Shown here: piece by piece, positions 1-64,000 of the stretch
Position numbering within the stretch: position 1 is the stretch's first letter
Layout of the letters: each line of letters starts with the position of its first letter
DNA from: Candidatus Obscuribacterales bacterium
GTDB taxonomy: Bacteria > Cyanobacteriota > Vampirovibrionia > Obscuribacterales > Obscuribacteraceae
Direction of reading: 5' to 3'
Length of the DNA stretch: 64,000 nt
Assembly (NCBI GenBank): GCA_965228855.1
Contig: CBDDIJ010000002.1
Coordinates: 416,001-480,000 of the forward strand
Notes under the pieces: generated by a model
Told to the model about the DNA's origin: nothing
Database searches by the model: none
Seen by the model: only the letters and a program-made list of their open reading frames with translations
Program-made: the position numbers and the translations under genes

Positions 1-35
1 AGTTTCACAAAATGCAGTCCCATCACCTGCCTCGG

Positions 36-89
36 TTGTCTATCACTCGTTGACGGATTTTCGAAAATTCGTCAACGAGCGATAGACAA
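36..89. repeat. 54-bp palindromic element, copy 1
   Basis: TTGTCTATC A CTCGTTGACG GA TTTTCGAAAA TT CGTCAACGAG C GATAGACAA is a near-perfect dyad; companion TATAGTAG at 168-175. Confidence 0.9.
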
Positions 90-194
90 AACTATTCAAG
101 CGAAACTGACGGCGAAGCGAAACATGCACACAATCAGCCTTACCGACTCAAAGCAACCACGAAGGCATATAGTAGAGTCTTGGGGGAGAAGCAA

Positions 195-302
195 AGGGCA
201 TAGCGCAACGCACTCCGAAAAGTACGCTGGCTACGCCCTCTGCAACCCCTCGCCGAAGGGCATAGCGCAGGACTCTCGTTACAAGAGCCCTGGCTACACC
301 CT
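195..302. repeat. Two tandem related stem-loops downstream of the operon
   Basis: AGGGCATAGCGCA...CTGGCTAC(G/A)CCCT at 195-239 and 257-302, with different loops. Confidence 0.7.
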
Positions 303-399
303 CCGGGTCAGTTGGAGTTTTAACCTGCTGGTTTCGACGCGCCCCCGGCAGGGTTTGGCGTCGTCCTCGCAGGTACTCAGGCGGGTCCCGATATTGCTA

Positions 400-1551
400 T
401 CAGGAATCCGCGCCTTCGCCTCCCTCATCTTCGTCGTCGATCTCGAGGACAACGTCCGTCTTGACTCGACGAGGATCTTCCCCATCGCTGAAGTTGTCGA
501 CCTTGCGCGGCTCGAGCGAAATCTCGTGGCCGTTGGGCAGGCAGCCCGGCTCGGTCTCCGTGTACGGAACGGCATCGACCACGAACGAGCGTCGACCGTC
601 GTCGCCCCGGATGACCGGAACCGACACGCCGAACAGTTCGTTGTGGCAGAGCACGCCCGTGAAGAAGCCGGTGGCGCGGCGGTCGTAGTCCCGCAGGTGG
701 CCCATGCGCGCCGGATCCCAGAGGTAGCCGACTTCATGGTACTCGTGGAACTTCAACTGCAGACCAGGCAGCGTGTGGTCCGGCGTGGTGTGCCAGCCCG
801 ACGCGACCTTGCCGTCGAAGGAGCGAACGATGTTGAGCTGGCGCTGCTCGTGTTCGACACCCGCAGCGTCTGCACCATTCCGGCGACGGAAGTCACCGAT
901 CATGAACAGCGTGCGCTTGTTGACCAGAACAGCCGAGCCGTAACGCAGCACGTGAATGTTGGGATTCTTGTGCAGGTTGAACAGCACGTCCAGGCTCTTC
1001 GGGAGCGAAATCGTCGGATCCGACGGATGCTCCTTCGCCTTCGGATGGCCGACGACCCAGGCGTCCCAGACGCGCTTGGTCTGCTGGATCCATTCCATCA
1101 GACGAATTTCGTTCGGCATCGACAGGTGCGTCGCGGAAGGGATGTAGATCACCTTGCCGCCGGACGCTTCCTGGAACTGCTCGATGAACTTGCCGCACAT
1201 CTCGCCCAGCGCGAGGACCTGGTCCTCGAAGCCGCCCGCCGCCATGGCTTCCGCCACTTCGGGAGCGTCCGGGTAGTCGTGCAGGTAGTTCTCTTCGTCT
1301 TCACCGAAGCGCTTGAAGGCGTCCTCGTCGACGATACCACCGAGCAGAAAGACAACCTCCGGTTTCGTGTCCCGGAGGTAGTTGAGCACCTGCTCCACCA
1401 TGGAGCGGTCGTGGTGCGGGAAGTACATGTGAGCGAGAGCGACCACGCGCATCCCATCCTTCAGCTGCATCGGGTAGATGCCAGCCTCGTGGAGAGACGT
1501 CTTCGGATCCTCCTTCACCGTAACCCGCTTGTGATGTGTGCCTCTTGGCAT
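400..1551 (-). CDS. Calcineurin-like metallophosphoesterase-fold protein, predicted catalytically inactive
   Basis: Start MPRGTHH with upstream GGAG; colinear similarity to 2374-3369 but metal ligands replaced (AHMY, GGIVD, PSATH, SFDGK). Confidence 0.75.
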   Translation of the reverse strand: MPRGTHHKRVTVKEDPKTSLHEAGIYPMQLKDGMRVVALAHMYFPHHDRSMVEQVLNYLRDTKPEVVFLLGGIVDEDAFKRFGEDEENYLHDYPDAPEVAEAMAAGGFEDQVLALGEMCGKFIEQFQEASGGKVIYIPSATHLSMPNEIRLMEWIQQTKRVWDAWVVGHPKAKEHPSDPTISLPKSLDVLFNLHKNPNIHVLRYGSAVLVNKRTLFMIGDFRRRNGADAAGVEHEQRQLNIVRSFDGKVASGWHTTPDHTLPGLQLKFHEYHEVGYLWDPARMGHLRDYDRRATGFFTGVLCHNELFGVSVPVIRGDDGRRSFVVDAVPYTETEPGCLPNGHEISLEPRKVDNFSDGEDPRRVKTDVVLEIDDEDEGGEGADS

Positions 1552-1567
1552 AACAATAACTCCTAGG

Positions 1568-2347
1568 TTAGAGGAGCAGCCCGGCCGCGTCGAGCTTCTT
1601 GTAGAAGTCGATAACGGTCGGAGCGAGCTGCTCGCGGTCGTTGAGACGGAGAACGTTGGGCGCCTTGATCCCACGGTTGTAGGATTCGGGCACGAGGATC
1701 GCAGCGTGGGCCATCTGGCCGACGCCAACCGCGGTTTCAGCGGAGTCTTCGACGATCAGAGGGATGTGCTCCTCCGCCATCTCGTACTTCTTCTGACCGG
1801 GGGTGACGAACCGAACGTCGACGTCGGGGTTGAGCCCGAGGCGAGCAATCAAGTCCTTGGTGACGCGCTGCGCGATGCCGGTGCCGTAGCCCTGGGCATG
1901 GTTGTCGATGCGCATCTCGGCCGCACCCGGAACCCAGGTCCAGACCTTGACGTCGATGCCGGCGTCCTTGATGGCCTTGATCGCTTCGACCACGCCGGGG
2001 TACGGCTGCAGGTCGGCGTAACCACCCTGCGCGCGACGCGCGAAGGTGATGAAGGCCTCCAGGAATTCCTTGCCGGACAGAGCGTTGTCCGGGTCCATCT
2101 GCATGTGGTAGAAGGCGGTCTTGCGAGCATCGATGTTGTGACCGAAGTGCAAGTTGCAGAACCCGGCGAAGGCGCCGAGCCAATCGACCAGCGTGTTGTG
2201 CAGGTCGAGGACCACCGCGCGCTCCCAACGGAAGTCGGGATCGCTCGGGGTCAAAACGCTACGCGGAGGCCAGTTCGGCGCCGTCGCTGCGGGAACCGCA
2301 ACGACCTTCGCCCGGCGACCGCTCGTAGATTTCTTCTTGGAAGTCAT
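1568..2347 (-). CDS. HAD-superfamily 5'(3')-nucleotidase-like protein
   Basis: VVLDLHNTLVDW (motif I variant), LQPYPGVVEAI, VWT, KK, IVEDS; AGGAG RBS. Confidence 0.75.
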   Translation of the reverse strand: MTSKKKSTSGRRAKVVAVPAATAPNWPPRSVLTPSDPDFRWERAVVLDLHNTLVDWLGAFAGFCNLHFGHNIDARKTAFYHMQMDPDNALSGKEFLEAFITFARRAQGGYADLQPYPGVVEAIKAIKDAGIDVKVWTWVPGAAEMRIDNHAQGYGTGIAQRVTKDLIARLGLNPDVDVRFVTPGQKKYEMAEEHIPLIVEDSAETAVGVGQMAHAAILVPESYNRGIKAPNVLRLNDREQLAPTVIDFYKKLDAAGLLL

Positions 2348-2373
2348 GTTGATGATCTCCTTTGTAAAATCGC

Positions 2374-3369
2374 CTAGCGGTCCGGCGAACGATAGGTCTT
2401 ACCCGCGAAGGTAAAGCCCATCTTCGGACGGCCGTCGACGGTGACTTGTTTGATGGGAACCGGCTGCAAGTGAACCTTGCCGCCAACGATCTTGCCGACG
2501 CCGATGGCCTCGTGCCAGTTGTTGGTCAGGTTCGAGTACGCCAGGTACGGATGGGTCGGGTCGACCAGGTGACCGAGCTCGATGGCACGGATTTCGCCAT
2601 TGGTCGTCTGACGGACCGTCATGCCGACGCGGTGCGTGTGACCGGTCGAGGTCGAGCGGCCCGACATGTCGGCGTCAGCGCGGGGGCTGGCAGCCGGCTT
2701 GGGGCGCACGATGCGACCGTGGTGGAATTCCATGTCCCCGTTGATGAGGATGGCACCACCGAAGCCGCCGCGCTCCGCCAGGTCGTAGATGAACGTCACC
2801 GGATCACCAGGCTTGTAGCCCATCAGGCCGTGGAACGACATGATCGGCTCGCGCGTGTTGAAGTCCAGGATGTTCGCGACAGCGGGGGCGGGGTCGGACA
2901 GATACCGCAGCATCCGATCTTCGTGGTTGCCCATGATGTAGAACACATGGATGCAGTTCGAGATCTTGATGAGCGAATCGACCAGACGACGGGTCTCATC
3001 CAGCTCAGCCTGCTGGTTGACGGCAACGCGAGGCGGCCGTGCCCAACGGGAGAGAGCGAACACATCGGCGACGTCGCCGATGAAGATGATGATGTGCGGC
3101 TGGTAGTCCTTCAGGAAAGCTTTGATCGCCCAGAGAGCCAGCTTGTCGTGCGCCGGGACGTGGATGTCCGGCAGAACGACGATGCGGGTACCGTCGGGCA
3201 GATCGAGGGGAAGAATGCCGGCGTACGAAAGAAAGCCGAGGCCCTTGTTGCTGTTGCGAGCAGCAATTTCGTTGGCGAGCAGCTGACGAATTTCAGCGGG
3301 CTCCGCGCCAGTAGCCTTGGCCAGCTTGCGAGCCGCATCTTCCAGAGAAGACGCGTGTGTCTTGTGCAT
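2374..3369 (-). CDS. Calcineurin-like metallophosphoesterase (phage-type)
   Basis: Complete motifs DIH, GDVAD, GNHE, HHG, GHTH. Confidence 0.85.
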   Translation of the reverse strand: MHKTHASSLEDAARKLAKATGAEPAEIRQLLANEIAARNSNKGLGFLSYAGILPLDLPDGTRIVVLPDIHVPAHDKLALWAIKAFLKDYQPHIIIFIGDVADVFALSRWARPPRVAVNQQAELDETRRLVDSLIKISNCIHVFYIMGNHEDRMLRYLSDPAPAVANILDFNTREPIMSFHGLMGYKPGDPVTFIYDLAERGGFGGAILINGDMEFHHGRIVRPKPAASPRADADMSGRSTSTGHTHRVGMTVRQTTNGEIRAIELGHLVDPTHPYLAYSNLTNNWHEAIGVGKIVGGKVHLQPVPIKQVTVDGRPKMGFTFAGKTYRSPDR

Positions 3370-4234
3370 GGCAATTTACTCCTTCTCGCCTCAGTCATGA
3401 TTCGGAGGCGTGGGTTAAGAACTTCGAGTCTCTGGTGTGCAATGGGCAGCGCCAGCTCGAAGTTGGAAATCGCAGGCCTCATGAGAGGCGAGAATTGTTG
3501 TTGCGAGAGAAACAGACCTTACGACCCATCTCTCACAGGGAGGAAAGACCCGCTTGCCGGAGCAAGGTCTTCTGGGTTGGTGGAAACGATGGTTGTGCTT
3601 GAATTTGGGAAGTGGACAACCGGTACAGCGATTTGGAACGAAGATACCTAGAGACTAGGAAAACCACAGAACCGCGAACAATGAAGATTTCGGTAATAAT
3701 TGAAAAGCTGAGTTCCTTCTAATCCCGCACCAGGGTTGCCAAGAAGCCGATCCCCGCCGGCACACATGCGCTGAAACCGCGCGCACAAGCCCTATCTCAC
3801 GCGCGCGAAAGTATTCTTGCCAGCAAAACCTTTAGCTCCAAATTCTCTATAGCTTAGAAAAGCGAGGACAAACTGACAGTTAGCGAGGCTAAGAAAGCTC
3901 TTCCAGCAAGCTTTTCCAGACGGACAAGATGATACTGATTTCAGCTTTTGTCACTGGTACTTACTGGTTATGCCAACTGTTAAGCCTTCGCGCTCGATGC
4001 GCGAATCCCAAAGCTCGCCAAGCGTAGCGCATTAATGCCGACTAACCAGGACTGAAAGACACTCACATTCTGCAGTTCGGTTTGGCATTCCAGAAGCACT
4101 ATTTACTAAACCGCATTCAGACGCGGTTTATTTTTCCATCCGGCGAATGACACCATCGGCGGTATCAGAAGCAAAGGCGCGACAATTTCGACCCGTTTCA
4201 TAATCGAGAGAATGCAACGGTTTATCGCTTACAA

Positions 4235-5224
4235 CTAAGAGATGTGTTCGATCTTCTCGTACATCGCCTGACGCGGATTCGGCTCCTGCGAAATCTCCTG
4301 AAGCCGCTTGTACAGCTTCACTTCTTCCCCGGAAAGCTTTTTCGGAATGACGACATCGATAATCACCAGCATGTCGGCACCAGCCAAACCTTTGCCTTTC
4401 AGGCGATACATCCGTCCTTGCTGAGTGAGCGGTTGAATCTGCATGGAGACCTTACCGGTCGCAGTCGGTATTTGAATATCCGCGCCGAGCATAGCCTCGT
4501 AAATCGTGACCGGAACGACGCACTTAATTTCCTTGCCGATCACCTTCAGCACCGGGTGCTCGCGGAGCTTTATTTTGAAGATCAAATCCCCATATTTTCC
4601 GGCTCTCAAATCCCAGCGCCCTTGTCCCTGTTTACGAATCTCGTCACCGTGACACATTCCCGGTGGCAAATCAAATTCCGCAGTCCGGTCGACGTTGAAA
4701 TATCCCAGTCCCCGACAGGCGTCGCATTGCATTCGCTCCAGCGGTTTCTTATCTGCGCACTGTTCGCATGGCGTCGGATCGGTAATGATGATCGATTTAT
4801 GCGTGCCTTTGACGGCTTCTTTCAAACTGATCTCAAGCTCCATTTCGAGCGATTGAGCTTGGATTAAGACCTCTTCGGCACCCTTGGGACGAACCGCTTC
4901 AGCCGTAGCCTTCGCGGTTTTCGTAACCTTGCCCCAGAGGGCGCGCACGTCCGACGTCTGCCGAAAAACCTCGGAATTTTTGTCGTACTCTTTCCTTTTG
5001 GCAGGATTCATGAGCACTTCGTACGCTTCGGTTATGTCGCGGAAGGTGCGAGCCTGCACCTCATTGTCCACGGTATTTGCCGCAACATGAGGTCCAAACT
5101 TCTCGTAGAGGTCATGGTAGTTTTCAGAAATTTCTTGTGTCGTCGCGTTCGGTCTGACACCAAGGATGTAGTAATAATCCTTGTGCGTCTTCAACTGAGC
5201 GTTCGATTTGTCATCATCAGCCAT
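4235..5224 (-). CDS. DnaJ/CbpA-like co-chaperone with atypical J domain
   Basis: KDYYYILGV, ITEAYEVL..RKEYD, two CxxC units, DnaJ C-terminal domain (GDL, EAMLG, YRLKGKG); HPD absent. Confidence 0.85.
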   Translation of the reverse strand: MADDDKSNAQLKTHKDYYYILGVRPNATTQEISENYHDLYEKFGPHVAANTVDNEVQARTFRDITEAYEVLMNPAKRKEYDKNSEVFRQTSDVRALWGKVTKTAKATAEAVRPKGAEEVLIQAQSLEMELEISLKEAVKGTHKSIIITDPTPCEQCADKKPLERMQCDACRGLGYFNVDRTAEFDLPPGMCHGDEIRKQGQGRWDLRAGKYGDLIFKIKLREHPVLKVIGKEIKCVVPVTIYEAMLGADIQIPTATGKVSMQIQPLTQQGRMYRLKGKGLAGADMLVIIDVVIPKKLSGEEVKLYKRLQEISQEPNPRQAMYEKIEHIS

Positions 5225-5721
5225 GCGTAAATTCTCGCAAAACAACCTTCCAGTAAGGAAAGTGATGGGCTCCGAAAAGCCAGCGAATATTCGGTCTAAT
5301 TACTAAGTCGCCCGAACGGGCAGCCGTATCCATAATACACAGTTAAAACCATCAAGCAACTATTACATACCACGCCGGACGCGCAAATCTCGCCGCGCAA
5401 GCCAGGGTTTCCGCCCATCATCGCTCTGCCTCATCAGTCTCAGTCAGGGTGTTCAATCTGAAGGAACGCAAGGGGTACTCCGTCCAAACAAAAATCTGCC
5501 GTCTCATAAACAATTACTGGAACTCAAACATTTAATTCAAAAACCGAGACCAACAAAAAGATTCTGGGCAATCTTCCAGTAGAACAAACTACCACCTGAC
5601 AAAACTGTCCGAATCGAACCGCTTCGCAAGAGGCGGTTTTTCTCTTGCCTGGGCAAACGGCGTCGTTCGACCGGGTTGATCCCGCTAGCGCAATCGATTA
5701 GCAAATGTTTTTAAAGCAAAC

Positions 5722-5743
5722 AGCCGCCTGTCGACAGGCGGCT
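5722..5743. terminator. Hairpin downstream of nrdJ
   Basis: AGCCGCCTG-TCGA-CAGGCGGCT. Confidence 0.55.
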
Positions 5744-5861
5744 ATTCACTTGCTTTCGGTCAGTCGGAAATGACTTTCTTTAGCGATGCGGTGGTCGGGG
5801 TCGATTCTATTTCCGGCAGTGCGCTATTCGCCCTCACTGCCGGGCAAAAACCGATCGCCGA

Positions 5862-8800
5862 TTATCCGCACTTCGAGTATCCACAGGACTGACAGACGTT
5901 GCATCCGTCGATCTTGAGGAACTCTGCGCTTCCGCACTTGCCACACGATTTACCACGAGGTCCAGCGGTTTCAGTTGGAGAAACGCTTGCCGAGTTTGTG
6001 ATGGCAGCTTGCGGAACGAGTGTGTGATTCAGGGACTCTTCTGCTTCTGCCATGCCTTCGTGGTTGAGGGCATAGTGACGTCTGTAGTTCTGGATAGCTT
6101 TCGCCAATCCATCGCAAGGAGACTGGACTACGACTGCTTTGTCGGAGTCTTTGAACTTGAAGAATGCCGGATAACCGGACTGAATGTTGACGAGCTGTTT
6201 AACGATTTCCATCTCCGCCTTGGAACGCTCAACTTCACCGAATTCGGCTGCGTATTTCAGGAACGCCGAGGCGAGACGACCAACCGCTTCAAAGAGACCG
6301 CCCTCAATCGCGCCCGGTTTACCCATGCGAGCATAAACTTCGATGAGTTCGCCCGCACGTTCGACTTCGTGGTTCAAGCTGACGTGGAGAGTGGAGCCAC
6401 CATCCTCGGTACCAACTCTGACTTTGTAGGTCTGACCGGTCGTTTCTTCTACGTTGATTGCTCTGCGCTCGCTGTGTCCGAGAAGGGTTAACAAGTCGGA
6501 TTGACGATCGTAGTCCTGAGCGGCAATCTTCTCGACCGGCTGGCTCAAACGAGCACCGTCCGGATAGAAGGTGATGTCTTTCACTCCGAGCTTCCATGCC
6601 AGCATGGTGGCTTCGGCAACCAGGTCCTCACTGGACTCCAGCGGAATAGAGCAGGTGTTCGACACCGAGTTGAACGCTTCCGGATACTCGACAGCGCCTT
6701 TGTGAATTGCCGCCAGGTGTTTGATGTATTTATCCGGATCGACTTCGACACGCACGGGGAAAGCCTTCTGAACGGCGGCCGGAACTTCCTTCAAACCGCG
6801 GCACGATTTATGGTTGTCGCGAATCCGCTTGAGAAGAGCCTTTTCGCCTTCTTCATCAGCCGGCCAGGCGCCATGTTTGACCATCGCTTCTTTGAAGCCG
6901 GGTGCGAGGAAGTCGACGAAGCGGCTGCGAACCTTACGAGAGAAGACGATGCCGTTATGCGGATCCACGCCCCAACTTGTTTGTAGCGCTTGAGCGAGAG
7001 TTCCAGTCGGTGCATTGTTGGTCATGCAGCTGTTGCGAACACGCAAGCCCTTCTTCTGGAATTTGCTTCCTTCCCATAGAGGGTAAACGCCACGTTCCTT
7101 AGCCATCTCGATCGAAGCATCGACACTGGCTTTCGTGTATTGGCGGAAGAGGTTTTCGGTCGCCTCCAGTCCTTCCGGACTTCCGAATTCGACACCCAGG
7201 CGGGAGAGGAATTCTGCGATACCGGCGAATCCGCCGCCATTACGACGCTCCATACGAGCGGTCATGTTCTGAGCCGGAATCGGGTACCAGCTCACATCGG
7301 TAACGTTATCCATGAAGCGCTGCTGCACTCTGGTAGCCGCTTTCATAGCCTGCATGTTGTACGTGCCGTCCGGATTCCAGAAATCGAGGTGGGCGGCGTG
7401 GACGGAAGAGAGGTTGCAGTTGCCCATGTAGAAGTTGCCGTCTTTTCCGGGTCCGGCAGGGAGGAATTGCTCTCCGCAAGGATTGCAGGTGTTTAAATCA
7501 TAGATATGATCGTTGGCATTGCCTTCGTTGATGTGTTCATAGAAGCCGATACCAGGCTCGCCCGAGTCACGCATTCCTTCAACGATGCGCTGGAAAACCT
7601 CCGGTGCGTAGAAGTGACCTTTGACTTTCACGTATTTGTCGGTGATTTCAACGATCGCGTTCTTCAAATTCCGCGCCGCTTCAATAGCTCCGGGATAGGC
7701 TTTGATGTCGACCGCGTATTCATTGTAGACAGGCTCTTTGGTGAGTCTGTTTACTTTGACCTGTCCGGTTTTCTCATCCATGACAGGCTTTCTGGGATCG
7801 TAGAGCTCGCCGGACCACTTTTCTTTCGCGAATGAAGCTTGATAGAAGCTCTTGTTCGCGACCGCTTCCATAAAGCCGGGCATAGCGAGAACGGTTACGT
7901 TGGTGTTCTTGAGATAATTTTGGCGTTCCATATAAGAGTGGAAGCGCTCGCCATAACGTTTCTCCGAAATCTCGAGGATGCGTTTCTTATACGAAAGCGA
8001 GTCTTCGCCGATTTCCTGTCTGAATTCAGCGCGCACTTCCTCGAAGATACGTGACATCACCGGCGGTGGTATCAGTTTCTTCTTATCGATAAAGAACAGG
8101 ATGTCCGGGTGGTCAGAGTTGCGCAACTCGATCAACGCACCGCCGCGGCGGCCGCCCTGAGCAACAGCCTCAACTGCTTTGGCGATTGTCTTCTCGTAAA
8201 AACGATCGGGACCCGAAGCCGCAGCACCATTGGATATAATCGATGCCCAGGGGCGCAAGGTCGAGGTGTTGATACCCATTCCCATTGCAGCTTTGGCAGC
8301 AAGCGCCTCGATACGAGCGGCTTCCTGAATTCCTTCGAGGCTGTCTTCAACGTACGCAACGCCACAAGCGGCTAAACAGCCCTTGCCGCGCAGATTACCG
8401 GAAAGGCGACCCATCGCGACTTCGTGGTCGGACAGGTTGGCAGTGTTACCTGAGATGACTGCCTTTCTCAATTCCTCGGAACGCAACCAGATAGTCGCTT
8501 CTTTCAAACCAGCGAGCTTGCCGTGAGCCCAGTATTTCAAGACATCGAGCGAGACTTCCGGATCGGCATTGATGTTAGCAGGAGTGTTTGCCCAGAACTT
8601 CTGATTGCCGATGTGGTCAGCAAAGGTTTGACCCCACTGGACGACGACAGGGTGCTTCAGAGCATCTGCAAGTGAGATCTCGATAATTTCTTGCGGGCTT
8701 AGAACGTACTTCAACTCGGCCAGACCGACGGAAGTCGCTACTCTATTAATGATGCCGGAGGTGTCTTCGATAGGTTGCCCTGTGGTGGTGTCACGCTTTG

Positions 8801-8999
8801 CGTAGAGGCCGGTAAGCGTTTCCTGAGTGGCTTCGAAATATCTCTCGTTATAGTCAATATTTTTTCTGACTTGAACCGGCACCGCCGGTGCTACCGGTGC
8901 GGCAGGAGCAGCAGGCGTGGAACCCGTGACGACGGGTAGTTCCACCTTGTTCTCCGGTTTCTTGTCTTGGCCTTCTTTAGTATCAGTGACTTTCAGCAT
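5862..8999 (-). CDS. nrdJ: Adenosylcobalamin-dependent (class II) ribonucleotide reductase
   Basis: QGGRRGG, GEPG, TCNPCGEQ, CNLSS, APTGT motifs; C-terminal TSCPD-like region and Zn ribbon (CGKCG..CQSCGYSKC). Confidence 0.9.
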   Translation of the reverse strand: MLKVTDTKEGQDKKPENKVELPVVTGSTPAAPAAPVAPAVPVQVRKNIDYNERYFEATQETLTGLYAKRDTTTGQPIEDTSGIINRVATSVGLAELKYVLSPQEIIEISLADALKHPVVVQWGQTFADHIGNQKFWANTPANINADPEVSLDVLKYWAHGKLAGLKEATIWLRSEELRKAVISGNTANLSDHEVAMGRLSGNLRGKGCLAACGVAYVEDSLEGIQEAARIEALAAKAAMGMGINTSTLRPWASIISNGAAASGPDRFYEKTIAKAVEAVAQGGRRGGALIELRNSDHPDILFFIDKKKLIPPPVMSRIFEEVRAEFRQEIGEDSLSYKKRILEISEKRYGERFHSYMERQNYLKNTNVTVLAMPGFMEAVANKSFYQASFAKEKWSGELYDPRKPVMDEKTGQVKVNRLTKEPVYNEYAVDIKAYPGAIEAARNLKNAIVEITDKYVKVKGHFYAPEVFQRIVEGMRDSGEPGIGFYEHINEGNANDHIYDLNTCNPCGEQFLPAGPGKDGNFYMGNCNLSSVHAAHLDFWNPDGTYNMQAMKAATRVQQRFMDNVTDVSWYPIPAQNMTARMERRNGGGFAGIAEFLSRLGVEFGSPEGLEATENLFRQYTKASVDASIEMAKERGVYPLWEGSKFQKKGLRVRNSCMTNNAPTGTLAQALQTSWGVDPHNGIVFSRKVRSRFVDFLAPGFKEAMVKHGAWPADEEGEKALLKRIRDNHKSCRGLKEVPAAVQKAFPVRVEVDPDKYIKHLAAIHKGAVEYPEAFNSVSNTCSIPLESSEDLVAEATMLAWKLGVKDITFYPDGARLSQPVEKIAAQDYDRQSDLLTLLGHSERRAINVEETTGQTYKVRVGTEDGGSTLHVSLNHEVERAGELIEVYARMGKPGAIEGGLFEAVGRLASAFLKYAAEFGEVERSKAEMEIVKQLVNIQSGYPAFFKFKDSDKAVVVQSPCDGLAKAIQNYRRHYALNHEGMAEAEESLNHTLVPQAAITNSASVSPTETAGPRGKSCGKCGSAEFLKIDGCNVCQSCGYSKCG

Positions 9000-9747
9000 G
9001 CGGGCTTCCCTTCCTTCTAATGGATGTGGATTGAAAAACAGACGGGATCTATCTATAACGTGCACAGCAAGTTACCGTGAGCTCTTGCGAGCAAACGGGC
9101 GCAATGTAAATTCACCCAGGCTGGTCAGGCAGAGGGAAAGCAATGGTGGGACCAGAAAGCAAATTAGTTTTGCCTTAGAGCCTTTCGTGAATTTGAAATT
9201 GTGCGTTCAAAAATTCGTTGAAATTTATGGTACTAGGGATGGGGTCATGGTTCAAGTATGTAAAGTTCAAATGACAACAATCCCAAAAGCCCTATTCTCT
9301 GAACCTGTGTGCGTTTTCAGACTTATACACAGAATTATTTCTAATCTTGGATCCAAACCGCTTTACCCAGATGTAGCGTAAGTGCTAGTCGTTGCAATGA
9401 TATATACGATGCTCAAAACATTGACCGGGTTTGCTTTCCGAGACACAAGGGTTCCGATCGCATATACACCATAGACGCCACCACTTAGAACGAATTATCG
9501 GCTGCTCATATTAGAGTGATACCACCGGTGGAGCAAGATAGGTTATAGGCCTCCGGCTGCAAACCCAGAACGCATAATGATCTACAGCCGACGGATAATA
9601 AATGGTAGGCACGCTATATATAGCGCCGCTTTCGCGCCAGATCTCGAACACTATGCGATACACTCATCCCACCGATACGAACACTATCGGTCTGATATAT
9701 TCTTTCAAAACCCTGATGGACAGCTAACTGTTATAGGCACAGATCGA

Positions 9748-10076
9748 TATATTTTGCCTACTATATCCGAGAGTGTCTTGCTACTCCCGTCAAATCCGTT
9801 CAGGATAGGCATCTCGGGAATTTTGATGCGATCGCAAACCAGATAAACTGGTGATTTGTCTATCGCTCAATGCCAGTTTTGAGCAGATCCGTCATTCAGG
9901 GATAGACAGAATTCAAAACTTGTCTACTATATCCGAGAGTGTCCCGCCACTCCCGTGAAATCCTTACACGATAGGGTTTTCTGGGATTTTGACAAGATGG
10001 CAAACCAGGTAAACGTGGTTACTTGTCTATCGCTCAATGCCAGTTTTGAGCGAATCCGTCGTTCAGGAATAGACAG
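9748..10076 (+). repeat. Two tandem ~166-bp units, each CTACTATA plus 54-bp palindrome (copies 2 and 3)
   Basis: CTACTATATCCGAGAGTGTC at 9758 and 9924; palindromes at 9856-9909 and 10023-10076. Confidence 0.9.
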
Positions 10077-10306
10077 AATTCACGGTTCGTCCCGTATAAA
10101 GATCGTTCTAAAATAGTCCGTGAGATTCTCGCGGTGGAAGCAAGCGGCCATGGCTTGGCCGCCAGGCTGTCAGCTCACAGGCTAACCGTGCTTGGCTTTG
10201 GACAAGAGCCATCGCTCTTCTAATTCCGGTTTCAGTCTCGGCTTAAATTGTAGTTACTCCAATTTAAGAGGAGAACGTTCATTTTACAGATAACGTAAGA
10301 ACGTCC

Positions 10307-10467
10307 TTGTCTACGCCAGATAGACGATTTTGGCGAATTCCGGCATTCTGGCATAGACATACCTTGCCGTTCCTTCTGTATCGCGGAGTCCACGTTCGCG
10401 CATCGCGCCAACTGGAGCCAACTGCCGAGGCTGGTTCCGCCGGAGACACTATGCCTCTCTATAGTAG
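10307..10467 (-). repeat. 54-bp palindrome copy 4 plus CTACTATA motif (minus strand)
   Basis: TTGTCTACG..GACG..CGGC..CATAGACAT at 10307-10360; TATAGTAG at 10460-10467. Confidence 0.85.
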
Positions 10468-10487
10468 AGGTTTTCAAAAGAAGCCGA

Positions 10488-10519
10488 TGGCGGAGGTCCT
10501 GTTGGTACAGGCTCCGCCA
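10488..10519 (-). terminator. Hairpin after the last gene of the cluster
   Basis: TGGCGGAG..CCTGT..ACAGG CTCCGCCA followed by a T-rich run on the minus strand. Confidence 0.55.
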
Positions 10520-10536
10520 CCGGCGATTACTTCAGG

Positions 10537-10797
10537 TCAGACGTACAGCGACTGGCGACCGAAGAGGCGCTCTTCGCGCATCGCCTGCTTGTCGATGCGA
10601 CCGTCCTCGGTCAGGATGACGCGGGCGGTCGAGACCGGGCGGCGGTTGCGGCGGCGGTTGGAACCGCGACCGATGCCGAGGATGCGTTCGATGCGCTGTT
10701 CGCGCATGACGTCCTTGGCGGTGGCGCCGATGTCGAAGCCGGGGTCGTAGTCGTTGTTGTCGGTGGCGGTGGTGGTGGTGTTGTTCTGCGTGGTCAT
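10537..10797 (-). CDS. Hypothetical small Arg-rich protein
   Basis: MTTQNNTT start with AAGGAG RBS; strong codon bias. Confidence 0.65.
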   Translation of the reverse strand: MTTQNNTTTTATDNNDYDPGFDIGATAKDVMREQRIERILGIGRGSNRRRNRRPVSTARVILTEDGRIDKQAMREERLFGRQSLYV

Positions 10798-11078
10798 AGT
10801 AACTCTCCTTAGTGCCCTCTCGGGCGGTTGTGATTTGGCACCACCTTTGGTGGCGCCGCCTCGGTGGTTGTGTCGACTCGACGGCACCCGCCGCCAGCCG
10901 ACTGTTTTGCCGAATGGAACTCCCACGCGGCGAAATTCGTTGCTAAAAGAGAATCCTGATGACCAGCAACAAACCGGGGCAGACAAGTCTGTCCGCCCCG
11001 GTTGTTAGTCCAGTCACCACAATGCAGTCGCCTGCATCGCGCTCGAAACCTGCCGGAGGCATTGGTCTGTTGAGCGGG

Positions 11079-11552
11079 TCAGACCTCGACGACGAGCACG
11101 ACCGAATCGCGCGGACCGAAGTCCATGCGATTCATGTCGAACGGCTCGATCGTCTCTTCGGGCTCGTACCGGCGGAGCACACGGTCGACGAAATCCAGGC
11201 CCTCGGCTTCCTCGGCGACGATGTCGGCGAGGTTTTCGAGAGCGCCGTTGAGGTCGTCGACCGACAGGTTGCGGAGCGTGTCGCCGAAGCTGTCCGCCTG
11301 AATCATGCCGGCTTCCAGCATGTCAGCCAGGAGAGCGACATTGATGCCGCGGTCGCGCAGCTCGTCCGCGTCGGGGAAGAGGGCGAGCCCGTCCTCGTCC
11401 TCGAACAGCGCCAGGGCGCGGTCGCCGCGGTCGGCGAAGCGGTACTGGTCGATGATCGAGTCGACGCGCAGTTCTTCGTTCGCGAGCATGCCAGCCACCT
11501 GCGAGGTGAGCTGCGAGCCGGAAACGACGGCGATGAGAGTGATGTTCTTCAT
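11079..11552 (-). CDS. Hypothetical acidic protein
   Basis: MKNITLIAVV start with AAAGGA RBS; strong codon bias. Confidence 0.7.
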   Translation of the reverse strand: MKNITLIAVVSGSQLTSQVAGMLANEELRVDSIIDQYRFADRGDRALALFEDEDGLALFPDADELRDRGINVALLADMLEAGMIQADSFGDTLRNLSVDDLNGALENLADIVAEEAEGLDFVDRVLRRYEPEETIEPFDMNRMDFGPRDSVVLVVEV

Positions 11553-11640
11553 GGTCAAGTATCCTTTCGGTTTGAGGTTGTGCACCACTAGTGGTGCGGT
11601 GAAACAAAACCAGGTGCGACGTCCACCCGGACATCGCACC
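11553..11640 (-). promoter_or_regulatory. Structured 5'UTR, copy A
   Basis: 30-nt hairpin at 11611-11640 is 27/30 identical to 15753-15782; both followed by a U-rich linker, a second hairpin and the RBS. Confidence 0.65.
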
Positions 11641-11719
11641 CTCTCCGAGCACGCGCACAGAGTCGCGCTCCGAACGAACCAGGGACGGATGCAGAAGCAT
11701 CCGCCCCCGGGAAACAGGC

Positions 11720-11950
11720 TTAGCGCCGCTTGCCGCTATTCCGAATCTCGAAATCCGACTTGCGACGCTTCACCAGCGTTGCCGAACCGTAGTTCAGCTT
11801 CATGCTGCCCTCCTTGCTGGTGCGCTCCAGCTGGACGCCGGTGTGGAACTCCCCACCGATCGCCTCGCTGCAGCCAACGCACACCTTCGTGTCCGGCAGC
11901 GCCTCGAGACGCTTGGCCGGAATGGGCTCATCACAACGAATGCAAAACAT
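11720..11950 (-). CDS. TraR/DksA-type C4 zinc-finger protein
   Basis: CIRCDEPIPAKRLEALPDTKVCVGC; GGAGG RBS. Confidence 0.85.
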   Translation of the reverse strand: MFCIRCDEPIPAKRLEALPDTKVCVGCSEAIGGEFHTGVQLERTSKEGSMKLNYGSATLVKRRKSDFEIRNSGKRR

Positions 11951-12021
11951 GCAGCACCTCCTAGGTTTGACCTATCCCCCATTGGATTCGGTCTGATTGA
12001 CACGCCACCGTATACGGTGGT

Positions 12022-12420
12022 CTACCCGATCAGCTTCTCGACCTTCGCGCGGTTCGCCGCGTGCCGGAGCACGTAGCGCGCGAAGCTCAGGTTGCTGGTC
12101 GTGGTGTACTGGGGCGCCTCCATCACGGAAGCGTACCCGCGAACAGCCCGCTCGAGCTGGCGGAACTGCTGCTTCGTCAGCGTCACCGCGAAGCCGCCGG
12201 CGTAGAGCGCCAGCTGCGTCATGGCTCGGCTGTGCTTGGTCGTGCGGCGCTCGCCCTCCTCGTCGACAGGGTTGTGATAGAGCGCAGCGATCGTGCCGCA
12301 CACCATCTGCCTGTCGAACGTCAGGAAATTCCTGGGCAAGCCCTCACCCATCGGTCCGAAGCCGCGACTCATGGAGAAGTCGACGGCGACGTTGACCTGA
12401 GGACCATTTTTCGTGGCCAT
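12022..12420 (-). CDS. Hypothetical protein
   Basis: MATKNGPQ start with AAGGAG RBS. Confidence 0.65.
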   Translation of the reverse strand: MATKNGPQVNVAVDFSMSRGFGPMGEGLPRNFLTFDRQMVCGTIAALYHNPVDEEGERRTTKHSRAMTQLALYAGGFAVTLTKQQFRQLERAVRGYASVMEAPQYTTTSNLSFARYVLRHAANRAKVEKLIG

Positions 12421-12488
12421 GTTTGGCTCCTTGTTAGAGAGTGTTTTGAACTGAGAGCTAACAACCACTGTCTGATGGGTCCAGCGAA

Positions 12489-12914
12489 CTAGACCCACCG
12501 GATGTTTTCGTGTCGCGGGAACGGTCCACCGAAGACCTTGTCGAAGCACGCATCCTGCACGACCTCCTGCTCGCTGTCGGGGCACGCCAGAAGGAGACCT
12601 TCGGACGTTTCGGCAACGCAGCAATAGGTTTCCGCGCCGGTGATGCGGAACTTCGCCATCTCCCAACCGCGCTTCACGCAGGCCTCGATGACCTCGTTGG
12701 CGCCGCCGAAGGTGCGCTTGACGGCGCGGGCGAACTTGCCGTAGCCGTGCAGCTTGTCGAGGATGTGGTCGTAAGTGGGACCGCCGTAGTAATACTCGAG
12801 AAGGACGATGGGCTCGCCCTTGGCTTTTGCCGAATCCAGCTCACGTTCGATCGCCTCCAGGACGGGGCCGAACGGTACGTAAGCGATCTGGCAATCAACG
12901 ATTACGTGAACCAT
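12489..12914 (-). CDS. Isochorismatase/cysteine hydrolase family protein
   Basis: VIVDCQ, K, ITGAETYCCVAET, VVQDAC. Confidence 0.75.
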   Translation of the reverse strand: MVHVIVDCQIAYVPFGPVLEAIERELDSAKAKGEPIVLLEYYYGGPTYDHILDKLHGYGKFARAVKRTFGGANEVIEACVKRGWEMAKFRITGAETYCCVAETSEGLLLACPDSEQEVVQDACFDKVFGGPFPRHENIRWV

Positions 12915-13029
12915 CCTGTTCTCCTTTCTTATTTTTGAGGCGAAACGCGTGCGCGGTTTCGGCTCGGGTTAAGAAGACGGGGCGGGCGCAACTCGCGCCT
13001 GCCCCATCGCTAGAAACGAACTTGTGACG

Positions 13030-13566
13030 TCAGGCCAGAGCCTTACGCGACAGCACGACGTCGTCGCCGATGATGCGGAGAACGACGGCGTGAACCGACG
13101 TCCCCTTCTTCAGCGACGAGACCTTCATCGAACCGAGTTCGCTGACCGGCAAGAGTGCGCGCACGCCGTCAAGGAGGATGACGCCGGCTTCACCTGCCAT
13201 GTGAGCGAACTTGCCCTTCACCTTCTTGCCGACCGGAAACTGAGCGACGAGCGCCGGGTCCGGACGGTTGGGCTGACGAGAAGCAGGAGCAGCGGCGGGC
13301 TCGACCTCGATGACCTCGTCCAGCCGCTCGGAAACCGTGTGGAACGGTTTGCCGAAGCGGTCATCCGATGTCGCGATGACGAGAACGCGAATCTCCATGC
13401 CGACCTTGAGCTCGTCGAAACGAGCGCCACGGTTGTTGCCCTTGAGCTTGCAGAACGGAAGGCGAGCGGGTTCTGCGCTGTCGAGTTCGAGGATAGCGAA
13501 CTGCTTATCCCGGTTGATGACGGTGATTTCACCGCCTGTGACTGAGCCTACTTTTGATAGAGCCAT
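13030..13566 (-). CDS. Tandem S1 RNA-binding domain protein
   Basis: KVGSVTGGEIT..LKVGMEIRV and PVGKKVKGK..GVRALLPVSEL..LKKGTSVHAVVL; GGAGG RBS. Confidence 0.75.
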   Translation of the reverse strand: MALSKVGSVTGGEITVINRDKQFAILELDSAEPARLPFCKLKGNNRGARFDELKVGMEIRVLVIATSDDRFGKPFHTVSERLDEVIEVEPAAAPASRQPNRPDPALVAQFPVGKKVKGKFAHMAGEAGVILLDGVRALLPVSELGSMKVSSLKKGTSVHAVVLRIIGDDVVLSRKALA

Positions 13567-13954
13567 GGTAATAACCTCCTTCCAGTCACCGGCGTGCAAA
13601 GGCCGGCGCTGAAACATGTTTGGATTTTGCCTAACTCGGACACCACCGACGGTGGCGCCCCTTCGAAGCAGAAAAGCGAGTCCGAATCGCTCCGAACCCG
13701 CCTCTGCCTCATTCAGCCGACTGCGCTCGCAATCGACCGGTTGGGTCTCTCGGGGGCGATTTCTTCGCCCTGCGAGTGACCTCCACTTCAACCGCGGCAT
13801 AACGACCGCCATCGCGGCAGTCTCTCGTCCGCGGCACCGTACGTGCATTTGCACCAGCTACGGTATCGCTGGGCAAAGTCGACACGCGCCGGCGAACCGC
13901 CGCGTGTGAGTTTGGTTCACGAAGAGCAGCTGTTCACTGCCTTCTTGGACGAAC

Positions 13955-14581
13955 TCAGTTCTTGTCCGACACCGCCGCCAGGAACTGGAGCAGGTACAGG
14001 AAGAAGTTGAGGAAGTCCAGGTAGATGGACATCGTCAGCTCCACGGCCTTCGCCCAGGTGTTCTCGGAGTGACCGAGCCGGAAGAAGTCGTAGACGAAGT
14101 AGCCGGCGAAGATCACCATGCCGAACAGGCTGTAGACGATGTTGACCGTGCGGGACATGCGGACGAAGATGCCGATGACACCGACGATGATCAGCCCGAA
14201 CAGACCGAAGCCCAGGTAGGTGCCCCAGCCGCTCAGGTTGGCCGTGGTCAGAAGACCGTAGGCGCCGCAGCCGGCCATGACGCCAGCGGTGCCGAGGAAG
14301 GCGCCGCAGACCGTCTGCCAGCCGAGCTTCTGCGAGTACATCTCGACCGACGGACCCATGACGAGACCGGACAGATACGCCCAGCCCATCAGCAGGATGA
14401 TGCCGACGACCGGGTTGATGTTGGCGGCGACGATGACGGCGATGGTGCCGAGCACGAAGCCGACGAGGAGCGCGATCAGACCGCCGAGCGACTGCACACG
14501 ACGACCACACAGGGTCCCGAAGGCGCCCATGAGCATGGTGCCGGTGAGCAGCAGCGCGACTTTTGCGAACAGGGTTTCCAT
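13955..14581 (-). CDS. Bax inhibitor-1/YccA family membrane protein
   Basis: About 7 TM helices; YFVYDF and IYLDFLNFFLYLL motifs. Confidence 0.9.
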   Translation of the reverse strand: METLFAKVALLLTGTMLMGAFGTLCGRRVQSLGGLIALLVGFVLGTIAVIVAANINPVVGIILLMGWAYLSGLVMGPSVEMYSQKLGWQTVCGAFLGTAGVMAGCGAYGLLTTANLSGWGTYLGFGLFGLIIVGVIGIFVRMSRTVNIVYSLFGMVIFAGYFVYDFFRLGHSENTWAKAVELTMSIYLDFLNFFLYLLQFLAAVSDKN

Positions 14582-14752
14582 GTTGTAAACCTTTCGATGA
14601 CAGGCAGAGCCTGCCGGGTTAGGCGCGACTTCGCGCCAGAGATGAGTCGCAGCGAACTGCGACTCGAACCTACATGACTCAACGTCGAGCCATGTACTCC
14701 GGGGCGTTGCCGCCCCGGAGCATCAAGCTACGTCAGGCCGGAGCCCGACGCG

Positions 14753-15691
14753 TCAGACCGCAACGCGGCGCGGCAAGCGCATCCGCAGGTTGACCATCTC
14801 GATGCCCTCCGCAGTCGCATGCAGCGACTCGTCGGAAGGCAACGCCGGCACACTTGCGGTGAGCGTCTGCATTGCACCGTACTGCGGCGAGCCGACCAAC
14901 GCTGACAGCAGACTGGCACCGTTGGGAACGGGGCGCGGTTGCTCCCGCCGACGAACCGGTGCCACCGCGGGGGAAGCCGCGAAGTGGCTCAGCTTGCCAC
15001 TCACCTCGCTGCCGACCTTGCGGGCGGCTTTGCGGTGAGCCTCGACCTTGTTGGTCTTGGTGCCCCAGACTCCACGAGCCAGGCTGGACAATGCCACGAC
15101 CCGGACCAGAAGCTGGCTCTCCTGAGCCGACCGCCGGTAGTCCCAGGTCATGCCGGACACGTCCAGATACGCCCCAGCTTCCTTGTCGTACTCGGGACCG
15201 GAGAACCAGCCCCACTCACGCTTCGGAATCTGGAAGTACTGCCGGAACATGGTGGTCGTTCCGTGCGCGCCGTCGGTATATCCGCGCGGCATGCTTCCCT
15301 TGCCGCCAACGGCGGCGAGCGTGGGCAGAATCTCGTGCTTCCGCTCCGGTTCGAAGCCACGCTGGCCGACCAGAATTGAAGCCACTTTCATCAGCCCAGC
15401 GCTTTCGACTGCGCTCCGGAGGATGTCGAAGAGCGACACCGACCGGTGATTCAGCATGCGGACAGCGATGGTATCGCCATCCTCCGAGACTCCGAAACCG
15501 GCGAACCGCGTTTCATGGCGATCGCCAGTCACCCCGGTGTGTTCGGCGCCATTGAGCAGGTCAATGGTGTCGATGCCGTCGAAGCCCGGTCCGTCGAATC
15601 CAACGAGTCCAGCGAAACCGTGACCGACTGCATCGAACCCGTCGAGACCACCGCAGTGGCCTCCTGCGTCCAAACCATCACAGGCGTCCAT
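14753..15691 (-). CDS. Hypothetical protein with Gly/Asp-rich N-terminus
   Basis: AGGAGG RBS, 312-aa ORF co-oriented with the cluster. Confidence 0.65.
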   Translation of the reverse strand: MDACDGLDAGGHCGGLDGFDAVGHGFAGLVGFDGPGFDGIDTIDLLNGAEHTGVTGDRHETRFAGFGVSEDGDTIAVRMLNHRSVSLFDILRSAVESAGLMKVASILVGQRGFEPERKHEILPTLAAVGGKGSMPRGYTDGAHGTTTMFRQYFQIPKREWGWFSGPEYDKEAGAYLDVSGMTWDYRRSAQESQLLVRVVALSSLARGVWGTKTNKVEAHRKAARKVGSEVSGKLSHFAASPAVAPVRRREQPRPVPNGASLLSALVGSPQYGAMQTLTASVPALPSDESLHATAEGIEMVNLRMRLPRRVAV

Positions 15692-15782
15692 AGTTGAGAC
15701 CTCCTTTTGCTTTGAGTTGCGACGAGAACCCTCGTCATGGTGATAAGAAAGTCAGGCGCGACGTCCACCCGGACGCCGCACC
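15692..15782 (-). promoter_or_regulatory. Structured 5'UTR, copy B
   Basis: Same architecture as 11553-11640. Confidence 0.65.
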
Positions 15783-15823
15783 CAGCCTACCGACCGTGTC
15801 TCCACGTCCGGCGGCTGTCGTTG

Positions 15824-16744
15824 CTAGCCCTGCAGGACCACCAGGTGCTGGTGACCATTGGGGGCCAGTTCGGCGATGTTGGAACCGACAGCAGCGATTG
15901 CGTCCGACGCCTCTTCCTGGGTTTCTTTCCAGGCAGCGAACGCCGAGCAACCGTTCCTGTACGGGCAACCTTCGCAGTGGAGACCGGTGTTCGCTTTGAA
16001 CTCGCCGGACTCCACCGCCTTTTCGATGCGCCGAATCACCGAGGCGACACGGAACATGTTGCGTTCGGTAGCCGCACGCGAATACCAGAACACATGCTCC
16101 TGCTTCGAGCGGAGAAGGCGGATGACGAGCTTTACCGGACCGTCGTACGACAGAGCCCGACCAACCTGCGCCACCATGCCGGCGAAGAACACCTGGTCCT
16201 TCGCCTTCTTCCTGAGGTAGAACGCCGTCTTCTTCTCGACGAGCTGGAGAACATCGCGTCCCTTCCCTCCGTCGACCATGCCGGTCTCGTCGGGCTTGGC
16301 CACCAGTTCCCAGTGCTGGACCGGAGCCGCACAGCGCAGCAGGAGCTTGTCCTTCTGCTGGTCATGCACCTCGTCGCCAGCCTCGTCGAGAATCTCGTCG
16401 TTCTCGATCAGCTCCCGCACGATGCGCTCGGCTTCCACCCGGGTTTCCTCAGGCAGGCGCTCGAGCTGACGAGCGAGGTCCGCTTCGCGCTCCTCACCTC
16501 CCACTTTGGCCGTGGCGCGGTGCGTCAGGTCGCCGATGATCTGGTGGATCTCGCGCGGGGCCTTACGCTCGCGTTTCTTGCTCTTGCAGTAGGCGAGTTC
16601 GCACTCCTCGAATTTGCGCCAGTCCGAGAAGGACAGGCTGCGGTCCCAGGGCTTGAGGCCCGGGGGTGTCTCTTTCTGCTCCCGCCTGGGGCTGGGAGTG
16701 GAGTTACCCGTACGGGTCTCCTTGATGTCTGTTTCGTGTTTCAT
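15824..16744 (-). CDS. PD-(D/E)xK nuclease, Cas4/AddB-like with four-Cys cluster
   Basis: LSFSDW..EC, GDLTH, AKPD, VEKKT, HCEGCPYRNGC. Confidence 0.8.
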   Translation of the reverse strand: MKHETDIKETRTGNSTPSPRREQKETPPGLKPWDRSLSFSDWRKFEECELAYCKSKKRERKAPREIHQIIGDLTHRATAKVGGEEREADLARQLERLPEETRVEAERIVRELIENDEILDEAGDEVHDQQKDKLLLRCAAPVQHWELVAKPDETGMVDGGKGRDVLQLVEKKTAFYLRKKAKDQVFFAGMVAQVGRALSYDGPVKLVIRLLRSKQEHVFWYSRAATERNMFRVASVIRRIEKAVESGEFKANTGLHCEGCPYRNGCSAFAAWKETQEEASDAIAAVGSNIAELAPNGHQHLVVLQG

Positions 16745-17099
16745 ATGAACCTCCGATGGAGAATTTGCGAGCGCCGTTGAGCGCTCTGGTTAACCTGGGA
16801 GAACGTCTCCCCAGTCAGCCCCCAGCAGCTCAAACGAGCTACCACCCGGGCTGACCAGCACCGCATTTCAGCGGCCCCACCGAAGGGTCCGAACGCGCGC
16901 AGCACAAGAGGCGCGACACCATGGACGGTGTCACGCATCGAGCCGGCGAGCGTCAGAGGTTCGGATAGGGGATTGTGTTGGGCTTAACTGGTGAACTGGA
17001 AGTCGCCGGCGCGTGTACCGAGAAGCGGCAGCAGCCTTCGGTTAATCACGCGCATGCGATGAGTCCTGTTCGGTCAGCTAAGCTGCTAGCCTGGTTGAA

Positions 17100-17528
17100 C
17101 TAGTTGACGCGAACCGCGCCGACCATCTCAGCCAGCTGGTCGCCGTCATCGAGGACGATGACTTCGCCTTCGCCGAACATCGTGCGAGCCTTGAGCCCAT
17201 CCGTGTTGACGTCACCGTTCGGCAGCACGGCGTCATCAGTGATGATGAAGCGGTTGTCGACGATGGACGCGAAACCAGGAATGTCCTTGGCGACGACGGC
17301 GGGCACGGCGCCGGCGAGCACATGGAAGCTGCGGCGTTTGCCACTGCGGGTCGAACGAACGACGAAGTCGCCTTCACCGAGACCGTTGATGGTCGCCATC
17401 ACGGCTTTGCCGGTCTCGTGCTCGACGGGCGTGGTGTTGACGATGGCTTCGCGAGATGCGAAGAGAGCGCTGACGAGTTTGCCGCCGTGGTCGCTGGTGA
17501 TAACCGGAATGTTTTTGGACTGTGTCAT
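17100..17528 (-). CDS. Hypothetical protein
   Basis: MTQSKNIP start with AAGGAG RBS; codon bias. Confidence 0.7.
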   Translation of the reverse strand: MTQSKNIPVITSDHGGKLVSALFASREAIVNTTPVEHETGKAVMATINGLGEGDFVVRSTRSGKRRSFHVLAGAVPAVVAKDIPGFASIVDNRFIITDDAVLPNGDVNTDGLKARTMFGEGEVIVLDDGDQLAEMVGAVRVN

Positions 17529-18515
17529 GAGTGTCTCCTTTTGTTTTTCTTGTTTTTGCTCAATATCGAGCGGTTTATGAAACAACACGACTGCCATCCG
17601 GGAAGGCACGAGAAACTCGTGTCTGCCCCTTCATCGGACGGCGAGTCTATATCACGAGCAGCTTGGAGCGGCGCGTGAGAAATGCGGTTACCCGCGAATT
17701 TCCGGAAGAATCAGGCGCGAATCGAAACCAACATGCAGCGAAGCTAGCTCCACCGAGGTCGACAACTTCATCCCAGCAGGGTTTTCACCTGCGTTGGCTG
17801 GTCTATGGAGAACCAGGCAGTCTTGCTAAACGATGGGATTCCGCTTGCCGCCCCGATGGAGCTAGCTTCGCTGCATCATGGATGCAGGGTAAATGTTTCG
17901 ATTGCGTGAACCAGATTGGTTTTGAGCTGGTTTGTTCGCCTGAAGAGGAAGTGAATCTGTTTTAGAGATAAGTCGAGTCTAATAAACAGCATTGATGTCA
18001 AGCAATAGCGGGGTACATTCCCGTTTACGTTCTAAACACGGCGAATGCCTGAGCGGCCAGTCTTCTGAGCTCCCACTAGATAAGCGTTTACAGGCTTGAT
18101 CCCGACCCTTTTGCTCTTAAAAGCCCTCTTTTTAAAATAGATATGAGTTCGTAGCCTTACGTAGATAAACTGGTATTAATGCCTAGCGCGGCTAGATTAA
18201 CCCCGAGTAATTTCGAATCGGCAGTTCTGCAGTTCGATCTCGCGCGACATAGGCCTAAGCTGTCATGTTCTTTTTGACACAGTTGTTCCACCATCAGATC
18301 TAAATAGATCTGATGAACGAAACAGGCCAAACTGAAGATGAACTGATCAGTTCGCGCAGCTTGCCTAGATTTAATCTTTGCGGTTTTCAGACCAAACCAT
18401 GTCAAATCATCGAGTACTCGATGAGAACTTGAACTCTAAATTCGAGCGTTAGCGCTTCGCATGCATGCAAAGTCCGTCCCGTTCGAAATAGAAACGGGCC
18501 CCGTTTCTATTCAGG

Positions 18516-19580
18516 TCATTGAACCTGACGCAGACGAGCCAGACCGTGATTAGCCATAAACTGAAAAATCACGGCACTTGAATCAAAGTCGCGACTGGTA
18601 GTGCCTTTAGAATTCTTTCCGTTGGAGTGCACCTGCGGCCATCCATGACCGCCGCCCACGATTGCGTAGATCAGCACCTCGTGATTGTTCGGACAGTTGG
18701 CGTAACGCGCCACTCTCAGACTAGTGCCATCTATGCCTTTCACATCCGGATATTCTTCATGGGTGTAGTCGTTTCCACACTTGTTTCCCTGAAGCCAGAA
18801 ATCAATTGCCTGGGAGGCCGACGCACCGATTCCGCGGTTGTAACCATGAGCACCCGGATTGATGGGTCCGCCGTTGAACGGCACGACTTTGTCGTCCGTG
18901 CCAAGGATGTACATCATTGAACAATTGCCCTTCAATCGCATTTTGTTTATCAAAACCTGCGATATGGTACCGGCGACAGACGCGACCGCCTGTATCTGCC
19001 CCTGCAATTTCAAAGCCGCATATTGCGCAAAGAAACCGCCGTCAGAGAATCCACAAGCATAGACTCCGGTTCGATCAAGACGCCACTTGCGCTCGAGGGT
19101 ATCCAGAATTTGAGAAACGAAGCCAACATCGTCCATCTGCTGAGCGTCGGTTCTTCTCCCGTCGCTCCAGGTACCAACTCCTTCCGGATAAACAACGAGG
19201 AAACCATATTGGTCGGACAATTCGTTAAACCGCGCCATGCGACTCATCGCGCGAGCATTGGAACCTTCCTGATGAAACACTAGAAGCGCAGGAGTTGGTT
19301 GTTGTGGGTTGAAAGTAGGCGGCACGTGAATGTAAAACGTCCGCTTGTAACCCTCGTGCCCGACGAAATCTTTGATCAACTGGTCGTGCGATTGCGGCTT
19401 AGGCTTCTTGTTCCGTGCCTGCGCGGCGCCCGCGTTGTTCGGATTGGGTTGGTAATCTTGCAAACCGCCTGACACCACAGGCGATATCAAAGCACATAAA
19501 AGACTGACCACTGCGAGCGTGGTTTTGGAAGCGGTTTTTCGCTTCTGGCACAAATCGCTACTGGAAAAAACCATACTCAA
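18516..19580 (-). CDS. Secreted PHB-depolymerase/LpqC-like alpha/beta hydrolase
   Basis: Signal peptide, VVYPEG, DDVGF, GFSDGG nucleophile, GTDD, GGGHGWP. Confidence 0.85.
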   Translation of the reverse strand: MSMVFSSSDLCQKRKTASKTTLAVVSLLCALISPVVSGGLQDYQPNPNNAGAAQARNKKPKPQSHDQLIKDFVGHEGYKRTFYIHVPPTFNPQQPTPALLVFHQEGSNARAMSRMARFNELSDQYGFLVVYPEGVGTWSDGRRTDAQQMDDVGFVSQILDTLERKWRLDRTGVYACGFSDGGFFAQYAALKLQGQIQAVASVAGTISQVLINKMRLKGNCSMMYILGTDDKVVPFNGGPINPGAHGYNRGIGASASQAIDFWLQGNKCGNDYTHEEYPDVKGIDGTSLRVARYANCPNNHEVLIYAIVGGGHGWPQVHSNGKNSKGTTSRDFDSSAVIFQFMANHGLARLRQVQ

Positions 19581-19634
19581 ATAAGATTTCCATGTTCGAA
19601 CACTAGATGCCCGCGGACCAGCATCTATCCGATT

Positions 19635-20318
19635 TTAGTGATGTGTCAGCTTTCCGAAGAAAGCGAGAATTTCGTGGAAGTAAGTTACTCCGTACAGCAC
19701 CGCAGTAAAGCCTATGATTATGAACAGCCCAGCCTTAGCGATTCTCCACATACCCAGGTTGAACTTGCGCGCTTTGCTCTTCTTGGCCGTTGCCACCACG
19801 GGCGGCGCGGTTGAAATCTCGTCCGCCTTAGGTTCAAGGGACATCGGCAGATTTGAACCCAGGTCGACTTGTCCAGCTTTCATACTGTGCTGCACTTCAG
19901 GCTGCTTATCGAGCAGACCGTCAGGATTCTCGGGCAAGTTAGGCAGCAAAGCGACAATCTTGTCAACTTTAAGCCAGAGAGACTGATTGACGTCCGTAAT
20001 GTGCTTGCGAAGTGGATCCAGAATGGCATAATTGCCTTCTTCAATTGTCAGCAAGCGTCGCACGGCGGTGTAACCAATTTCGTTAGTCTGGTTTACTTTG
20101 CCACCAATGATGTAACCACCTTGCGAGAACGCAATCTGCCCCTGCAATTCCGAACCGTTGTCGTTGATGCGAAGAATAGGTGTTTTCACCGACTTGATCT
20201 CGGCGCAGGTTTTAAGAACCTCATCAATTCCCTCTTCCGGCGTTATTTTGCCTTCGATGATAACGTCCACAAAAACCTCGGTTTGATAAGCCTGAACGAT
20301 AAAAAATACGGTGGACAC
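19635..20318 (-). CDS. Hypothetical protein, DUF4388/PatA-N-like domain plus C-terminal TM helix
   Basis: ILRIND..GQIAFSQGGYIIG..AVRRLL..EGNY pattern; start uncertain. Confidence 0.55.
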   Translation of the reverse strand: MSTVFFIVQAYQTEVFVDVIIEGKITPEEGIDEVLKTCAEIKSVKTPILRINDNGSELQGQIAFSQGGYIIGGKVNQTNEIGYTAVRRLLTIEEGNYAILDPLRKHITDVNQSLWLKVDKIVALLPNLPENPDGLLDKQPEVQHSMKAGQVDLGSNLPMSLEPKADEISTAPPVVATAKKSKARKFNLGMWRIAKAGLFIIIGFTAVLYGVTYFHEILAFFGKLTHH

Positions 20319-20468
20319 CCAGTCAGGAGACTAGTCTAACAGATCTGTTCAAACTGGTGTCAGTTGCCAGCCAGGCGCCCGCCGACACGCTTGACGACGT
20401 GTCGATAAAACAAAGCATTATCGGTTCTATCGCCTGCGCAACTCGAAAGTACGGTAAAATCTGTCGCC

Positions 20469-21596
20469 ATGAAGAAGCGCATAATGTGTGTGTTTGGAAC
20501 GCGTCCCGAAGCTGTCAAGTTGGCTCCGGTGGTTCACGCTTTGAGAGAGTCGGAAAAAGTAGAACCTGTTGTCGTTCTCACAGCCCAACATCGAGAGATG
20601 TTGGACCAGATGCTGAAATGGTTTCAAATCACACCGGACCACGATTTAAACTTGATGCAGCACGGGCAAACCCTCGCGCAACTCACCAGCCGCGTCGTAA
20701 TAAGCGTCGATGAAGTTCTGGAAAAGGTGAAGCCGGATTTGCTTCTCGTGCAAGGCGACACGACAACTGTGATGGCCGCCTCGCTGGCTGCCTTCTATCA
20801 GAAAGTACCGGTCGGTCACGTCGAGGCTGGGCTGCGCACAGCCGATCGCTATAATCCGTTCCCCGAAGAAATGTCGCGCAGACAAACCAGTCAGATAGCC
20901 AGTCTGCACTTTGCACCGACCCAGCTCGCCGTCGACAATTTGAAACGCGAAGGCATCACTGAAAACGTCTTTCTTACCGGCAACACCGTCATCGATGCTT
21001 TGCTTGAAACCTCGCGCAGGCTAGCGGATACCCCGGTCGACACCTCACTTTTCGGCAAGGTAGACTTCGAGAAATTCAAAGTTCTTCTCGTCACCGCGCA
21101 CAGAAGAGAGAACTGGGGTGAGTCCATGGACGAGATAGCAAGAGCGTTACGACAGATCGCAGATGAATTTCCCGACGTTCAAATCCTCTATCCGATTCAC
21201 AAAAATCCTGTCGTCAGGCAGTCAATCGAACCAGTCTTTCAGGGACACGACAGACTGATTACAATAGAGCCACTTGACTATGTTCCGTTCGTCTATGCGA
21301 TGAAACGCAGCTATCTGATTCTCACAGATTCAGGTGGAATTCAGGAGGAAGCGCCGTCGCTTGGCAAACCGGTTCTGGTTATGCGCACGAACACTGAGCG
21401 CCCGGAGGCAGTGAACGCCGGTGCTGCGCGACTGGTCGGAGTCAAATCGGCCGGAATAGTTGAAGGCGCTCGCGCACTTATCGGAACACCTGAGAACTAT
21501 GAAAAAATGGCTTGCGCCATCAATCCATTCGGCGATGGCAGAGCCGCCAGGCGCATAGTTGAAGCCATCGAAGACTTTCTATGTATTAAGAAATAA
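20469..21596 (+). CDS. wecB: UDP-N-acetylglucosamine 2-epimerase (non-hydrolysing)
   Basis: GTRPEAVK, QGDTTT, HVEAGLR, HRREN, TDSGGIQEEAP. Confidence 0.95.
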   Translation: MKKRIMCVFGTRPEAVKLAPVVHALRESEKVEPVVVLTAQHREMLDQMLKWFQITPDHDLNLMQHGQTLAQLTSRVVISVDEVLEKVKPDLLLVQGDTTTVMAASLAAFYQKVPVGHVEAGLRTADRYNPFPEEMSRRQTSQIASLHFAPTQLAVDNLKREGITENVFLTGNTVIDALLETSRRLADTPVDTSLFGKVDFEKFKVLLVTAHRRENWGESMDEIARALRQIADEFPDVQILYPIHKNPVVRQSIEPVFQGHDRLITIEPLDYVPFVYAMKRSYLILTDSGGIQEEAPSLGKPVLVMRTNTERPEAVNAGAARLVGVKSAGIVEGARALIGTPENYEKMACAINPFGDGRAARRIVEAIEDFLCIKK

Positions 21597-21768
21597 CTAC
21601 CACCCTGTTTTTTAGCGTTATGATCAATGCGGTGAGTTTGCTAAATCAAAACCACGAACGTGATCAGTCGCGTCCCCCTTGCCCCTGGGTCGCGCCGAAG
21701 TCCGAAAGCGACCACGCAAAAGAGGGAAGTTAACCCTGGCAAAAACAGGGTCAGCAAGGAGAACAACG

Positions 21769-22944
21769 GTGAGCACCATGATTACAAGTCAGGACGTTTT
21801 ACCATTCGGCGAATTCTTAAACGATGATCACCACGCGATCAGAGAAATGGTGCGCGACTTCGCGACCAAGGAAATTGCGCCGAAGGCCGCAGAAGTAGAC
21901 AAAGAAGCCCGCTTTCCGATCGAAACATTCGCCAAACTTGGCGAACTCGATCTTCTCGGTCTAACTGTTGACCCCGAATATGGTGGCGCCGGGGCAGATT
22001 ATCGCAGCTACGTTATAGCAGTCGAAGAGATCGCAAGAGCTTGCGGAAGCACCGGATTGAGCTACGCGGCCCACTGTTCGCTTGGAACGAATCCGATCAA
22101 GCTGTTCGGAACAGAAGAGCAGAAGAAGAAATATTTGCCCAAACTTGTCTCCGGAGAATGGCTTGGTTGCTGGGCATTGACGGAACCTGGAACAGGATCG
22201 GATGCTGCAGCCCAGAAGACAACCGCTAAGCTTGTTGGCGACCAGTATGTTTTAAACGGCACCAAACAGTTCATCACCAACGCAACTCACGCGAAAGTGA
22301 ACATCATTATGGCGATGACGGATCAGTCGGAAGGCAAGAAAGGAATTTCTTCCTTCATCGTGGACGAAGGCACGCCCGGCTTTTACGTTTCCAAAGTCGA
22401 AAAGAAAATGGGCATGAAGGGCTCGCCGACTGCCAGCTTGACTATGGAAGACTGCAAAATCGGCAAAGGCCAGCTCATCGGCGAGGAAGGGGATGGATAC
22501 CGGCAAGCGCTCACAACGCTCGAAGGCGGACGCCTCTCTATCGCGGCACTCGCTCTCGGCATAAGCCAGGCGGCTTTCGATGCAGCTCTCAGCTACGCGA
22601 ATCAACGCGAATCATTCGGTGTTCCGATTGGCAAACACCAGTTTATTCAAGGCTACCTCGCCGACATGTCGACGCAGATTACCGCTGCCAGACTGCTTCT
22701 CTATCATGCTGCCTGGATGAAGGATCACGGCAAGCGTGTCACTCTCGAAGGCTCGCAAGCAAAGCTATACGCTTCGGAAGTATCTTCAAAAGTAACCAAC
22801 CTGGCCGTGCAAATTCACGGCGGCTACGGATACGTAGAAGACTTCCCGGCAGAGCGCTTCCTTCGCGACGCTAAGCTCTGCGAAATCGGCGAAGGCACTT
22901 CGGAAATCCAACGCCTGGTCATCGCTCGTCAGCTCGGCTTGTAA
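21769..22944 (+). CDS. Acyl-CoA dehydrogenase
   Basis: ALTEPGTGSD, NGTKQFITN, QIHGGYGY, EIGEGTSEIQR; GTG start after AGGAG. Confidence 0.93.
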   Translation: MSTMITSQDVLPFGEFLNDDHHAIREMVRDFATKEIAPKAAEVDKEARFPIETFAKLGELDLLGLTVDPEYGGAGADYRSYVIAVEEIARACGSTGLSYAAHCSLGTNPIKLFGTEEQKKKYLPKLVSGEWLGCWALTEPGTGSDAAAQKTTAKLVGDQYVLNGTKQFITNATHAKVNIIMAMTDQSEGKKGISSFIVDEGTPGFYVSKVEKKMGMKGSPTASLTMEDCKIGKGQLIGEEGDGYRQALTTLEGGRLSIAALALGISQAAFDAALSYANQRESFGVPIGKHQFIQGYLADMSTQITAARLLLYHAAWMKDHGKRVTLEGSQAKLYASEVSSKVTNLAVQIHGGYGYVEDFPAERFLRDAKLCEIGEGTSEIQRLVIARQLGL

Positions 22945-23046
22945 TTTATCGCGCCGAACGGCTCGGAAAATAAACATTAGCGAAGAGACCGCGGCATGGC
23001 CGCGGTCTCTTCGCTTCTGGGTAGAATGAAAACGGGTTGGCAGTTA

Positions 23047-24183
23047 ATGACAAAACGCGCAATTGTCGATAAGCATCTAAAACCGGCATTGCAAGCCGGT
23101 TTCATTGTGCTGTTTGCTTTTAACGGCAATGCCTGTGCCGCACCCCTACATTCGCATGCGGAAAAACAGGCCGCAGTTAAAACTGAAACTGCGAAAGCTG
23201 CTGCGTCAGCTGGAACTCGCGAACCTGAATCAAAATCCAGAGCGATGTTCTATCTGCACCAGGCCCAAGATGCACAAAAACGACAGGACCACGGCGCCGT
23301 GCTGGATTTCTGCAGGAAAGCACTGGACATTGATCCCAAATTCGCTATGGCCTACGCGGTCCGCGCCAGGACTTATATGCACAGAAAGCGCTGGGACAAG
23401 GCAATAGCCGATGCCGACCGCGCGATCAGTTTAGATCCAAAAACATCACTGGCGTATGTCGTGCGCGGCAAGAGTGGCTATCTAAGCGGGCTCGAGTCAA
23501 ACGAGAAAGTGCAGCGAGATTTTGCAGAGGCGGTTCGGATTGACCCGAACGATTCGGACGCCAATTTCTACCTGGGCATAATGTTCACGGTCAGCAAGAA
23601 CTATGAGCTTGCCGTCAAACATTTGACGGTAGCAGCAAAGTACGACCCGTCAAACAAAAACATCTTCCAGTATCGCTCGGCGTGCTACACGTTGATGAAA
23701 AAACCGGATCTGGCGATAGCCGATCTCTCAACAGTGATCCGGATAGACCCCAAGGCTTATGAGGCTTATGCAACGCGCGCGGATGTTTACTCGCGTTTAG
23801 GGAAGAACGAACAGGCAATCGCAGACTGCTCGGAGGCGATTAAGCTCAAGCCCCGCGATTACACCTTGCGAAATCTGCGAGCCTCGCTGCTCATCAAAAT
23901 GGGCAAACATGCCGACGCAATCAAGGACTTCACCGAAGCAATTGCACTCAACCCTCTGGATGAAGACCTGTTCTTGAGGCGAGCGAACTCTTACGCGGCG
24001 CTGAAAGAGTACGAGAAGGCAGTCGCCGACTACTCTGAGTCGATAAGCCTGGAACCGGACTATGAGAGCGCATATCGCCTCAGATCCAAGGTTTACGACT
24101 CGCTGGGTAAACGGGACCTGGCGGCAAAAGACCGCGCCCGAGCCGCCGAACTGAAGAAACTCCCCGCCGAAAAACGGATCTAG
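23047..24183 (+). CDS. Secreted TPR-repeat protein
   Basis: Multiple AIAD.S.AI.L.P TPR units; N-terminal hydrophobic stretch; start uncertain. Confidence 0.85.
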   Translation: MTKRAIVDKHLKPALQAGFIVLFAFNGNACAAPLHSHAEKQAAVKTETAKAAASAGTREPESKSRAMFYLHQAQDAQKRQDHGAVLDFCRKALDIDPKFAMAYAVRARTYMHRKRWDKAIADADRAISLDPKTSLAYVVRGKSGYLSGLESNEKVQRDFAEAVRIDPNDSDANFYLGIMFTVSKNYELAVKHLTVAAKYDPSNKNIFQYRSACYTLMKKPDLAIADLSTVIRIDPKAYEAYATRADVYSRLGKNEQAIADCSEAIKLKPRDYTLRNLRASLLIKMGKHADAIKDFTEAIALNPLDEDLFLRRANSYAALKEYEKAVADYSESISLEPDYESAYRLRSKVYDSLGKRDLAAKDRARAAELKKLPAEKRI

Positions 24184-24195
24184 GCCCAGCCCCCT

Positions 24196-24502
24196 CCCTA
24201 CTACTCCATTTAAAACTGCTAAGCGTCCAAGAACGCCTCCCTACCGAGATCCCTTCCTACTACTCCATATAAAACTGCCAAGCGTCCAAGAACGCCTCCC
24301 TACCGGGATTGCAGGGGACGAGGGAAATTCCACTCCGGAGTTTGGCTATCCTGCATAGACGGATTTTCGAAAATCCGTCTATGCAGCGTAGCCAAAGCCA
24401 GGGTCAAGGCGGCTGCGGTTCCGATTGGAATCGCGCGATGGCTGACCCTGCTGCCCTTCTGAGTCTTAACACGCTCGAAGATTCTAGTACTTCCTATAGT
24501 AG
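24196..24502. repeat. 59-bp tandem duplication, 54-bp palindrome copy 5 and inverted motif
   Basis: CTACTACTCCAT.TAAAACTGC.AAGCGTCCAAGAACGCCTCCCTACCG at 24198 and 24257; palindrome 24342-24395; TATAGTAG 24495-24502. Confidence 0.9.
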
Positions 24503-24519
24503 ACTTGTTCTTAAAGAAA

Positions 24520-24561
24520 AGCGAGGGCGAAGCAGCCTGGGGAGCTGGTTTCGCCCTCGCT
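24520..24561 (-). terminator. Terminator-like hairpin
   Basis: AGCGAGGGCGAA...TTCGCCCTCGCT with T-tract on the minus strand. Confidence 0.65.
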
Positions 24562-24670
24562 GGGTCGGGAGGATTCAGGCATTCGCGAACGCGGCCTGGG
24601 TGGGTTTGGAGCCCGCAAAGTGAATCGCGGGTCTCCAGCTTCTGTTCTCACCACTTGCGTCGTCGCCGGA

Positions 24671-25315
24671 CTAGATGTCCAGAACGATGACGTTTTCCGT
24701 CGGTTGATACTTCTCCGTCAGACAGGCGGCATTGACGAAGGTCGTGCCGTTCTGCTCCGTGACGCCGGCAGAGTGATGGACGTGTCCGAAACAGTGAACC
24801 TTCGGGCGAACCTGAAGGACACGTTCGAGCAGGAACTCATCTCCGAGCGTCGGCCAGAGCGGCGCGCGGTCCAGAATGCCTTTGGGCGGACCGTGCGTCA
24901 CGAGGACATCGACATGGTCAGGAACCTTCTGCCAGACGGCGGCCAGTTCCGGAGAACTGCGCGGCAGGTTGAATGCCCACTTGCGATACTCGGGTTGCCA
25001 CGGACTTCCGTAGATGCGGAGGCCGGCGAGCTCGACGAGTTCATCCTGCAAGTAAACGGCATTGGTAAGCAAAGCACGAGCTTCCGCGTTCATCTGCTCG
25101 AACACGGTTTCGTGATTGCCAGCAACGACAACCTTGAAGCGGTGAGGCAATTCACCGAGCTCCCGGTTGAAATTTGCGACTTGGCTGAGATGTTCAGATG
25201 GCGTTTTTGCCTCCACTCGCATGGTGAAGTCACCGCAGTGGATCAGCATGTCACCGTCCGGCACCTTCACTCTGCCAAGTCTGTTGTGAGTATCGCTCAC
25301 AAAGACCAGTCTCAT
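24671..25315 (-). CDS. Metallophosphoesterase (MPPED/239FB-like)
   Basis: SDTH, HCGD, GNHE, THGPP, FGHVH. Confidence 0.9.
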   Translation of the reverse strand: MRLVFVSDTHNRLGRVKVPDGDMLIHCGDFTMRVEAKTPSEHLSQVANFNRELGELPHRFKVVVAGNHETVFEQMNAEARALLTNAVYLQDELVELAGLRIYGSPWQPEYRKWAFNLPRSSPELAAVWQKVPDHVDVLVTHGPPKGILDRAPLWPTLGDEFLLERVLQVRPKVHCFGHVHHSAGVTEQNGTTFVNAACLTEKYQPTENVIVLDI

Positions 25316-25847
25316 ACGCTATTCGCTCCTCTTGCTTTTAGCCGATGTTATTGAAAGAGGCACAGCGAAGCTACTTCCGATAGCGACGACAAAGACAAGC
25401 CCAAAGCAAAAGCCTGTCGAATGTCATCGCTGCGGGACGTCGCCAGCAAGGCGTATCACAACACACATCACGGCGATGTATGTGTTACCTGCTTTTAGTG
25501 CTGTTGCTGTCTTGGAAACCTGGGTTTAGTTGCTTAGCGAGTTGAAAGAAATATCGATAAAGCGAACCTAGCTCTTATGTGCGTAAGTATCAAGAAACGC
25601 TCTGGACCTAGTATTAAACTTTGGATTAAATCTGGTGAGCGGGGCTTAAGCTGAAATCTTAAACACACACCAGTTCAGCGTTTCGAGCCCAGACTATCGC
25701 TAACTACGCGAACTGTTGGTATTTCGCCTAAAATATACCTCGGTCGAAACCGAACAGCCTTGCATCTAGCGACGTTAGCAGGTCCGCGCGCCCACTTTTC
25801 AACTTTGGATACCCGTAGACTTTTGTGCAATTACCAGGGAGTACAAC

Positions 25848-26597
25848 GTGAACCAGGTAAGCCTTTACGCCATGCCTCTTTTTGCGTTTGTGGCCGCCCT
25901 ATACTCCTCAGTCGGACATGGTGGAGCAACTGGGTATCTGGCGCTAATGTCATTCATGGACATGCCACCGCAGGTGATGTCAACCACGGCGCTTATTTTA
26001 AATCTGCTAACTGCCGGAATCTCATGTTTTGTCTACGCCAGAGCCGGATTTCTGTCAATCAAACTGACTTTTCCGTTCATCCTGGCCTCGATACCCGCAG
26101 CCCTTGTCGGCTCAATGGTGCCGATTAGCGAACGACAATACAGTTGGATGTTGGCGGCAGCCCTGATAGTCACGGCTGCATTACTGATCGGGGCGAAACG
26201 CAAGACTCAGGAGGCGACGTCATTTGCTTCACCTCCGCCGCTTTACCAGGGCGGTCTGGTTGGAGCTACTCTCGGCTTCGTCTCCGGCGCTATCGGCATA
26301 GGCGGAGGTGTTTTCCTCAGTCCGATCATCATTCTCATGCGCTGGGCTGATACGAAGACGACTTCAGCGACCGCGGCTCTATTCATAATCGCAAACTCGA
26401 CATCCGGTCTAGTTGGTCGCACCCTGGCTGGAACCCTGGCGTTCGGAAACGTGCTGCCATTTTTACTGTGCGCATTTGTCGGCGCTGTCGCCGGATCCAT
26501 CTGGGGAGCGAAACTGTCCAGCGCCACGAAACTCAGACTTGCGCTTGCAGTGGTTCTTCTGGTGGCCGCAGTGAAGATGTTTCTCCCAAAATCTTAG
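25848..26597 (+). CDS. Sulfite exporter TauE/SafE family protein
   Basis: SSVGHGGA and GAIGIGGGVFLSP repeats; multi-TM. Confidence 0.85.
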   Translation: MNQVSLYAMPLFAFVAALYSSVGHGGATGYLALMSFMDMPPQVMSTTALILNLLTAGISCFVYARAGFLSIKLTFPFILASIPAALVGSMVPISERQYSWMLAAALIVTAALLIGAKRKTQEATSFASPPPLYQGGLVGATLGFVSGAIGIGGGVFLSPIIILMRWADTKTTSATAALFIIANSTSGLVGRTLAGTLAFGNVLPFLLCAFVGAVAGSIWGAKLSSATKLRLALAVVLLVAAVKMFLPKS

Positions 26598-27127
26598 CAA
26601 TCACCGCATGTAATACCAGCAACATGTTCACAACAGGCTGTTCACCTCGAGTTCACATTGAAGACTGCGCTAACTGAGCAATGTCAGCTTGCACCGAATG
26701 CGCTTCATGACAGCATCGTTTTTTGTTTATTTTTGTCCGGCGCGAGAGGTCTAGATGTCCAATGGCGCCGGCTTTCGACCAGATATTTACATTTGTGAAA
26801 GAACGTTGTTGCGGGAGCTTCATAAAGCTGGAGCTTTGTTCCCGACACCGTAAGTGGTACCACACAGTCACTTCTTCTTTCAATTCCCGGACGTCCCCTG
26901 CACATTTACCAATAGCCAGTTCTGCGCCAATCCAAACACTTTCCTTCCAGCCTGCGGCCGGAAGAATTGTGCGGCGTTCGGTGAATGGCTGAATTGCGAG
27001 ACTGGGGACGTTAAACATCTGGAGAACTGAATGAACGGGTAGTGAGCAGAACCTAAACGCAGCGCAGCTTTCTCGGTACTGACTCGTCGTCAGGCCGGTT
27101 GTGCAACCCTCCATAAGAGACCTCCGC

Positions 27128-27625
27128 ATGAGCACAAGAATCGAAAAAATTATCTACGCATCACGATGGCTGCTCGCGCCGATCTATCTGGGTCTGGCGT
27201 TGGGCTTGCTGTTGTACGGTGTTCGCTTTGTCGCAGAACTCTGGCACCTCGCCCACGATGTTCTGACGGCATCCGATGAAAAAATGCTGTTGTCGGTGCT
27301 GCATCTGATCGAAATCGCCATGCTCGCGAACTTCATGATCATGGTCATAATCGGCGGCTTCGCACTCTTCGTGAAACAGCTAAAGGGCGAAGCCACGCAG
27401 CTGCAGTGGCTCGACCATATCGACCCAGGCGTCTTGAAACTCAAAATGAGTATGTCTTTGCTGGGCGTCTCAAGCGTTCACCTCTTGGAGGCCTTTGTGA
27501 ACGCTGCTTCCGTCACGACGGGGACTCTGGCGAAGCTGCTCGTCATCCATCTGGTTTTCGTCGCATCCACAATGGCAATCGCGTGGGTCAACCGCATCGG
27601 TCGCCGAGAGCCGAACGACCACTAA
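27128..27625 (+). CDS. UPF0114/YqhA (TIGR00645-like) membrane protein
   Basis: SRWLLAPIYLGL, LKLK..S..SSVHLLEAF, IHLVFVAS. Confidence 0.85.
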   Translation: MSTRIEKIIYASRWLLAPIYLGLALGLLLYGVRFVAELWHLAHDVLTASDEKMLLSVLHLIEIAMLANFMIMVIIGGFALFVKQLKGEATQLQWLDHIDPGVLKLKMSMSLLGVSSVHLLEAFVNAASVTTGTLAKLLVIHLVFVASTMAIAWVNRIGRREPNDH

Positions 27626-27660
27626 CGCTTCCTGAACGGGGCGTTTTGAAGTAGTCCCTG

Positions 27661-27708
27661 GAAGGGCTGTAGGTCCGGATATCCGGCTCTGCAGCCCTTC
27701 TTTTTTTT
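27661..27708 (+). terminator. Intrinsic terminator
   Basis: GAAGGGCTG...CAGCCCTTC followed by T8. Confidence 0.75.
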
Positions 27709-27725
27709 CCAGCCCAGCCGCTCAT

Positions 27726-27972
27726 CTACTAAAGTATCTAGTTTCTAAAACAGTCCAAAAGCAGTCATGGCAGCTGGTTTCCACTTTCACGTCCGTCACT
27801 TGCTCCGCATTGGCGGCGTGGCGATGACGCTTTCGGCGAAATTCGTCAATGCCCGATAGACAAGATCTAGTTACAAGCATGCTCGATTGAACGGAGAAAA
27901 CCGGAAAGCATTAGCCCCACAGCTGCGCTGGACTCCGGCGGAGTTCGAAGCCCCCGCTATATTACCTAGTAG
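27726..27972. repeat. CTACTAAA / 54-bp palindrome copy 6 / CCTAGTAG element between convergent units
   Basis: Motif 27726-27733; palindrome 27810-27863 (degenerate left arm, GACG/CGTC, GATAGACAA); inverted motif 27965-27972. Confidence 0.75.
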
Positions 27973-27989
27973 AGATTTCGCAAGGTGAA

Positions 27990-28027
27990 AAGGTCGATGC
28001 CGTCTGGATATCCAGGGCATCGACCTT
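27990..28027 (-). terminator. Terminator-like hairpin
   Basis: AAGGTCGATGCC...GGCATCGACCTT. Confidence 0.65.
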
Positions 28028-28051
28028 CCCGTCTGCAATCAAGCGCAGCCG

Positions 28052-28492
28052 TTACTTCGCCTGCACGGCTTCGAGGAGGCGCTGGAGATCATCGGCCGTG
28101 ACGAGCACGCCAGACGGTCCAGCGACTTCACCCTGCCCATAGACGAAGCAGAAACCAGGCTGCCTGAAGGCACCATGCGCGAACGCGATCGGCAGATTCT
28201 CGACGTGCGAGACGTTGACCGAAACCACTTTCACTTTGCCGGCGGTTTTCCAGGCGAAATCACGAACCTGCTGATTCTGCCGATCCGCCTCGGGAGACCT
28301 GTCGTTCTCCCGATAGAAATAGACGAGCACCGGACGAGAGTCCTTGACCTTGTCGACCTCCTGGTCCCAGGTGACGAGACTCACTTCCGTGACGGTACCA
28401 TGGACCTTGCGGAACTGATTGTCCTGGTAGAAGAAGAAGCCACCGAAAGCCACGGCGGCGGCAAGCACAGCGAATGTGAGAGGACGTTTCAT
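28052..28492 (-). CDS. Membrane-anchored thioredoxin-fold protein lacking CxxC
   Basis: N-terminal TM; WDQEV..RPVLVYFY, VKVVSVNV, QP; no Cys pair. Confidence 0.7.
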   Translation of the reverse strand: MKRPLTFAVLAAAVAFGGFFFYQDNQFRKVHGTVTEVSLVTWDQEVDKVKDSRPVLVYFYRENDRSPEADRQNQQVRDFAWKTAGKVKVVSVNVSHVENLPIAFAHGAFRQPGFCFVYGQGEVAGPSGVLVTADDLQRLLEAVQAK

Positions 28493-28520
28493 GTTTCTGT
28501 TCTCCGGGTAGTTTTCGACC

Positions 28521-29918
28521 CTAACGGGTCAACTTGAGGGGATCGAGCAGTCGCTTCAACTTCGCTTCGGGAATTTTGGTCTCCCGAAGAGCGACTACGA
28601 AAACTGTTTCTCCTGTCTTTGACGCAATCTTGGCGAGTCGCGCCGACTCGTCGTAACCGATTTCGGGCACCAGCGCCGTTACCAGCGCAAGCCCCTTTTC
28701 GACCAACTCGGGACCGCGAGTCGTTGCGGTTATTCCATCGACGCACTTCGCTGCAAAATTGTCGGTAGCATTCGCCAGAATCGAAATGGACTGCAAGAGA
28801 TTGTATGCCACCACGGGCAGCATCACACTCAACTCGAAGTTTTCCGACTGACCAGCAAAAGCGATTGATGCGTCGTTGCCGATCACCTGCACGACCACCT
28901 GACGAAGCGATTCGGCAATCACCGGATTGACCTTGCCGGGCATGATCGAACTGCCAGGCTGCACCTCCGGAATGCTGATCTCTCCAAATCCAGCGCGAGG
29001 TCCACTGCCCATCCAGCGTACATCGTCAGCTATTTTCATGAGGGCGACAGCGCAAACGCGCACCGCACCACTGACAGCGACGACATCATCGATGGTCGAT
29101 TGAGCTCGGAAGTGATTGCGTGCCTCTCGCACGGAGAAGCCGAAATCCTTCGAGAGCAGCTTGCAGACGCCGGGTGCGAACTGCGGATGAGCATTGAGAC
29201 CAGTACCGACAGCGGTGCCACCAAGAGCTACCCGAGAGAGAGAACGGCTTGTGGACTTCAGATGCTTAATAGCCTCGCCGACCTGAGCGGCGTACCCACC
29301 AAACACCTGACCGAGCGTGACCGGCGTGGCATCCTGAAGATGCGTGCGACCGGTTTTCACAACTGAGCGAAACTGTTTCGACTTCGTCTTCAGGCTCTTC
29401 TCGAGACGAGTCAGAGCCGGAATCAGTCGCGCCAGAATCAGTTCGTAGGCACTCAGGTGAATGGCTGTCGGAATCACATCGTTGGACGATTGACCGAGGT
29501 TGACGTGATCGTTGGGATGCACAAGATCGCGGCTATCGGCGTGACCGAGAATCTCGCGCGCGCGACGTGCCACCACCTCGTTGATGTTCATATTGGTCGA
29601 CGTACCGGAGCCGGTCTGGAACACATCCACGACCATGTCTCTGTCGAAACGCCCCACCAACACTTCTTCAAGCGCAAGCTCGATTGCCTCGGCGATCTCG
29701 TGGTCGAGGAGTCCCAAGCGGTAATTGGTTTTGCACGCCGCGAGCTTGATGCGCGCGAGCGTCCGGTTGAACTCCGCTTGCAATCGCAGATCGCTGATTG
29801 GGAAATTCTCGACTGCACGCTGCGTACTGGCACCGTAATAAGCATCTGCTGGAACCAGGACGGTCCCCATAGAATCGCGCTCTTCGCGCTTCCCTTGCGG
29901 GGTTGGATGTTCCTGCAT
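28521..29918 (-). CDS. fumC: Class II fumarate hydratase
   Basis: QTGSGTSTNMN, GQSSND, GRTHLQDA, GSSIMPGKVNP. Confidence 0.93.
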   Translation of the reverse strand: MQEHPTPQGKREERDSMGTVLVPADAYYGASTQRAVENFPISDLRLQAEFNRTLARIKLAACKTNYRLGLLDHEIAEAIELALEEVLVGRFDRDMVVDVFQTGSGTSTNMNINEVVARRAREILGHADSRDLVHPNDHVNLGQSSNDVIPTAIHLSAYELILARLIPALTRLEKSLKTKSKQFRSVVKTGRTHLQDATPVTLGQVFGGYAAQVGEAIKHLKSTSRSLSRVALGGTAVGTGLNAHPQFAPGVCKLLSKDFGFSVREARNHFRAQSTIDDVVAVSGAVRVCAVALMKIADDVRWMGSGPRAGFGEISIPEVQPGSSIMPGKVNPVIAESLRQVVVQVIGNDASIAFAGQSENFELSVMLPVVAYNLLQSISILANATDNFAAKCVDGITATTRGPELVEKGLALVTALVPEIGYDESARLAKIASKTGETVFVVALRETKIPEAKLKRLLDPLKLTR

Positions 29919-30324
29919 CGGATTGTTTCTCCTGCTTCAGTTACAGGTTCGAACGGCACAGAGAGCGCTGAGCAGCAGCATCTCGATGCCGAACAAAAGA
30001 AGAGCTCTCGGGAACCAGCCTTAACAGCCGGTTCTCAGAGGATAAATTAGTCGCGGGATATGAATTTGGTTGGCAGTAAAGTTAAAACGTCAAAGAAAAG
30101 TGCACTAGAACTTAGCTCCTTCTATTGATGTAGATCAATGAAGCCCCGCTTGTCATGTGGTTAAACATTGACAAGGTCCGTCTTGATTCAACACGCATTC
30201 GCCGCGTGACATCGTCAATTGTTTGGTGAGAGGCAGGCCGCTAGGTTAATATCTAGAAACCGACAGGCACAGCTGCACCACCTCGCGAAGCCATGCTCAA
30301 CCTGTAGAAAGCTAGTCGACACCG

Positions 30325-31572
30325 ATGACAAAGGCAACCACCGAATCGAAGACTAAACGATATCGACTCAAGTCGATGGTACTGGCACGAATTCTTGCCG
30401 AAATATCAGTGCTATTGATACTTGTTACGCTTCCTGCGATTCTCGCCTTCACCGGTCATTTTCAGTCTTCGCCGATGACCGCGAAATTCTTAGTCCTCGC
30501 TCTGTCGCTCATATCGGGTCTCATTCTGCCGGCGTACGCGTTTATCACATTCATGGTCGCCGTCGATAAACACGGCGTCACTGCAATGTCTCTGGCAAAT
30601 CATCAGCGTTGCGAGTTCCATCAGATGAGACGATTATCGCGTCGCAGCAACTGGAACTGGGTTCGATATGTCGTCGAACATCAGCATGGGGAGTTGAGCT
30701 TCCCAATTTGGCTCGTCAATTGCGACGAACTCCTCGAGACTATAAAGAAACAGCTTCCAGCCGGAAACGGCTTACCAAACCCGTTTCGCAAGTTCTCGCA
30801 GGACAAGATCTCGTTGCTGTTCCAATGCATGCAGGCTTTGCTGGGAATCGGACTCGTGGTCGTATTCTGGATCTTTTTCAAAGAACTGACCGGAGAGAAA
30901 TTTACAAATCAAACAGATCTGGTAATCGTGCTCGGCTTCTGCGTGGTCATAACCCTGATATTTACCTGGCGCAGCATCGTCGTCTTTCTAATTCCTAAAA
31001 GCATCGAGCTCACGCCAAGCGGTATCATAATTGATACCATGGCTTTTTCGAGAAAAGTCGGCTGGCAAAATGTTTTGAGTTTAAAACCCGCTGTGCCACT
31101 TCTTCCTGAAGGCTTTATGCTGAAAACCGCACGAGGTTCATTTCTAATCGGAAATGGAATGGACGCTGCAGACGAATTGGTTTCGGCGATTCAAAGTAAA
31201 CTGCCACCAGATCCAAAACTGCTGACAGCGCCAGAAAGGTCCGCGGCCAAACCGGCACCACCAGCCCCTTTGAACCTGTCCGCGAACGAGCGGAACCAGA
31301 TAGACCTTTACGAAGAAACCTCATTAGAGGAATCAAGCGAGGAAACTTTGCTCGCTACAACCAGTGAAGAGGCACCCGAGAACGGCGATTCAGCCGATGA
31401 GACGAAAGCGGTTCAGGATACCGAAGTGACAACGGCTAGTACTGAACCGGAAGCGGCCGACTCCAATTCGAAAAAGTCACCCTCCGAAACCAGCAGCCCG
31501 AGCGAGAAAATAACGTCCGGCAAAAAAGCGGATCGCAAATTTCGAAAACGCAAAAACAAGAAGAAACCGTAA
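30325..31572 (+). CDS. Hypothetical membrane protein with charged C-terminal tail
   Basis: Two TM-hairpin plus soluble-domain modules, then a low-complexity tail. Confidence 0.75.
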   Translation: MTKATTESKTKRYRLKSMVLARILAEISVLLILVTLPAILAFTGHFQSSPMTAKFLVLALSLISGLILPAYAFITFMVAVDKHGVTAMSLANHQRCEFHQMRRLSRRSNWNWVRYVVEHQHGELSFPIWLVNCDELLETIKKQLPAGNGLPNPFRKFSQDKISLLFQCMQALLGIGLVVVFWIFFKELTGEKFTNQTDLVIVLGFCVVITLIFTWRSIVVFLIPKSIELTPSGIIIDTMAFSRKVGWQNVLSLKPAVPLLPEGFMLKTARGSFLIGNGMDAADELVSAIQSKLPPDPKLLTAPERSAAKPAPPAPLNLSANERNQIDLYEETSLEESSEETLLATTSEEAPENGDSADETKAVQDTEVTTASTEPEAADSNSKKSPSETSSPSEKITSGKKADRKFRKRKNKKKP

Positions 31573-31577
31573 TAGCG

Positions 31578-32072
31578 CTAGCGCCCGTTGTTTCCCTCGA
31601 AATACTGTTTAATCATCTTGCGGTGCAGGTCGAAACAAACATTGCTTGGTAACTCGTGTCTTTTAAACACCCCCACATCCGACGCATCATCTCCGGCTCG
31701 CATCTTGCCTCTGACCTTCTCGCCGGCAAGGTAAAACAAGATAATCACATTGATTCCACGCCCAGGAGAAAATGCTCCGAGGATTTGTTTGATGTCGACT
31801 TCCAATCCGGTCTCTTCCCGAACCTCTCTGGCAGCCGATTCTTCCGGGCTCTCTCTAGCTTCGATGAAGCCGCCGGGCAAACACCAATCGTTGACAAACG
31901 GCTCACAATTGCGCTTGACGAGAACCAGACCCCCATCTATGGGAATCAGCGTAGCGGTAACGGGCTTTGGATTGTCCCAGTGAACAAAATCGCAAGAATC
32001 GCAGGCAACACGGTCTCGACCGCCGATCGCGAGCGTTCCTAATTTGTTGGCACACCATGGACAGCTTTTCAA
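31578..32072 (-). CDS. NUDIX hydrolase with N-terminal Zn ribbon
   Basis: CPWC..CDSC, LPGGFIE..ESAAREVREETG. Confidence 0.9.
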   Translation of the reverse strand: MKSCPWCANKLGTLAIGGRDRVACDSCDFVHWDNPKPVTATLIPIDGGLVLVKRNCEPFVNDWCLPGGFIEARESPEESAAREVREETGLEVDIKQILGAFSPGRGINVIILFYLAGEKVRGKMRAGDDASDVGVFKRHELPSNVCFDLHRKMIKQYFEGNNGR

Positions 32073-32478
32073 AGAGACTCCGCGAAAAAACAGGTGATAA
32101 TTGCGATTTTACCAGGGATTTAGCGGTTCACACTGCCTGCCTCGCCCCTCGGCACAGGCGGAACGTTTCAAAGAAAAACAAATATTTCGCTAAATTTGTT
32201 AGCGCCCGAAAAGGTCGACTTAACGCCCATCCAGACGAATCTGTCCGGTGTCGATCATCCGAAAAGTCCGATAACGACCATATATACTATTGCATCCTGA
32301 TACCACACTGTTAATATGTGCGTCACAGGCGCTGGCATATTTCTCAAGCGAAATGAATGAGCTGTATGCAAGCCGGGAATAAGACAACAAGCAGAACTCG
32401 CAGAAATACCGTTGGCGGACCGTAAAGTCTCCGCGGCAGCTTTTAATCCTCGATAAGAGGCTAGTAGGAGTCCAGAGT

Positions 32479-32664
32479 ATGAATACGGAAACCCTTATTA
32501 ACGCGTCCGACAAAGAGATCCAACCGGTCAAGTCCATCGATATCAAAGCTCCAAACTCGAAAGACGCCGAGAGAGCAAAATGTGGAAATGGCGTATGCGA
32601 AGTGGCATGGAAGCCGTTCGCACAACCTGGTACTCCGCGCGACGTGCGCCAGGCTGGCGCTTAG
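32479..32664 (+). CDS. Small hypothetical protein
   Basis: AGGAG RBS; 61 aa containing CGNGVCEV. Confidence 0.5.
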   Translation: MNTETLINASDKEIQPVKSIDIKAPNSKDAERAKCGNGVCEVAWKPFAQPGTPRDVRQAGA

Positions 32665-33050
32665 TCCCAGCACTTACCTCAATTTTTAACGGAACTTCAT
32701 CGGTTCTGGATTTGTATGATTTCAAGTGCAGCCAGTGGTGATCGCACTTGTTTTAAGCCACCCTTTTGGACTGAAACAGAATTCGCCCGTCGGCGTTGCG
32801 ATTCGAGTTGCCAAGCCGGGAATCACCTATTGGCTAGCGCAACTGCGTCGATTTTCAAACAGATCGTTAACCTCCAAAATACCTGCGCGGCATATGCCGA
32901 GTTGTCAGGTTTGATTGAAAAGACAGTCTCCGCACGAATAGGCTAAGCGGGTCTTTCTTCTCTTCTTTTCGCGAGCCTTTACCGAGCCAACAAATAGCTG
33001 CAAATGTTTTTCTGCAAATTCGGCAAACTCATTTTGCCGGAGGTAGTCAC

Positions 33051-33743
33051 ATGCGCTTCGATAAGCACATTCGCGCCGCTTCCGCCGTTACGCTCGCAGT
33101 CTTCGCACTCAGCGCTCTGGCAGGCAATTTGTTACTTCGGCTCTTCTTCTCGCTTCTTCAGGGTCCGACGGAAACGGGCTTTGAGAAAGACGTTATCAGC
33201 GCAAACAGTCTGCTTCTCATTTGCGGTCTGTTTGGTTTGATGATCGCAGTTGTCTGTTTTCGCCCAATTCTCGGATGGATTCGAGAGCGTGGGCTGCCCG
33301 GTTTCATTCCTGCACCCGACCCATTCGAGGATAAACACATTCGCGTCGCCCTGGTCGCAAGTCCGGATGGCTCGACGCCCACGGAGGTTTATTCTCAATG
33401 GATTCCGGCGCATCACATTCGCACGCTCATGAAGGGGCCGCTGGGCAAGAAATTGACTCTCGGCAACAAAGCGGGCGAACGGTTGAGCATTCTGCGTTGC
33501 CTCACAGCAGCGGAAGAGGGTGGCGATGAGATTTTCCTGGTCGTGCACCGCAAGGGGCGCCGGGTGAATTACAACATGGAGCTGCCCGCCGGCAAACGAG
33601 GAACGCTCGAAACCGACGATGAACGCAACTACGCCACCTGCTGGTACCCGCTCACGTTCGTGGGTTGCGATGATACCACCCCTGGTGGCTGGCTGAAGTT
33701 TGGAGGCGAGACACGCATCATGCGTCTCGCGTTCCTAGATTGA
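33051..33743 (+). CDS. Hypothetical protein with two N-terminal TM helices
   Basis: GGAGG RBS; 230-aa ORF. Confidence 0.65.
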   Translation: MRFDKHIRAASAVTLAVFALSALAGNLLLRLFFSLLQGPTETGFEKDVISANSLLLICGLFGLMIAVVCFRPILGWIRERGLPGFIPAPDPFEDKHIRVALVASPDGSTPTEVYSQWIPAHHIRTLMKGPLGKKLTLGNKAGERLSILRCLTAAEEGGDEIFLVVHRKGRRVNYNMELPAGKRGTLETDDERNYATCWYPLTFVGCDDTTPGGWLKFGGETRIMRLAFLD

Positions 33744-33798
33744 GGCCGGTCCGGCGCCAAGCGAAACTGCAATGCCAGTTCTTCGCTTGTCGCCCTCC

Positions 33799-34201
33799 CA
33801 GATTTTTCTACTATACAAGCTAGTCTATGTTATTAGCGCCAGTCTTCTTTTCGGGCACTTCCAAATTTGCCTACTATAGAAGCCAGTCTGAACTATTAGC
33901 GCCAGTCTTCGTTTCGGTCACTTTAGAGTCTCAAGCTTACGCGCTGTCTATCCCTCGTTGACGGATCAGATCTTCCTACTATACAAGCTAGTTTAAATTA
34001 TTGGCGCCAGTCTTCGTTTCTGTCACTTTTAGAGTCTCAAGCTTACGCGCTGTCTATCCCTCGTTGACGGATATTCAAAAAAGCGGCAATGAGGGATAGA
34101 CAGGCGAGCTGATATGCAGCCTCCGAGCTATAGGCAAATCCCCGAACTCCTGCTCGGTAGGGGAACCTCAGCTTAACCGTTAATACTATGCTCTTTAGTA
34201 G
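33799..34201. repeat. Three nested direct repeats beginning near CTACTATA, a truncated palindrome, full palindrome copy 7 and inverted motif
   Basis: CTACTATA at 33808, 33871 and 33976; half palindrome 33944-33966; full palindrome 34050-34103; TTTAGTAG 34194-34201. Confidence 0.9.
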
Positions 34202-34425
34202 GCAAAGTGGCGGGTTTAAAAAGTTCAGCATAGGCCCCGACTTACATCAGGAGCGGTTTTAATCCGCCGCTGAGTGTAAGTCGGGGGCTGCTGAGGCAAC
34301 AGCGCAATGCGTATTTCGCGGGCATGGCGCGCGAGATCGTTTCCTGCTGCCAATCCTCAGTAAGAGCACTTTAGTGCCTCGTGCGGGCGCGATTTCCAGC
34401 CGGAAATCGATTGCGACTGAAGTCC

Positions 34426-34977
34426 TTAGCCCAGCATGACCGCAACTGCGGCATTGCGCCAGGGGGAGCCGAACTCGAATGCGTTTTCCGGCTGATGCGC
34501 GACGTCACCATCCTGACGGAACCACAGGCTGTTGCGGCTTTCGCGGCGGAACTGCAGCTGTTTTCCGTTGAGAAGGCGAACGTGACGCTCGCGCTCCGTA
34601 CGGTCGCGGGTGAAGTGCGACTCGACGACGATGCCGATCGGGAAGAAGATTCGCTCGCGCACGACGAAACTGCCGTCGAGGAATCGGATGGAGATCGAGC
34701 CGGCGACGTTCTCCTTCGAGCCCGAGGGCACGACTTCGATGGTCGCACAGAAAGTCTGTCCGTCCTCGGACGTCCAGACGTTGGTGTCGGCTTCGCGGCT
34801 GTAGGTGACGCCATCGGTGTCGACGAAGCGGTTCGGGATGCCGTTGTCGTCGTATCCGATTTGGCGCGCTTTGCCGTCAGCATAGCGAACTTCGCCGATG
34901 AGACCGTTGAGGCGGCAGGTGCCAGCCGGCAGAACGGTCAATTGAAACTCGTTAGAGTATCCTCTGTTCTTAGACAT
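34426..34977 (-). CDS. Hypothetical beta-rich protein
   Basis: MSKNRGY start with GAGG RBS. Confidence 0.6.
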   Translation of the reverse strand: MSKNRGYSNEFQLTVLPAGTCRLNGLIGEVRYADGKARQIGYDDNGIPNRFVDTDGVTYSREADTNVWTSEDGQTFCATIEVVPSGSKENVAGSISIRFLDGSFVVRERIFFPIGIVVESHFTRDRTERERHVRLLNGKQLQFRRESRNSLWFRQDGDVAHQPENAFEFGSPWRNAAVAVMLG

Positions 34978-35618
34978 ATTAGTCCTCGCTTTGTTCAGGT
35001 GAATAGGCCGAAGATTGACACCGCAGGTTACGCGGTCACGAAACCTGGGCATCTTTGGTTACCCCGGAAAGTGTCGTCAGAGGTGTCCAGAAGCTCCGTG
35101 AGCTCGTACGACACCTGAGTGAACCAGAACCTCCAATCTACGAACGCGCCGACCAATCCAGAAGCTGATACAGCCCGTGGAGAGATTGGTTTTGTTGCGG
35201 TGCAGATAGGGGTTCGAGTGCGGAAGAGACCTGGAGAGGTTTGAGATGAGAAGCACTCACAACTTATGAACCGGGCGGGCTGCTGAACAATCTTTCTTAC
35301 ACTGCATAAACGCAGTGTGTACGCTGATTAAGCGCATGCGCTAGCGTTTCAGGTATTTTTAACAGTTCCGAAAACAGTTGTAGATGCTGCTATAGACGCC
35401 TTTTTTAAGCATTTCTTCCAAACCGTGATCGATTGACGTTTCAGGCAGTTGCGCCTGAAATCGTTGATGGTGAGCGCTTTTAGCAACCTGTGCTGAAACT
35501 AATACAAATTGCCCTGGCCGGAGTTCGCTCTGCAAACGCAAAAATATCCAAAGCAAATATTTTAGACCACTCTCGCGCTAATTAACACGAGCTCGCGAAG
35601 CTATCAGATCCAACATCC

Positions 35619-35647
35619 TTGACAACGGCGTAAAGAAAGCTTAGTAA
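35619..35647 (+). promoter_or_regulatory. Possible sigma70-type promoter
   Basis: TTGACA-17 nt-TAGTAA about 350 nt upstream of 35997. Confidence 0.4.
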
Positions 35648-35996
35648 CCCTGGTTCTTGGAGCTAAACATCGCTAGGTTCTGAGTATCAGTTTTCTGTTT
35701 CAGCTTTAAGAACTTCGCTCCGTAAACCGTCCCCTCAACTCCATCTCAAACCACCGCACGTGAAGTTCAGCTTCGCGGCAGTACACGGGATGAGTTGGGA
35801 CTTGTCGTGACGGTACGCGTGTCGTGGATCTGACGAGCTGCATCAGAACTGTCGTGGAAACGGGCTCCGAATCGAACCGTGTTGTGCGGTCACGAGCGGT
35901 CCCAAGCGTGAGTCGGATTGACCATCCGGCTTTTGTCCATTCACAGGTCGAGCTGAACCAATCTCACAGCTCACTACGAGAGGAAACTCTACTTTT

Positions 35997-38060
35997 ATGA
36001 ACATCACATCCGCTGATTCGGGCAAGCCTGCCAGCTTGCCAACCCGCATCATCTCGGCTGTCGTCGGTGGTGGACTCGCCTACATGGCGGCGTCTTACTT
36101 CGCGGCCCTGCCGATCGCCCTCGTCGTCGCGGCTCTGGTCGCTGCGGTCGGGCTCGTCTCGCCCAAGTGGCTCCTCTTCCCGGTCGCCGGTGTCGTCGTG
36201 CCGGCTTACCGGCTCGGCAAGTACCTCTCCGGCAAGGCCTACCACGGCATCTTCCCGGGAATCTTCAACGCTCTCGCCGGACTGGCGTCCTCCGTCGCCG
36301 CAGCGATGGCAACGGCCACCTACGTCGGCTGGGCGAACGGCTTGTCCGTCCTCGTCTGGTTTCCGGCGTGCTGCATCGCATTCGTGGCCACGCTGTTCAT
36401 CATCGAACCCGCGGTCTACCTGGTCATCCTGAAGCCCGCCTGCGACCTTCTCGAGGCGATCTGGGACTGGACCCGCGACGTGCTGAAGAAGTACGCCAAG
36501 CCCTTCTTCGCCGGCATCGTCAACGCCACCAAGCTCCTGCCCGGCTCCAGCCAGCTCTGGGCCTGGGTCGAGAACAAGGAGAAGGGTGCGCAGTGGGTCG
36601 ACGGTTTCATGGGCTTCGTCACGGTCATCGGCTCGCTGGGCCTGACCGCCACCGTCGCCTACGCCGTCTTCAACCTCGTCGCCCCGTTCACCGCGCTCCT
36701 CGGCGTCTCATGGCTCGTGACCGGTTCCACCTGGTTCGTCGCAGGTGTCGCCGCCATCGCCGTCATCGGTGTGCTGTACCAGCTGATCGACAAGGGTGAA
36801 CTGCCGTTCGTCGCCACCGCGCTTTCGGGCGCCGGTGTGTACGCCATCCAGCCCGTCGTCGCCTCGCTCGGCTTCGGTCTGATCGGCAACATCGCCATCA
36901 GCGCTGCCGCCTTCGTCCTGTCAGTCGCCTACGTCTACCCGGCGGTGCACGGTCTGCTCAAGACCGGTCTCATCAAGGCGATTCTCGACGGCGTGAAGAA
37001 GCTGGTGGAGAAGACCTACGACGAGCAGGACAAGGACTTCCGCAAGTTCTTCGCGCACGTCGTCACTCCGGTGGTCACCCTGATCGCCGCAGGCGTCGTC
37101 TTCTGGGCGCTGTCGTTCTACTCGCTGCCGTTCGCGCTCGTCGCTCTCTTCGCGGCGGTCACGGCGGTCACTACCTACGTCGGCGTCGGCGAAGCCTTCG
37201 ACGACTTCCCGACCACGATCGCCACGAGCGTCGTGCTCTCCCTCGCGGCCGGGTTCGGTGGCTGGTACTTCTTCGCCGAAACCAGCCCGTACATCCTGTG
37301 GCCGTCCCTGGTCGCCCTGGTCGCCGCCACGTTCGCGGTGATTCTGCCGATCATCTACCTCGGCTTCCGCGCCGTGACGTTCCCGATCGCCAAGCCTGTC
37401 GGCGCCTCGCTTGCCGCCCTCAACAAGAAGGCGTACAACGCGGTTCGCGACCTGACCAAGTGGTGGGACAAGAACGTCATCGAGAAGACCTACGAGGACC
37501 GCAGCGACTACAAGGGCTCGTTCCTGCACATCTTCAACGCCGGCGTTCTCGCCCTCGGCATCTGGACCGCTCTGCCCCTCACGGCGGGCTGGCTGGGTCT
37601 GCCGGGCTGGGCGATCATCGCGGGTCTCGTGGCTTCCGGCTACATCGTGTACATGGTGCTGGGCCGCGTGCTGCTGTCGGTTGGCGTGGGAGCGGTCGGC
37701 GTCGCCGCTGCTGTCGCGTCCTTCGCCGGCATCACCTGGGAGCTCTATCAGGTCGACCCGTCCAAGTGGTGGCTCGCTGCGCTCGTCGCCGCGACCTTCA
37801 CGAGCGCCATCGGTGTGGTTGTCGTCCCGGTTCTGCTGCTGGGCGTCAAAACCATCGGCGGCTGGCTCATCACCCCGGTCGGTAAGGGCTTCGGCGCTGT
37901 CTACGACTTCGCCTGGGCTCGGTTCGAGGTGATCTGGGACGCCTTCGTCTGGGTGTGCAAGTTCGTCAACAACTGGCTGTTCATGCCGATCATCCGGCTG
38001 CTCGGTGGCATCATCAACGCCATCGTCGACGCCTGGAACAGCATGTTCGGTCGCAAGTAA
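35997..38060 (+). CDS. Large polytopic membrane protein of unknown family
   Basis: 687 aa, many TM helices, extreme C-ending codon bias, internal EKTY repeat. Confidence 0.85.
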   Translation: MNITSADSGKPASLPTRIISAVVGGGLAYMAASYFAALPIALVVAALVAAVGLVSPKWLLFPVAGVVVPAYRLGKYLSGKAYHGIFPGIFNALAGLASSVAAAMATATYVGWANGLSVLVWFPACCIAFVATLFIIEPAVYLVILKPACDLLEAIWDWTRDVLKKYAKPFFAGIVNATKLLPGSSQLWAWVENKEKGAQWVDGFMGFVTVIGSLGLTATVAYAVFNLVAPFTALLGVSWLVTGSTWFVAGVAAIAVIGVLYQLIDKGELPFVATALSGAGVYAIQPVVASLGFGLIGNIAISAAAFVLSVAYVYPAVHGLLKTGLIKAILDGVKKLVEKTYDEQDKDFRKFFAHVVTPVVTLIAAGVVFWALSFYSLPFALVALFAAVTAVTTYVGVGEAFDDFPTTIATSVVLSLAAGFGGWYFFAETSPYILWPSLVALVAATFAVILPIIYLGFRAVTFPIAKPVGASLAALNKKAYNAVRDLTKWWDKNVIEKTYEDRSDYKGSFLHIFNAGVLALGIWTALPLTAGWLGLPGWAIIAGLVASGYIVYMVLGRVLLSVGVGAVGVAAAVASFAGITWELYQVDPSKWWLAALVAATFTSAIGVVVVPVLLLGVKTIGGWLITPVGKGFGAVYDFAWARFEVIWDAFVWVCKFVNNWLFMPIIRLLGGIINAIVDAWNSMFGRK

Positions 38061-38161
38061 ACGCGAAAACGCCGAGCGCTCGCAAGAGTAGCTAGCTAAA
38101 CCGCGTGCGAAGGCGGGCAGGCATCGGGATTCGTCCCGATGTCCTGCTCTCCCTTCGTCTC

Positions 38162-38730
38162 CCAACTCTCCCTACTATATGCCGACATAATCCGTAATTC
38201 CCCGACACGATTTTGATAGGCGCCAAATCTTTCTACTATACGCCGACATAATCCGTAATTCCCGACAAGCCTTCGGATAGGCGTTCTTCGGCGTACCGGC
38301 TTCAAGCCAACCACCCTTTGGCAATGGTGCGTAGACGATTTTCGCGAATTCCGTCATAGCCAGATAGACAGCGGCGACTTTTTACGCCCCTGCCAGGGTT
38401 GCAGAATCATCCCAACCCCGGGTCAGCTCAACGTTTTGAGCCGGAACAGGCTTATCATACTGTATAGTAGTAAGATTTGGTCGCCTTTTGGCAATGGTAC
38501 GTAGACGATTTTTGCCAAATGCGTCGTAGCCAGATAGACAGCGGCGACTCTTTGCAGCCCTGCACGGGTTGTGGAATCGCCACAATTCCCGGTCATCTCG
38601 ACGTTTTCAGCCCGAAGATAGCTACCAAGCCGTATAGTAGTAAGATTTGGTCAGAATCATCCCAACCCCGGGCCAGCTCAACGTTTTAAGCCGGAACACG
38701 CTTATCATGCCGTATAGTAGCAAAAGTTTT
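38162..38730. repeat. Cluster of CTACTATA motifs and 54-bp palindromes (copies 8 and 9)
   Basis: CTACTATA at 38172 and 38233; palindromes 38318-38371 and 38488-38541; TATAGTAG at 38463, 38633 and 38713. Confidence 0.9.
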
Positions 38731-38734
38731 GGGA

Positions 38735-38766
38735 GAACCGGGCGCGAGAGAGTGCGCGCCCGGTTC
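38735..38766 (-). terminator. Hairpin after the PP2C gene
   Basis: GAACCGGGCGCG...CGCGCCCGGTTC. Confidence 0.65.
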
Positions 38767-38772
38767 GGAAAA

Positions 38773-39654
38773 CTAGTCGATGTCGATCACGATGGCGGTG
38801 GCGTTGTCCTTGGTGGCGTCCGCCAGAGCGTTGTCGATGAGCGCCTGCACGCGTTCTTCGACTGTGCCCTCACCACCGAGGATGGCTGCGATCTTGCTGA
38901 GCTCGCTGTAGTCAGTGAGCCCATCGGAGCAGATCAGATAGCGATCGCCCGGCTCGATCTCGATCGTCTTCTCTTCCCATTCCGGCAGCTTGTGCTCGCC
39001 GTTGACGCACTTGTGCAGCACGTTGCGGTACGGACTGGTGGCGATTTCCGCCTCGCTGAGCTTGCCTGCCTTCCACAGGAAGACAGCCACCGAGTGGTCT
39101 TCGGTCAACTGCTCGAGCACTCCGGCGCGCAGTCGGAAGAGCGGCGAATCGCCGGACCAGCCGACGTGCAGTTGGTTCGGGGCGACACGGCGAACCGCGG
39201 TAACTGTCGTGCCGAAGCGCTTGCGGCGCGGGTCCTCGGCAACCAAATCGCGCATGCGCAGGTTCGCGAGCGTGACGGCCGCCTCGAACCAGTTTGGTTG
39301 CTCGAGATCCGTGTCCTGGAATGCGCCGATCGCAGCAGCAGAAGCCTCCTCGCCGCACGCCATGCCGCCCATGCCGTCGGCAACGATGTAGGCGTCCCCC
39401 TTGAGCAAGAAGGCGTCCTCGTTGTTCTCGCGCCCGCCGATGTGTGTGCCACCAGATGCGGTGATCTTCATGCCGGTCCTCTTGAACTTCTCGTTGGATT
39501 TCCGCTTCGCAAGCAGAAATCGGAACACGTATCCGCCGACGACCAGCGCGGCGACAGCCACGAGAATCGCCGAAGCGGATGAGAGAAAACCGTTGGCGAA
39601 CAGCGCCTGAAAAGCGCCGCTGTTTGCCAACAAACAATCGATGTTGCTCGTCAT
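38773..39654 (-). CDS. PP2C-family Ser/Thr phosphatase with N-terminal TM helix
   Basis: RENNED, VADGMGG, GTT, GDS, LTEDHS, CSDGL, DNAT. Confidence 0.92.
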   Translation of the reverse strand: MTSNIDCLLANSGAFQALFANGFLSSASAILVAVAALVVGGYVFRFLLAKRKSNEKFKRTGMKITASGGTHIGGRENNEDAFLLKGDAYIVADGMGGMACGEEASAAAIGAFQDTDLEQPNWFEAAVTLANLRMRDLVAEDPRRKRFGTTVTAVRRVAPNQLHVGWSGDSPLFRLRAGVLEQLTEDHSVAVFLWKAGKLSEAEIATSPYRNVLHKCVNGEHKLPEWEEKTIEIEPGDRYLICSDGLTDYSELSKIAAILGGEGTVEERVQALIDNALADATKDNATAIVIDID

Positions 39655-40005
39655 GGTCCGAACCCTTTCGTAAAACTGATTTTGCAGCAGTCGCAGCTGG
39701 GAACACCACGACGTTCCGTTTCCACACCATCGAGAAGCACGAGCAGCTCACCCGCATCAAAGTACAACTCCCACCGCTTGGCGGCTGGGCAGTTCAAACT
39801 TAGTAGCGGATGGGTGAGCGTTCTGGTCGTGAATTCTCGAAAAAATGCAGAAAGAAGATACAATCATGGTTGGCATATGTTCTGTTTCCAAACAAGCTTT
39901 TATGTCTTGGAACAGCTAACTTCTGCCGAAACCGAAATCGTGCTATTCACACATCGCATATTCGTTCATATCAAAACCGTTTGAACGAAACACCGGAAAC
40001 CATAA

Positions 40006-40860
40006 ATGAGTGTCGAACAATCAAATTCAGTCGTGCAAGTCGAGAACGTGCGAAAAGAGTTCGGCGCTTTCACAGCTGTTTCCGACGTGTCATTCTCTGT
40101 GGCACGCGGCGAAATAGTGGGATTGCTGGGCGCAAACGGTGCCGGCAAAACCACTCTCATTCAGATGTTGCTCGGACTACTCAGCCCCACATCCGGTTTG
40201 ATCCGGGTCTTTGGAATGGACCCGGAGAAAGATCGAATCGCTATTTTAAAACGTGCCAACTTTTCATCCGCGTATATCGCTATGCCTTACAACTTGAAGG
40301 TGGTGGAAAACCTTGATGTTTTCGCAGGTTTATATCGCGTTAAAAATCCGAAGAAGAAAATCGACGATCTTTTGGAATTGTTCGGGGTCGCTCATTTGAA
40401 AACGCGCATGACAGGCAGACTTTCCTCAGGGGAATCAACACGCGTGAATTTGTGCAAGGCGTTGTTGAACGATCCGGAAATTTTGTTTCTCGACGAACCA
40501 ACCGCGAGCCTGGACCCAGACATCGCCGATAAGGTGCGAAAACTGTTGACGCAATACAAGCGCGAACACAACACGACAATGATTTACACGTCGCACAATA
40601 TGAAGGACGTAGAGGAGCTCTGCGACAGGATTCTCTTTGTCGCAGGCGGCAAAATAATTGCAGACGGAAGAACCGAAGACGTGCTCACTAAGTTCGAAAA
40701 GAGTTCGCTCGAGGAGCTTTTCATCAAAATAGCGCGCGACGGTGAAATCACCACCACCGGTGGCAATGATGAAGACGAGTCAAGTTCCCAATCGCAAACC
40801 CTGGACAAGGGCAACCTGGCTGCCGTGCGGGATGCAGAGCGAGGCAACACAAATGATTAG
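40006..40860 (+). CDS. ABC transporter ATP-binding protein
   Basis: GANGAGKTT, LSSGE, LFLDEPT, SH. Confidence 0.93.
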   Translation: MSVEQSNSVVQVENVRKEFGAFTAVSDVSFSVARGEIVGLLGANGAGKTTLIQMLLGLLSPTSGLIRVFGMDPEKDRIAILKRANFSSAYIAMPYNLKVVENLDVFAGLYRVKNPKKKIDDLLELFGVAHLKTRMTGRLSSGESTRVNLCKALLNDPEILFLDEPTASLDPDIADKVRKLLTQYKREHNTTMIYTSHNMKDVEELCDRILFVAGGKIIADGRTEDVLTKFEKSSLEELFIKIARDGEITTTGGNDEDESSSQSQTLDKGNLAAVRDAERGNTND

Positions 40861-41647
40861 CTGGCCGGTTGTCGCCTCTCTGTGCAAAAGATACATCTAT
40901 ATTTATTCGAGAAACAGCTTCCGAATTCTCGACGTCACATTCTGGCCGGTCATGGATCTTCTCGTCTGGGGCTGGGTTTCAAACTACATGCTCTCAAATC
41001 AGAATGGCATTCCTCAGATGGTCACGTTTCTCGTCGGCTCGATCATCCTGTTCAACATTCTCTACCGAGCCCAGCAGGGCATAACGGTTTCCTTCCTCGA
41101 AGACATCTGGTCGAGAAACTTGTTGAACGTGTTCGCCGCCCCCGTACGAGCGTCCGAATTTATCGCCGCAACCTATCTAGTAGGTTTGACTCAGGCGTTA
41201 ATGGTACTGGCGGTAATGGCAGTCGCAGCCGCTTCGATTTACAATTTCAACCTGAGCGCAATCGGTTGGACACTGATTCCGCTGTTTCTAAATCTTCTGG
41301 TCATGGGCTGGTGGCTGGGCATGTTCACCACCGCGCTAATCCTGCGTTTCGGCAATCAGGCTGAGGCTCTGGCGTGGGCGGTCCCTTTTCTAATACAGCC
41401 ACTATCTGCGGTGTTCTATCCGGTTTCAATTCTTCCAAAATTTCTGCAACCAGTCTCGAATTGCATTCCGGCCGCGCATGTCTTCGAAGGGATGCGCGAG
41501 ATTCTGCAAAAGAACCAGTTTCCGCAGGAGCACTTGCTCACAGCGACCGTTCTCAACGCGATTTATATGACGCTATCGGCACTGTTTTTCGCGTTCATGT
41601 TCAAAGAAGCGCGCCGCAAGGGGCTCATCAGCAAGTTAGTTTGCTGA
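40853..41647 (+). CDS. ABC-2 type permease
   Basis: About 6 TM helices, FYPVSILP; overlaps the ATPase stop codon. Confidence 0.88.
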   Translation: MISWPVVASLCKRYIYIYSRNSFRILDVTFWPVMDLLVWGWVSNYMLSNQNGIPQMVTFLVGSIILFNILYRAQQGITVSFLEDIWSRNLLNVFAAPVRASEFIAATYLVGLTQALMVLAVMAVAAASIYNFNLSAIGWTLIPLFLNLLVMGWWLGMFTTALILRFGNQAEALAWAVPFLIQPLSAVFYPVSILPKFLQPVSNCIPAAHVFEGMREILQKNQFPQEHLLTATVLNAIYMTLSALFFAFMFKEARRKGLISKLVC

Positions 41648-41761
41648 AGCGCAAACTGTTTTTCTCAAAAGAAATTGGGCTGTCAAGCGCGAATAGTCGG
41701 CGACGAGGGGTAAGTAAGTCTTACCGGGATAGATTTTTATACTTGAAAGCAGAGGTGCGCA

Positions 41762-41911
41762 ATGGCTAAACTCTCGAAGAATTTTTTGTCTGCATTTAAA
41801 CAGTTCCTGTTGTCTCTGGTTCCATCAGACAGCGACAGTGCATGGGATGACTACCGGAAAGCCAGAGTTATGGCAGCTCAGCCGGTTCCAATTCGGATTC
41901 ATACCAAGTAG
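41762..41911 (+). CDS. Possible 49-aa small protein
   Basis: GAGGTG RBS; MAKLSKNFLSAFKQFLLSLV...IRIHTK. Confidence 0.4.
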   Translation: MAKLSKNFLSAFKQFLLSLVPSDSDSAWDDYRKARVMAAQPVPIRIHTK

Positions 41912-42045
41912 ATCACTTTAGTAGTTCAAAATCAGCATAGGGCTCAATAGCAATGCTAAGCTTAGGTACGCGTGTGCCGGCTCGCCAAGATTGGCGATGA
42001 TTGCAAAGAAACGCTTACTAGCAACTGTTTCGAAAGGAATTATCT

Positions 42046-42711
42046 ATGAGATTCAAAGTACTCTTGGCGACAATGCTAATAGCTGCAGCCTCGATAAGCG
42101 CGGTTGACGCACAGGATAGAACAGGTCTGTATCTGCGCGGCACTCAGCACCAGCGCGGCGGCGACGCAATCGCTCAAGAGACGGCAATCCTGTTTATCTA
42201 CGACGGATGCAAGTGCAAGGCATACGACCAATCCAAGATTACAGCCCACGACACCTGCCAGGTCGAAGCCTACGGTCAAGCCACCGTGACAGCCAAGGCT
42301 GAAACGAAGATTCGCGCATTCGATACCACAAGAGTGATCGCATCCAACTCTGCAGTCATCGATGCAAACGGCAGTGCCAACGTTTTAGCAGATCAAAAAG
42401 TGACGGTCAACGCACACGGCAACGTCAACGTTAACGGCGAAGACGAGGTCGTGATCAACGCGGACGGCAACTGCACCATTTTTGCCAGAGACAAATCAAA
42501 AGTGACCGCCACGGGAAATTGCATCGTCATGGCGCTTGGGCAGTCAACTGTCACAGCGACTGGCAACGTTCACATCAAAGCTTACGATCAATCCAAAGTG
42601 AACGCGAAGGGCGAGTGCAGCGTGGAAGCCTGGGGTACGTCCGAAATCACGACCGAGGGCAAGTGCGAAGTCGAGGCTCATGACAGCACGGTTAAGGTCA
42701 ACAAAGGCTAA
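42046..42711 (+). CDS. Secreted beta-solenoid protein with 8-residue repeats
   Basis: Signal peptide; about 20 octapeptide units such as AYDQSKIT, AHDTCQVE, AYGQATVT. Confidence 0.8.
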   Translation: MRFKVLLATMLIAAASISAVDAQDRTGLYLRGTQHQRGGDAIAQETAILFIYDGCKCKAYDQSKITAHDTCQVEAYGQATVTAKAETKIRAFDTTRVIASNSAVIDANGSANVLADQKVTVNAHGNVNVNGEDEVVINADGNCTIFARDKSKVTATGNCIVMALGQSTVTATGNVHIKAYDQSKVNAKGECSVEAWGTSEITTEGKCEVEAHDSTVKVNKG

Positions 42712-42756
42712 ACCGTTTCGCATCGCCACCATTCACGCGACAATCAGCAATAATCA

Positions 42757-42785
42757 AAGCCCCCAGTCGCAGGACCGGGGGCTTT
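42757..42785. terminator. Bidirectional terminator-like hairpin
   Basis: AAAGCCCCC...GGGGGCTTT between convergent genes. Confidence 0.6.
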
Positions 42786-42830
42786 CAATTTATGCTAGCG
42801 AAACGTTCCCGTTTCACACATCAATTTCCA

Positions 42831-43895
42831 CTAAGCGATGGTTACATCTTTGCAGAGGTAGACATCCTGGATGGCGTTGAGAAGCTCAATACCATCTTTC
42901 ATCGGCTTTTGGAAAGCCTTGCGTCCCGAAATAAGTCCGGTGCCGCCTGCTCTCTTGTTCACCACAGCCGTCATGATTGCTTGCTCGAGGTCATTGGAGC
43001 CGGATGCGCCGCCGGAGTTGATCAATCCAGCGCGACCCATGTAGCAGTTCATGACCTGGTAGCGAGTCAAATCGATCGGGTGATCGGTGGTCAATTCGGA
43101 GTAGACGCGTGAGTCTGTTTTTCCGAACTTCAATGCGTTGTAACCGCCATTGTTCTCAGGCATTTTTTGCTTGATGATATCGGCTTCGATTGTGACGCCG
43201 AGGTGGTTGGCTTGACCGGTGAGGTCAGCGGAAACGTGGTAGTCGACGCCGTCTTTGACGAACGCGGAGTTTCTGACGTAGCACCAGAGGATGGTCGCCA
43301 TGCCCAGTTCATGAGCGCGGTGGAAAGCTTCCGATACTTCCTGGATTTGTCTTTTCGATTCTTCCGATCCGAAGTAGATCGTTGCGCCAACCGCAGCAGC
43401 TCCCAATTCCCAGGCTTGTTCGACAGCGCCGAACATAATCTGGTCGTATGAGTTCGGGTAGGAGATGAATTCGTTGTGGTTGATTTTAACGATGAAGGGA
43501 ATCTTGTGCGCATATTTGCGCGAGATCGTTCCCAGCACACCATAGGTAGTGGCAACAGCGTTGCAACCGCCTTCGATAGCCAGCTTGATGATGTTCTCAC
43601 CATCGAAATAAATCGGGTTCTTTGCAAAAGAAGCGCCGGCGGAGTGCTCGATGCCCTGGTCTACAGGAAGAATCGAGAGATAGCCTGTGCCTGCCAGGCG
43701 TCCGTGGTTGTAGATCGCTTGAAGATTGCGGAGAACTTGAGGATTTCTGTCGCTCTGCATCCAGACGCGGTCTACGAAGTCGGGACCGGGAAGATGGAGC
43801 GATTCTTTATCAACTTTAGCTTTATGGTTGAGGTAAAACGAAGCCTTGTCGCCAAGAGCTTTTTCGATACTAGACAATTCTGTCATGACTGGCAT
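42831..43895 (-). CDS. fbaB: Class I fructose-bisphosphate aldolase
   Basis: [34 protein letters not shown]. Confidence 0.95.
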
Positions 43896-44078
43896 GATGC
43901 TTAATGCCTCCGATGGGGTCGTGTGTTAGCTGTCTAGCCGACCTGGTCGACTGAGCTAACGCAATAAACTACCAAGAAATCATCTTAAAGCGAACAATTC
44001 GTACGAAACTTTGAACAATTACCGCAACGCAACATAACAATCGCTGTCCGGCGGTAATGTTTTCTCCGCCAACCCCTG

Positions 44079-44492
44079 CTAGTGCGCGCCGCTTCCATCT
44101 ACCGGCTGTGACAGCTCGAGAAGCACTCCGCAAGTCGCTTTTGGGTGGAGGAACGCAATCGAGGCACCATCGGCACCTGTTCGCGGTTTCTCATCAATAA
44201 GCTTCACGCCCTTCTCTTTGAGCTTCCCAAGCTCATCTTCGATATCATCGACACCCATGCAAATATGATGCAAGCCCGTTCCCCGTTTAGCTATAAACTT
44301 TCCAACAGGAGTGTCCGGGCTGAGCGGCTCCAGAAGCTCGATGTGCGTGTTTCCAACATCCAGTTTCGCCACGGTAACGCCCTGCTCTTCCACCACTTCG
44401 ATGGTGATGCAGTCGAGCCCCAAGGTTTCCTTATAGAACTTGAGCGACTCTTCAAGATTTTCGACAGCAACAGCTATGTGATCGATGCGCAC
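44079..44492 (-). CDS. mce: Methylmalonyl-CoA epimerase
   Basis: IDHIAVAV, IELLEP, GLHHI, FLHPK..GVLLEL. Confidence 0.88.
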   Translation of the reverse strand: MRIDHIAVAVENLEESLKFYKETLGLDCITIEVVEEQGVTVAKLDVGNTHIELLEPLSPDTPVGKFIAKRGTGLHHICMGVDDIEDELGKLKEKGVKLIDEKPRTGADGASIAFLHPKATCGVLLELSQPVDGSGAH

Positions 44493-44530
44493 AAAACTTT
44501 CTCCCTGGTTGTTGGAACGGCTGGAACGGT

Positions 44531-44971
44531 TTATGGTCCAAAGCCTGATGCGCGCTCGAAAAACTTGTGAATGATGTTGAACTTTCTCAATTCGCTGAAC
44601 TCATCGTATTCCTTCCAGGTGCTCATTAAACGCGTTTGGCGCTCAATCAACGTTACCTGGTCGAACGGCTGCCAGACCTCGCCTCGCCACTTCGGATCAT
44701 AATAGAATTTGTTCAACGCCGTGGTGAGATTTACGGTTGTATCGACGTTCAATATAAAGTCCTGACCGTCGTCGCGAACAGGGAAGGTGTTGGCTTCGCC
44801 GGGCGGAGTGACCAGACCGCCGCGCGCTATCGCATGCGGTTCATTGAGATATGAACGTTTGCGATGAAACAGCGAAAATAGCCCAGCATGGGCACTTTCA
44901 ACAGTTCCCAAGGTGAAGATACAAAAAAGTATCAAACTTGTGCAAATTCTAATCTTCGATCTTCGATTCAC
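44531..44971 (-). CDS. Hypothetical secreted protein
   Basis: Signal peptide ending AHA. Confidence 0.65.
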   Translation of the reverse strand: MNRRSKIRICTSLILFCIFTLGTVESAHAGLFSLFHRKRSYLNEPHAIARGGLVTPPGEANTFPVRDDGQDFILNVDTTVNLTTALNKFYYDPKWRGEVWQPFDQVTLIERQTRLMSTWKEYDEFSELRKFNIIHKFFERASGFGP

Positions 44972-45159
44972 TCGTTATCTCGCTTCCAAGGGTCCGGTAT
45001 CAAGTCCTGAGCCGAATTTGTCAAATACCATCATACGCCATAGTAGTCTCGTTTGCGCAAGAAAGTCCGTAACTTAAACGAAGGGCATGTCTTAATCGCT
45101 TGGCGTCTAGTAAACTGGGCACTTGTCTTAGTTCAGCCCTGGTTCTGGAGAACATGGTT

Positions 45160-46413
45160 ATGGTAACGAGAAACGAGAAGCGCGAGATTTCAGCACGCTT
45201 GAGATACACGAGCCTTCTTCTTGGAATCTCATCACTTTCACTTTTATCAGCACCCGCATTCGCGCAAGCAGAGGACGAGAAATCCATCAGCGATCTGTCC
45301 TACGATCAGGCTCTTCAGAAGCTGATGGAGACTAAGCAAGAAAGCGACGCGGCTGCTAATTGGGAACGACGCCAGAAAAAAATTCCCAGCAACGTCGATC
45401 CGCAACGCTTCATTCAAGAAGAGATGACGAAAACCTCTAGTACGGTAAACCCGACGCAGGTTCAACCAATCAAAGTCGAAGGCGATCTGTCGCAAGCGCG
45501 AAAAGTCGGTTTGGGCGGCAAGCCCGCAGCGAACGATGGCTCCGACCAACAAAACGTCGGAGGCTGGACGGAGCAGGAACAAGCTCTCGCCCCGCAACAG
45601 GAGCAAGAGCAAGAAACTGCCTACACCGAAGCGCCCGTTCCGACGCCGGCAGTCCGAAAGAAAACTGGGGGCTTCACTACAGTCTTTGATGCCACATCCG
45701 GTGCCGGAGCGCAAACCAGACCGGTTGCAAATCAGTCGGACACAACCGCTGAAGAGTCTGATGCTCCCGGTGGCAATGAAACCGAAATCGTAGAAGAGGA
45801 GCAAGAGAAACCAAAGTCAGCGGCAGTAGTCGCAAAAGACGCAGTAGCCGTCTACAACGCCGCAGTTAAATTGCATCTTTCCGGAAAACTCGACGAGGCG
45901 GTCAGCGAGTACAGAACAGCACTGGCTGCCAATCCCGAGCTGAGCCAGGCACACTGCAACCTCGGTTTGATTTTCAACCAGCAACATGACTACGCCAAAG
46001 CCATCAGCGAATTCAACAAGGCTCTGGCGATCGATCCGAAAGACGCGATCACCTATAACGGTTTAGGCGCCGCATACAGAGCTCAAAAAGACCTCGACGG
46101 TGCCGTGAAAAACTGGAGCACCGCAGTTACGATCGACCCGAAACTGGCAACCGCTCACTATAACCTGGGCACGGTCTACGAGATTCAGAAGAACTTCGAC
46201 AAAGCGACCGAAGCCTACGAGGAAGCGATTAAGAACGACTTCCGACTGGGCGAAGCGCATTATCGCCTCGGTTTGATTCTCATGAAGAAAAACCGCACGG
46301 AAGACGCAAAAGAGCAGTTCAACAAGGCACTTCAGGTATCGAAGAATGCCGAATACTGCGCCGATGCCAGAAAGCGTCTAGCCGCTCTCGAAATGCCGGC
46401 ACCGACAAGATAG
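45160..46413 (+). CDS. Secreted TPR-repeat protein
   Basis: Signal peptide, disordered linker, about 5 TPRs (AHCNLG, YNGLG, AHYNLG, AHYRLG). Confidence 0.85.
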   Translation: MVTRNEKREISARLRYTSLLLGISSLSLLSAPAFAQAEDEKSISDLSYDQALQKLMETKQESDAAANWERRQKKIPSNVDPQRFIQEEMTKTSSTVNPTQVQPIKVEGDLSQARKVGLGGKPAANDGSDQQNVGGWTEQEQALAPQQEQEQETAYTEAPVPTPAVRKKTGGFTTVFDATSGAGAQTRPVANQSDTTAEESDAPGGNETEIVEEEQEKPKSAAVVAKDAVAVYNAAVKLHLSGKLDEAVSEYRTALAANPELSQAHCNLGLIFNQQHDYAKAISEFNKALAIDPKDAITYNGLGAAYRAQKDLDGAVKNWSTAVTIDPKLATAHYNLGTVYEIQKNFDKATEAYEEAIKNDFRLGEAHYRLGLILMKKNRTEDAKEQFNKALQVSKNAEYCADARKRLAALEMPAPTR

Positions 46414-46473
46414 CGCCACTAGCGTTTTCGATATTTGAAACGGCATCCGTCAAGGGTGCCGCTTTTTTTACCA

Positions 46474-46965
46474 CTATGGGCAACTGTCGCTTTTGATTCT
46501 GTCGACTACTCTCGTCGTGCTTTTATTCGGCACAAGGGCGAGAATTTCGACTCTCCCCCCATAAGACTCCACCACAGGAGTTTCAGCCAGGTCAGAGGGC
46601 TTGTAATCGCTCCCTTTGACGTGAATATTCGGTTTAGCCTCGGTCAGAAATTCGACGGGAGTATCTTCATCGAAAATGGTTACGTAATCGACGCACGCCA
46701 GAGCGGATAGAACCTCGGCGCGGTCCTGTTCACTATTAATCGGTCTTGTCGGTCCTTTAAGTTTCTGCACGGACGCATCACTGTTTATCCCGACGACGAG
46801 CAGGTCGCCCAGTGCGCGTGCTTGCTGGAGAATGCGAACGTGACCGACGTGGAGAATGTCAAAACAACCATTGGTCGTTACTACCACTCGTTTCGCCTCT
46901 CGCGCTTGCTTGCAGATCTCGGCAAGCTCACTTCTCTCAACCAAACGTCCCATCCCACTCTCCAT
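46474..46965 (-). CDS. rfaE2: D-glycero-beta-D-manno-heptose 1-phosphate adenylyltransferase
   Basis: TNGCFDILHVGH, GINSDASV..LKG..RP, KGSDY, STT. Confidence 0.9.
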   Translation of the reverse strand: MESGMGRLVERSELAEICKQAREAKRVVVTTNGCFDILHVGHVRILQQARALGDLLVVGINSDASVQKLKGPTRPINSEQDRAEVLSALACVDYVTIFDEDTPVEFLTEAKPNIHVKGSDYKPSDLAETPVVESYGGRVEILALVPNKSTTRVVDRIKSDSCP

Positions 46966-47576
46966 TTCTTAAGACCGGTCTTCTGATCACGGAAGCTGAC
47001 AATATCACAGATACGAGGTTGCGCGGATGGTTTCTCACAAACGGTTGAAACCGCTTGCAGCGGTTCCCACCCCATTCGGAACGCGCTGCTGGCACTGATA
47101 TTGTGCGAGATCATCCTCAACGGTCTAAGGAAAGCTAATATCACAAACGCCACCAAAGCTGATGTGCTGCCGTTTTCGCCGGACTCATATTTGCAAATAT
47201 CGAAATACCCAGGTTAGTAGGGATGTGTAGCGCCGGAAAACGTGAAGAAATTATTGAGACAAAACCGCATCCCCGACTCGCAAACGCTGTCACAATGAGC
47301 TCTCCCGGTCCCGACGCACCCCTTTGACAAGCCCATCTCTATTTAACGTATGGTGAGTAAATACATCCGCACTCCGCATCAAGCCAAGGACACACCCACC
47401 AACTTCGAGTTCCCCCCAGTCTTCCTCTGCTAATCAGGCTCCAACCGAGCCGGAATCACTAACGCTGTGACACCTGATTCGGTGCCAGGCGTTGACGCAA
47501 ATTCAGTCGCACTTCGGTGCAGACTATCGTGTTTCGACATTTCCATTCACTCTCCTGAATTACGGAGACCAAGGTC

Positions 47577-48791
47577 ATGAAACGATTCAACTGGCGCTCT
47601 CGCGACAGTCTTCGCATCTGCGTGGCTGCCGTGCTGGCGTTCTTCATCCTGGGCGGCGCCATCGTCGCCTTCCAGGCGCTTCGTCCGGCGAAACCGCCAA
47701 TCATCGTCCGCATCGTTCCGTCGGACACGGACGAGATCACCGCGCACGGTGCCATCACAAAGGTGAAAGCGCCGGACGGCACTGTGCTGGAAGTGCACAC
47801 GCCCTACCCCGACGGCAGTGTCGGTCACCAGTACTTCCGGACGGACGGCACGCTGCGCGAAACCAGGGAGCACTATCCGCAGCGCAGCAACTCCGACGAA
47901 CCGGTGCTCAAGTCAAAAAGCACCTGGGCCGCCGACGGCAAAACTTTCGAGTACGGAGAGGCTTACAGACCGGACGGCTCGCTCTGGTTCTCACACAGGG
48001 ACCTGCCCGACAACAAGCGCGAGGAGACCTTCTACTTCACGGGCGGCTACAAGTTCTCCAGCGCCACCAGGGTCAAGGGGCAGAGCGCGCTGGAAACGCG
48101 CTACTACCACCAGACCGGCAACCTGTGGGCCTTAGAGCAACACGAGCGCAACCAATGGGGCTCGTACAACGAAAAGGTTCTGTCCATCTACGACGCCTCC
48201 GGCAAACACAAGATGTATAAGGTAAACCAGGTCAGCGCCAACGAGACCGTCGACGGCTTCACTCCCAGCAGTTACGGTCGACTGGTAACCTTTTACAACG
48301 AGGACGGCAAGCGCACACACCGCCAGTGGTGCAACAACTACTGGAACTCCTTTCTCGGCTCGCAAGGCAACCTCCTGTCTGTGAGCGTATTCGACACGAA
48401 CACCGACACGGTAACCAAAACCTTCGAGGTGGACGACGGCGGACAAAACGTCAAACTGAAGACGCTGACTTTCGCCTCCGGAGCAAAGAAAGTCTTTCGC
48501 GATTTCGGGAAGATGCGAACGGTTTCGCTCGAAAAATTGACCATTCAAGGACAGGTCAAGGAGCGGTTTCTGGTCATGGGAACGGTTTCGTACGAACTCG
48601 ACGCCGGCGGCGTGCGGACCGATCACGACGACTCGGAACGCTTGTACGAGATCGTTGACACAGCACTCCTCGCCCGCAACTCGGGTGAAACCGACTTCCG
48701 CGACCGCCGCACCCAGTCTCAAGCCGAAAACCGCTCGGTCCTGGGTCCTCGCGACGACAGCGACCCGGTGAAGTGGTACCACAGACAGTGA
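47577..48791 (+). CDS. Membrane-anchored protein with MORN/YwqK-like repeats
   Basis: N-terminal TM; YFRTDGTL, YRPDGSL, YHQTGNL, FYNEDGK. Confidence 0.7.
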   Translation: MKRFNWRSRDSLRICVAAVLAFFILGGAIVAFQALRPAKPPIIVRIVPSDTDEITAHGAITKVKAPDGTVLEVHTPYPDGSVGHQYFRTDGTLRETREHYPQRSNSDEPVLKSKSTWAADGKTFEYGEAYRPDGSLWFSHRDLPDNKREETFYFTGGYKFSSATRVKGQSALETRYYHQTGNLWALEQHERNQWGSYNEKVLSIYDASGKHKMYKVNQVSANETVDGFTPSSYGRLVTFYNEDGKRTHRQWCNNYWNSFLGSQGNLLSVSVFDTNTDTVTKTFEVDDGGQNVKLKTLTFASGAKKVFRDFGKMRTVSLEKLTIQGQVKERFLVMGTVSYELDAGGVRTDHDDSERLYEIVDTALLARNSGETDFRDRRTQSQAENRSVLGPRDDSDPVKWYHRQ

Positions 48792-48905
48792 CGCACCCAG
48801 CGCCACGGTTCTTTTACAAGCCCGCAACAACTGCGGGCTGAATTCTTAACACATGCTCGGCGCCCCGATGGTGCCGAGCGCATTCGAGAAAGTGAGAACC
48901 CAACC

Positions 48906-50060
48906 ATGATGGAAGCCATCTACAATTGGCAGTTCATCCGCTTCGCCGAGCCGGTCTGGCTCTGGCTGGCGACTGGACTGATTTTACTGATTCCGATGTG
49001 GAAACGTCTGCGGCCCGCGCTCGCACACACGCACACGGGCATGCATAAGATCCGCTCCTCGAGCTGGCCGACAAAGGTCTGCCTGGCACTCTTCGCCGGC
49101 ACATGGCTGGCTATGACCGGCGCCATGATGAAGCCTCGCCTGACCCATCAAGAGATGCACGAGTACCTGGAGACCAGGGACTTCGTCATCGGCATCGACC
49201 GCTCAGGTTCGATGTACAGCGCCGACATCGAGTCTGCGGAGCTGCGCAGCGAGATCGACAATTTCGAGCAGGGCGAACGCGACAACGAGACGAAGCTTCG
49301 CGAGAAGTTTCCGACGCTGTACCCGTACCCGGCCGAAGATCCAAGCAAGCAACAGAAGGTGGAAGCAGGCAAGGTACAGCGCTTCCAGCTAGCACGCTAC
49401 GCCGCGTACCAGTTCCTCAAATCGCGTCCCGAAGGTGACCGCGCCGCCATGTTCACCTTCGACGACGAACCCTACTGGTCCTGGCCGCTCGGCAAGGACA
49501 TCAATGTAGTGCTGCGCAAAATTAGCGAGCTGTCGAAGGCATCCGGCGGCGGCACCAACTTCGACGGACCGTCCGGTTCCAACCGCCAGAAAGGCGCTTT
49601 TCAGGCGACCCTGGAGCAGTTCGATTCGCTCGGTCAGGCGAAGACGAAGGTGATCGTGTTCATCTCGGACGGCGATGCCGGAATCAATGAAGAACGGCAT
49701 CAATACTTCGTCGACCGCATGAAGGCTGAGGGGTCGAACATCCACATCTTCGCGCTCGTCTGTGGTTCACCCTCGCAAATGACCAATTCGAGCACGCAGT
49801 CTCTGCGCCGGCTGGTCGAGGAAGTGAACCCGAAAGATTGGCGCGACGCGCAAGGCGAAGCAGTCGACGCAGTGATCTGGGCGGGCAACGGCGAAGCTAT
49901 GAAGAAAGCCTTCGATCGAATCAGCGACCTGGAGAAATCCACGGTCGAACTCGAGGCAATCGAGAGCCACAAGCCGGTCGAGTCGGCGTTCGTGATGCTC
50001 GCCCTCGTGCTCGGTGGTCTGTTCCTGGGACTCTGCTACCTGTTCAGCGAGTCGTTCTAA
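48906..50060 (+). CDS. vWA domain membrane protein (BatA-like)
   Basis: F.EP.WLWL N-terminus, IDRSGSM MIDAS, GGT, ISDG, C-terminal TM. Confidence 0.85.
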   Translation: MMEAIYNWQFIRFAEPVWLWLATGLILLIPMWKRLRPALAHTHTGMHKIRSSSWPTKVCLALFAGTWLAMTGAMMKPRLTHQEMHEYLETRDFVIGIDRSGSMYSADIESAELRSEIDNFEQGERDNETKLREKFPTLYPYPAEDPSKQQKVEAGKVQRFQLARYAAYQFLKSRPEGDRAAMFTFDDEPYWSWPLGKDINVVLRKISELSKASGGGTNFDGPSGSNRQKGAFQATLEQFDSLGQAKTKVIVFISDGDAGINEERHQYFVDRMKAEGSNIHIFALVCGSPSQMTNSSTQSLRRLVEEVNPKDWRDAQGEAVDAVIWAGNGEAMKKAFDRISDLEKSTVELEAIESHKPVESAFVMLALVLGGLFLGLCYLFSESF

Positions 50061-50079
50061 CTTCACTGGAGACATTCAC

Positions 50080-51045
50080 ATGAAATTCATTCGTAACTGG
50101 CTCTGGCTGCTGCCTGCGCTTGGCGCCGGCATCCCCGGCAGCCTGGCGGCGGTGAGCTTGTTTCAAGGCGACTTCGCAGCGGCGATCAACCGGGGGCTGG
50201 CAGCGCTGGTCCTCTTCGCCGTCGGCACCGTCGCCGCCGCGACCTTCTCCGGGGCGCTCAAAGCCTGGGCGGAATGGCTCGGAGACTCGCTTATCGCCAT
50301 GTTCAACTTCCGCGCCGGCGGCATCGCGCACCATCTGTGGCAGGTGCCCGTCGGTCTAACCGCGCTGGCCGGTCTCTATGCCGGCTTCAAGCTGCACTTC
50401 AACACAGCGACGCTCATCCACGTTTATGTGCTGGTCGGCGCCGTGTCCTTCCTCGCGCTCTACGGCGCCCTCTATCTGCTCCACACGAAGTGGGCGAAAC
50501 CGGCGTTCGTCGGGGCGGGAGTGGTGGTGCTTGCAATCGGTTTATACCTGTGGAGCTATCGCTCCGCGCAGGTCGACCTGTACAACGCCGGCATCGCCGC
50601 GATGGACCAGGGCGATATTCCGACAGCGGTAAAACTGTTCGACGCCTCGGTCGCGGCTTACAAACAAGAATCCAGCCGGTCCCAGCTCGCCAGGCTGATT
50701 CTGCCGGAACCGAATAAGGATCTGGAAGCACGCGCGCACTTTCACAAGGGCAACTGCCTGGTCAAGGCGCGCAAAACCAAGGATGCCGTCAAGGCTTACG
50801 TCGAGAGCCTGCAGTCCAATCCGGGCAACTGCTTCGAGGGCATCACCCTGGAGGAAGCGGCCAGTCGGTACAACGACGCGCTGCAAACCATGGCAAATCT
50901 GGAGAAGCTTTTCTCTTCGGGTCAGAGCGGCGGCAAAGCTACCGGCAACGGCAAGCAACGCGGTCAGGGTCAACCTCAGCCCGGTCCGTCGCGAGACCGC
51001 CAGCCCAATCCCGGCGCGGGACGTCAGCCCCGAGACACTCTGTAA
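50080..51045 (+). CDS. Membrane protein with TPR domain (BatC-like)
   Basis: TM bundle, LYNAG, AHFHKGNCL, NLE, Gln/Gly/Pro tail. Confidence 0.75.
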   Translation: MKFIRNWLWLLPALGAGIPGSLAAVSLFQGDFAAAINRGLAALVLFAVGTVAAATFSGALKAWAEWLGDSLIAMFNFRAGGIAHHLWQVPVGLTALAGLYAGFKLHFNTATLIHVYVLVGAVSFLALYGALYLLHTKWAKPAFVGAGVVVLAIGLYLWSYRSAQVDLYNAGIAAMDQGDIPTAVKLFDASVAAYKQESSRSQLARLILPEPNKDLEARAHFHKGNCLVKARKTKDAVKAYVESLQSNPGNCFEGITLEEAASRYNDALQTMANLEKLFSSGQSGGKATGNGKQRGQGQPQPGPSRDRQPNPGAGRQPRDTL

Positions 51046-51083
51046 TTCACCACTAACCACAACCTCTCAGAGGAGGGTTTTAC

Positions 51084-52253
51084 ATGAATATGTTCGGACG
51101 ATTCGTCGAATTCGAGCATCCGGAGTACGTCGCCTACTCCTGGCTGCCTGTGCTTCTCGTGGTGGCGATCTGCGTGGCGAGCTGGTACTCGCTCAAGCGC
51201 TTTCAGAAAGCCTACGCCAACCCCGAGCACTTGCGAAGCAGCACCCGCACTTCGTCTGTGGCGGGGCTGTTTGTCAAAACCGTCGGCTGGTCGCTCGTCA
51301 CCTTCGCATTGTTCGCCGCGCTGGCCGAGCCGTTCGAGAAGAACGCCGCCGTCACCGTCCCACAGGGCAGCTTGCACGTGGTCGGAGCCTTCGACGTCTC
51401 CAAATCCATGGCGGCTGAGGACTATCGCTTCAGCATGCCGACGCGGGACGGCGGACCGCCAATCGGACCGTGGGGTTCACGCCTGCAGAAGGCGAAGACC
51501 GAGTTTACCGAGCAAATCTTCAAAGTGATCCCCGGCAACAAAATCGGGCTCGTCACCTACACGGCCGACGGCTATCCCCAGGCGCCTCTCTGCGAGGACT
51601 ACGGGACTCTGCGCTATCTGCTCCACAACAGTGGATGGATGGGGATCGGCTCGGCACCGGGTGGCGGGTCCGACTACGTGCAAGGGCTCAGGCTGTCGAT
51701 CCATACGCTGCGGCGCGACTTCGACAAAAACAAACGTCAGGTGATCGTGCTCTTCTCGGACGGCGGCGCGCCCACGTTCGACAATCAGGAGGACACCGCC
51801 AACTGGCAGAAGGAGCTTGGCGAAACGCTGGAGGAACTCAACGCGTTGCGCACCGCTTGCGGTGGCAACCTGTCAGTCGTCGTCATCGGAGTGGGCGGGC
51901 ATCAGGACATGATGATTCCTGTCTACAACGAGCGTACCGGCGAGCGCTTCGATTGGTTTCCCCTCGATAAAGAGGAGAAGGAAAAAACCAAGATCGACGA
52001 AAGCGGTCTCAAGGAACTGGCCGCTAAGGTCGGGGGCACCTACGTCTGGCTGGACATCTCGGAAGCGACGAAACTGCCGCTCGACTGGGCGTCGGTTATC
52101 GGGGGTCAGAAGACCGTACAGGGCAAGCTTCCGCTCGCCAGCTTCCCGGTTGCCTTCGCAATGATCGTCGCTGCCCTGCTCATCCTGCGCGGGCTATTCC
52201 GCCCGGCTCACCAGATCGCCGCGCGACCGGTGCAAATCCGCAAGCGCCCTTGA
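51084..52253 (+). CDS. vWA domain membrane protein (BatB-like)
   Basis: FDVSKSMAAED, SRL..AK, APL..DY, LFSDG, IGVG. Confidence 0.85.
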   Translation: MNMFGRFVEFEHPEYVAYSWLPVLLVVAICVASWYSLKRFQKAYANPEHLRSSTRTSSVAGLFVKTVGWSLVTFALFAALAEPFEKNAAVTVPQGSLHVVGAFDVSKSMAAEDYRFSMPTRDGGPPIGPWGSRLQKAKTEFTEQIFKVIPGNKIGLVTYTADGYPQAPLCEDYGTLRYLLHNSGWMGIGSAPGGGSDYVQGLRLSIHTLRRDFDKNKRQVIVLFSDGGAPTFDNQEDTANWQKELGETLEELNALRTACGGNLSVVVIGVGGHQDMMIPVYNERTGERFDWFPLDKEEKEKTKIDESGLKELAAKVGGTYVWLDISEATKLPLDWASVIGGQKTVQGKLPLASFPVAFAMIVAALLILRGLFRPAHQIAARPVQIRKRP

Positions 52254-52361
52254 AGATGTTTCGGAACTGAATTTCTTACAGGCGGAGTCGCGTCTGACTT
52301 CGCCTTCCTCTAGGTCGGGCGCCACCAGTCGTGGTGCCTATTTTCTCAACGGAGTTTTGAT

Positions 52362-53387
<1,026 letters not shown>

Positions 53388-53529
53388 GTCAATCACCCAG
53401 AACCGCAACCTGCACCACATGCGGTGCAGGTTCAAACCGGAGGCGCGAACCAGCCGGTGAGAATCGGCTGTTCGCGCCTTTCGGTTGGGTTTGTTTCTAA
53501 AACCTTCTCTCTGAATGAACGGAGACAAT

Positions 53530-54516
53530 ATGTCGAACATCTTTTCGCGCCTCGGGCTCGGCGCAGACTCAGAGTCCCCGGCTTTGCTCGATGAGGACGT
53601 CGACGCCCGTATCGACGATATCCTCAGGCAATCGGGCGAAGGCTTCGTGGCAATCGGCTTCCGGTCTCGGTCGTTCCGCACCGGTTCTCGACGCACGATC
53701 TTCACGGGACCGTCCGGCGACTTCTACAAAACCGCAGAATACGTCCCCGGCGAGCACGAGCAGCGTCAAATCATGGGGCGTGCCACCGCTCGAACGGGAG
53801 GGCGACAGAAGGTCGTCAAAATTTGCCGCCCGGACGCGCAAACGACGGTCTACATGCTCGCCGACGTCAACCGCACGCTCGACTTCGGTCACAGCCGGGA
53901 GAGCAAGCTGCAACTGATGGCACGCTGCGCCGCCACCGTCTGTCTCTCCTTGCAGGAGACGCAGGATCTGGTGAAGGCGGCTCTCTATGCCAACGAAAGC
54001 GTGGCTTACAGCATGCCGCGCGCCAAGATTCCGAATCTGGCCGTCCGCCACATCATCCGCGAGATCATCGACCCGGTGCACTCGACCGGCAAGCTGGATT
54101 CCGGTCTCGAAGAGGCGCTTCGCATCGTGCCGGCCTCCGGTCAGCGTGAGGTCGTCATCCTGTCCGACTTCCTCAACACGACCGAACAGCAGTACCAGGC
54201 GCTCGCCGACCTCGCCCGCCTCAACAACGTGCGCGCAGTCGTCATCCAGGACATCCGAGAGCGCGAGCTTCCCGATAAGGGCGGCTTCATCCCGCGCCCG
54301 CTCAAAGTGTTCGACATGACGACCGGCAAACAAGTCACCTGGTGGCTCACCGAGTCGAACCGGCGCAAGTACACAGCCGAGTTCGAAGCGCATGAGGAAG
54401 CGCTCAAAGCATTTTTCGAAGAGAACCTCATCCGGTACGAAATCGTCCGGACCGACGATGAGGACTCGGTTCCCAAAGTCATCGGGTTGCTCAGCAGCCC
54501 TCCCCTTCTTAGCTAA
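53530..54516 (+). CDS. DUF58 family (vWA-like) protein
   Basis: GDF..AEYVPG..R.I..ATAR, ILSDFL, D..E; follows moxR. Confidence 0.8.
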   Translation: MSNIFSRLGLGADSESPALLDEDVDARIDDILRQSGEGFVAIGFRSRSFRTGSRRTIFTGPSGDFYKTAEYVPGEHEQRQIMGRATARTGGRQKVVKICRPDAQTTVYMLADVNRTLDFGHSRESKLQLMARCAATVCLSLQETQDLVKAALYANESVAYSMPRAKIPNLAVRHIIREIIDPVHSTGKLDSGLEEALRIVPASGQREVVILSDFLNTTEQQYQALADLARLNNVRAVVIQDIRERELPDKGGFIPRPLKVFDMTTGKQVTWWLTESNRRKYTAEFEAHEEALKAFFEENLIRYEIVRTDDEDSVPKVIGLLSSPPLLS

Positions 54517-54526
54517 GGAGATTCGT

Positions 54527-55642
54527 ATGAAGAACAAAGCTCTTTACCTGGGCGCGCTCCTGAGCTGGCTTCTCATGCCGGTTCTCGCGCAAGCGCAGAT
54601 CACTCCGCCACCACGGGCGACGCCCGCGGAAGTGAAGCGCGGCTGGTTCGAAAACCGACGCATCATGATCGAGGTCCGCACCGACAGCGCCTTCGCCCCC
54701 ACAGGCGAAGGACTGCGCCCCGGAGCGCCCTCGACGTTTCCATTCGGCGAGCACTTCGGCATCCGCATCGGCAACGTCGTTCCGATGCGCGTCAACGTCT
54801 ATGTCCTCAAACCGCAGCAGGGCGAACGCAAGATCGACATCGACTTCAATCCCCTGAAGGCTGGCCGCCTGTCTATCGACCCGAATCCGGATCCGGACTT
54901 CCGCCTCGTGTCGCCCCAACTGCTTCCGAAAGGCGAGACGCCGGTTTCCATGGCAGCCGCCAAAGAAGTGAAACTTCAACTCGGCGACAACGAATACGAC
55001 GCCGAGCTGTATGAAATCCGGCTCTACGTGCAGACTATGCGCCAGCCCCAGCCGATGCGCTTCGCCATCGAGTTCGCCTACGCGGCAAGCGAAGTCAACG
55101 GCGCTCCGGACTGGAAGCGCATCTGGACGCCGGACTTCATCCTCTCGATGTCGAAGACCGCCGACGACGGTTCAGACCTCTCCGCCGGCAACACTAACTA
55201 CGAGGCTCAGCACCCGCCGTTCACCGCCGGGCTGTTCTTCGTAATCCTGGGCACGATCTGGGTGATTACGCCAATCAGCTACATCGCCATTCGGGCGATT
55301 CGACGCAAACTCATGAAGGAGCGGCTACTCGACCCAGAGGAGCTTGCCTGGCTGAAGCTGGAACCAATCTTCGCATCCGCCCGGGTCGAAAACGGTTATC
55401 GCTTCAGTGAGTCGCAGGTTCGCGGTGTGGTGGGCACGGTTTTGCAGTACGTCGGAAAGCCGACACTCACCTCCCGACAGCTCGACTCGCTCGTTTACGA
55501 AGACGACGACGGCGAGTTGCTCATTGCGATTTTGCGACCGCTCCTCGAAGGTGTCATGGAAGGCAAGCTCAAAGAGCCGCTTAGCGCCGAAACCGGCGCG
55601 CGCATCGTCGAACGCATCGGTCAATTGATTCCGCGAGCATAA
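54527..55642 (+). CDS. Secreted/membrane protein (BatD-like position)
   Basis: Signal peptide, beta-rich domain, TM helix, C-terminal helical domain; AAGGAG RBS. Confidence 0.65.
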   Translation: MKNKALYLGALLSWLLMPVLAQAQITPPPRATPAEVKRGWFENRRIMIEVRTDSAFAPTGEGLRPGAPSTFPFGEHFGIRIGNVVPMRVNVYVLKPQQGERKIDIDFNPLKAGRLSIDPNPDPDFRLVSPQLLPKGETPVSMAAAKEVKLQLGDNEYDAELYEIRLYVQTMRQPQPMRFAIEFAYAASEVNGAPDWKRIWTPDFILSMSKTADDGSDLSAGNTNYEAQHPPFTAGLFFVILGTIWVITPISYIAIRAIRRKLMKERLLDPEELAWLKLEPIFASARVENGYRFSESQVRGVVGTVLQYVGKPTLTSRQLDSLVYEDDDGELLIAILRPLLEGVMEGKLKEPLSAETGARIVERIGQLIPRA

Positions 55643-55795
55643 ATGTTTTTCCCAGCAGGCGAATCATGGAAGCGGCGCTTGTTGCGCCGCTTTCCATGCC
55701 TGCTTATTGGATAGATCCTGATCATAGTGAGGAGCAATTGCCGCGGCTTTGCAGCGCGGTCCCTTTGCGTCTCACGATTTCCAAAGGAATTTCTG

Positions 55796-57436
55796 ATGAA
55801 ACCTTCCAAGATTCTCGGTGGTGGTATCACCGGAGCAATCGCGCTCCTCGTGACGCTCGCCGGGTCGAGCTTCGCGCAGACGCCGACGCCGGCCGCGCCG
55901 TCCATGCACGAGCTGCTTCAGGGAATGAAGTTCCCTCTGGCCGTGCCGGTTCCGGAGAAGCCGGATCCACTTCGATTGTATAAAGAGGCGATTGATACGA
56001 TTGCAAAACAACACATCGCGCTGGCCGGCTACGCCGAGCCGGAAGCGACCCAGGTCGAGACCATGGTCAACGGTTGGTTGGGCCGACCGTCCCGGGCTCG
56101 CAAGACTAAGATGGACGCTTTTCTCGAGAAGTGGGGAACGCCGCCTCGCGAGCTGAAGACACTCGACGACGCCGATACGGCTATTCAAGAGGCGCTCAAA
56201 GACCTCGATTTCCGCTTCGACTCCTACCTCGTCCCCAAGGACGTGAAGCTCGAAGACAAGCGAATCGACAACACCAACATCGGTATCGGCGTCATCTTGA
56301 AGCTCGAGGGCATGCAGGAGCTGCTCAAGAGTCTTCCCCAGGATGCCACCGAAGAACAAGTCGACAAGGTGCTCGTCATCTCCGAGAAGAACTTCCTCTC
56401 CGCCAAGCCGGTCCGTAACAGTCCGGCGGAGAAGGGCGGGATGCTCGATGGCGACGTCATCAAAGAAGTCGCCGGCAAAGCCATTCTCGGGATGCAGTAC
56501 ACCGAGGTGATGAAGCTCATTCGGGGCAAGCAGGGCACCAAAGTCGATATCACTGTCGAGCGGGTGGAGAGCGGCAGTAAAATCACCAAGAAGCTCACCA
56601 TCACTCGTGATGAGTACGAGGTTCCGGTAGTGACGTTGAAGCATGTCGGCAACGACGTCTGGCATCTGCATCTGGAAACCTTCGCTGCCCGCAACGCCGC
56701 CAAGGATGTGAAAGAAGCGCTGGACGAGGTCGTGAAGAAAGGCGGCAAAGCCCTGATCTTCGACCTGCGCGACAATGGCGGCGGCTTGGTCGACCAGGCA
56801 ATCGATATCGCCACGTACATGCTGCCGGAAGGCACCATCGTCACGCAGCAGCAAAGGCTGTTCGGCGGTCCCGGTGTGGTCGAGACCCAGAGTCACGTCA
56901 CCAAGCACGTCATGCTCGAGACTCGCCCGCAACCCAACGGGCAGTTGCCGGTAATCAAACCGCGCACGCTGGCAGTGCCAGCTGACATGCCCATCGTCGT
57001 GCTTGTAAACGGACACAGCGCCTCCGCATCGGAACTCGTGTCCGGTGCGCTCAAGTTCAACAAGCGTGCGAAGCTCGTCGGTACGCGCACCTTCGGCAAA
57101 GGCGTCGGTCAGGCGCTTCTAGATCTGCCCTATGGTCGGCGACTGCACGTCACTTCGTTCTACTTCTTGCCTGACGACCAGTTTACCGACTGGGTCGGTA
57201 TCGAGGTAGACGTGGAGTCGAAGCTGGCCGACGATGCGAAGAAGGACACCCAGCTCGAAGACGCCGTCAAGGTCGTCACCGAGATGTACGAAAATGGCGT
57301 GCAGGAGCGAGCCGCCAACGCCAAACGCGAAGAGGAGATTCGCAAGCTCAATCGTGAGCTGTGGCAGAAACGCCTGGAGCGCCAGAAGGAGATGGAGGAA
57401 GCGCTCAAGAAGAAAGAAGCGAAGCCCTCGAAGTAA
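55796..57436 (+). CDS. S41 carboxy-terminal processing protease with PDZ domain
   Basis: GIGV, SPAEKGG, DLRDNGGG, SASASE, TFGKG. Confidence 0.9.
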   Translation: MKPSKILGGGITGAIALLVTLAGSSFAQTPTPAAPSMHELLQGMKFPLAVPVPEKPDPLRLYKEAIDTIAKQHIALAGYAEPEATQVETMVNGWLGRPSRARKTKMDAFLEKWGTPPRELKTLDDADTAIQEALKDLDFRFDSYLVPKDVKLEDKRIDNTNIGIGVILKLEGMQELLKSLPQDATEEQVDKVLVISEKNFLSAKPVRNSPAEKGGMLDGDVIKEVAGKAILGMQYTEVMKLIRGKQGTKVDITVERVESGSKITKKLTITRDEYEVPVVTLKHVGNDVWHLHLETFAARNAAKDVKEALDEVVKKGGKALIFDLRDNGGGLVDQAIDIATYMLPEGTIVTQQQRLFGGPGVVETQSHVTKHVMLETRPQPNGQLPVIKPRTLAVPADMPIVVLVNGHSASASELVSGALKFNKRAKLVGTRTFGKGVGQALLDLPYGRRLHVTSFYFLPDDQFTDWVGIEVDVESKLADDAKKDTQLEDAVKVVTEMYENGVQERAANAKREEEIRKLNRELWQKRLERQKEMEEALKKKEAKPSK

Positions 57437-57521
57437 CTCCGGGACTTCGCGCGCGTTGATTTCTCACTGACACGGGGAGCCGCATTCTATGCGGTTCCCC
57501 CTTCTCATAAAGGAAACACCT

Positions 57522-59057
57522 ATGTCGAAACGACACACGTTTGCGCGCGCTACCAGGCGCGCCCGGGCTTACAACGCCACGCTGGCGTTGCGCGCCATTG
57601 GGCTCGGTCTCGTCGTGACGCCGATTATCGTATTGGCACTCTTCTGGGCCGGACGACCTTCACCTGTCGCACCGCCTCCACGTGTCGGGGTGGCACTCGT
57701 CTCGGAATTCGCCCCCAGCGCCACTGCCCAGGATCTGTCGAAGGTCTTCAAAGACGTCGCGCTGTCTACCGAGACGCGCTTCATCGAGCGCGACAAGGTC
57801 GTGCCCACGCTCGCGAGAATGCGCAAGGAGTACAAGGACGGTGCTCTGCAAAGCAAGCAGCAACTCGACCAGGCGCTCGTGGACTACCTCTCCACTCTCA
57901 ACGACCGCTACGCCACGGTCATGTCGACCCAGGAATACATCGACCTTATGGTCGGTATGTCCGGGCAGCAGGTCGGCGTGGAGCTCAACTTCACCCAGGA
58001 TTCGGCGACCGGCAACTGGGTTGTTCAGCAGATGGCGAAGGACGGACCTGCGGCCCAAGCCGGAATTCAGGTGGGCGACCTGCTGGTCTCCATCGAGGGC
58101 TACCATGTCGAGGAACTGAAGAAGATCGGAAACGTCGGGGAGCTCTCGCAGTTTCTGCTCTCGCAAGCGGGCGTTCTGGGCAGCAAAGCCAAGATTACGC
58201 TGCGGCGGGGAGGCGATGTTTTCGACTTCGAAGTCGAGCGCACTATCATCAAAACCCTCCCTGCCATCGCGGTCCGCGACATGGACGGCGGCTTCGACGA
58301 GGAGGCAGCGATGATGGGCTTTCCGAGCGGAATCTCATCGGACGGACAGTACATCAAGGTCAGCCACATGGATGGTGACAACTTCTTGAGAGAACTGGAA
58401 GGTATTGTCAACAAGCTGGTCGAAGACGGCGTTCCCGGTGTTGTACTCGACCTGGCCGATGTGACAGGTGGCAACGGAGACGTCGCCATCCAGGCAGCGG
58501 CGCTGTTTATCGACTCCGGCGTGATCGCTCACTGCATCAAAAACGTTGAGGGTGATGCCATCGAGATGAGCACCTACAGCGTTCGCGACCACAAAGTGTA
58601 CCGGAGCGTGCGCGGTCCATTCCGCAAAGCACCTGACGGCAAGCTCGTTGCGGACGAAAGCGTCAAGGAGTCAGAAGAGGCTTTGCCCTGGAAAGCCGGC
58701 GTGTTCAAGGGCGAAGTGGTGGTGGGAGTCAACGGTGGCACTCAGGGAGCAGCGGAGCTTCTCGCCGGAGCCATTCAGAAGAACAAACACACCATGGTCG
58801 TCGGGACTGACGTGACCTTCGGCAAGGGCATGACGGTGACTTACTTTCCGGTTTCGCCGGATCACGTCGTGCGATTCTCGACCGCGGTCTACCTGCAGCC
58901 TGACGGAGCGTCAATCGAAAAGCGAGGCATTATGCCGAATGTCGGAGTCCAGGAATTCGAGTACAATCGGGCACTGATGCAGGTGCTCGAGCACCGTCTG
59001 CGAATCGTGCCCTACCCGACGGGACCGGTCAAGCCTGGAACCGGCAGCGACAAGTAG
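57522..59057 (+). CDS. S41/PDZ paralogue lacking the catalytic serine
   Basis: PDZ (GPAAQAGI..GD), DLADVTGG, TQGAAE instead of SASASE, TFGKG, GIMPN. Confidence 0.8.
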   Translation: MSKRHTFARATRRARAYNATLALRAIGLGLVVTPIIVLALFWAGRPSPVAPPPRVGVALVSEFAPSATAQDLSKVFKDVALSTETRFIERDKVVPTLARMRKEYKDGALQSKQQLDQALVDYLSTLNDRYATVMSTQEYIDLMVGMSGQQVGVELNFTQDSATGNWVVQQMAKDGPAAQAGIQVGDLLVSIEGYHVEELKKIGNVGELSQFLLSQAGVLGSKAKITLRRGGDVFDFEVERTIIKTLPAIAVRDMDGGFDEEAAMMGFPSGISSDGQYIKVSHMDGDNFLRELEGIVNKLVEDGVPGVVLDLADVTGGNGDVAIQAAALFIDSGVIAHCIKNVEGDAIEMSTYSVRDHKVYRSVRGPFRKAPDGKLVADESVKESEEALPWKAGVFKGEVVVGVNGGTQGAAELLAGAIQKNKHTMVVGTDVTFGKGMTVTYFPVSPDHVVRFSTAVYLQPDGASIEKRGIMPNVGVQEFEYNRALMQVLEHRLRIVPYPTGPVKPGTGSDK

Positions 59058-59078
59058 TTTGAACGCGACACTACGGGC

Positions 59079-59113
59079 GGTGCCGAGGACGCAATCGCGA
59101 CCTCGGCACCTTT
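59079..59113 (+). terminator. Terminator-like hairpin
   Basis: GGTGCCGAGG...CCTCGGCACC followed by TTT. Confidence 0.65.
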
Positions 59114-59129
59114 GCCCCTCTCCGCTTTG

Positions 59130-59296
59130 CTACTATATGATCTCATGGCACCTCGCTACTATATGATCCCATGGAATCAAAATGCTCAGAGCCGTGATGG
59201 TGATTGGGTTTTTAGAAACGACATGCGCCAGACACAAAGCGTTTGTCTACGACTCATTGACGCTTTTCCGAAAATCCGTCGCTCTCTCGTAGACAG
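59130..59296 (+). repeat. Duplicated CTACTATATGATC plus 54-bp palindrome copy 10
   Basis: Motifs at 59130 and 59156; palindrome TTGTCTACG..GACG..CGTC..CGTAGACAG at 59243-59296. Confidence 0.85.
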
Positions 59297-59733
59297 AGAA
59301 CGACACCACTCTCGGTGGCAGCAGCAATATCTGAGACGCACCGAATTCGCCCCTTCAATAATATTTCGCAGGCTTGGATCTTGAGAATATCAACGTGCTT
59401 AGCACTAGCCTCGCGAGCCTCAAGATGCTGTAAACACGTCAACATTAGAGGCTTTCTATCTTGAAGATGTAACCTCTTGATTACTTTACTGGTTTTAAGA
59501 CCCTTCTGAACATTACGTTGCTTGTACACCTCCCTCTCTTATTGCACGTATCGATCAGGACGCAAAACCTCACGCACGACAACTGTTTCTGTTCACGCTC
59601 GATTTACCGATCGCAGCGTCCAGAGCCGTTCCCTGATCGCGTGTACTTCATTGGCTCGACGCCCGGACAGCAGTTGCAAAACCGGAGGTTGGTTTTGCTG
59701 TCTGGCTCGTCGTCCTAACCGAAAGGAGCACCT

Positions 59734-60726
59734 ATGGATAAACCGCAAGCTCAACCCGGTCTCGGCTGGGTCGAACGTTTCATCGGCGGAAGCAAGCAAG
59801 CCGAAGCCGCGTTCATCGCGCAAGCCATGAACGATATTCATGTGGTCCAGCGCCGCAACCAGAAAACCGGTCAGGCCGAACGTGCTGCCCGCGCTTTCCA
59901 CGCCAAGATCCAGGCCGGCATCACCAACGCCGAGTTCGTGATCTTGCCGGATGCGCCTCGCGAGCTCGTCTCGAAATTCATCGTGCCCGGTCGCCGTTAT
60001 GCAGCCAGTCTGCGCTTCTCCAACGCGTCGGGCGTCATTCAGCCTGACACGAAGGGCGACCTGCGCGGTCTGGCTGTCGAAGTGAAAACCGAAGATGGCG
60101 TTCAACACTTCCTCGGCACCAACGGCGCCGGCTCGCACGCTCGAGACGCGCGTCAATTCATCGAGTTCGCCAAGGCGGCCTCCGGCTCGAAACTCCTGAT
60201 GTTTCCTCGTCTTCTGTGGAACGTCGGACCGTTCGAGATGGTGCGCATGCTGCGCACAGTGATCGGTCAGGTCAAACGCCCCATCGCCAGCCTGGCTACC
60301 GAGAGCTATTTCAGTCGTTCCGCATTCGCGTTCGGCGCCTACGCTCTCAAGTTCCAGTTCACTCCGCGCGAGAGCGTGGACGTGAGCACGGCCAAGTCGG
60401 ACTCGTTCCTGCGAGACGACCTGGTGGAGCGCCTTCGCCGCGGTCGCATCGTCTTCGACTTCCAGGTCCAGTACTTCTCCAACGAGAAGGAAACCCCGGT
60501 CGAGGACGGAAGCGCGATCTGGCCGACCCGGCTCATCACCATCGCCCAGCTGATCATCCCTCAGCAAGACCTGCTTTCCGAAGACGCGCTCGCGGCTCAG
60601 AAGCTGGTCGAGGAGATCGAATTCAGCCCGTGGAAGACCCCGGGCTTCATCAGGCCTCTGGGCAGCCTGAACCGCGCACGCCGCTCCGTGTATCGGGCGA
60701 GCGTCCAACTCAGGAAGGGACTCTGA
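59734..60726 (+). CDS. Short catalase-related haemoprotein
   Basis: RAFHAK (distal His), RFSN, DLRGLAV, GTN, RPLGSLNRARRSVY (proximal Tyr); only 330 aa. Confidence 0.85.
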   Translation: MDKPQAQPGLGWVERFIGGSKQAEAAFIAQAMNDIHVVQRRNQKTGQAERAARAFHAKIQAGITNAEFVILPDAPRELVSKFIVPGRRYAASLRFSNASGVIQPDTKGDLRGLAVEVKTEDGVQHFLGTNGAGSHARDARQFIEFAKAASGSKLLMFPRLLWNVGPFEMVRMLRTVIGQVKRPIASLATESYFSRSAFAFGAYALKFQFTPRESVDVSTAKSDSFLRDDLVERLRRGRIVFDFQVQYFSNEKETPVEDGSAIWPTRLITIAQLIIPQQDLLSEDALAAQKLVEEIEFSPWKTPGFIRPLGSLNRARRSVYRASVQLRKGL

Positions 60727-60852
60727 GTCTGTAAAGACAGGGTTCAGCAACCGCACTCCGGATGCGGCAGGCCATGCCTTGCCGCGTTCGGGATGCCGCG
60801 CAGTCTGTTTAAACCTCGATCCCAAACATCCTACTACGACGAAGGATTTCTC

Positions 60853-63800
60853 ATGAGCGACAATCCGATTCAAAACGGTGCAGAAGGCACCCACGGCGGC
60901 GACTCCCGACGATGCCCCATGCATCAGGGCGCCGCACCGGACAACACCACGGGCGGTGCCGCAGGCACGCCCACCGATCAACAGAACGAGAGCCGCTGTC
61001 CGTTCACGCGCGCGAAGAACAAGCTCGGAAGCCTGGTCTGGCGTCCCGACTCCAAGCGCGTCGGCATCGGTCTGTTCGAGTACATCTTCCTCAACGCGTT
61101 CTATTACCTGATGGAAACGGCGAACCGGGCCCTCTCCCGCAACCCGTACCGCAAGGTCTCCTGGGACAAGTGGCCGGCATCGCTCGCACAGCTCTACCTG
61201 CTGGCGAAGATCTGGTACAACCGCACCAACGCGATCACCGACCCCTACGACTACGCGGCCAACGACACCGTGGAACTCGGCAAGCCGCCGGCTTCGGTGA
61301 AGGATAACATCGCGACCGACGGCACCTGGGTCTCGGACGACGAGAACCCGCAGATGGGCGCTGCCAACACCCGCTTCGGGTCGAACATTCCGCCCAAGAA
61401 AGTGCGCCCGGACGTCGAGAACATGACGCCGTCCGCTCGCGAAGCCGGCAAGCTGCGCTGGCGCCGCATCGACCCCGAGACAGGCAAGGAAATCACCGTC
61501 TACGCCATGATTCTGAACGACATGGCCGGCGGCTGGATTCAGTTCCAGTTCCACGGCTTCGGCGGCAACACCATGCGCGACCCGGTCAGCGTCTGCCCGC
61601 ACATCATGAAGCGCGAGCCGCACGACAACTGGCCGGGTGGTGAAGCGAAGATCGATCGCACTTCGGTCGATCACACTCGCATCACCGACAACGGGCGTCC
61701 GACGCCGATCAACGAACGTGTGCAAGCGTGGATTCAGGGCGAGATCTACGGGACGTCCGAAGAAGAGCTGAAGCCTCTGCGCGCCTTCAAGGGCGGGCTG
61801 ATGCTTATCGAGGACGACGGTCGCCTGCCTGCGGACCCGAAGCGTCCGGGCGTCGACCTGACGGGCTTCAACAACAACTTCAACCCGCTGCTCAGCTTCC
61901 TGCACTGGCTGTTCGTCAGCGAGCACAACGCCATCGCCGCTTACTACGCCTCCTTCCATCCGGATTGGGACGACGAGCGCCTCTTCCAGATGGCTCGCCG
62001 CACCAACATCGCGCAGATTGCTCGCATCCACACGATCCAGTGGACCGAGGACCTGCTCCAGCACCCGGCTCTGCAGATCGGCATGCACACCGACTGGTAC
62101 GGTCTGATCGGACCGCGCAAGAAGATGTGGCTGATGCGCATGTGCCACCGCTATCCCTGGGTGGAACGCCTGACTCGCCGCCTGCGAAGCAGCGACCTTC
62201 TCTTCGGAATGCCCGGCTCCAAGTGGGATCACCACGAGGGTCCGTACCAGGTTCCGAAGCACTTCCGCATGGTCTATCGTCTCCACGAGATGATTCTCGG
62301 CGAGACGGAGATTTGCGAACCGGGCACGGATCGGCTGATCGAGCGCGTCAAGCTGCTCGACTTCGTGATGCACAACACCCGGGCGCAGGTGCAGAAGTTC
62401 GGATATGAAACGCTCGCCTGGTCGTTCGTCCGCAAGTCCTGCGGCGCGCTCGTTCCGCACAACGTCGCTCGCGCGATGACGCAGTTCGAGAACCAGCAGG
62501 ACGGAACGCTCACCGACATTTGCGAGCGCGACATCTTCCGCGAGCGCACCGACGGCACCGGCACCTACAACGAATTCCGGCAGTCGGTCGGAGAGCCGCC
62601 CGTCACGAGCTTCCTGGAACTGACCGGCGGCGACGCCGAAATGGCCAGGGAGCTGTCGATCAAGTACGACGGCGACGTGGACGCAGTCGACTCGGGCATC
62701 GGCATCCTGGTCGAGCCGAAGCCCGCGGGCTTCGCGCTGGGCTTCTGCCAGTTCTATCAGTTCGTGCTCAACGCTCCTCGTCGAGTGAAGAGCAACCGTC
62801 ACCTGACCGAGCTGTTCACCTACGAGTACTACAAGGAGGGCATGAACTGGGTCGAGCACGGTGGTGGCATGCTCGGTGCCATGCATCGTCACCTGCCCAA
62901 GATGCGTCCGCTCATGGAAGGCGTCACCCGTGCGTTCGCGCCCTGGAAGGATACGGAAACCTTCCCGCATCGCCAGCTCCAGGAGTTGCACACTCACACG
63001 GCCAACGTCTTCAAGTCCGACATGGCCACCCTGGGTCTGGGCATCCTCACCGCGATCGCCGCGGTCCGGACGGGCGCGGTTCCGCTTTCAACCGCGGTAC
63101 TGCTGCTGGTGGCAATCACGCTCATCCCCACAGCGCTCACCGTGAGGCGTATGGCTGCGATGCGCTTCCTTCAGCTCTGCTGGAAGAAGTGCTATACGGA
63201 CAAGCGCCACTTCATGTTCGGCACGCTCGAACGCGCTGAGAACTCGATGAACAGCGCCGCCCGCTTCGGCTGCGCACATGCCGTGGCGGTGACTTACATC
63301 TCGCTGTTCCTGGCCTGGGTGTTCTTCGCCACACACCCACTCACATCCGTCCTGCTGCTTGCCGTCGCCGTCTCCGGACTGCGGGTGCGCAAGTGGTCGA
63401 ACGCATTTGCGCACGACGCGCAGGTGCTCAAGATCGCGCTGCGCAATCGCATGCGCGAAGAGGGTGAAACACCGGCAATCGTCGAAGAGCTGCCGGGCAA
63501 CACGCACAAGCAGAAGCGCTCACGCTTCCTGTCGGTCAGCGGAGCTTCGACATTCGACCTGTCCTCCACGCGCATCTATGCGCAGGATGGCAACGTCGAC
63601 ATGGCGGAATTCGACCTGATGTGCCGCATGTACGCGCCCGGCCGCGACTACTTCACCAGCTACGACTTCGCTCGTATGCGCGAGGGCAACAGCCATCGCG
63701 ACGCCGACGAGGGTCGTGGCAACTGGCTGTCGCGCCTGTTCGGACGCCTGTCCGCCAAGCGCACTGCCGACCAGCTCATGCTCCAATTCGGCGACCGCAT

Positions 63801-63933
63801 CGTCGAGGAGGACAAGAAACTGGTGCCCGCCATCAGCCATGAAACTCTGCTGCGCTTCTATCAGGGCGCCGCTCAGCACGATTGGCATCGCGAGCAAACC
63901 GAGGGCGACATCGACCCGACCTCGGCGCACTAA
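60853..63933 (+). CDS. Alpha-dioxygenase-like haem peroxidase fused to TM helices and a caleosin-like C-terminus
   Basis: WIQFQFH, EHN, ARIHTIQWT, VYRLH, YNEFR, YDGDVDAVD; TM region ~63020-63390; C-terminal caleosin-like segment. Confidence 0.8.
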   Translation: MSDNPIQNGAEGTHGGDSRRCPMHQGAAPDNTTGGAAGTPTDQQNESRCPFTRAKNKLGSLVWRPDSKRVGIGLFEYIFLNAFYYLMETANRALSRNPYRKVSWDKWPASLAQLYLLAKIWYNRTNAITDPYDYAANDTVELGKPPASVKDNIATDGTWVSDDENPQMGAANTRFGSNIPPKKVRPDVENMTPSAREAGKLRWRRIDPETGKEITVYAMILNDMAGGWIQFQFHGFGGNTMRDPVSVCPHIMKREPHDNWPGGEAKIDRTSVDHTRITDNGRPTPINERVQAWIQGEIYGTSEEELKPLRAFKGGLMLIEDDGRLPADPKRPGVDLTGFNNNFNPLLSFLHWLFVSEHNAIAAYYASFHPDWDDERLFQMARRTNIAQIARIHTIQWTEDLLQHPALQIGMHTDWYGLIGPRKKMWLMRMCHRYPWVERLTRRLRSSDLLFGMPGSKWDHHEGPYQVPKHFRMVYRLHEMILGETEICEPGTDRLIERVKLLDFVMHNTRAQVQKFGYETLAWSFVRKSCGALVPHNVARAMTQFENQQDGTLTDICERDIFRERTDGTGTYNEFRQSVGEPPVTSFLELTGGDAEMARELSIKYDGDVDAVDSGIGILVEPKPAGFALGFCQFYQFVLNAPRRVKSNRHLTELFTYEYYKEGMNWVEHGGGMLGAMHRHLPKMRPLMEGVTRAFAPWKDTETFPHRQLQELHTHTANVFKSDMATLGLGILTAIAAVRTGAVPLSTAVLLLVAITLIPTALTVRRMAAMRFLQLCWKKCYTDKRHFMFGTLERAENSMNSAARFGCAHAVAVTYISLFLAWVFFATHPLTSVLLLAVAVSGLRVRKWSNAFAHDAQVLKIALRNRMREEGETPAIVEELPGNTHKQKRSRFLSVSGASTFDLSSTRIYAQDGNVDMAEFDLMCRMYAPGRDYFTSYDFARMREGNSHRDADEGRGNWLSRLFGRLSAKRTADQLMLQFGDRIVEEDKKLVPAISHETLLRFYQGAAQHDWHREQTEGDIDPTSAH

Positions 63934-63937
63934 ACTG

Positions 63938-63995
63938 CGGGGCGGAAGATCCGGATTACATCCGGGTCTTTCGTTCCCCGATCTTTTCTACTATA
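63938..63995 (+). repeat. Terminator-like hairpin followed by CTACTATA (element runs off the window edge)
   Basis: CGGGG..AAGA TCCGGAT/ATCCGGG TCTT..CCCCG, then TTTTCTACTATA with the motif at 63988-63995. Confidence 0.7.
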
Positions 63996-64000
63996 TCAAA

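Follow-up and report, generated by a model that had tools for sequence, protein, structure and literature searches.

One-ended transposons of the IS91/ISCR type have a single fixed end, which lies 3′ of genes. In CTnDOT, according to the part of the description used here (PMC2817482), the overlap pairs a conserved dinucleotide with a variable coupling sequence of 5 bp; imperfect inverted repeats and arm sites lie on either side. In the section of PMC3333891 that deals with cleavage, TnpA-REP cleaves CTAC between C and T, and a model has units added in tandem; REPs are also described, in an excerpted source, as targets of ISPpu9. The origin of pMV158 is nicked at TACTACG/AC and has a bind locus 84 bp downstream, as given in the relevant part of PMC1851628. 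IS110 elements have a non-coding end with target and donor guides, as outlined in part of PMC11208160.

We compared these systems with a window of 64,000 nucleotides, i.e. the whole stretch of DNA analysed (Table 1). As the earlier note had claimed, CTACTA(T/A/G) was found on the sense strand after 11/11 units, 52-224 bp past the stop codon, and at 0/3 core convergent junctions. The note was also right that a terminator-like hairpin precedes the motif, as seen in the units whose sequence was read, and that the palindrome follows; the latter lies 3′ of every unit-end motif in the window, including the off-window copy at 64074. The claimed stronger bias to G/C-ending codons was confirmed, with GC3 of 0.64-0.92 for genes of the units compared with 0.49-0.64 for core genes. 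The sequence CTACTATA occurred 16 times in the window compared with 0.66 times per 64 kb on contig C3, and 292 times genome-wide compared with 58 expected under a third-order Markov model.

The arrangement had been described as confined to 3′ ends, which held only in part. The motif does mark 3′ ends genome-wide (124/189 GC-rich units vs 21/204 core units), but arms also adjoin 5′ ends and core genes, because most elements have two arms, whose motifs face the palindrome from either side. Among the ends adjoining a palindrome cluster, motif-side ends were 124/142 (GC-rich) and 34/78 (core) at 3′ ends, and 24/44 (GC-rich) and 33/62 (core) at 5′ ends. Core genes are flanked by 37 of the 163 palindrome clusters. 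In the window, sites 9758/9924 of element 2 adjoin the 5′ end of the core ribonucleotide reductase (RNR) gene, and sites 59130/59156 of element 7 are upstream of unit 59734. Most unit 5′ ends had no half-site, and their leaders continue into conserved flanks; as a 5′-end motif, only weak words such as GCTAGC appeared, and this candidate was rejected.

Table 1. Transcription units and palindromic elements of the window, with positions counted from its first nucleotide.
Feature	Position (strand)	Content or parts	Relatives or context
GC-rich unit	400..3369 (-)	metallophosphoesterase and two genes without Pfam match	
GC-rich unit	10537..17597 (-)	10 genes: DksA/TraR finger, S1, Bax1-I, PD-(D/E)XK	syntenic in G001, G002, G005
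GC-rich unit	24671..25315 (-)	metallophosphoesterase	syntenic in G001, G002, G005, G006
GC-rich unit	27128..27625 (+)	UPF0114	absent from place in 4/4 relatives examined
Unit	28052..29918 (-)	fumarase C	syntenic in 4 relatives
Unit	33051..33743 (+)	no Pfam match	syntenic in 4 relatives, bare dyad past terminator there
GC-rich unit	34426..34977 (-)		syntenic in 4 relatives
GC-rich unit	35997..38060 (+)	687-aa membrane protein	dyad past terminator also in G001, G002, G006
GC-rich unit	38773..39654 (-)	PP2C phosphatase	syntenic in G001, G002
GC-rich unit	47577..59057 (+)	vWA-TPR-vWA-MoxR-DUF58-two S41 peptidases	syntenic in G001, G002
GC-rich unit	59734..63933 (+)	catalase-like gene and haem peroxidase	syntenic in G002
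Element 1	37..175	palindrome 37-88 and arm, site 175(-); second arm off-window at G000:C2:415947	3′ of unit 400-3369
Element 2	9758..10467	two tandem site-arm-palindrome copies (sites 9758, 9924; palindromes 9857, 10024); palindrome 10308-10359, site 10467(-)	
Element 3	24198..24502	degenerate duplicated arm, CTACTACT at 24198 and 24257; palindrome 24343-24394, site 24502(-)	duplicated arm after core gene
Element 4	27726..27972	site 27726(+), palindrome 27811-27862, site 27972(-)	
Element 5	33808..34201	three tandem arm starts (33808, 33871, 33976); partial palindrome 33945, palindrome 34051-34102, site 34201(-)	
Element 6	38172..38720	sites 38172, 38233(+); palindromes 38319, 38489; sites 38470, 38640, 38720(-); tandem duplications	
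Element 7	59130..59295 (+)	sites 59130, 59156 (26-bp duplication), palindrome 59244-59295; one-armed	
Element 8 site	63988..64000 (+)	palindrome off-window at 64074	

The palindrome is 52 bp long and comprises four boxes. We found 221 copies, mostly around oriC, of which 218 lie outside called genes. Distances from motif to palindrome fall on helical steps (75, 86, 98 and 109 bp): 241 of the 248 arms were within 2.5 bp of 75, 86.5, 98 or 109 bp, in bins that were set after seeing the histogram and that cover about 38% of the searched range. The repeat of this lineage is 150-250 bp of site, helically phased spacer and palindrome, often with a mirrored arm, and its profile contains phased A/T tracts. 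Unequal arm lengths prevent end-to-end pairing of the element. Covariation between the palindrome halves was weak (17.2 vs 16.2 pairs), folding was uneven, with 2/7 window copies no better than shuffles, and the profile contained no GTAG foot on the hairpin. No hairpin surrounds the motif, which lies after one.

CTACTA is one half of a dyad, YTACTA-N7-TAGTAR, and the profile of the 248 arms reads CTACTA-TA-N5-(T)MGTAT. An att site of the CTnDOT/lambda type is expected to have inverted core arms around a spacer of 6-8 bp; here such arms enclose 7 bp, of which the first TA is conserved and the following five bases are free. In 62 two-armed elements, the spacers on the two sides were no more similar to each other than shuffles. 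The inverted second half of the dyad also emerged in relatives in which it had not been selected for (T13 85%, T16 73%), and near-perfect dyads lie between convergent units in G002 and G012. The exact pattern of the bare dyad was not over-represented genome-wide in 41 genomes, where counts did not exceed the reversed control, and the bare site was not enriched in distant loci (4/21 vs 5/28). The palindrome was restricted to G000, G007 and one metagenome strain; viral contigs had neither the palindrome nor a locus for the unit protein. Rfam gave nothing at gathering score and a single chance-level match. A sigma-70 -10 box (TATAGT or TACTAT) was rejected: its supposedly most conserved positions are the least conserved, they vary in relatives, and there is no -35. 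A MITE with target duplication was ruled out as no duplication was found at the elements, and a protelomerase junction as the palindrome centre is variable.

On the evidence of sequence comparison, most units are old and static, not recent captures. Ten of the 11 window units are syntenic and still GC-rich in Obscuribacterales relatives without the palindrome, and these relatives retain the bare dyad after the terminator. Unit 400-3369 is located behind dnaJ in 17/19 Obscuribacterales loci, and synteny of units extends over species and genera, with proteins 49-84% identical. Homologues of the UPF0114 unit 27128-27625 (41-58% identity) are found elsewhere in G002, G005 and G006. The earlier note had proposed one-ended insertion, had pointed to IS91/ISCR-type rolling-circle capture, and had itself named synteny in relatives lacking the element as the counter-evidence; such synteny is what we found. 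If an IS91/ISCR-type transposase had recently captured the units, with CTACTA as its origin end, their 3′ polarity, strain-to-strain gains or losses of genes just upstream of the site and two relocated units would be accounted for. However, besides the synteny and the clusters among core genes, the copied sequence runs away from the unit and not into it, TCA and beta-oxidation genes are among those in units, and GC at four-fold sites is flat. Nor was a suitable enzyme found: Y1 transposases were absent from G000 and G007 (Pfam and HMMs built from relatives), Rep_OBD was absent from 8/8 genus genomes while its control matched, and a Y2 HUH transposase had no match in G000, where the control likewise matched nowhere. 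We consider this origin very improbable.

High GC is a long-kept property of the whole transcription unit and gives no sign of recent capture; high GC3 need not imply recent transfer. A GC gradient from the site, as expected of conversion tracts, was rejected because four-fold-site GC is flat along units. Ribosomal-gene-like translational optimisation was also rejected (GC3 0.81, against 0.56 for 14 highly expressed genes picked by motif). C4 and C2:1-61.5 kb, considered as a GC-rich donor element, were treated as contamination and left out, because their genes look like an AT-rich eukaryote-like piece and genes of alphaproteobacterial type, and the G007 sequence picks up only at C2:62.9 kb. 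Two interleaved compartments make up the genome; they differ in GC, codon use and ribosome-binding sites and persist across genera, which bears on the assembly of aerobic catabolism in the group. The label "accessory" given to the units was too narrow, since the GC-rich class holds fumarase of the TCA cycle and other central catabolic genes, including beta-oxidation genes, together with many peptidase genes.

As far as alignments can tell, the site is a rearrangement hot spot. Homology broke at most 5 bp upstream of the motif at 18/68 sites, compared with 23/300 control positions. Arms were replaced at 8/72 orthologous sites in G007 and at 20/48 in the metagenome strain, and one whole element was copied to a distant locus (83% over 243 bp). 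Among the distant pairs listed, 16/34 could be aligned to within 0-8 bp of CTACTA/TAGTAG, a pattern indicative of a site-specific process. We tentatively propose, at close to even confidence, that there are two layers at the 3′ ends of old GC-rich operons: an inherited dyad, and a non-autonomous att-like repeat confined to this lineage, likely a tyrosine-recombinase substrate. A putative tyrosine recombinase would recognise two core sites, CTACTA and its inverted partner, and strand exchange would take place in the 7-bp spacer, in which only the first TA is conserved, in a CTnDOT-like manner. The palindrome boxes may act as accessory or arm-type sites that looping brings back in phase. In most events the repeat alone would be moved or exchanged; on rare occasions, a unit flanked by two sites might be excised and re-dock at a different one. 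Counting against this reading, tandem duplications begin 5-12 bp outside the motif and not in the spacer, most unit 5′ ends lack a half-site, and the bare site is enriched neither genome-wide nor in distant loci.

Tandem copies invite a different interpretation, in which a REP/BIME-like repeat was spread by a since-lost HUH nuclease (RAYT/Rep-type) that nicked CTAC between C and T and amplified the downstream sequence in a rolling-circle-like way. The arrays have a roughly fixed start and a variable end, the repeat is intergenic and mostly 3′ of genes, and it is targeted by IS110 as REPs are by ISPpu9. The cut and tandem-addition model of TnpA-REP and the nick and bind locus of pMV158, in the parts of PMC3333891 and PMC1851628 cited above, are similar. 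However, the duplications start 5-12 bp upstream of CTACTA, carry that zone along and have no C-T cut at their ends. Considering also the lack of Y1 in G000/G007 and of Rep_OBD in the genus genomes, the missing GTAG foot and motif hairpin, and the dyad symmetry, which a nuclease of this type leaves unexplained, we find this quite unlikely.

The breakpoints just outside the motif may also be by-products of stalling, slippage and homologous recombination. In that case, the dyad and palindrome would be putative binding sites of a host chromosome-organising or supercoiling protein, e.g. an Xer-like pair that is domesticated and probably inactive, and would follow the terminators of a single near-origin regulon with strong transcription. 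The helical phasing and the phased A/T tracts fit protein binding, and the long retention of the site after terminators and the weak covariation and uneven folding of the palindrome agree with this explanation. So do two Xer-like genes, at C2:369829 and C2:923282, located inside the GC-rich region, which are 84-93% identical across the genus and whose products both retain R, H and Y. Nevertheless, the homology of distant copies often starts at the motif, and the palindrome is limited to three strains. The site was also independent of head-on orientation (68/97 lagging vs 56/92 leading units, P = 0.22); therefore it is not a polar fork barrier. We consider the architectural explanation rather unlikely.

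Returning to the recombinase-substrate reading, evidence for movement of whole units was limited to a minority. The expected presence or absence of units as blocks was borne out for 9/35 units, each absent whole from one relative, but 26/35 kept their position when G000 was compared with G002, where one of the missing units is simply lost. Two units occupy other site-bearing positions in other species (C2:414424-415608 and C2:385818-387613), and the leader of one begins about 27 bp after a site. These relocations could also be explained by homologous recombination between repeat copies. Contigs of four runs on 24001-43900 showed arm copy-number joints, with no unit-skipping joint among the 15 listed of 24. 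Because of the whole-block absences and the two relocations, the suggested dispersed integron-like cassette system with its enzyme encoded elsewhere may apply to a minority of units, while most stay put. A bolder version is speculative and on the unlikely side. It would be a dispersed promoter-carrying cassette system, i.e. a GC-rich catabolic programme of about 430 kb split into some 190 self-contained operons. Each operon would end in a symmetric site, at which a host-domesticated tyrosine recombinase would still re-dock whole operons; in one lineage, the docks would have been colonised by a parasitic att-like minirepeat that is in turn exploited by IS110 elements with reprogrammed bridge RNAs.

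A search for the enzyme did not support the recombinase-substrate reading. None of the 17 PF00589 matches in G000 was tied to the site, and no recombinase, transposase or HUH domain was found in about 369 scanned of 399 GC-rich proteins. The two Xer-like proteins lack the first catalytic Arg, which is Lys in 24/24 close homologues, and the His position is Gln in 23/24. Their catalytically intact relatives are in plasmid-like islands without sites, and arm-binding integrases are far from any palindrome. When these two proteins alone were scanned with TIGR02249 (integron integrase), they scored 44-58 bits against a cut-off of 265. Folding the Xer-like protein from its sequence alone gave a model too poor to use (pLDDT 37). 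In the Y1 flanks listed for G002, G014 and G015, the palindrome repeat was not seen. Reverse transcriptases were considered and set aside: one adjoins an element at C2:944459, and another is present in 8/8 genus genomes.

The repeat is itself a target. Two IS110 elements target the palindrome, and seven IS copies lie inside palindromes. The inserted IS has DEDD and Tnp20 domains (PF01548 score 98.9 vs cut-off 29; PF02371 above cut-off), and guide-like words at IS positions 99-126 match the palindrome. With guides for two boxes of one repeat, the two IS110 elements illustrate bridge-RNA retargeting in nature.

If the att reading is true, more than 150 recombination sites tied to one gene class form a chromosome-wide network, a system between integrons and REP repeats in the little-studied non-photosynthetic sister group of cyanobacteria. 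It would offer a route for operon-scale shuffling and possibly a new recombinase specificity.

Among known systems, IS91/ISCR elements share the one fixed end 3′ of genes, but here no transposase was found, copying runs away from genes, and the units are ancient. The pMV158-family double-strand origins, in the part of PMC1851628 cited, have a TACTA nick-like word and a lineage-specific binding locus about 84 bp downstream; here no hairpin surrounds the word, the boxes are inverted and not direct, and no Rep_OBD protein was found in 8 genomes. Integron cassettes and CALINs, as covered by the portion of PMC9024848 consulted, likewise have one site at the module's 3′ end and modules that can relocate. 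Unlike their same-orientation arrays of mostly promoterless cassettes, the units here are multi-gene, have long leaders, promoters and terminators of their own, are dispersed in both orientations and are mostly static. No boxes of the attC consensus were seen, and the two Xer-like proteins scanned stayed below the integron-integrase cut-off. REP, BIME and REPIN sequences are also lineage-specific, with hundreds of intergenic palindromic copies, tandem arrays and IS110 targeting (parts of PMC3333891 and PMC6006769); the present element has no GTAG-footed hairpin, no RAYT was found, and its phased 75-109 bp arms end in a dyad beside one gene class near oriC. The att site of CTnDOT (IntDOT), in the part of PMC2817482 cited, resembles it in the imperfect inverted core arms, in a 7-bp spacer made of a conserved dinucleotide and five variable bases, in ends without spacer homology and in distant repeated boxes. 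It differs from CTnDOT in having more than 200 tiny non-coding copies with no adjoining integrase, two cores that share one central palindrome, and a fixed placement past terminators.

In the window (G000:C2:416001-480000), the motif CTACTA(T/A/G) was found on the sense strand 52-224 bp past the stop codon of all 11 units and was absent from the three convergent junctions of core genes, as the earlier note had stated. The labels GC-rich and core come from our own two-class dicodon model of gene calling. We excluded contig C4 and positions 1-61.5 kb of contig C2 as likely contamination that had been joined into the assembly; these parts comprise an AT-rich piece of eukaryote-like character, a block resembling a conjugative element, and genes of alphaproteobacterial type. 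In the 8.2-Mb genome studied (G000), which belongs to Obscuribacterales, relatives of the cyanobacteria that do not photosynthesise, CTACTATA occurred 292 times against 58 expected, and 233 copies stood at most 300 bp upstream of the 52-bp palindrome. An HMM built on the window copies revealed 221 palindromes (E<0.05), 218 outside called genes. They formed 163 clusters, 136 of which lay in C2:62 kb-1.12 Mb and the end of C5, a GC-rich region spanning dnaA and the GC-skew minimum. With a matrix trained on the arms (each the motif or site plus the spacer up to the palindrome), a site was found 3′ of 124/189 GC-rich units vs 21/204 core units (p=2e-31). The element was nevertheless not exclusive to GC-rich 3′ ends: it was often two-armed, arms adjoined 34/78 core 3′ ends, 24/44 GC-rich 5′ ends and 33/62 core 5′ ends, and 37 of the 163 clusters were without a GC-rich neighbour.

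Other repeats were also observed. The trailer of unit 400-3369 carried three related hairpins of the GGGCATAGC/GTAGCCAG type ahead of the site, and such hairpins were present in relatives G002 and G005 too. A palindrome subfamily, TGTCAA...TTGACA, formed armless tandem arrays (period 71-76 bp), sometimes around a low-GC passenger gene. The octamers TGGTGGCA, TGGTATCA and related ones were 2-4x over-represented across G000 (e.g. near window 9520), 83-90% within genes and with small strand bias; they are reminiscent of cyanobacterial HIP1.

The earlier note had taken the units for modules inserted one-endedly. Among 41 genomes, only G000 and its relative G007 had matches to a strict palindrome pattern, which was not found in viral contigs either; the palindrome was present in 47 metagenome loci from two assemblies, ~92% identical to G000. 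Relatives G001, G002, G005 and G006 are without it, and the window units there have the same order, orientation and high GC3. Ten of the 11 were syntenic in at least one relative; unit 27128-27625 was the only one missing at its own place in all four. Unit 400-3369 lay behind dnaJ in 17/19 loci (49-84% identity), and its GC3 exceeded that of dnaJ in 16 of the 17. On a 160-kb G002 contig, 58/77 GC-rich and 36/41 core genes were recovered, and 180 kb of G012, from another genus, had the same interleaving of the two classes. Judged from these sequences, the units are old. IS91/ISCR-type capture of recent passengers is very unlikely, although such capture was one of the two kinds of system to which the note had likened the arrangement; a Y2 search gave 0 matches, although its control search was likewise blank.

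A Pfam scan covered ~369/399 GC-rich proteins, 115 via G007 orthologues, with 13 unmapped genes and some paralogues excluded. It revealed citrate synthase, isocitrate dehydrogenase, fumarase, PEPCK, an aconitase-malate dehydrogenase fusion, beta-oxidation enzymes, many peptidases/hydrolases, PrkA-DUF444-SpoVR and a sigma-70 factor. One HNH and one PD-(D/E)XK nuclease were present; no recombinase, transposase or HUH domain was found among the proteins scanned. GC3 was 0.81 in GC-rich genes vs 0.56 in 14 highly expressed genes, with different codon use, and internal spacers of GC-rich units had a GC of 0.564 vs 0.487. AAGGA preceded 28% of GC-rich vs 6% of core genes. Four-fold-site GC was flat along GC-rich units, and four-fold divergence between G000 and G007 was 0.079 in GC-rich vs 0.127 in core genes. 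The GC-rich units may therefore represent a catabolic compartment that is co-regulated and of old origin. Around oriC, GC-rich operons totalling ~430 kb are interleaved with core genes; compared with the latter, their Shine-Dalgarno signals are stronger and their synonymous divergence is lower. The set includes TCA-cycle, beta-oxidation, peptidase and PrkA/SpoVR genes, its own sigma factor, several paralogous vWA-TPR-MoxR-DUF58 operons (all GC-rich, some with S41 peptidases) and, next to citrate synthase, the aconitase fusion, which is 1,161 aa long in G007 and whose second part is a lactate/malate dehydrogenase domain.

Coordinates of features in G000 (contigs C2, C3, C5), G007 and loci with L-numbers
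Feature	Position
TGTCAA...TTGACA arrays	G000 C2:77322, 137257, 322787, 552206; G007 C3:39.5 kb, 64 kb
Hairpin trailer of unit 400-3369	window 175-400
Xer-like pair, host-coded	L033:7829-8713 (C2:369829), L034:8183-9055 (C2:923282)
Reverse transcriptases	C2:944459-945628; C3:2800619
IS110 first element, 1,256 bp	G000 C2:774695-775950, 858556-859811, 1120765-1122020
IS110 second element	G000 near C2:198 kb, 988 kb, C5:861 kb, 1462 kb
vWA-TPR-MoxR-DUF58 operons	window 47577-59057; C2:484-494 kb, 926-931 kb, 1032-1038 kb, 409-413 kb
Sigma factor of GC-rich operon set	C2:706806
Aconitase fusion	L055:16257-19739 (G007); orthologue G000 C2:949022-952510

The repeat itself is mobile. In 16 of 34 listed distant-copy pairs (68-87% identical), the alignment extends to within 0-8 bp of the motif, and an entire two-armed element turned up on two contigs. 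Where sites are orthologous, the arm was replaced or strongly diverged in 8/72 cases against G007 (overall identity 94.8%) and 20/48 against the metagenome strain. At 18/68 sites vs 23/300 controls, homology with G007 broke within the 5 bp that precede the motif. Tandem duplications were 19-239 bp long; in 72 duplication pairs the start lies ~5-12 bp upstream of CTACTA, whereas the end varies. The spacers at opposite ends of 62 two-armed elements were unrelated, and no target duplication was found around elements.

The arm profile, CTACTA-TA-N5-(T)MGTAT, is a dyad with a 7-bp spacer and CTACTA as the stronger half; weak phased A/T tracts follow, and then a palindrome of four G(T/G)C boxes. Arm distances clustered at 75, 86, 98 and 109 bp in 241/248 cases, in bins chosen after inspection of the data and taking ~38% of the range. 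The palindrome halves covaried slightly (17.2 vs 16.2 paired positions, 153 palindromes) and 2/7 window palindromes folded no better than shuffles, so the palindrome fits double-stranded protein binding better than an obligatory hairpin. That the element is a structural binding site, with the rearrangements above as a by-product, we think rather unlikely.

A REP/BIME-like repeat driven by an HUH enzyme (compare PMC3333891, PMC1851628 and PMC6006769) is unlikely. Neither G000 nor G007 yielded a Y1 transposase, even with HMMs built from relatives, and none of 8 genomes yielded a Rep_OBD. XerC- and XerD-like genes are present in G000, as are several arm-binding integrases that lie a long way from the repeat. 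Two further Xer-like genes within the GC-rich region, 84-93% identical across the genus, are candidates for site binding. Their second Arg, His and Tyr are retained; Arg-to-Lys occurs in 24/24 and His-to-Gln in 23/24 close homologues, and the intact relatives of the pair are located in plasmid-like islands that carry no sites. One reverse transcriptase gene stops 17 bp short of an element; another was present in 8/8 genus genomes searched.

Two related IS110 elements, one in three identical copies and the other in four, were all inserted within the palindrome. Each of the two has bridge-RNA-like guides for a different box of it, words in the non-coding end matching that element's own target box; the accessible text of PMC11208160 places bridge RNA guides likewise in the non-coding end. 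These elements are parasites of the repeat rather than demonstrated spreaders.

Some units have changed place. G000 and G007 differ in genes immediately upstream of a site. On the G002 contig, 26 of 35 units were in place and nine wholly absent. Of five absent units followed, one was a loss in G002, one went undetected in five genomes, one had only 41-58% homologues elsewhere, without a site, and two had changed place. In G000, the single-gene unit C2:414424-415608, just left of the window, has an element on either side; the metagenome strain and the G002 and G012 stretches lack it at that place. Its G002 copy, at the position corresponding to 197 kb in G000, has a homologous leader from ~27 bp past a TACTA site and a dyad at its end. 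Unit C2:385818-387613 lies in G005 at the position corresponding to 90 kb in G000. No 5′ site was seen in most other unit leaders. A dispersed cassette system is possible, although on the unlikely side.

Relatives without the palindrome retain the bare dyad. In the near group, one locus of which probably belongs to a second genus, TACTAY followed 22/50 GC-rich vs 4/44 core ends (p=1.7e-4), and the inverted half appeared although the matching did not select for it. In G012, TACTA followed 8/27 GC-rich vs 2/22 core ends (p=0.15). Distant loci, one from G012 among them, showed no enrichment (4/21 vs 5/28), and exact-pattern dyad counts in 41 genomes were not above control. Relatives bear their own repeats after the same type of junction: a 39-bp tandem family and a TGTGCC/GGCACA four-box palindrome in G002 (L009:1-440, L010 end), a 30-bp repeat in G001 (L012), and, following a UPF0114 paralogue, a repeat of the form CGATGA...TTTTCGTCATTT (L242-L244).

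Titles and abstract openings, with few subscription papers among them, gave no description of such a system for Obscuribacterales repeats, recombinases, codon use or mobile elements, or for terminator-linked recombinase MITEs. On the features tested, the element falls outside the REP, integron, IS91 and pMV158-origin families. According to the accessible part of PMC2817482, CTnDOT att sites have a conserved dinucleotide with five free bases, imperfect inverted arms and distant boxes, and the element shares this layout, with TA and five free bases, inverted arms and distant boxes. The likeness favours a tyrosine-recombinase substrate, and we hold it close to an even chance that the repeat is one, mostly moving itself and sometimes re-docking a unit. 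A tyrosine recombinase would act on the dyad, the repeat would move mostly alone, and occasionally a whole unit would re-dock at another site. The element works like a hybrid of att and REP.

Follow-up and report, generated by a model that had tools for sequence, protein, structure and literature searches.

The window, i.e., the whole 64-kb stretch of DNA analysed here, carries ten ungapped copies of a 54-bp palindrome, found at every start listed in the preliminary description. Each palindrome is made up of two 17-bp dyads placed 33 bp apart, one in each half. Next to the palindromes lie 8-bp arms without sequence extension beyond their ends, reading CTACTATA inward and TATAGTAG outward, the orientation reported before. 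The first palindrome (36–89) has its left arm just beyond the window edge and an outward arm TATAGTAG 78 bp away (168–175, +). The palindrome at 9856–9909, first unit of a 167-bp local duplication, has an arm at 90 bp (9758–9765, −); the next one (10023–10076) is accompanied at 91 bp by the arm of the duplicated unit (9924–9931, −), and that at 10307–10360 by an outward arm at 99 bp (10460–10467, +).

Three further palindromes have convergent genes on either side. The left arm of the first (24342–24395) is a variant, CTACTACT, at 77 bp (24257–24264, −), with an outer copy at 24198–24205 (−) belonging to a 59-bp local duplication; its outward arm lies at 99 bp (24495–24502, +). The second (27810–27863) has an arm at 76 bp (27726–27733, −) and a variant outward arm CCTAGTAG at 101 bp (27965–27972, +); in runs X8 and X9, 109 other letters replace the 101 bases 27709–27809 on the side of arm 27726. 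The third (34050–34103) is flanked by an arm at 66 bp (33976–33983, −) and a variant outward arm TTTAGTAG at 90 bp (34194–34201, +), and local duplications of 63 and 105 bp, one nested in the other, add an outermost arm (33808–33815, −) and the arm of a truncated duplicate ending within a partial palindrome (33871–33878, −).

The palindrome at 38318–38371, first unit of a 170-bp duplication, and that at 38488–38541 each have an outward arm at 91 bp (38463–38470 and 38633–38640, both +). On the left side lies an arm 77 bp from palindrome 38318 (38233–38240, −), and a 61-bp local duplication, whose 61 bases are skipped by runs X8 and X9, supplies an outer arm (38172–38179, −); on the right side, a local duplication of 80 bp likewise has an outer arm (38713–38720, +). 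The last palindrome (59243–59296) has an arm at 79 bp (59156–59163, −), and a local duplication of 26 bp adds an outer one (59130–59137, −). The arm at 63988–63995 (−) belongs, as its left arm, to the copy that follows beyond the window (G000:C2:480073), 77 bp further on.

A weight matrix built from the ten copies, as the preliminary description had proposed, finds 210 copies in the genome of the host (G000, 95% complete), a non-photosynthetic relative of cyanobacteria; 209 of them score above 30 bits, and none above 14 bits was obtained from the reversed-genome control. The palindromes are intergenic in 199 cases, the remaining 11 falling within weak ORF predictions, and convergent gene pairs are their main setting. 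Arms on one or both sides, at about 65–100 bp, had been reported from the window; genome-wide, 114 of the 210 copies have an arm on one side and 67 on both, and the distances are quantised at about 66, 76–79, 87–91 and 98–101 bp (Rayleigh Z ~150 at a period of 11–11.5 bp, 242 arms). The CCAAA part of the reported arm motif is reduced to a weak preference. A bias of arms with respect to replication direction is weak (112/161 distal, 96/161 proximal, p 0.08), and arms inside arrays are split 24 vs 8 by replication direction. A possible likeness of the arm to the DnaA-trio was noted; no DnaA box with one mismatch or fewer was found around dnaA.

The spacers are variable in sequence, as described, yet not free: pairwise identity is 34–36%, with a weak AAA..TTT..ATACG consensus, and high-scoring pairs number only 12 among 241 spacers. 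Invariant bases of the elements are kept while the spacers drift neutrally. Compensatory changes between the palindrome halves, noted earlier, amount to a weak excess (symmetric pairs at 17.8 of 27 positions vs 16.7 ± 0.2 after shuffling of the halves among the 160 loci). A GTCAAT subfamily of 18 copies has arms at 2/18, yet it has formed 73-bp arrays. Viral contigs scanned for the palindrome pattern gave 0 matches, in an atlas search every match stayed under 0.9, and our literature search found no description of this repeat/nuclease system.

Located 313 kb outside the window, the gene at G000:C2:103074–103847 encodes a 257-aa phospholipase-D-type (HKD) nuclease fused to an XRE helix-turn-helix (PLD-HTH). 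It is bracketed by palindromes 102850 and 103885, both with outward arms, giving an arm–palindrome–gene–palindrome–arm layout that spans G000:C2:102755–104023. The predicted structure (pLDDT 94.6) matches NucT (Z 14.5, rmsd 2.2 over 132 residues), Nuc (Z 14.4) and BfiI (Z 12.0) in the nuclease domain and HipB/C.AhdI in the HTH domain. Residues H107-x-K109 and G121-S122-x-N124 are conserved in ≥90% of the 109 homologues compared, i.e., both the HxK..GSxN motif and the Nuc fold of the PLD superfamily are present; four more invariant Cys/His residues lie outside the active site. Codon differences between G000 and G007 (26 synonymous vs 5 non-synonymous) indicate purifying selection. Pfam, NCBIfam and PADLOC returned no named family beyond the two domains, and neither plasmids nor 300 other genomes of the phylum yielded a match to the protein.

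Pairing of gene and site recurs in other genera. With a criterion of 32–33 bp spacing and score ≥24, the spacing having been chosen after an earlier look at the loci, a double dyad adjoins 20 of 49 homologue loci, which are kin and include five from G000 or G007, vs 3 of 600 random G000 genes; at the other 29 loci a strong double dyad is absent within the flanks read. The cognate sites of relatives form dispersed families (3 copies in G005, 6 in G006, 1 in G002, 4 in G143, 8 in G146, 4 in G149 and 9 in G070; controls 0), and G059 and G074 are without the site and without a gene match among the matches listed. A quick tree, with G003 left out, contains three supported clades with one shared site type each, the sites tracking the protein tree; on this tree, the clade of the present gene occurs within the genus in G000 and G007 only, and these two are also the sole members of the genus with the expanded repeat. 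A second G000 paralogue has a site family of its own (44 copies), and a paralogue in G007 sits within a 10-copy array, with a solo element at the G000 counterpart. Arms beside other site families are weak (8 outward vs 2 inward in 64 flanks), as they are around genes of other families (14 outward vs 6 inward, p 0.12).

The elements are also places of copying. Local duplications were found at 88/161 clusters vs 9/120 control intergenic regions, and one of their ends is fixed, with junctions mostly 3–11 bp outside the arm. The duplication junction itself is scattered, and it often includes 5–10 bases that differ from both templates. An apparent cut right at the arm is a bias from fast-changing tail bases. 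Seven locus pairs share the palindrome, one spacer and the arm, with identity stopping a few bases outside the arm; five of these pairs are on C2, 190–810 kb apart. No target duplication of fixed offset was found in 71 two-armed elements, which show a small excess of flanking 3–5 bp matches; the copies may be too old.

The PLD-HTH protein very probably recognizes the 54-bp palindrome, and we lean towards a nick-and-copy role for it, in which cutting and mobilisation would be its own. As a whole, we favour, with some reserve, a system similar to REP/RAYT but run by a PLD nuclease. The core-plus-arm architecture suggested earlier is supported, as is its tie to the cutting or copying of DNA, by the helically phased arms, the fixed duplication end and the cognate nuclease gene. 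Each of the two 17-bp dyads, which are separated by three helical turns, would bind an HTH dimer. The nuclease domains would together make up a single active site and contact the arm via wrapping or looping of the DNA, which would explain the whole-turn arm spacing. A nick just outside the TATAGTAG arm would cause the site to be copied across the origin region: the displaced strand, held as a 5′-phosphohistidine intermediate, would be joined to DNA at a second nick, either nearby or far away, and recombination would resolve the far end at a variable point. Recombination between the gene-flanking palindromes may remove the gene, leaving a solo 225–250-bp element, or move cargo genes. Such chemistry has a precedent in BfiI, which forms a phosphohistidine–DNA intermediate that is then joined to a DNA 3′-OH (PMC2475615). 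An engineered PLD-XRE fusion cuts site-specifically 13–16 bp from its site (PMC2094064), whereas the nick predicted here lies near the arm, 80–100 bp from the palindrome. A more far-reaching version, which we put forward tentatively, would make this a new type of mobile DNA in bacteria, with the PLD/HKD-XRE protein as a metal-free histidine-linked transposase binding the double dyad, nicking at the phased arm and copying one-armed units and cargo; the site of one paralogue would have swept the oriC megabase, where it may now be a centromere for a chromosome lacking ParB.

The distribution of the copies is not explained by the nick-and-copy model: 174/210 palindromes lie at −717 to +327 kb (~1 Mb) around dnaA and the GC-skew switch, with a density of 16.6 per 100 kb in the origin region vs 0.5 per 100 kb. 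We also weighed a domesticated chromosome-organising mark, in which the PLD-HTH or a host protein coats this region around oriC and compacts or anchors it, the duplications being a side effect of stalled forks. Apart from the clustering, this idea draws on the conservation of sites between species (63/63 anchored clusters of G000 are found in G007, and 62/66 in the reverse direction), a stability that also implies that new insertions are rare, and on the retention of invariant bases beside neutral spacers. Neither a chromosomal ParB (one ParB_N match lies in a 727-aa frame on C4) nor an exact parS consensus was found. The chromatin protein TrmBL2 has the same fold (Z 11.6), and RacA likewise binds 25 regions at −412 to +200 kb (PMC4914108). 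However, the expanded family is missing from the other six genomes of the genus, which also need segregation, the other clades hold just 1–9 exact-pattern sites, and the catalytic motif is conserved. In addition, PLD-HTH genes themselves cluster near dnaA in G085, G012 and G013, so local spread can account for the clustering. We regard this explanation as unlikely on its own terms, and it is compatible with the nick-and-copy reading. The GC-rich origin domain is not explained by the repeats, since orthologues of repeat-free genomes have a like GC4. Tyrosine recombinases and SMC are common to genomes without the repeat. The raw Hi-C run comprises 8 reads, and a run with an RNA label probably contains DNA.

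Rather improbable, in our judgement, is that the palindrome is merely an autoregulatory operator whose copies were spread by host recombination, IS110 or a retron-type RT, with the nuclease acting elsewhere, e.g., in defence. The HTH does resemble HipB and the controllers of restriction-modification systems, whose operators are paired; many cognate sites, however, are placed downstream or flank the gene on both sides, unlike a promoter operator, and independent clades each have dispersed sites of their own. Seven IS110 copies sit in palindromes, but they interrupt rather than carry them. The retron-type RT of G000 and G007 (no match in G002, G005 and G006) adjoins one tandem palindrome copy only, and spacer changes are without strand bias (AG 224, CT 228); a retron or DGR-type RT was rejected as the driver on these grounds. 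The fixed junction near the arm would still need a cause. Least probable is a promoter module, in which outward transcription, in many cases antisense to convergent genes, would start from a phased TATAGT resembling a −10 box with the help of a palindrome-bound activator, junctions marking the transcription bubble: helical phasing and a junction placed where the start site would be agree with it, but arms face gene ends (145/205) more than gene starts (58/107), the gene-start ratio of TATAGTAG away from elements is 0.6 vs 3.96 for TATAAT, strong orphan arms are few (12), most of them belonging to elements that are broken or to paralogue genes, and a −35 box is not visible. On the gene-start and orphan-arm results, the arm was rejected as a host promoter.

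Most of the identities offered for the repeat in the preliminary description had to be abandoned. RYYYAAC and GTTRRRY ends typical of attC occur at 0/210 copies (G000 has 17 tyrosine-recombinase matches). A serine-integrase att site is contradicted by the resolvase domain PF00239, with 0 matches in G000 and G007 and 7 in G001. A single-stranded hairpin or REP proper does not agree with the weak covariation and the lack of a Y1/RAYT gene (PF01797 has 0 matches in the 95% complete G000, controls being positive in 6/14). A hairpin or RNA reading was rejected on the weak covariation and the Rfam results, with 0 matches in the window at gathering score and 0 over 6 kb with four palindrome copies at E up to 1. 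The Y2 transposase PF04986 has no match in any genome, nor in any control.

Enzymes known to mobilise DNA are, in their chemistry, of the DDE, DEDD, HUH, tyrosine, serine, Cas1 or reverse-transcriptase type. Mobilisation by PLD/HKD, if true, would add a chemistry so far represented only by the in vitro side reaction of BfiI. REP/RAYT logic would moreover have arisen a second time, independently, which offers another system for testing why repeats persist, with at least 20 natural protein–site pairs of a compact enzyme with a swappable HTH. Clustering at the origin of a genome without chromosomal ParB would make the transition from selfish repeat to centromere testable.

Bacterial MITEs share with these elements non-coding units of 225–250 bp, short inverted terminal motifs (here at the 67/210 copies with arms on both sides), gene-derived solo forms and cargo forms, but a MITE is not supported: copying is one-armed, the partner gene is not a DDE transposase, a fixed target duplication was not found in these perhaps too old copies, and there is no shared interior, given the dissimilar spacers. 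RacA/ram and the centromere-like parS also involve palindromes distributed asymmetrically over hundreds of kb around oriC (PMC4914108); unlike ram, the present sites are longer, bipartite, seven times as many, accompanied by a nuclease and confined to a handful of closely related species. The protein resembles Nuc, NucT, Zucchini and BfiI/BmrI in fold and in the single HxK..GSxN motif per chain (PMC2475615), and its domain order is that of the engineered BmrI198-C.BclI (PMC2094064), but it differs from PLD nucleases in its natural XRE fusion, four invariant Cys/His and own dispersed genomic sites. An XRE HTH and a four-block operator in two dyads are shared with HipB, C.AhdI, C.BclI and C.Esp1396I, whereas dyads 32–33 bp apart, a fused nuclease, sites often downstream and up to 210 copies are not.

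The closest parallel is REP/REPIN-RAYT, with hundreds of extragenic palindromes, tandem arrays and species-level specificity (PMC2817692; bioRxiv 10.1101/2021.07.10.451892; PMC3733652). In both systems a cognate gene, here PLD-HTH, is flanked by repeats and co-varies with them, and palindromes are targeted by IS110 elements (PMC1525189 for REP). By definition, a REP is a hairpin of 20–40 bp, one end of which bears a GTAG or CGTC tag left unpaired (PMC3733652), whereas here a 54-bp double dyad without hairpin selection has GTAG and CGTC words within its symmetric part. Moreover, the enzyme is PLD/HKD + XRE-HTH instead of HUH/Y1. The present system further differs from REP/RAYT in the phasing of its arms, in having several paralogues per genome, which are gained and lost, and in its strong clustering at the origin.

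All ten 54-bp palindromes of the window (C2:416001-480000) were recovered where the preliminary description had placed them, and the weight-matrix scan it proposed found 210 in the source genome G000 (Candidatus Obscuribacterales; 8.2 Mb, 95% complete, six contigs, among them C2–C5 below) and none in the same genome reversed. A further 18 half-sites represent broken or partial copies. One half reads TT-GKC-TAY-S-N3-S-RWT-GMC-GGAWTT-N4 and the other is its mirror image; each forms a 17-bp dyad, with 33 bp from dyad centre to dyad centre and an A/T-rich middle. Together with a gene encoding a predicted phospholipase-D-type nuclease fused to an XRE helix-turn-helix (PLD-HTH), this palindrome is a real, undescribed repeat-nuclease system. 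Changes between the copies had earlier been read as sometimes compensatory, an ssDNA hairpin being one of the readings offered. The hairpin reading fared poorly: covariation is strongest for adjacent bases and weak across the axis (symmetric pairs 17.8 of 27 vs 16.7 when halves are shuffled), so that a double-stranded protein site appears to fit the sequences better. The palindrome has no matching Rfam family.

A short arm motif, TATAGTAG, reads outward at about 66, 77, 88 or 99 bp from the palindrome. It is present at 177 of the 192 main-type copies vs 2 of the 18 copies of the GTCAAT subfamily, a variant that builds arrays with a 73-bp period. Between G000 and its close relative G007 (identity about 94%), divergence reaches 4.7% of positions in the palindrome and a median of 12.4% in the spacers separating it from the arm (77 pairs), compared with 12.4% at four-fold sites and 5.4% in the remaining intergenic DNA. 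The spacer thus changes in sequence, and its length, counted modulo one turn, is maintained. The arm does not behave as one of this genome's ordinary promoters.

The region C2:77k-1121k, surrounding dnaA (C2:793k) and the GC-skew switch, holds 174 of the 210 palindromes. Within this origin domain, sites occupy 52 of 74 convergent gaps of at least 200 bp vs 12 of 106 divergent ones, orientations resting on a simple in-house gene caller. The clustering may stem from local spread or from an acquired chromosome role. GC4 in C2:75000-1125000 is about 0.6-0.8 vs 0.55 outside it, the right-hand boundary being sharp, and that of relatives' orthologues is similar to the domain's; the start of C2 (C2:1-50000) and parts of C4 are near 0.9 and look acquired. 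A perfect 14-bp palindrome, AACCGATATCGGTT, has 32 copies in three tight patches (C3:954671-1068026, C3:1507498-1533295 and C5:1113354-1209370), one of them close to the terminus skew switch, and none in the origin domain. The sole ParB_N match in G000 falls in a 727-aa frame on the small contig C4 (C4:83406-83723).

Matches to the pattern among 41 genomes number 169 in G000 and 121 in G007, besides one 2.4-kb contig of G006 that is 86% identical to the orthologous G000 locus and is probably mis-binned. Within the genus (eight genomes), only G000 and G007 show a raised frequency of the arm word. A scan of 185,579 species returned 40 palindrome loci: 38 in a single Candidatus Obscuribacterales record, not counted as an additional genome, and two that share a contig in a bin labelled Acidobacteria, with flanks matching G000 loci. 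Two metagenome assemblies supplied 54 loci, of which 53 align to G000, mostly at orthologous sites.

The PLD-HTH gene (C2:103074-103847) lies in the order arm, palindrome, gene, palindrome, arm; its G007 sister is set within ten GTCAAT-type palindromes, at a locus occupied by a solo element in G000. G000 possesses five paralogues, all in C2 67k-1043k, and G007 four, with three in common, and three variable G000/G007 inserts at palindromes encode related proteins. The protein comprises PLD-like and XRE HTH domains, and a confident structural model predicts a Nuc/NucT/BfiI fold. In an alignment of 109 PLD-HTH proteins (homologue matches picked by length, fragments and long forms excluded), residues H107, K109, G121, S122 and N124 are kept, while C59, H99, C156 and C159 are invariant and perhaps form a zinc site. 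The paralogue at C2:917966-918766 has lost the HxK and GSxN motifs; G007 lacks it and has, at this position, two elements with a DUF421 gene between them. The homologue search yielded 268 clusters at E up to 1e-30. Matches occur in 55 of 104 family genomes, partly just via the PLD domain of longer proteins, and in none of 300 genomes from elsewhere in the phylum. The nearest PLD-domain relatives (P0008-P0012) lie in longer proteins that also carry helicase and topoisomerase zinc-ribbon domains and from which the nuclease probably arose; in genus g33 such relatives are frames of 900-950 aa.

Across the family, homologue genes adjoin double dyads of their own, 32-33 bp apart, located upstream, downstream or on both sides. 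A double dyad scoring at least 24 occurs at 20 of 49 homologue loci vs 3 of 600 random G000 genes, a count in which the spacing was fixed after first inspecting sites, the 49 loci are related (five from G000 or G007, two G007 orthologues omitted) and the controls come from G000 alone. Three site types, each searched in five genomes, form dispersed families with 1-9 exact matches, against 0 in controls. A quick tree (47 rows) supports three clades with common site ends: TACC (G143, G146, G149), TGTG (G005, G006 and, judged from a dispersed site, G002) and GTC (G000, G007). Genes close to dnaA are found in G085 (+28 and +152 kb on a 5-Mb single contig), in G012 (two of three) and in G013 (the gene that shares a contig with dnaA); that of G016 is 1 Mb off. 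A second double-dyad family, at C2:145608-145812 and about ten other loci, has 44 copies in 102-bp tandem units and belongs to the paralogue C2:1042618-1043475.

Palindrome positions are stable between G000 and G007: 63 of 63 anchored G000 clusters are found in G007 and 62 of 66 in the reverse direction, in a comparison covering 780 kb of G007 (98 and 12 clusters had no anchors). Copy number is unequal in 23-25 clusters. Of 161 clusters, 88 carry local duplications, vs 9 of 120 control regions, and this holds equally inside and outside the origin domain. One junction lies mostly 3-11 bp beyond the arm (52 and 31 pairs); the opposite end varies: of 51, 26 lie within the spacer, 9 within the palindrome, 11 at the palindrome's far end and 5 past it. 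Distant loci share a palindrome, one spacer and arm, the second arm being mostly unrelated, and at window copy 27810 the left arm is replaced in two other strains. Breakpoints lie within 250 bp of a palindrome in 17 of 38 large G000/G007 differences, this zone making up 5.5% of the DNA and 14% of gaps. Some of these differences are IS110 insertions; others are changes in arrays or consist of ordinary genes located between elements or next to them. Few new palindrome insertions are seen; the clearest example is an array of six copies in G007 whose corresponding place in G000 is empty.

Just before the window, a single-copy 424-codon frame (C2:414424-415695) lies between elements 414135 and 416036; at this place strain locus L130 carries a single, different element and lacks the gene. 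Tandem near-identical genes occur near elements at C2:936211-937684 and C2:74-77k (210 aa twice; 252 aa twice). All seven copies of two IS110-family elements lie inside the 54-bp palindrome, at a fixed position per type: the first, confirmed by Pfam, at C5:860951-862213, C5:1461412-1462676, C2:197207-198471 and C2:987643-988907, and the second, 52% identical to it, near C2:775k, 859k and 1121k. The two types lend themselves, as a pair, to predicting bridge-RNA targets. A retron-type reverse transcriptase (C2:944459-945628, or L089:9459-10628 in locus numbering; PADLOC RT_III-A, E 1e-79) is directly upstream of a tandem palindrome copy, with neither partner gene nor ncRNA recognised at the locus. 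The genes at window 48906-63933 (a MoxR/vWA/DUF58 cluster, two S41 peptidases, a catalase-like gene and an animal-type haem peroxidase gene) are ordinary neighbours.

Given the site plan, the gene-site pairing and the HipB/C-protein likeness, two HTH dimers of the PLD-HTH protein probably recognise the two dyads. The nuclease would nick DNA near the arm, as suggested by the duplication junction fixed there and by the conserved active site. Strand transfer to another DNA end may follow by analogy with BfiI, which bonds a histidine to the 5′-phosphate and is able to pass that end on to a DNA 3′-OH (PMC2475615). Several points weigh against this mechanism: an engineered PLD-XRE fusion cuts just 13-16 bp from its site (PMC2094064), new insertions are uncommon, the arms of other site families are weak, and no target duplication of fixed length was detected at elements.

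REP/RAYT resembles the palindrome-nuclease system in the working of a repeat with a cognate gene, but membership fails on enzyme type and on hairpin structure. The palindrome is neither an integron attC, a serine att site nor parS, and it does not look like a typical MITE. We found no description of the system in the literature searched, whose reach stopped short of most subscription papers and supplementary repeat catalogues; the comparison drew on PMC2094064, PMC3733652, PMC1525189, PMC4914108, PMC2475615, PMC2817692 and bioRxiv 10.1101/2021.07.10.451892. Because the tested families are all unfitting and the enzyme class is unrelated, we consider the system new in kind, a status that depends on the PLD-HTH protein mobilising the site.
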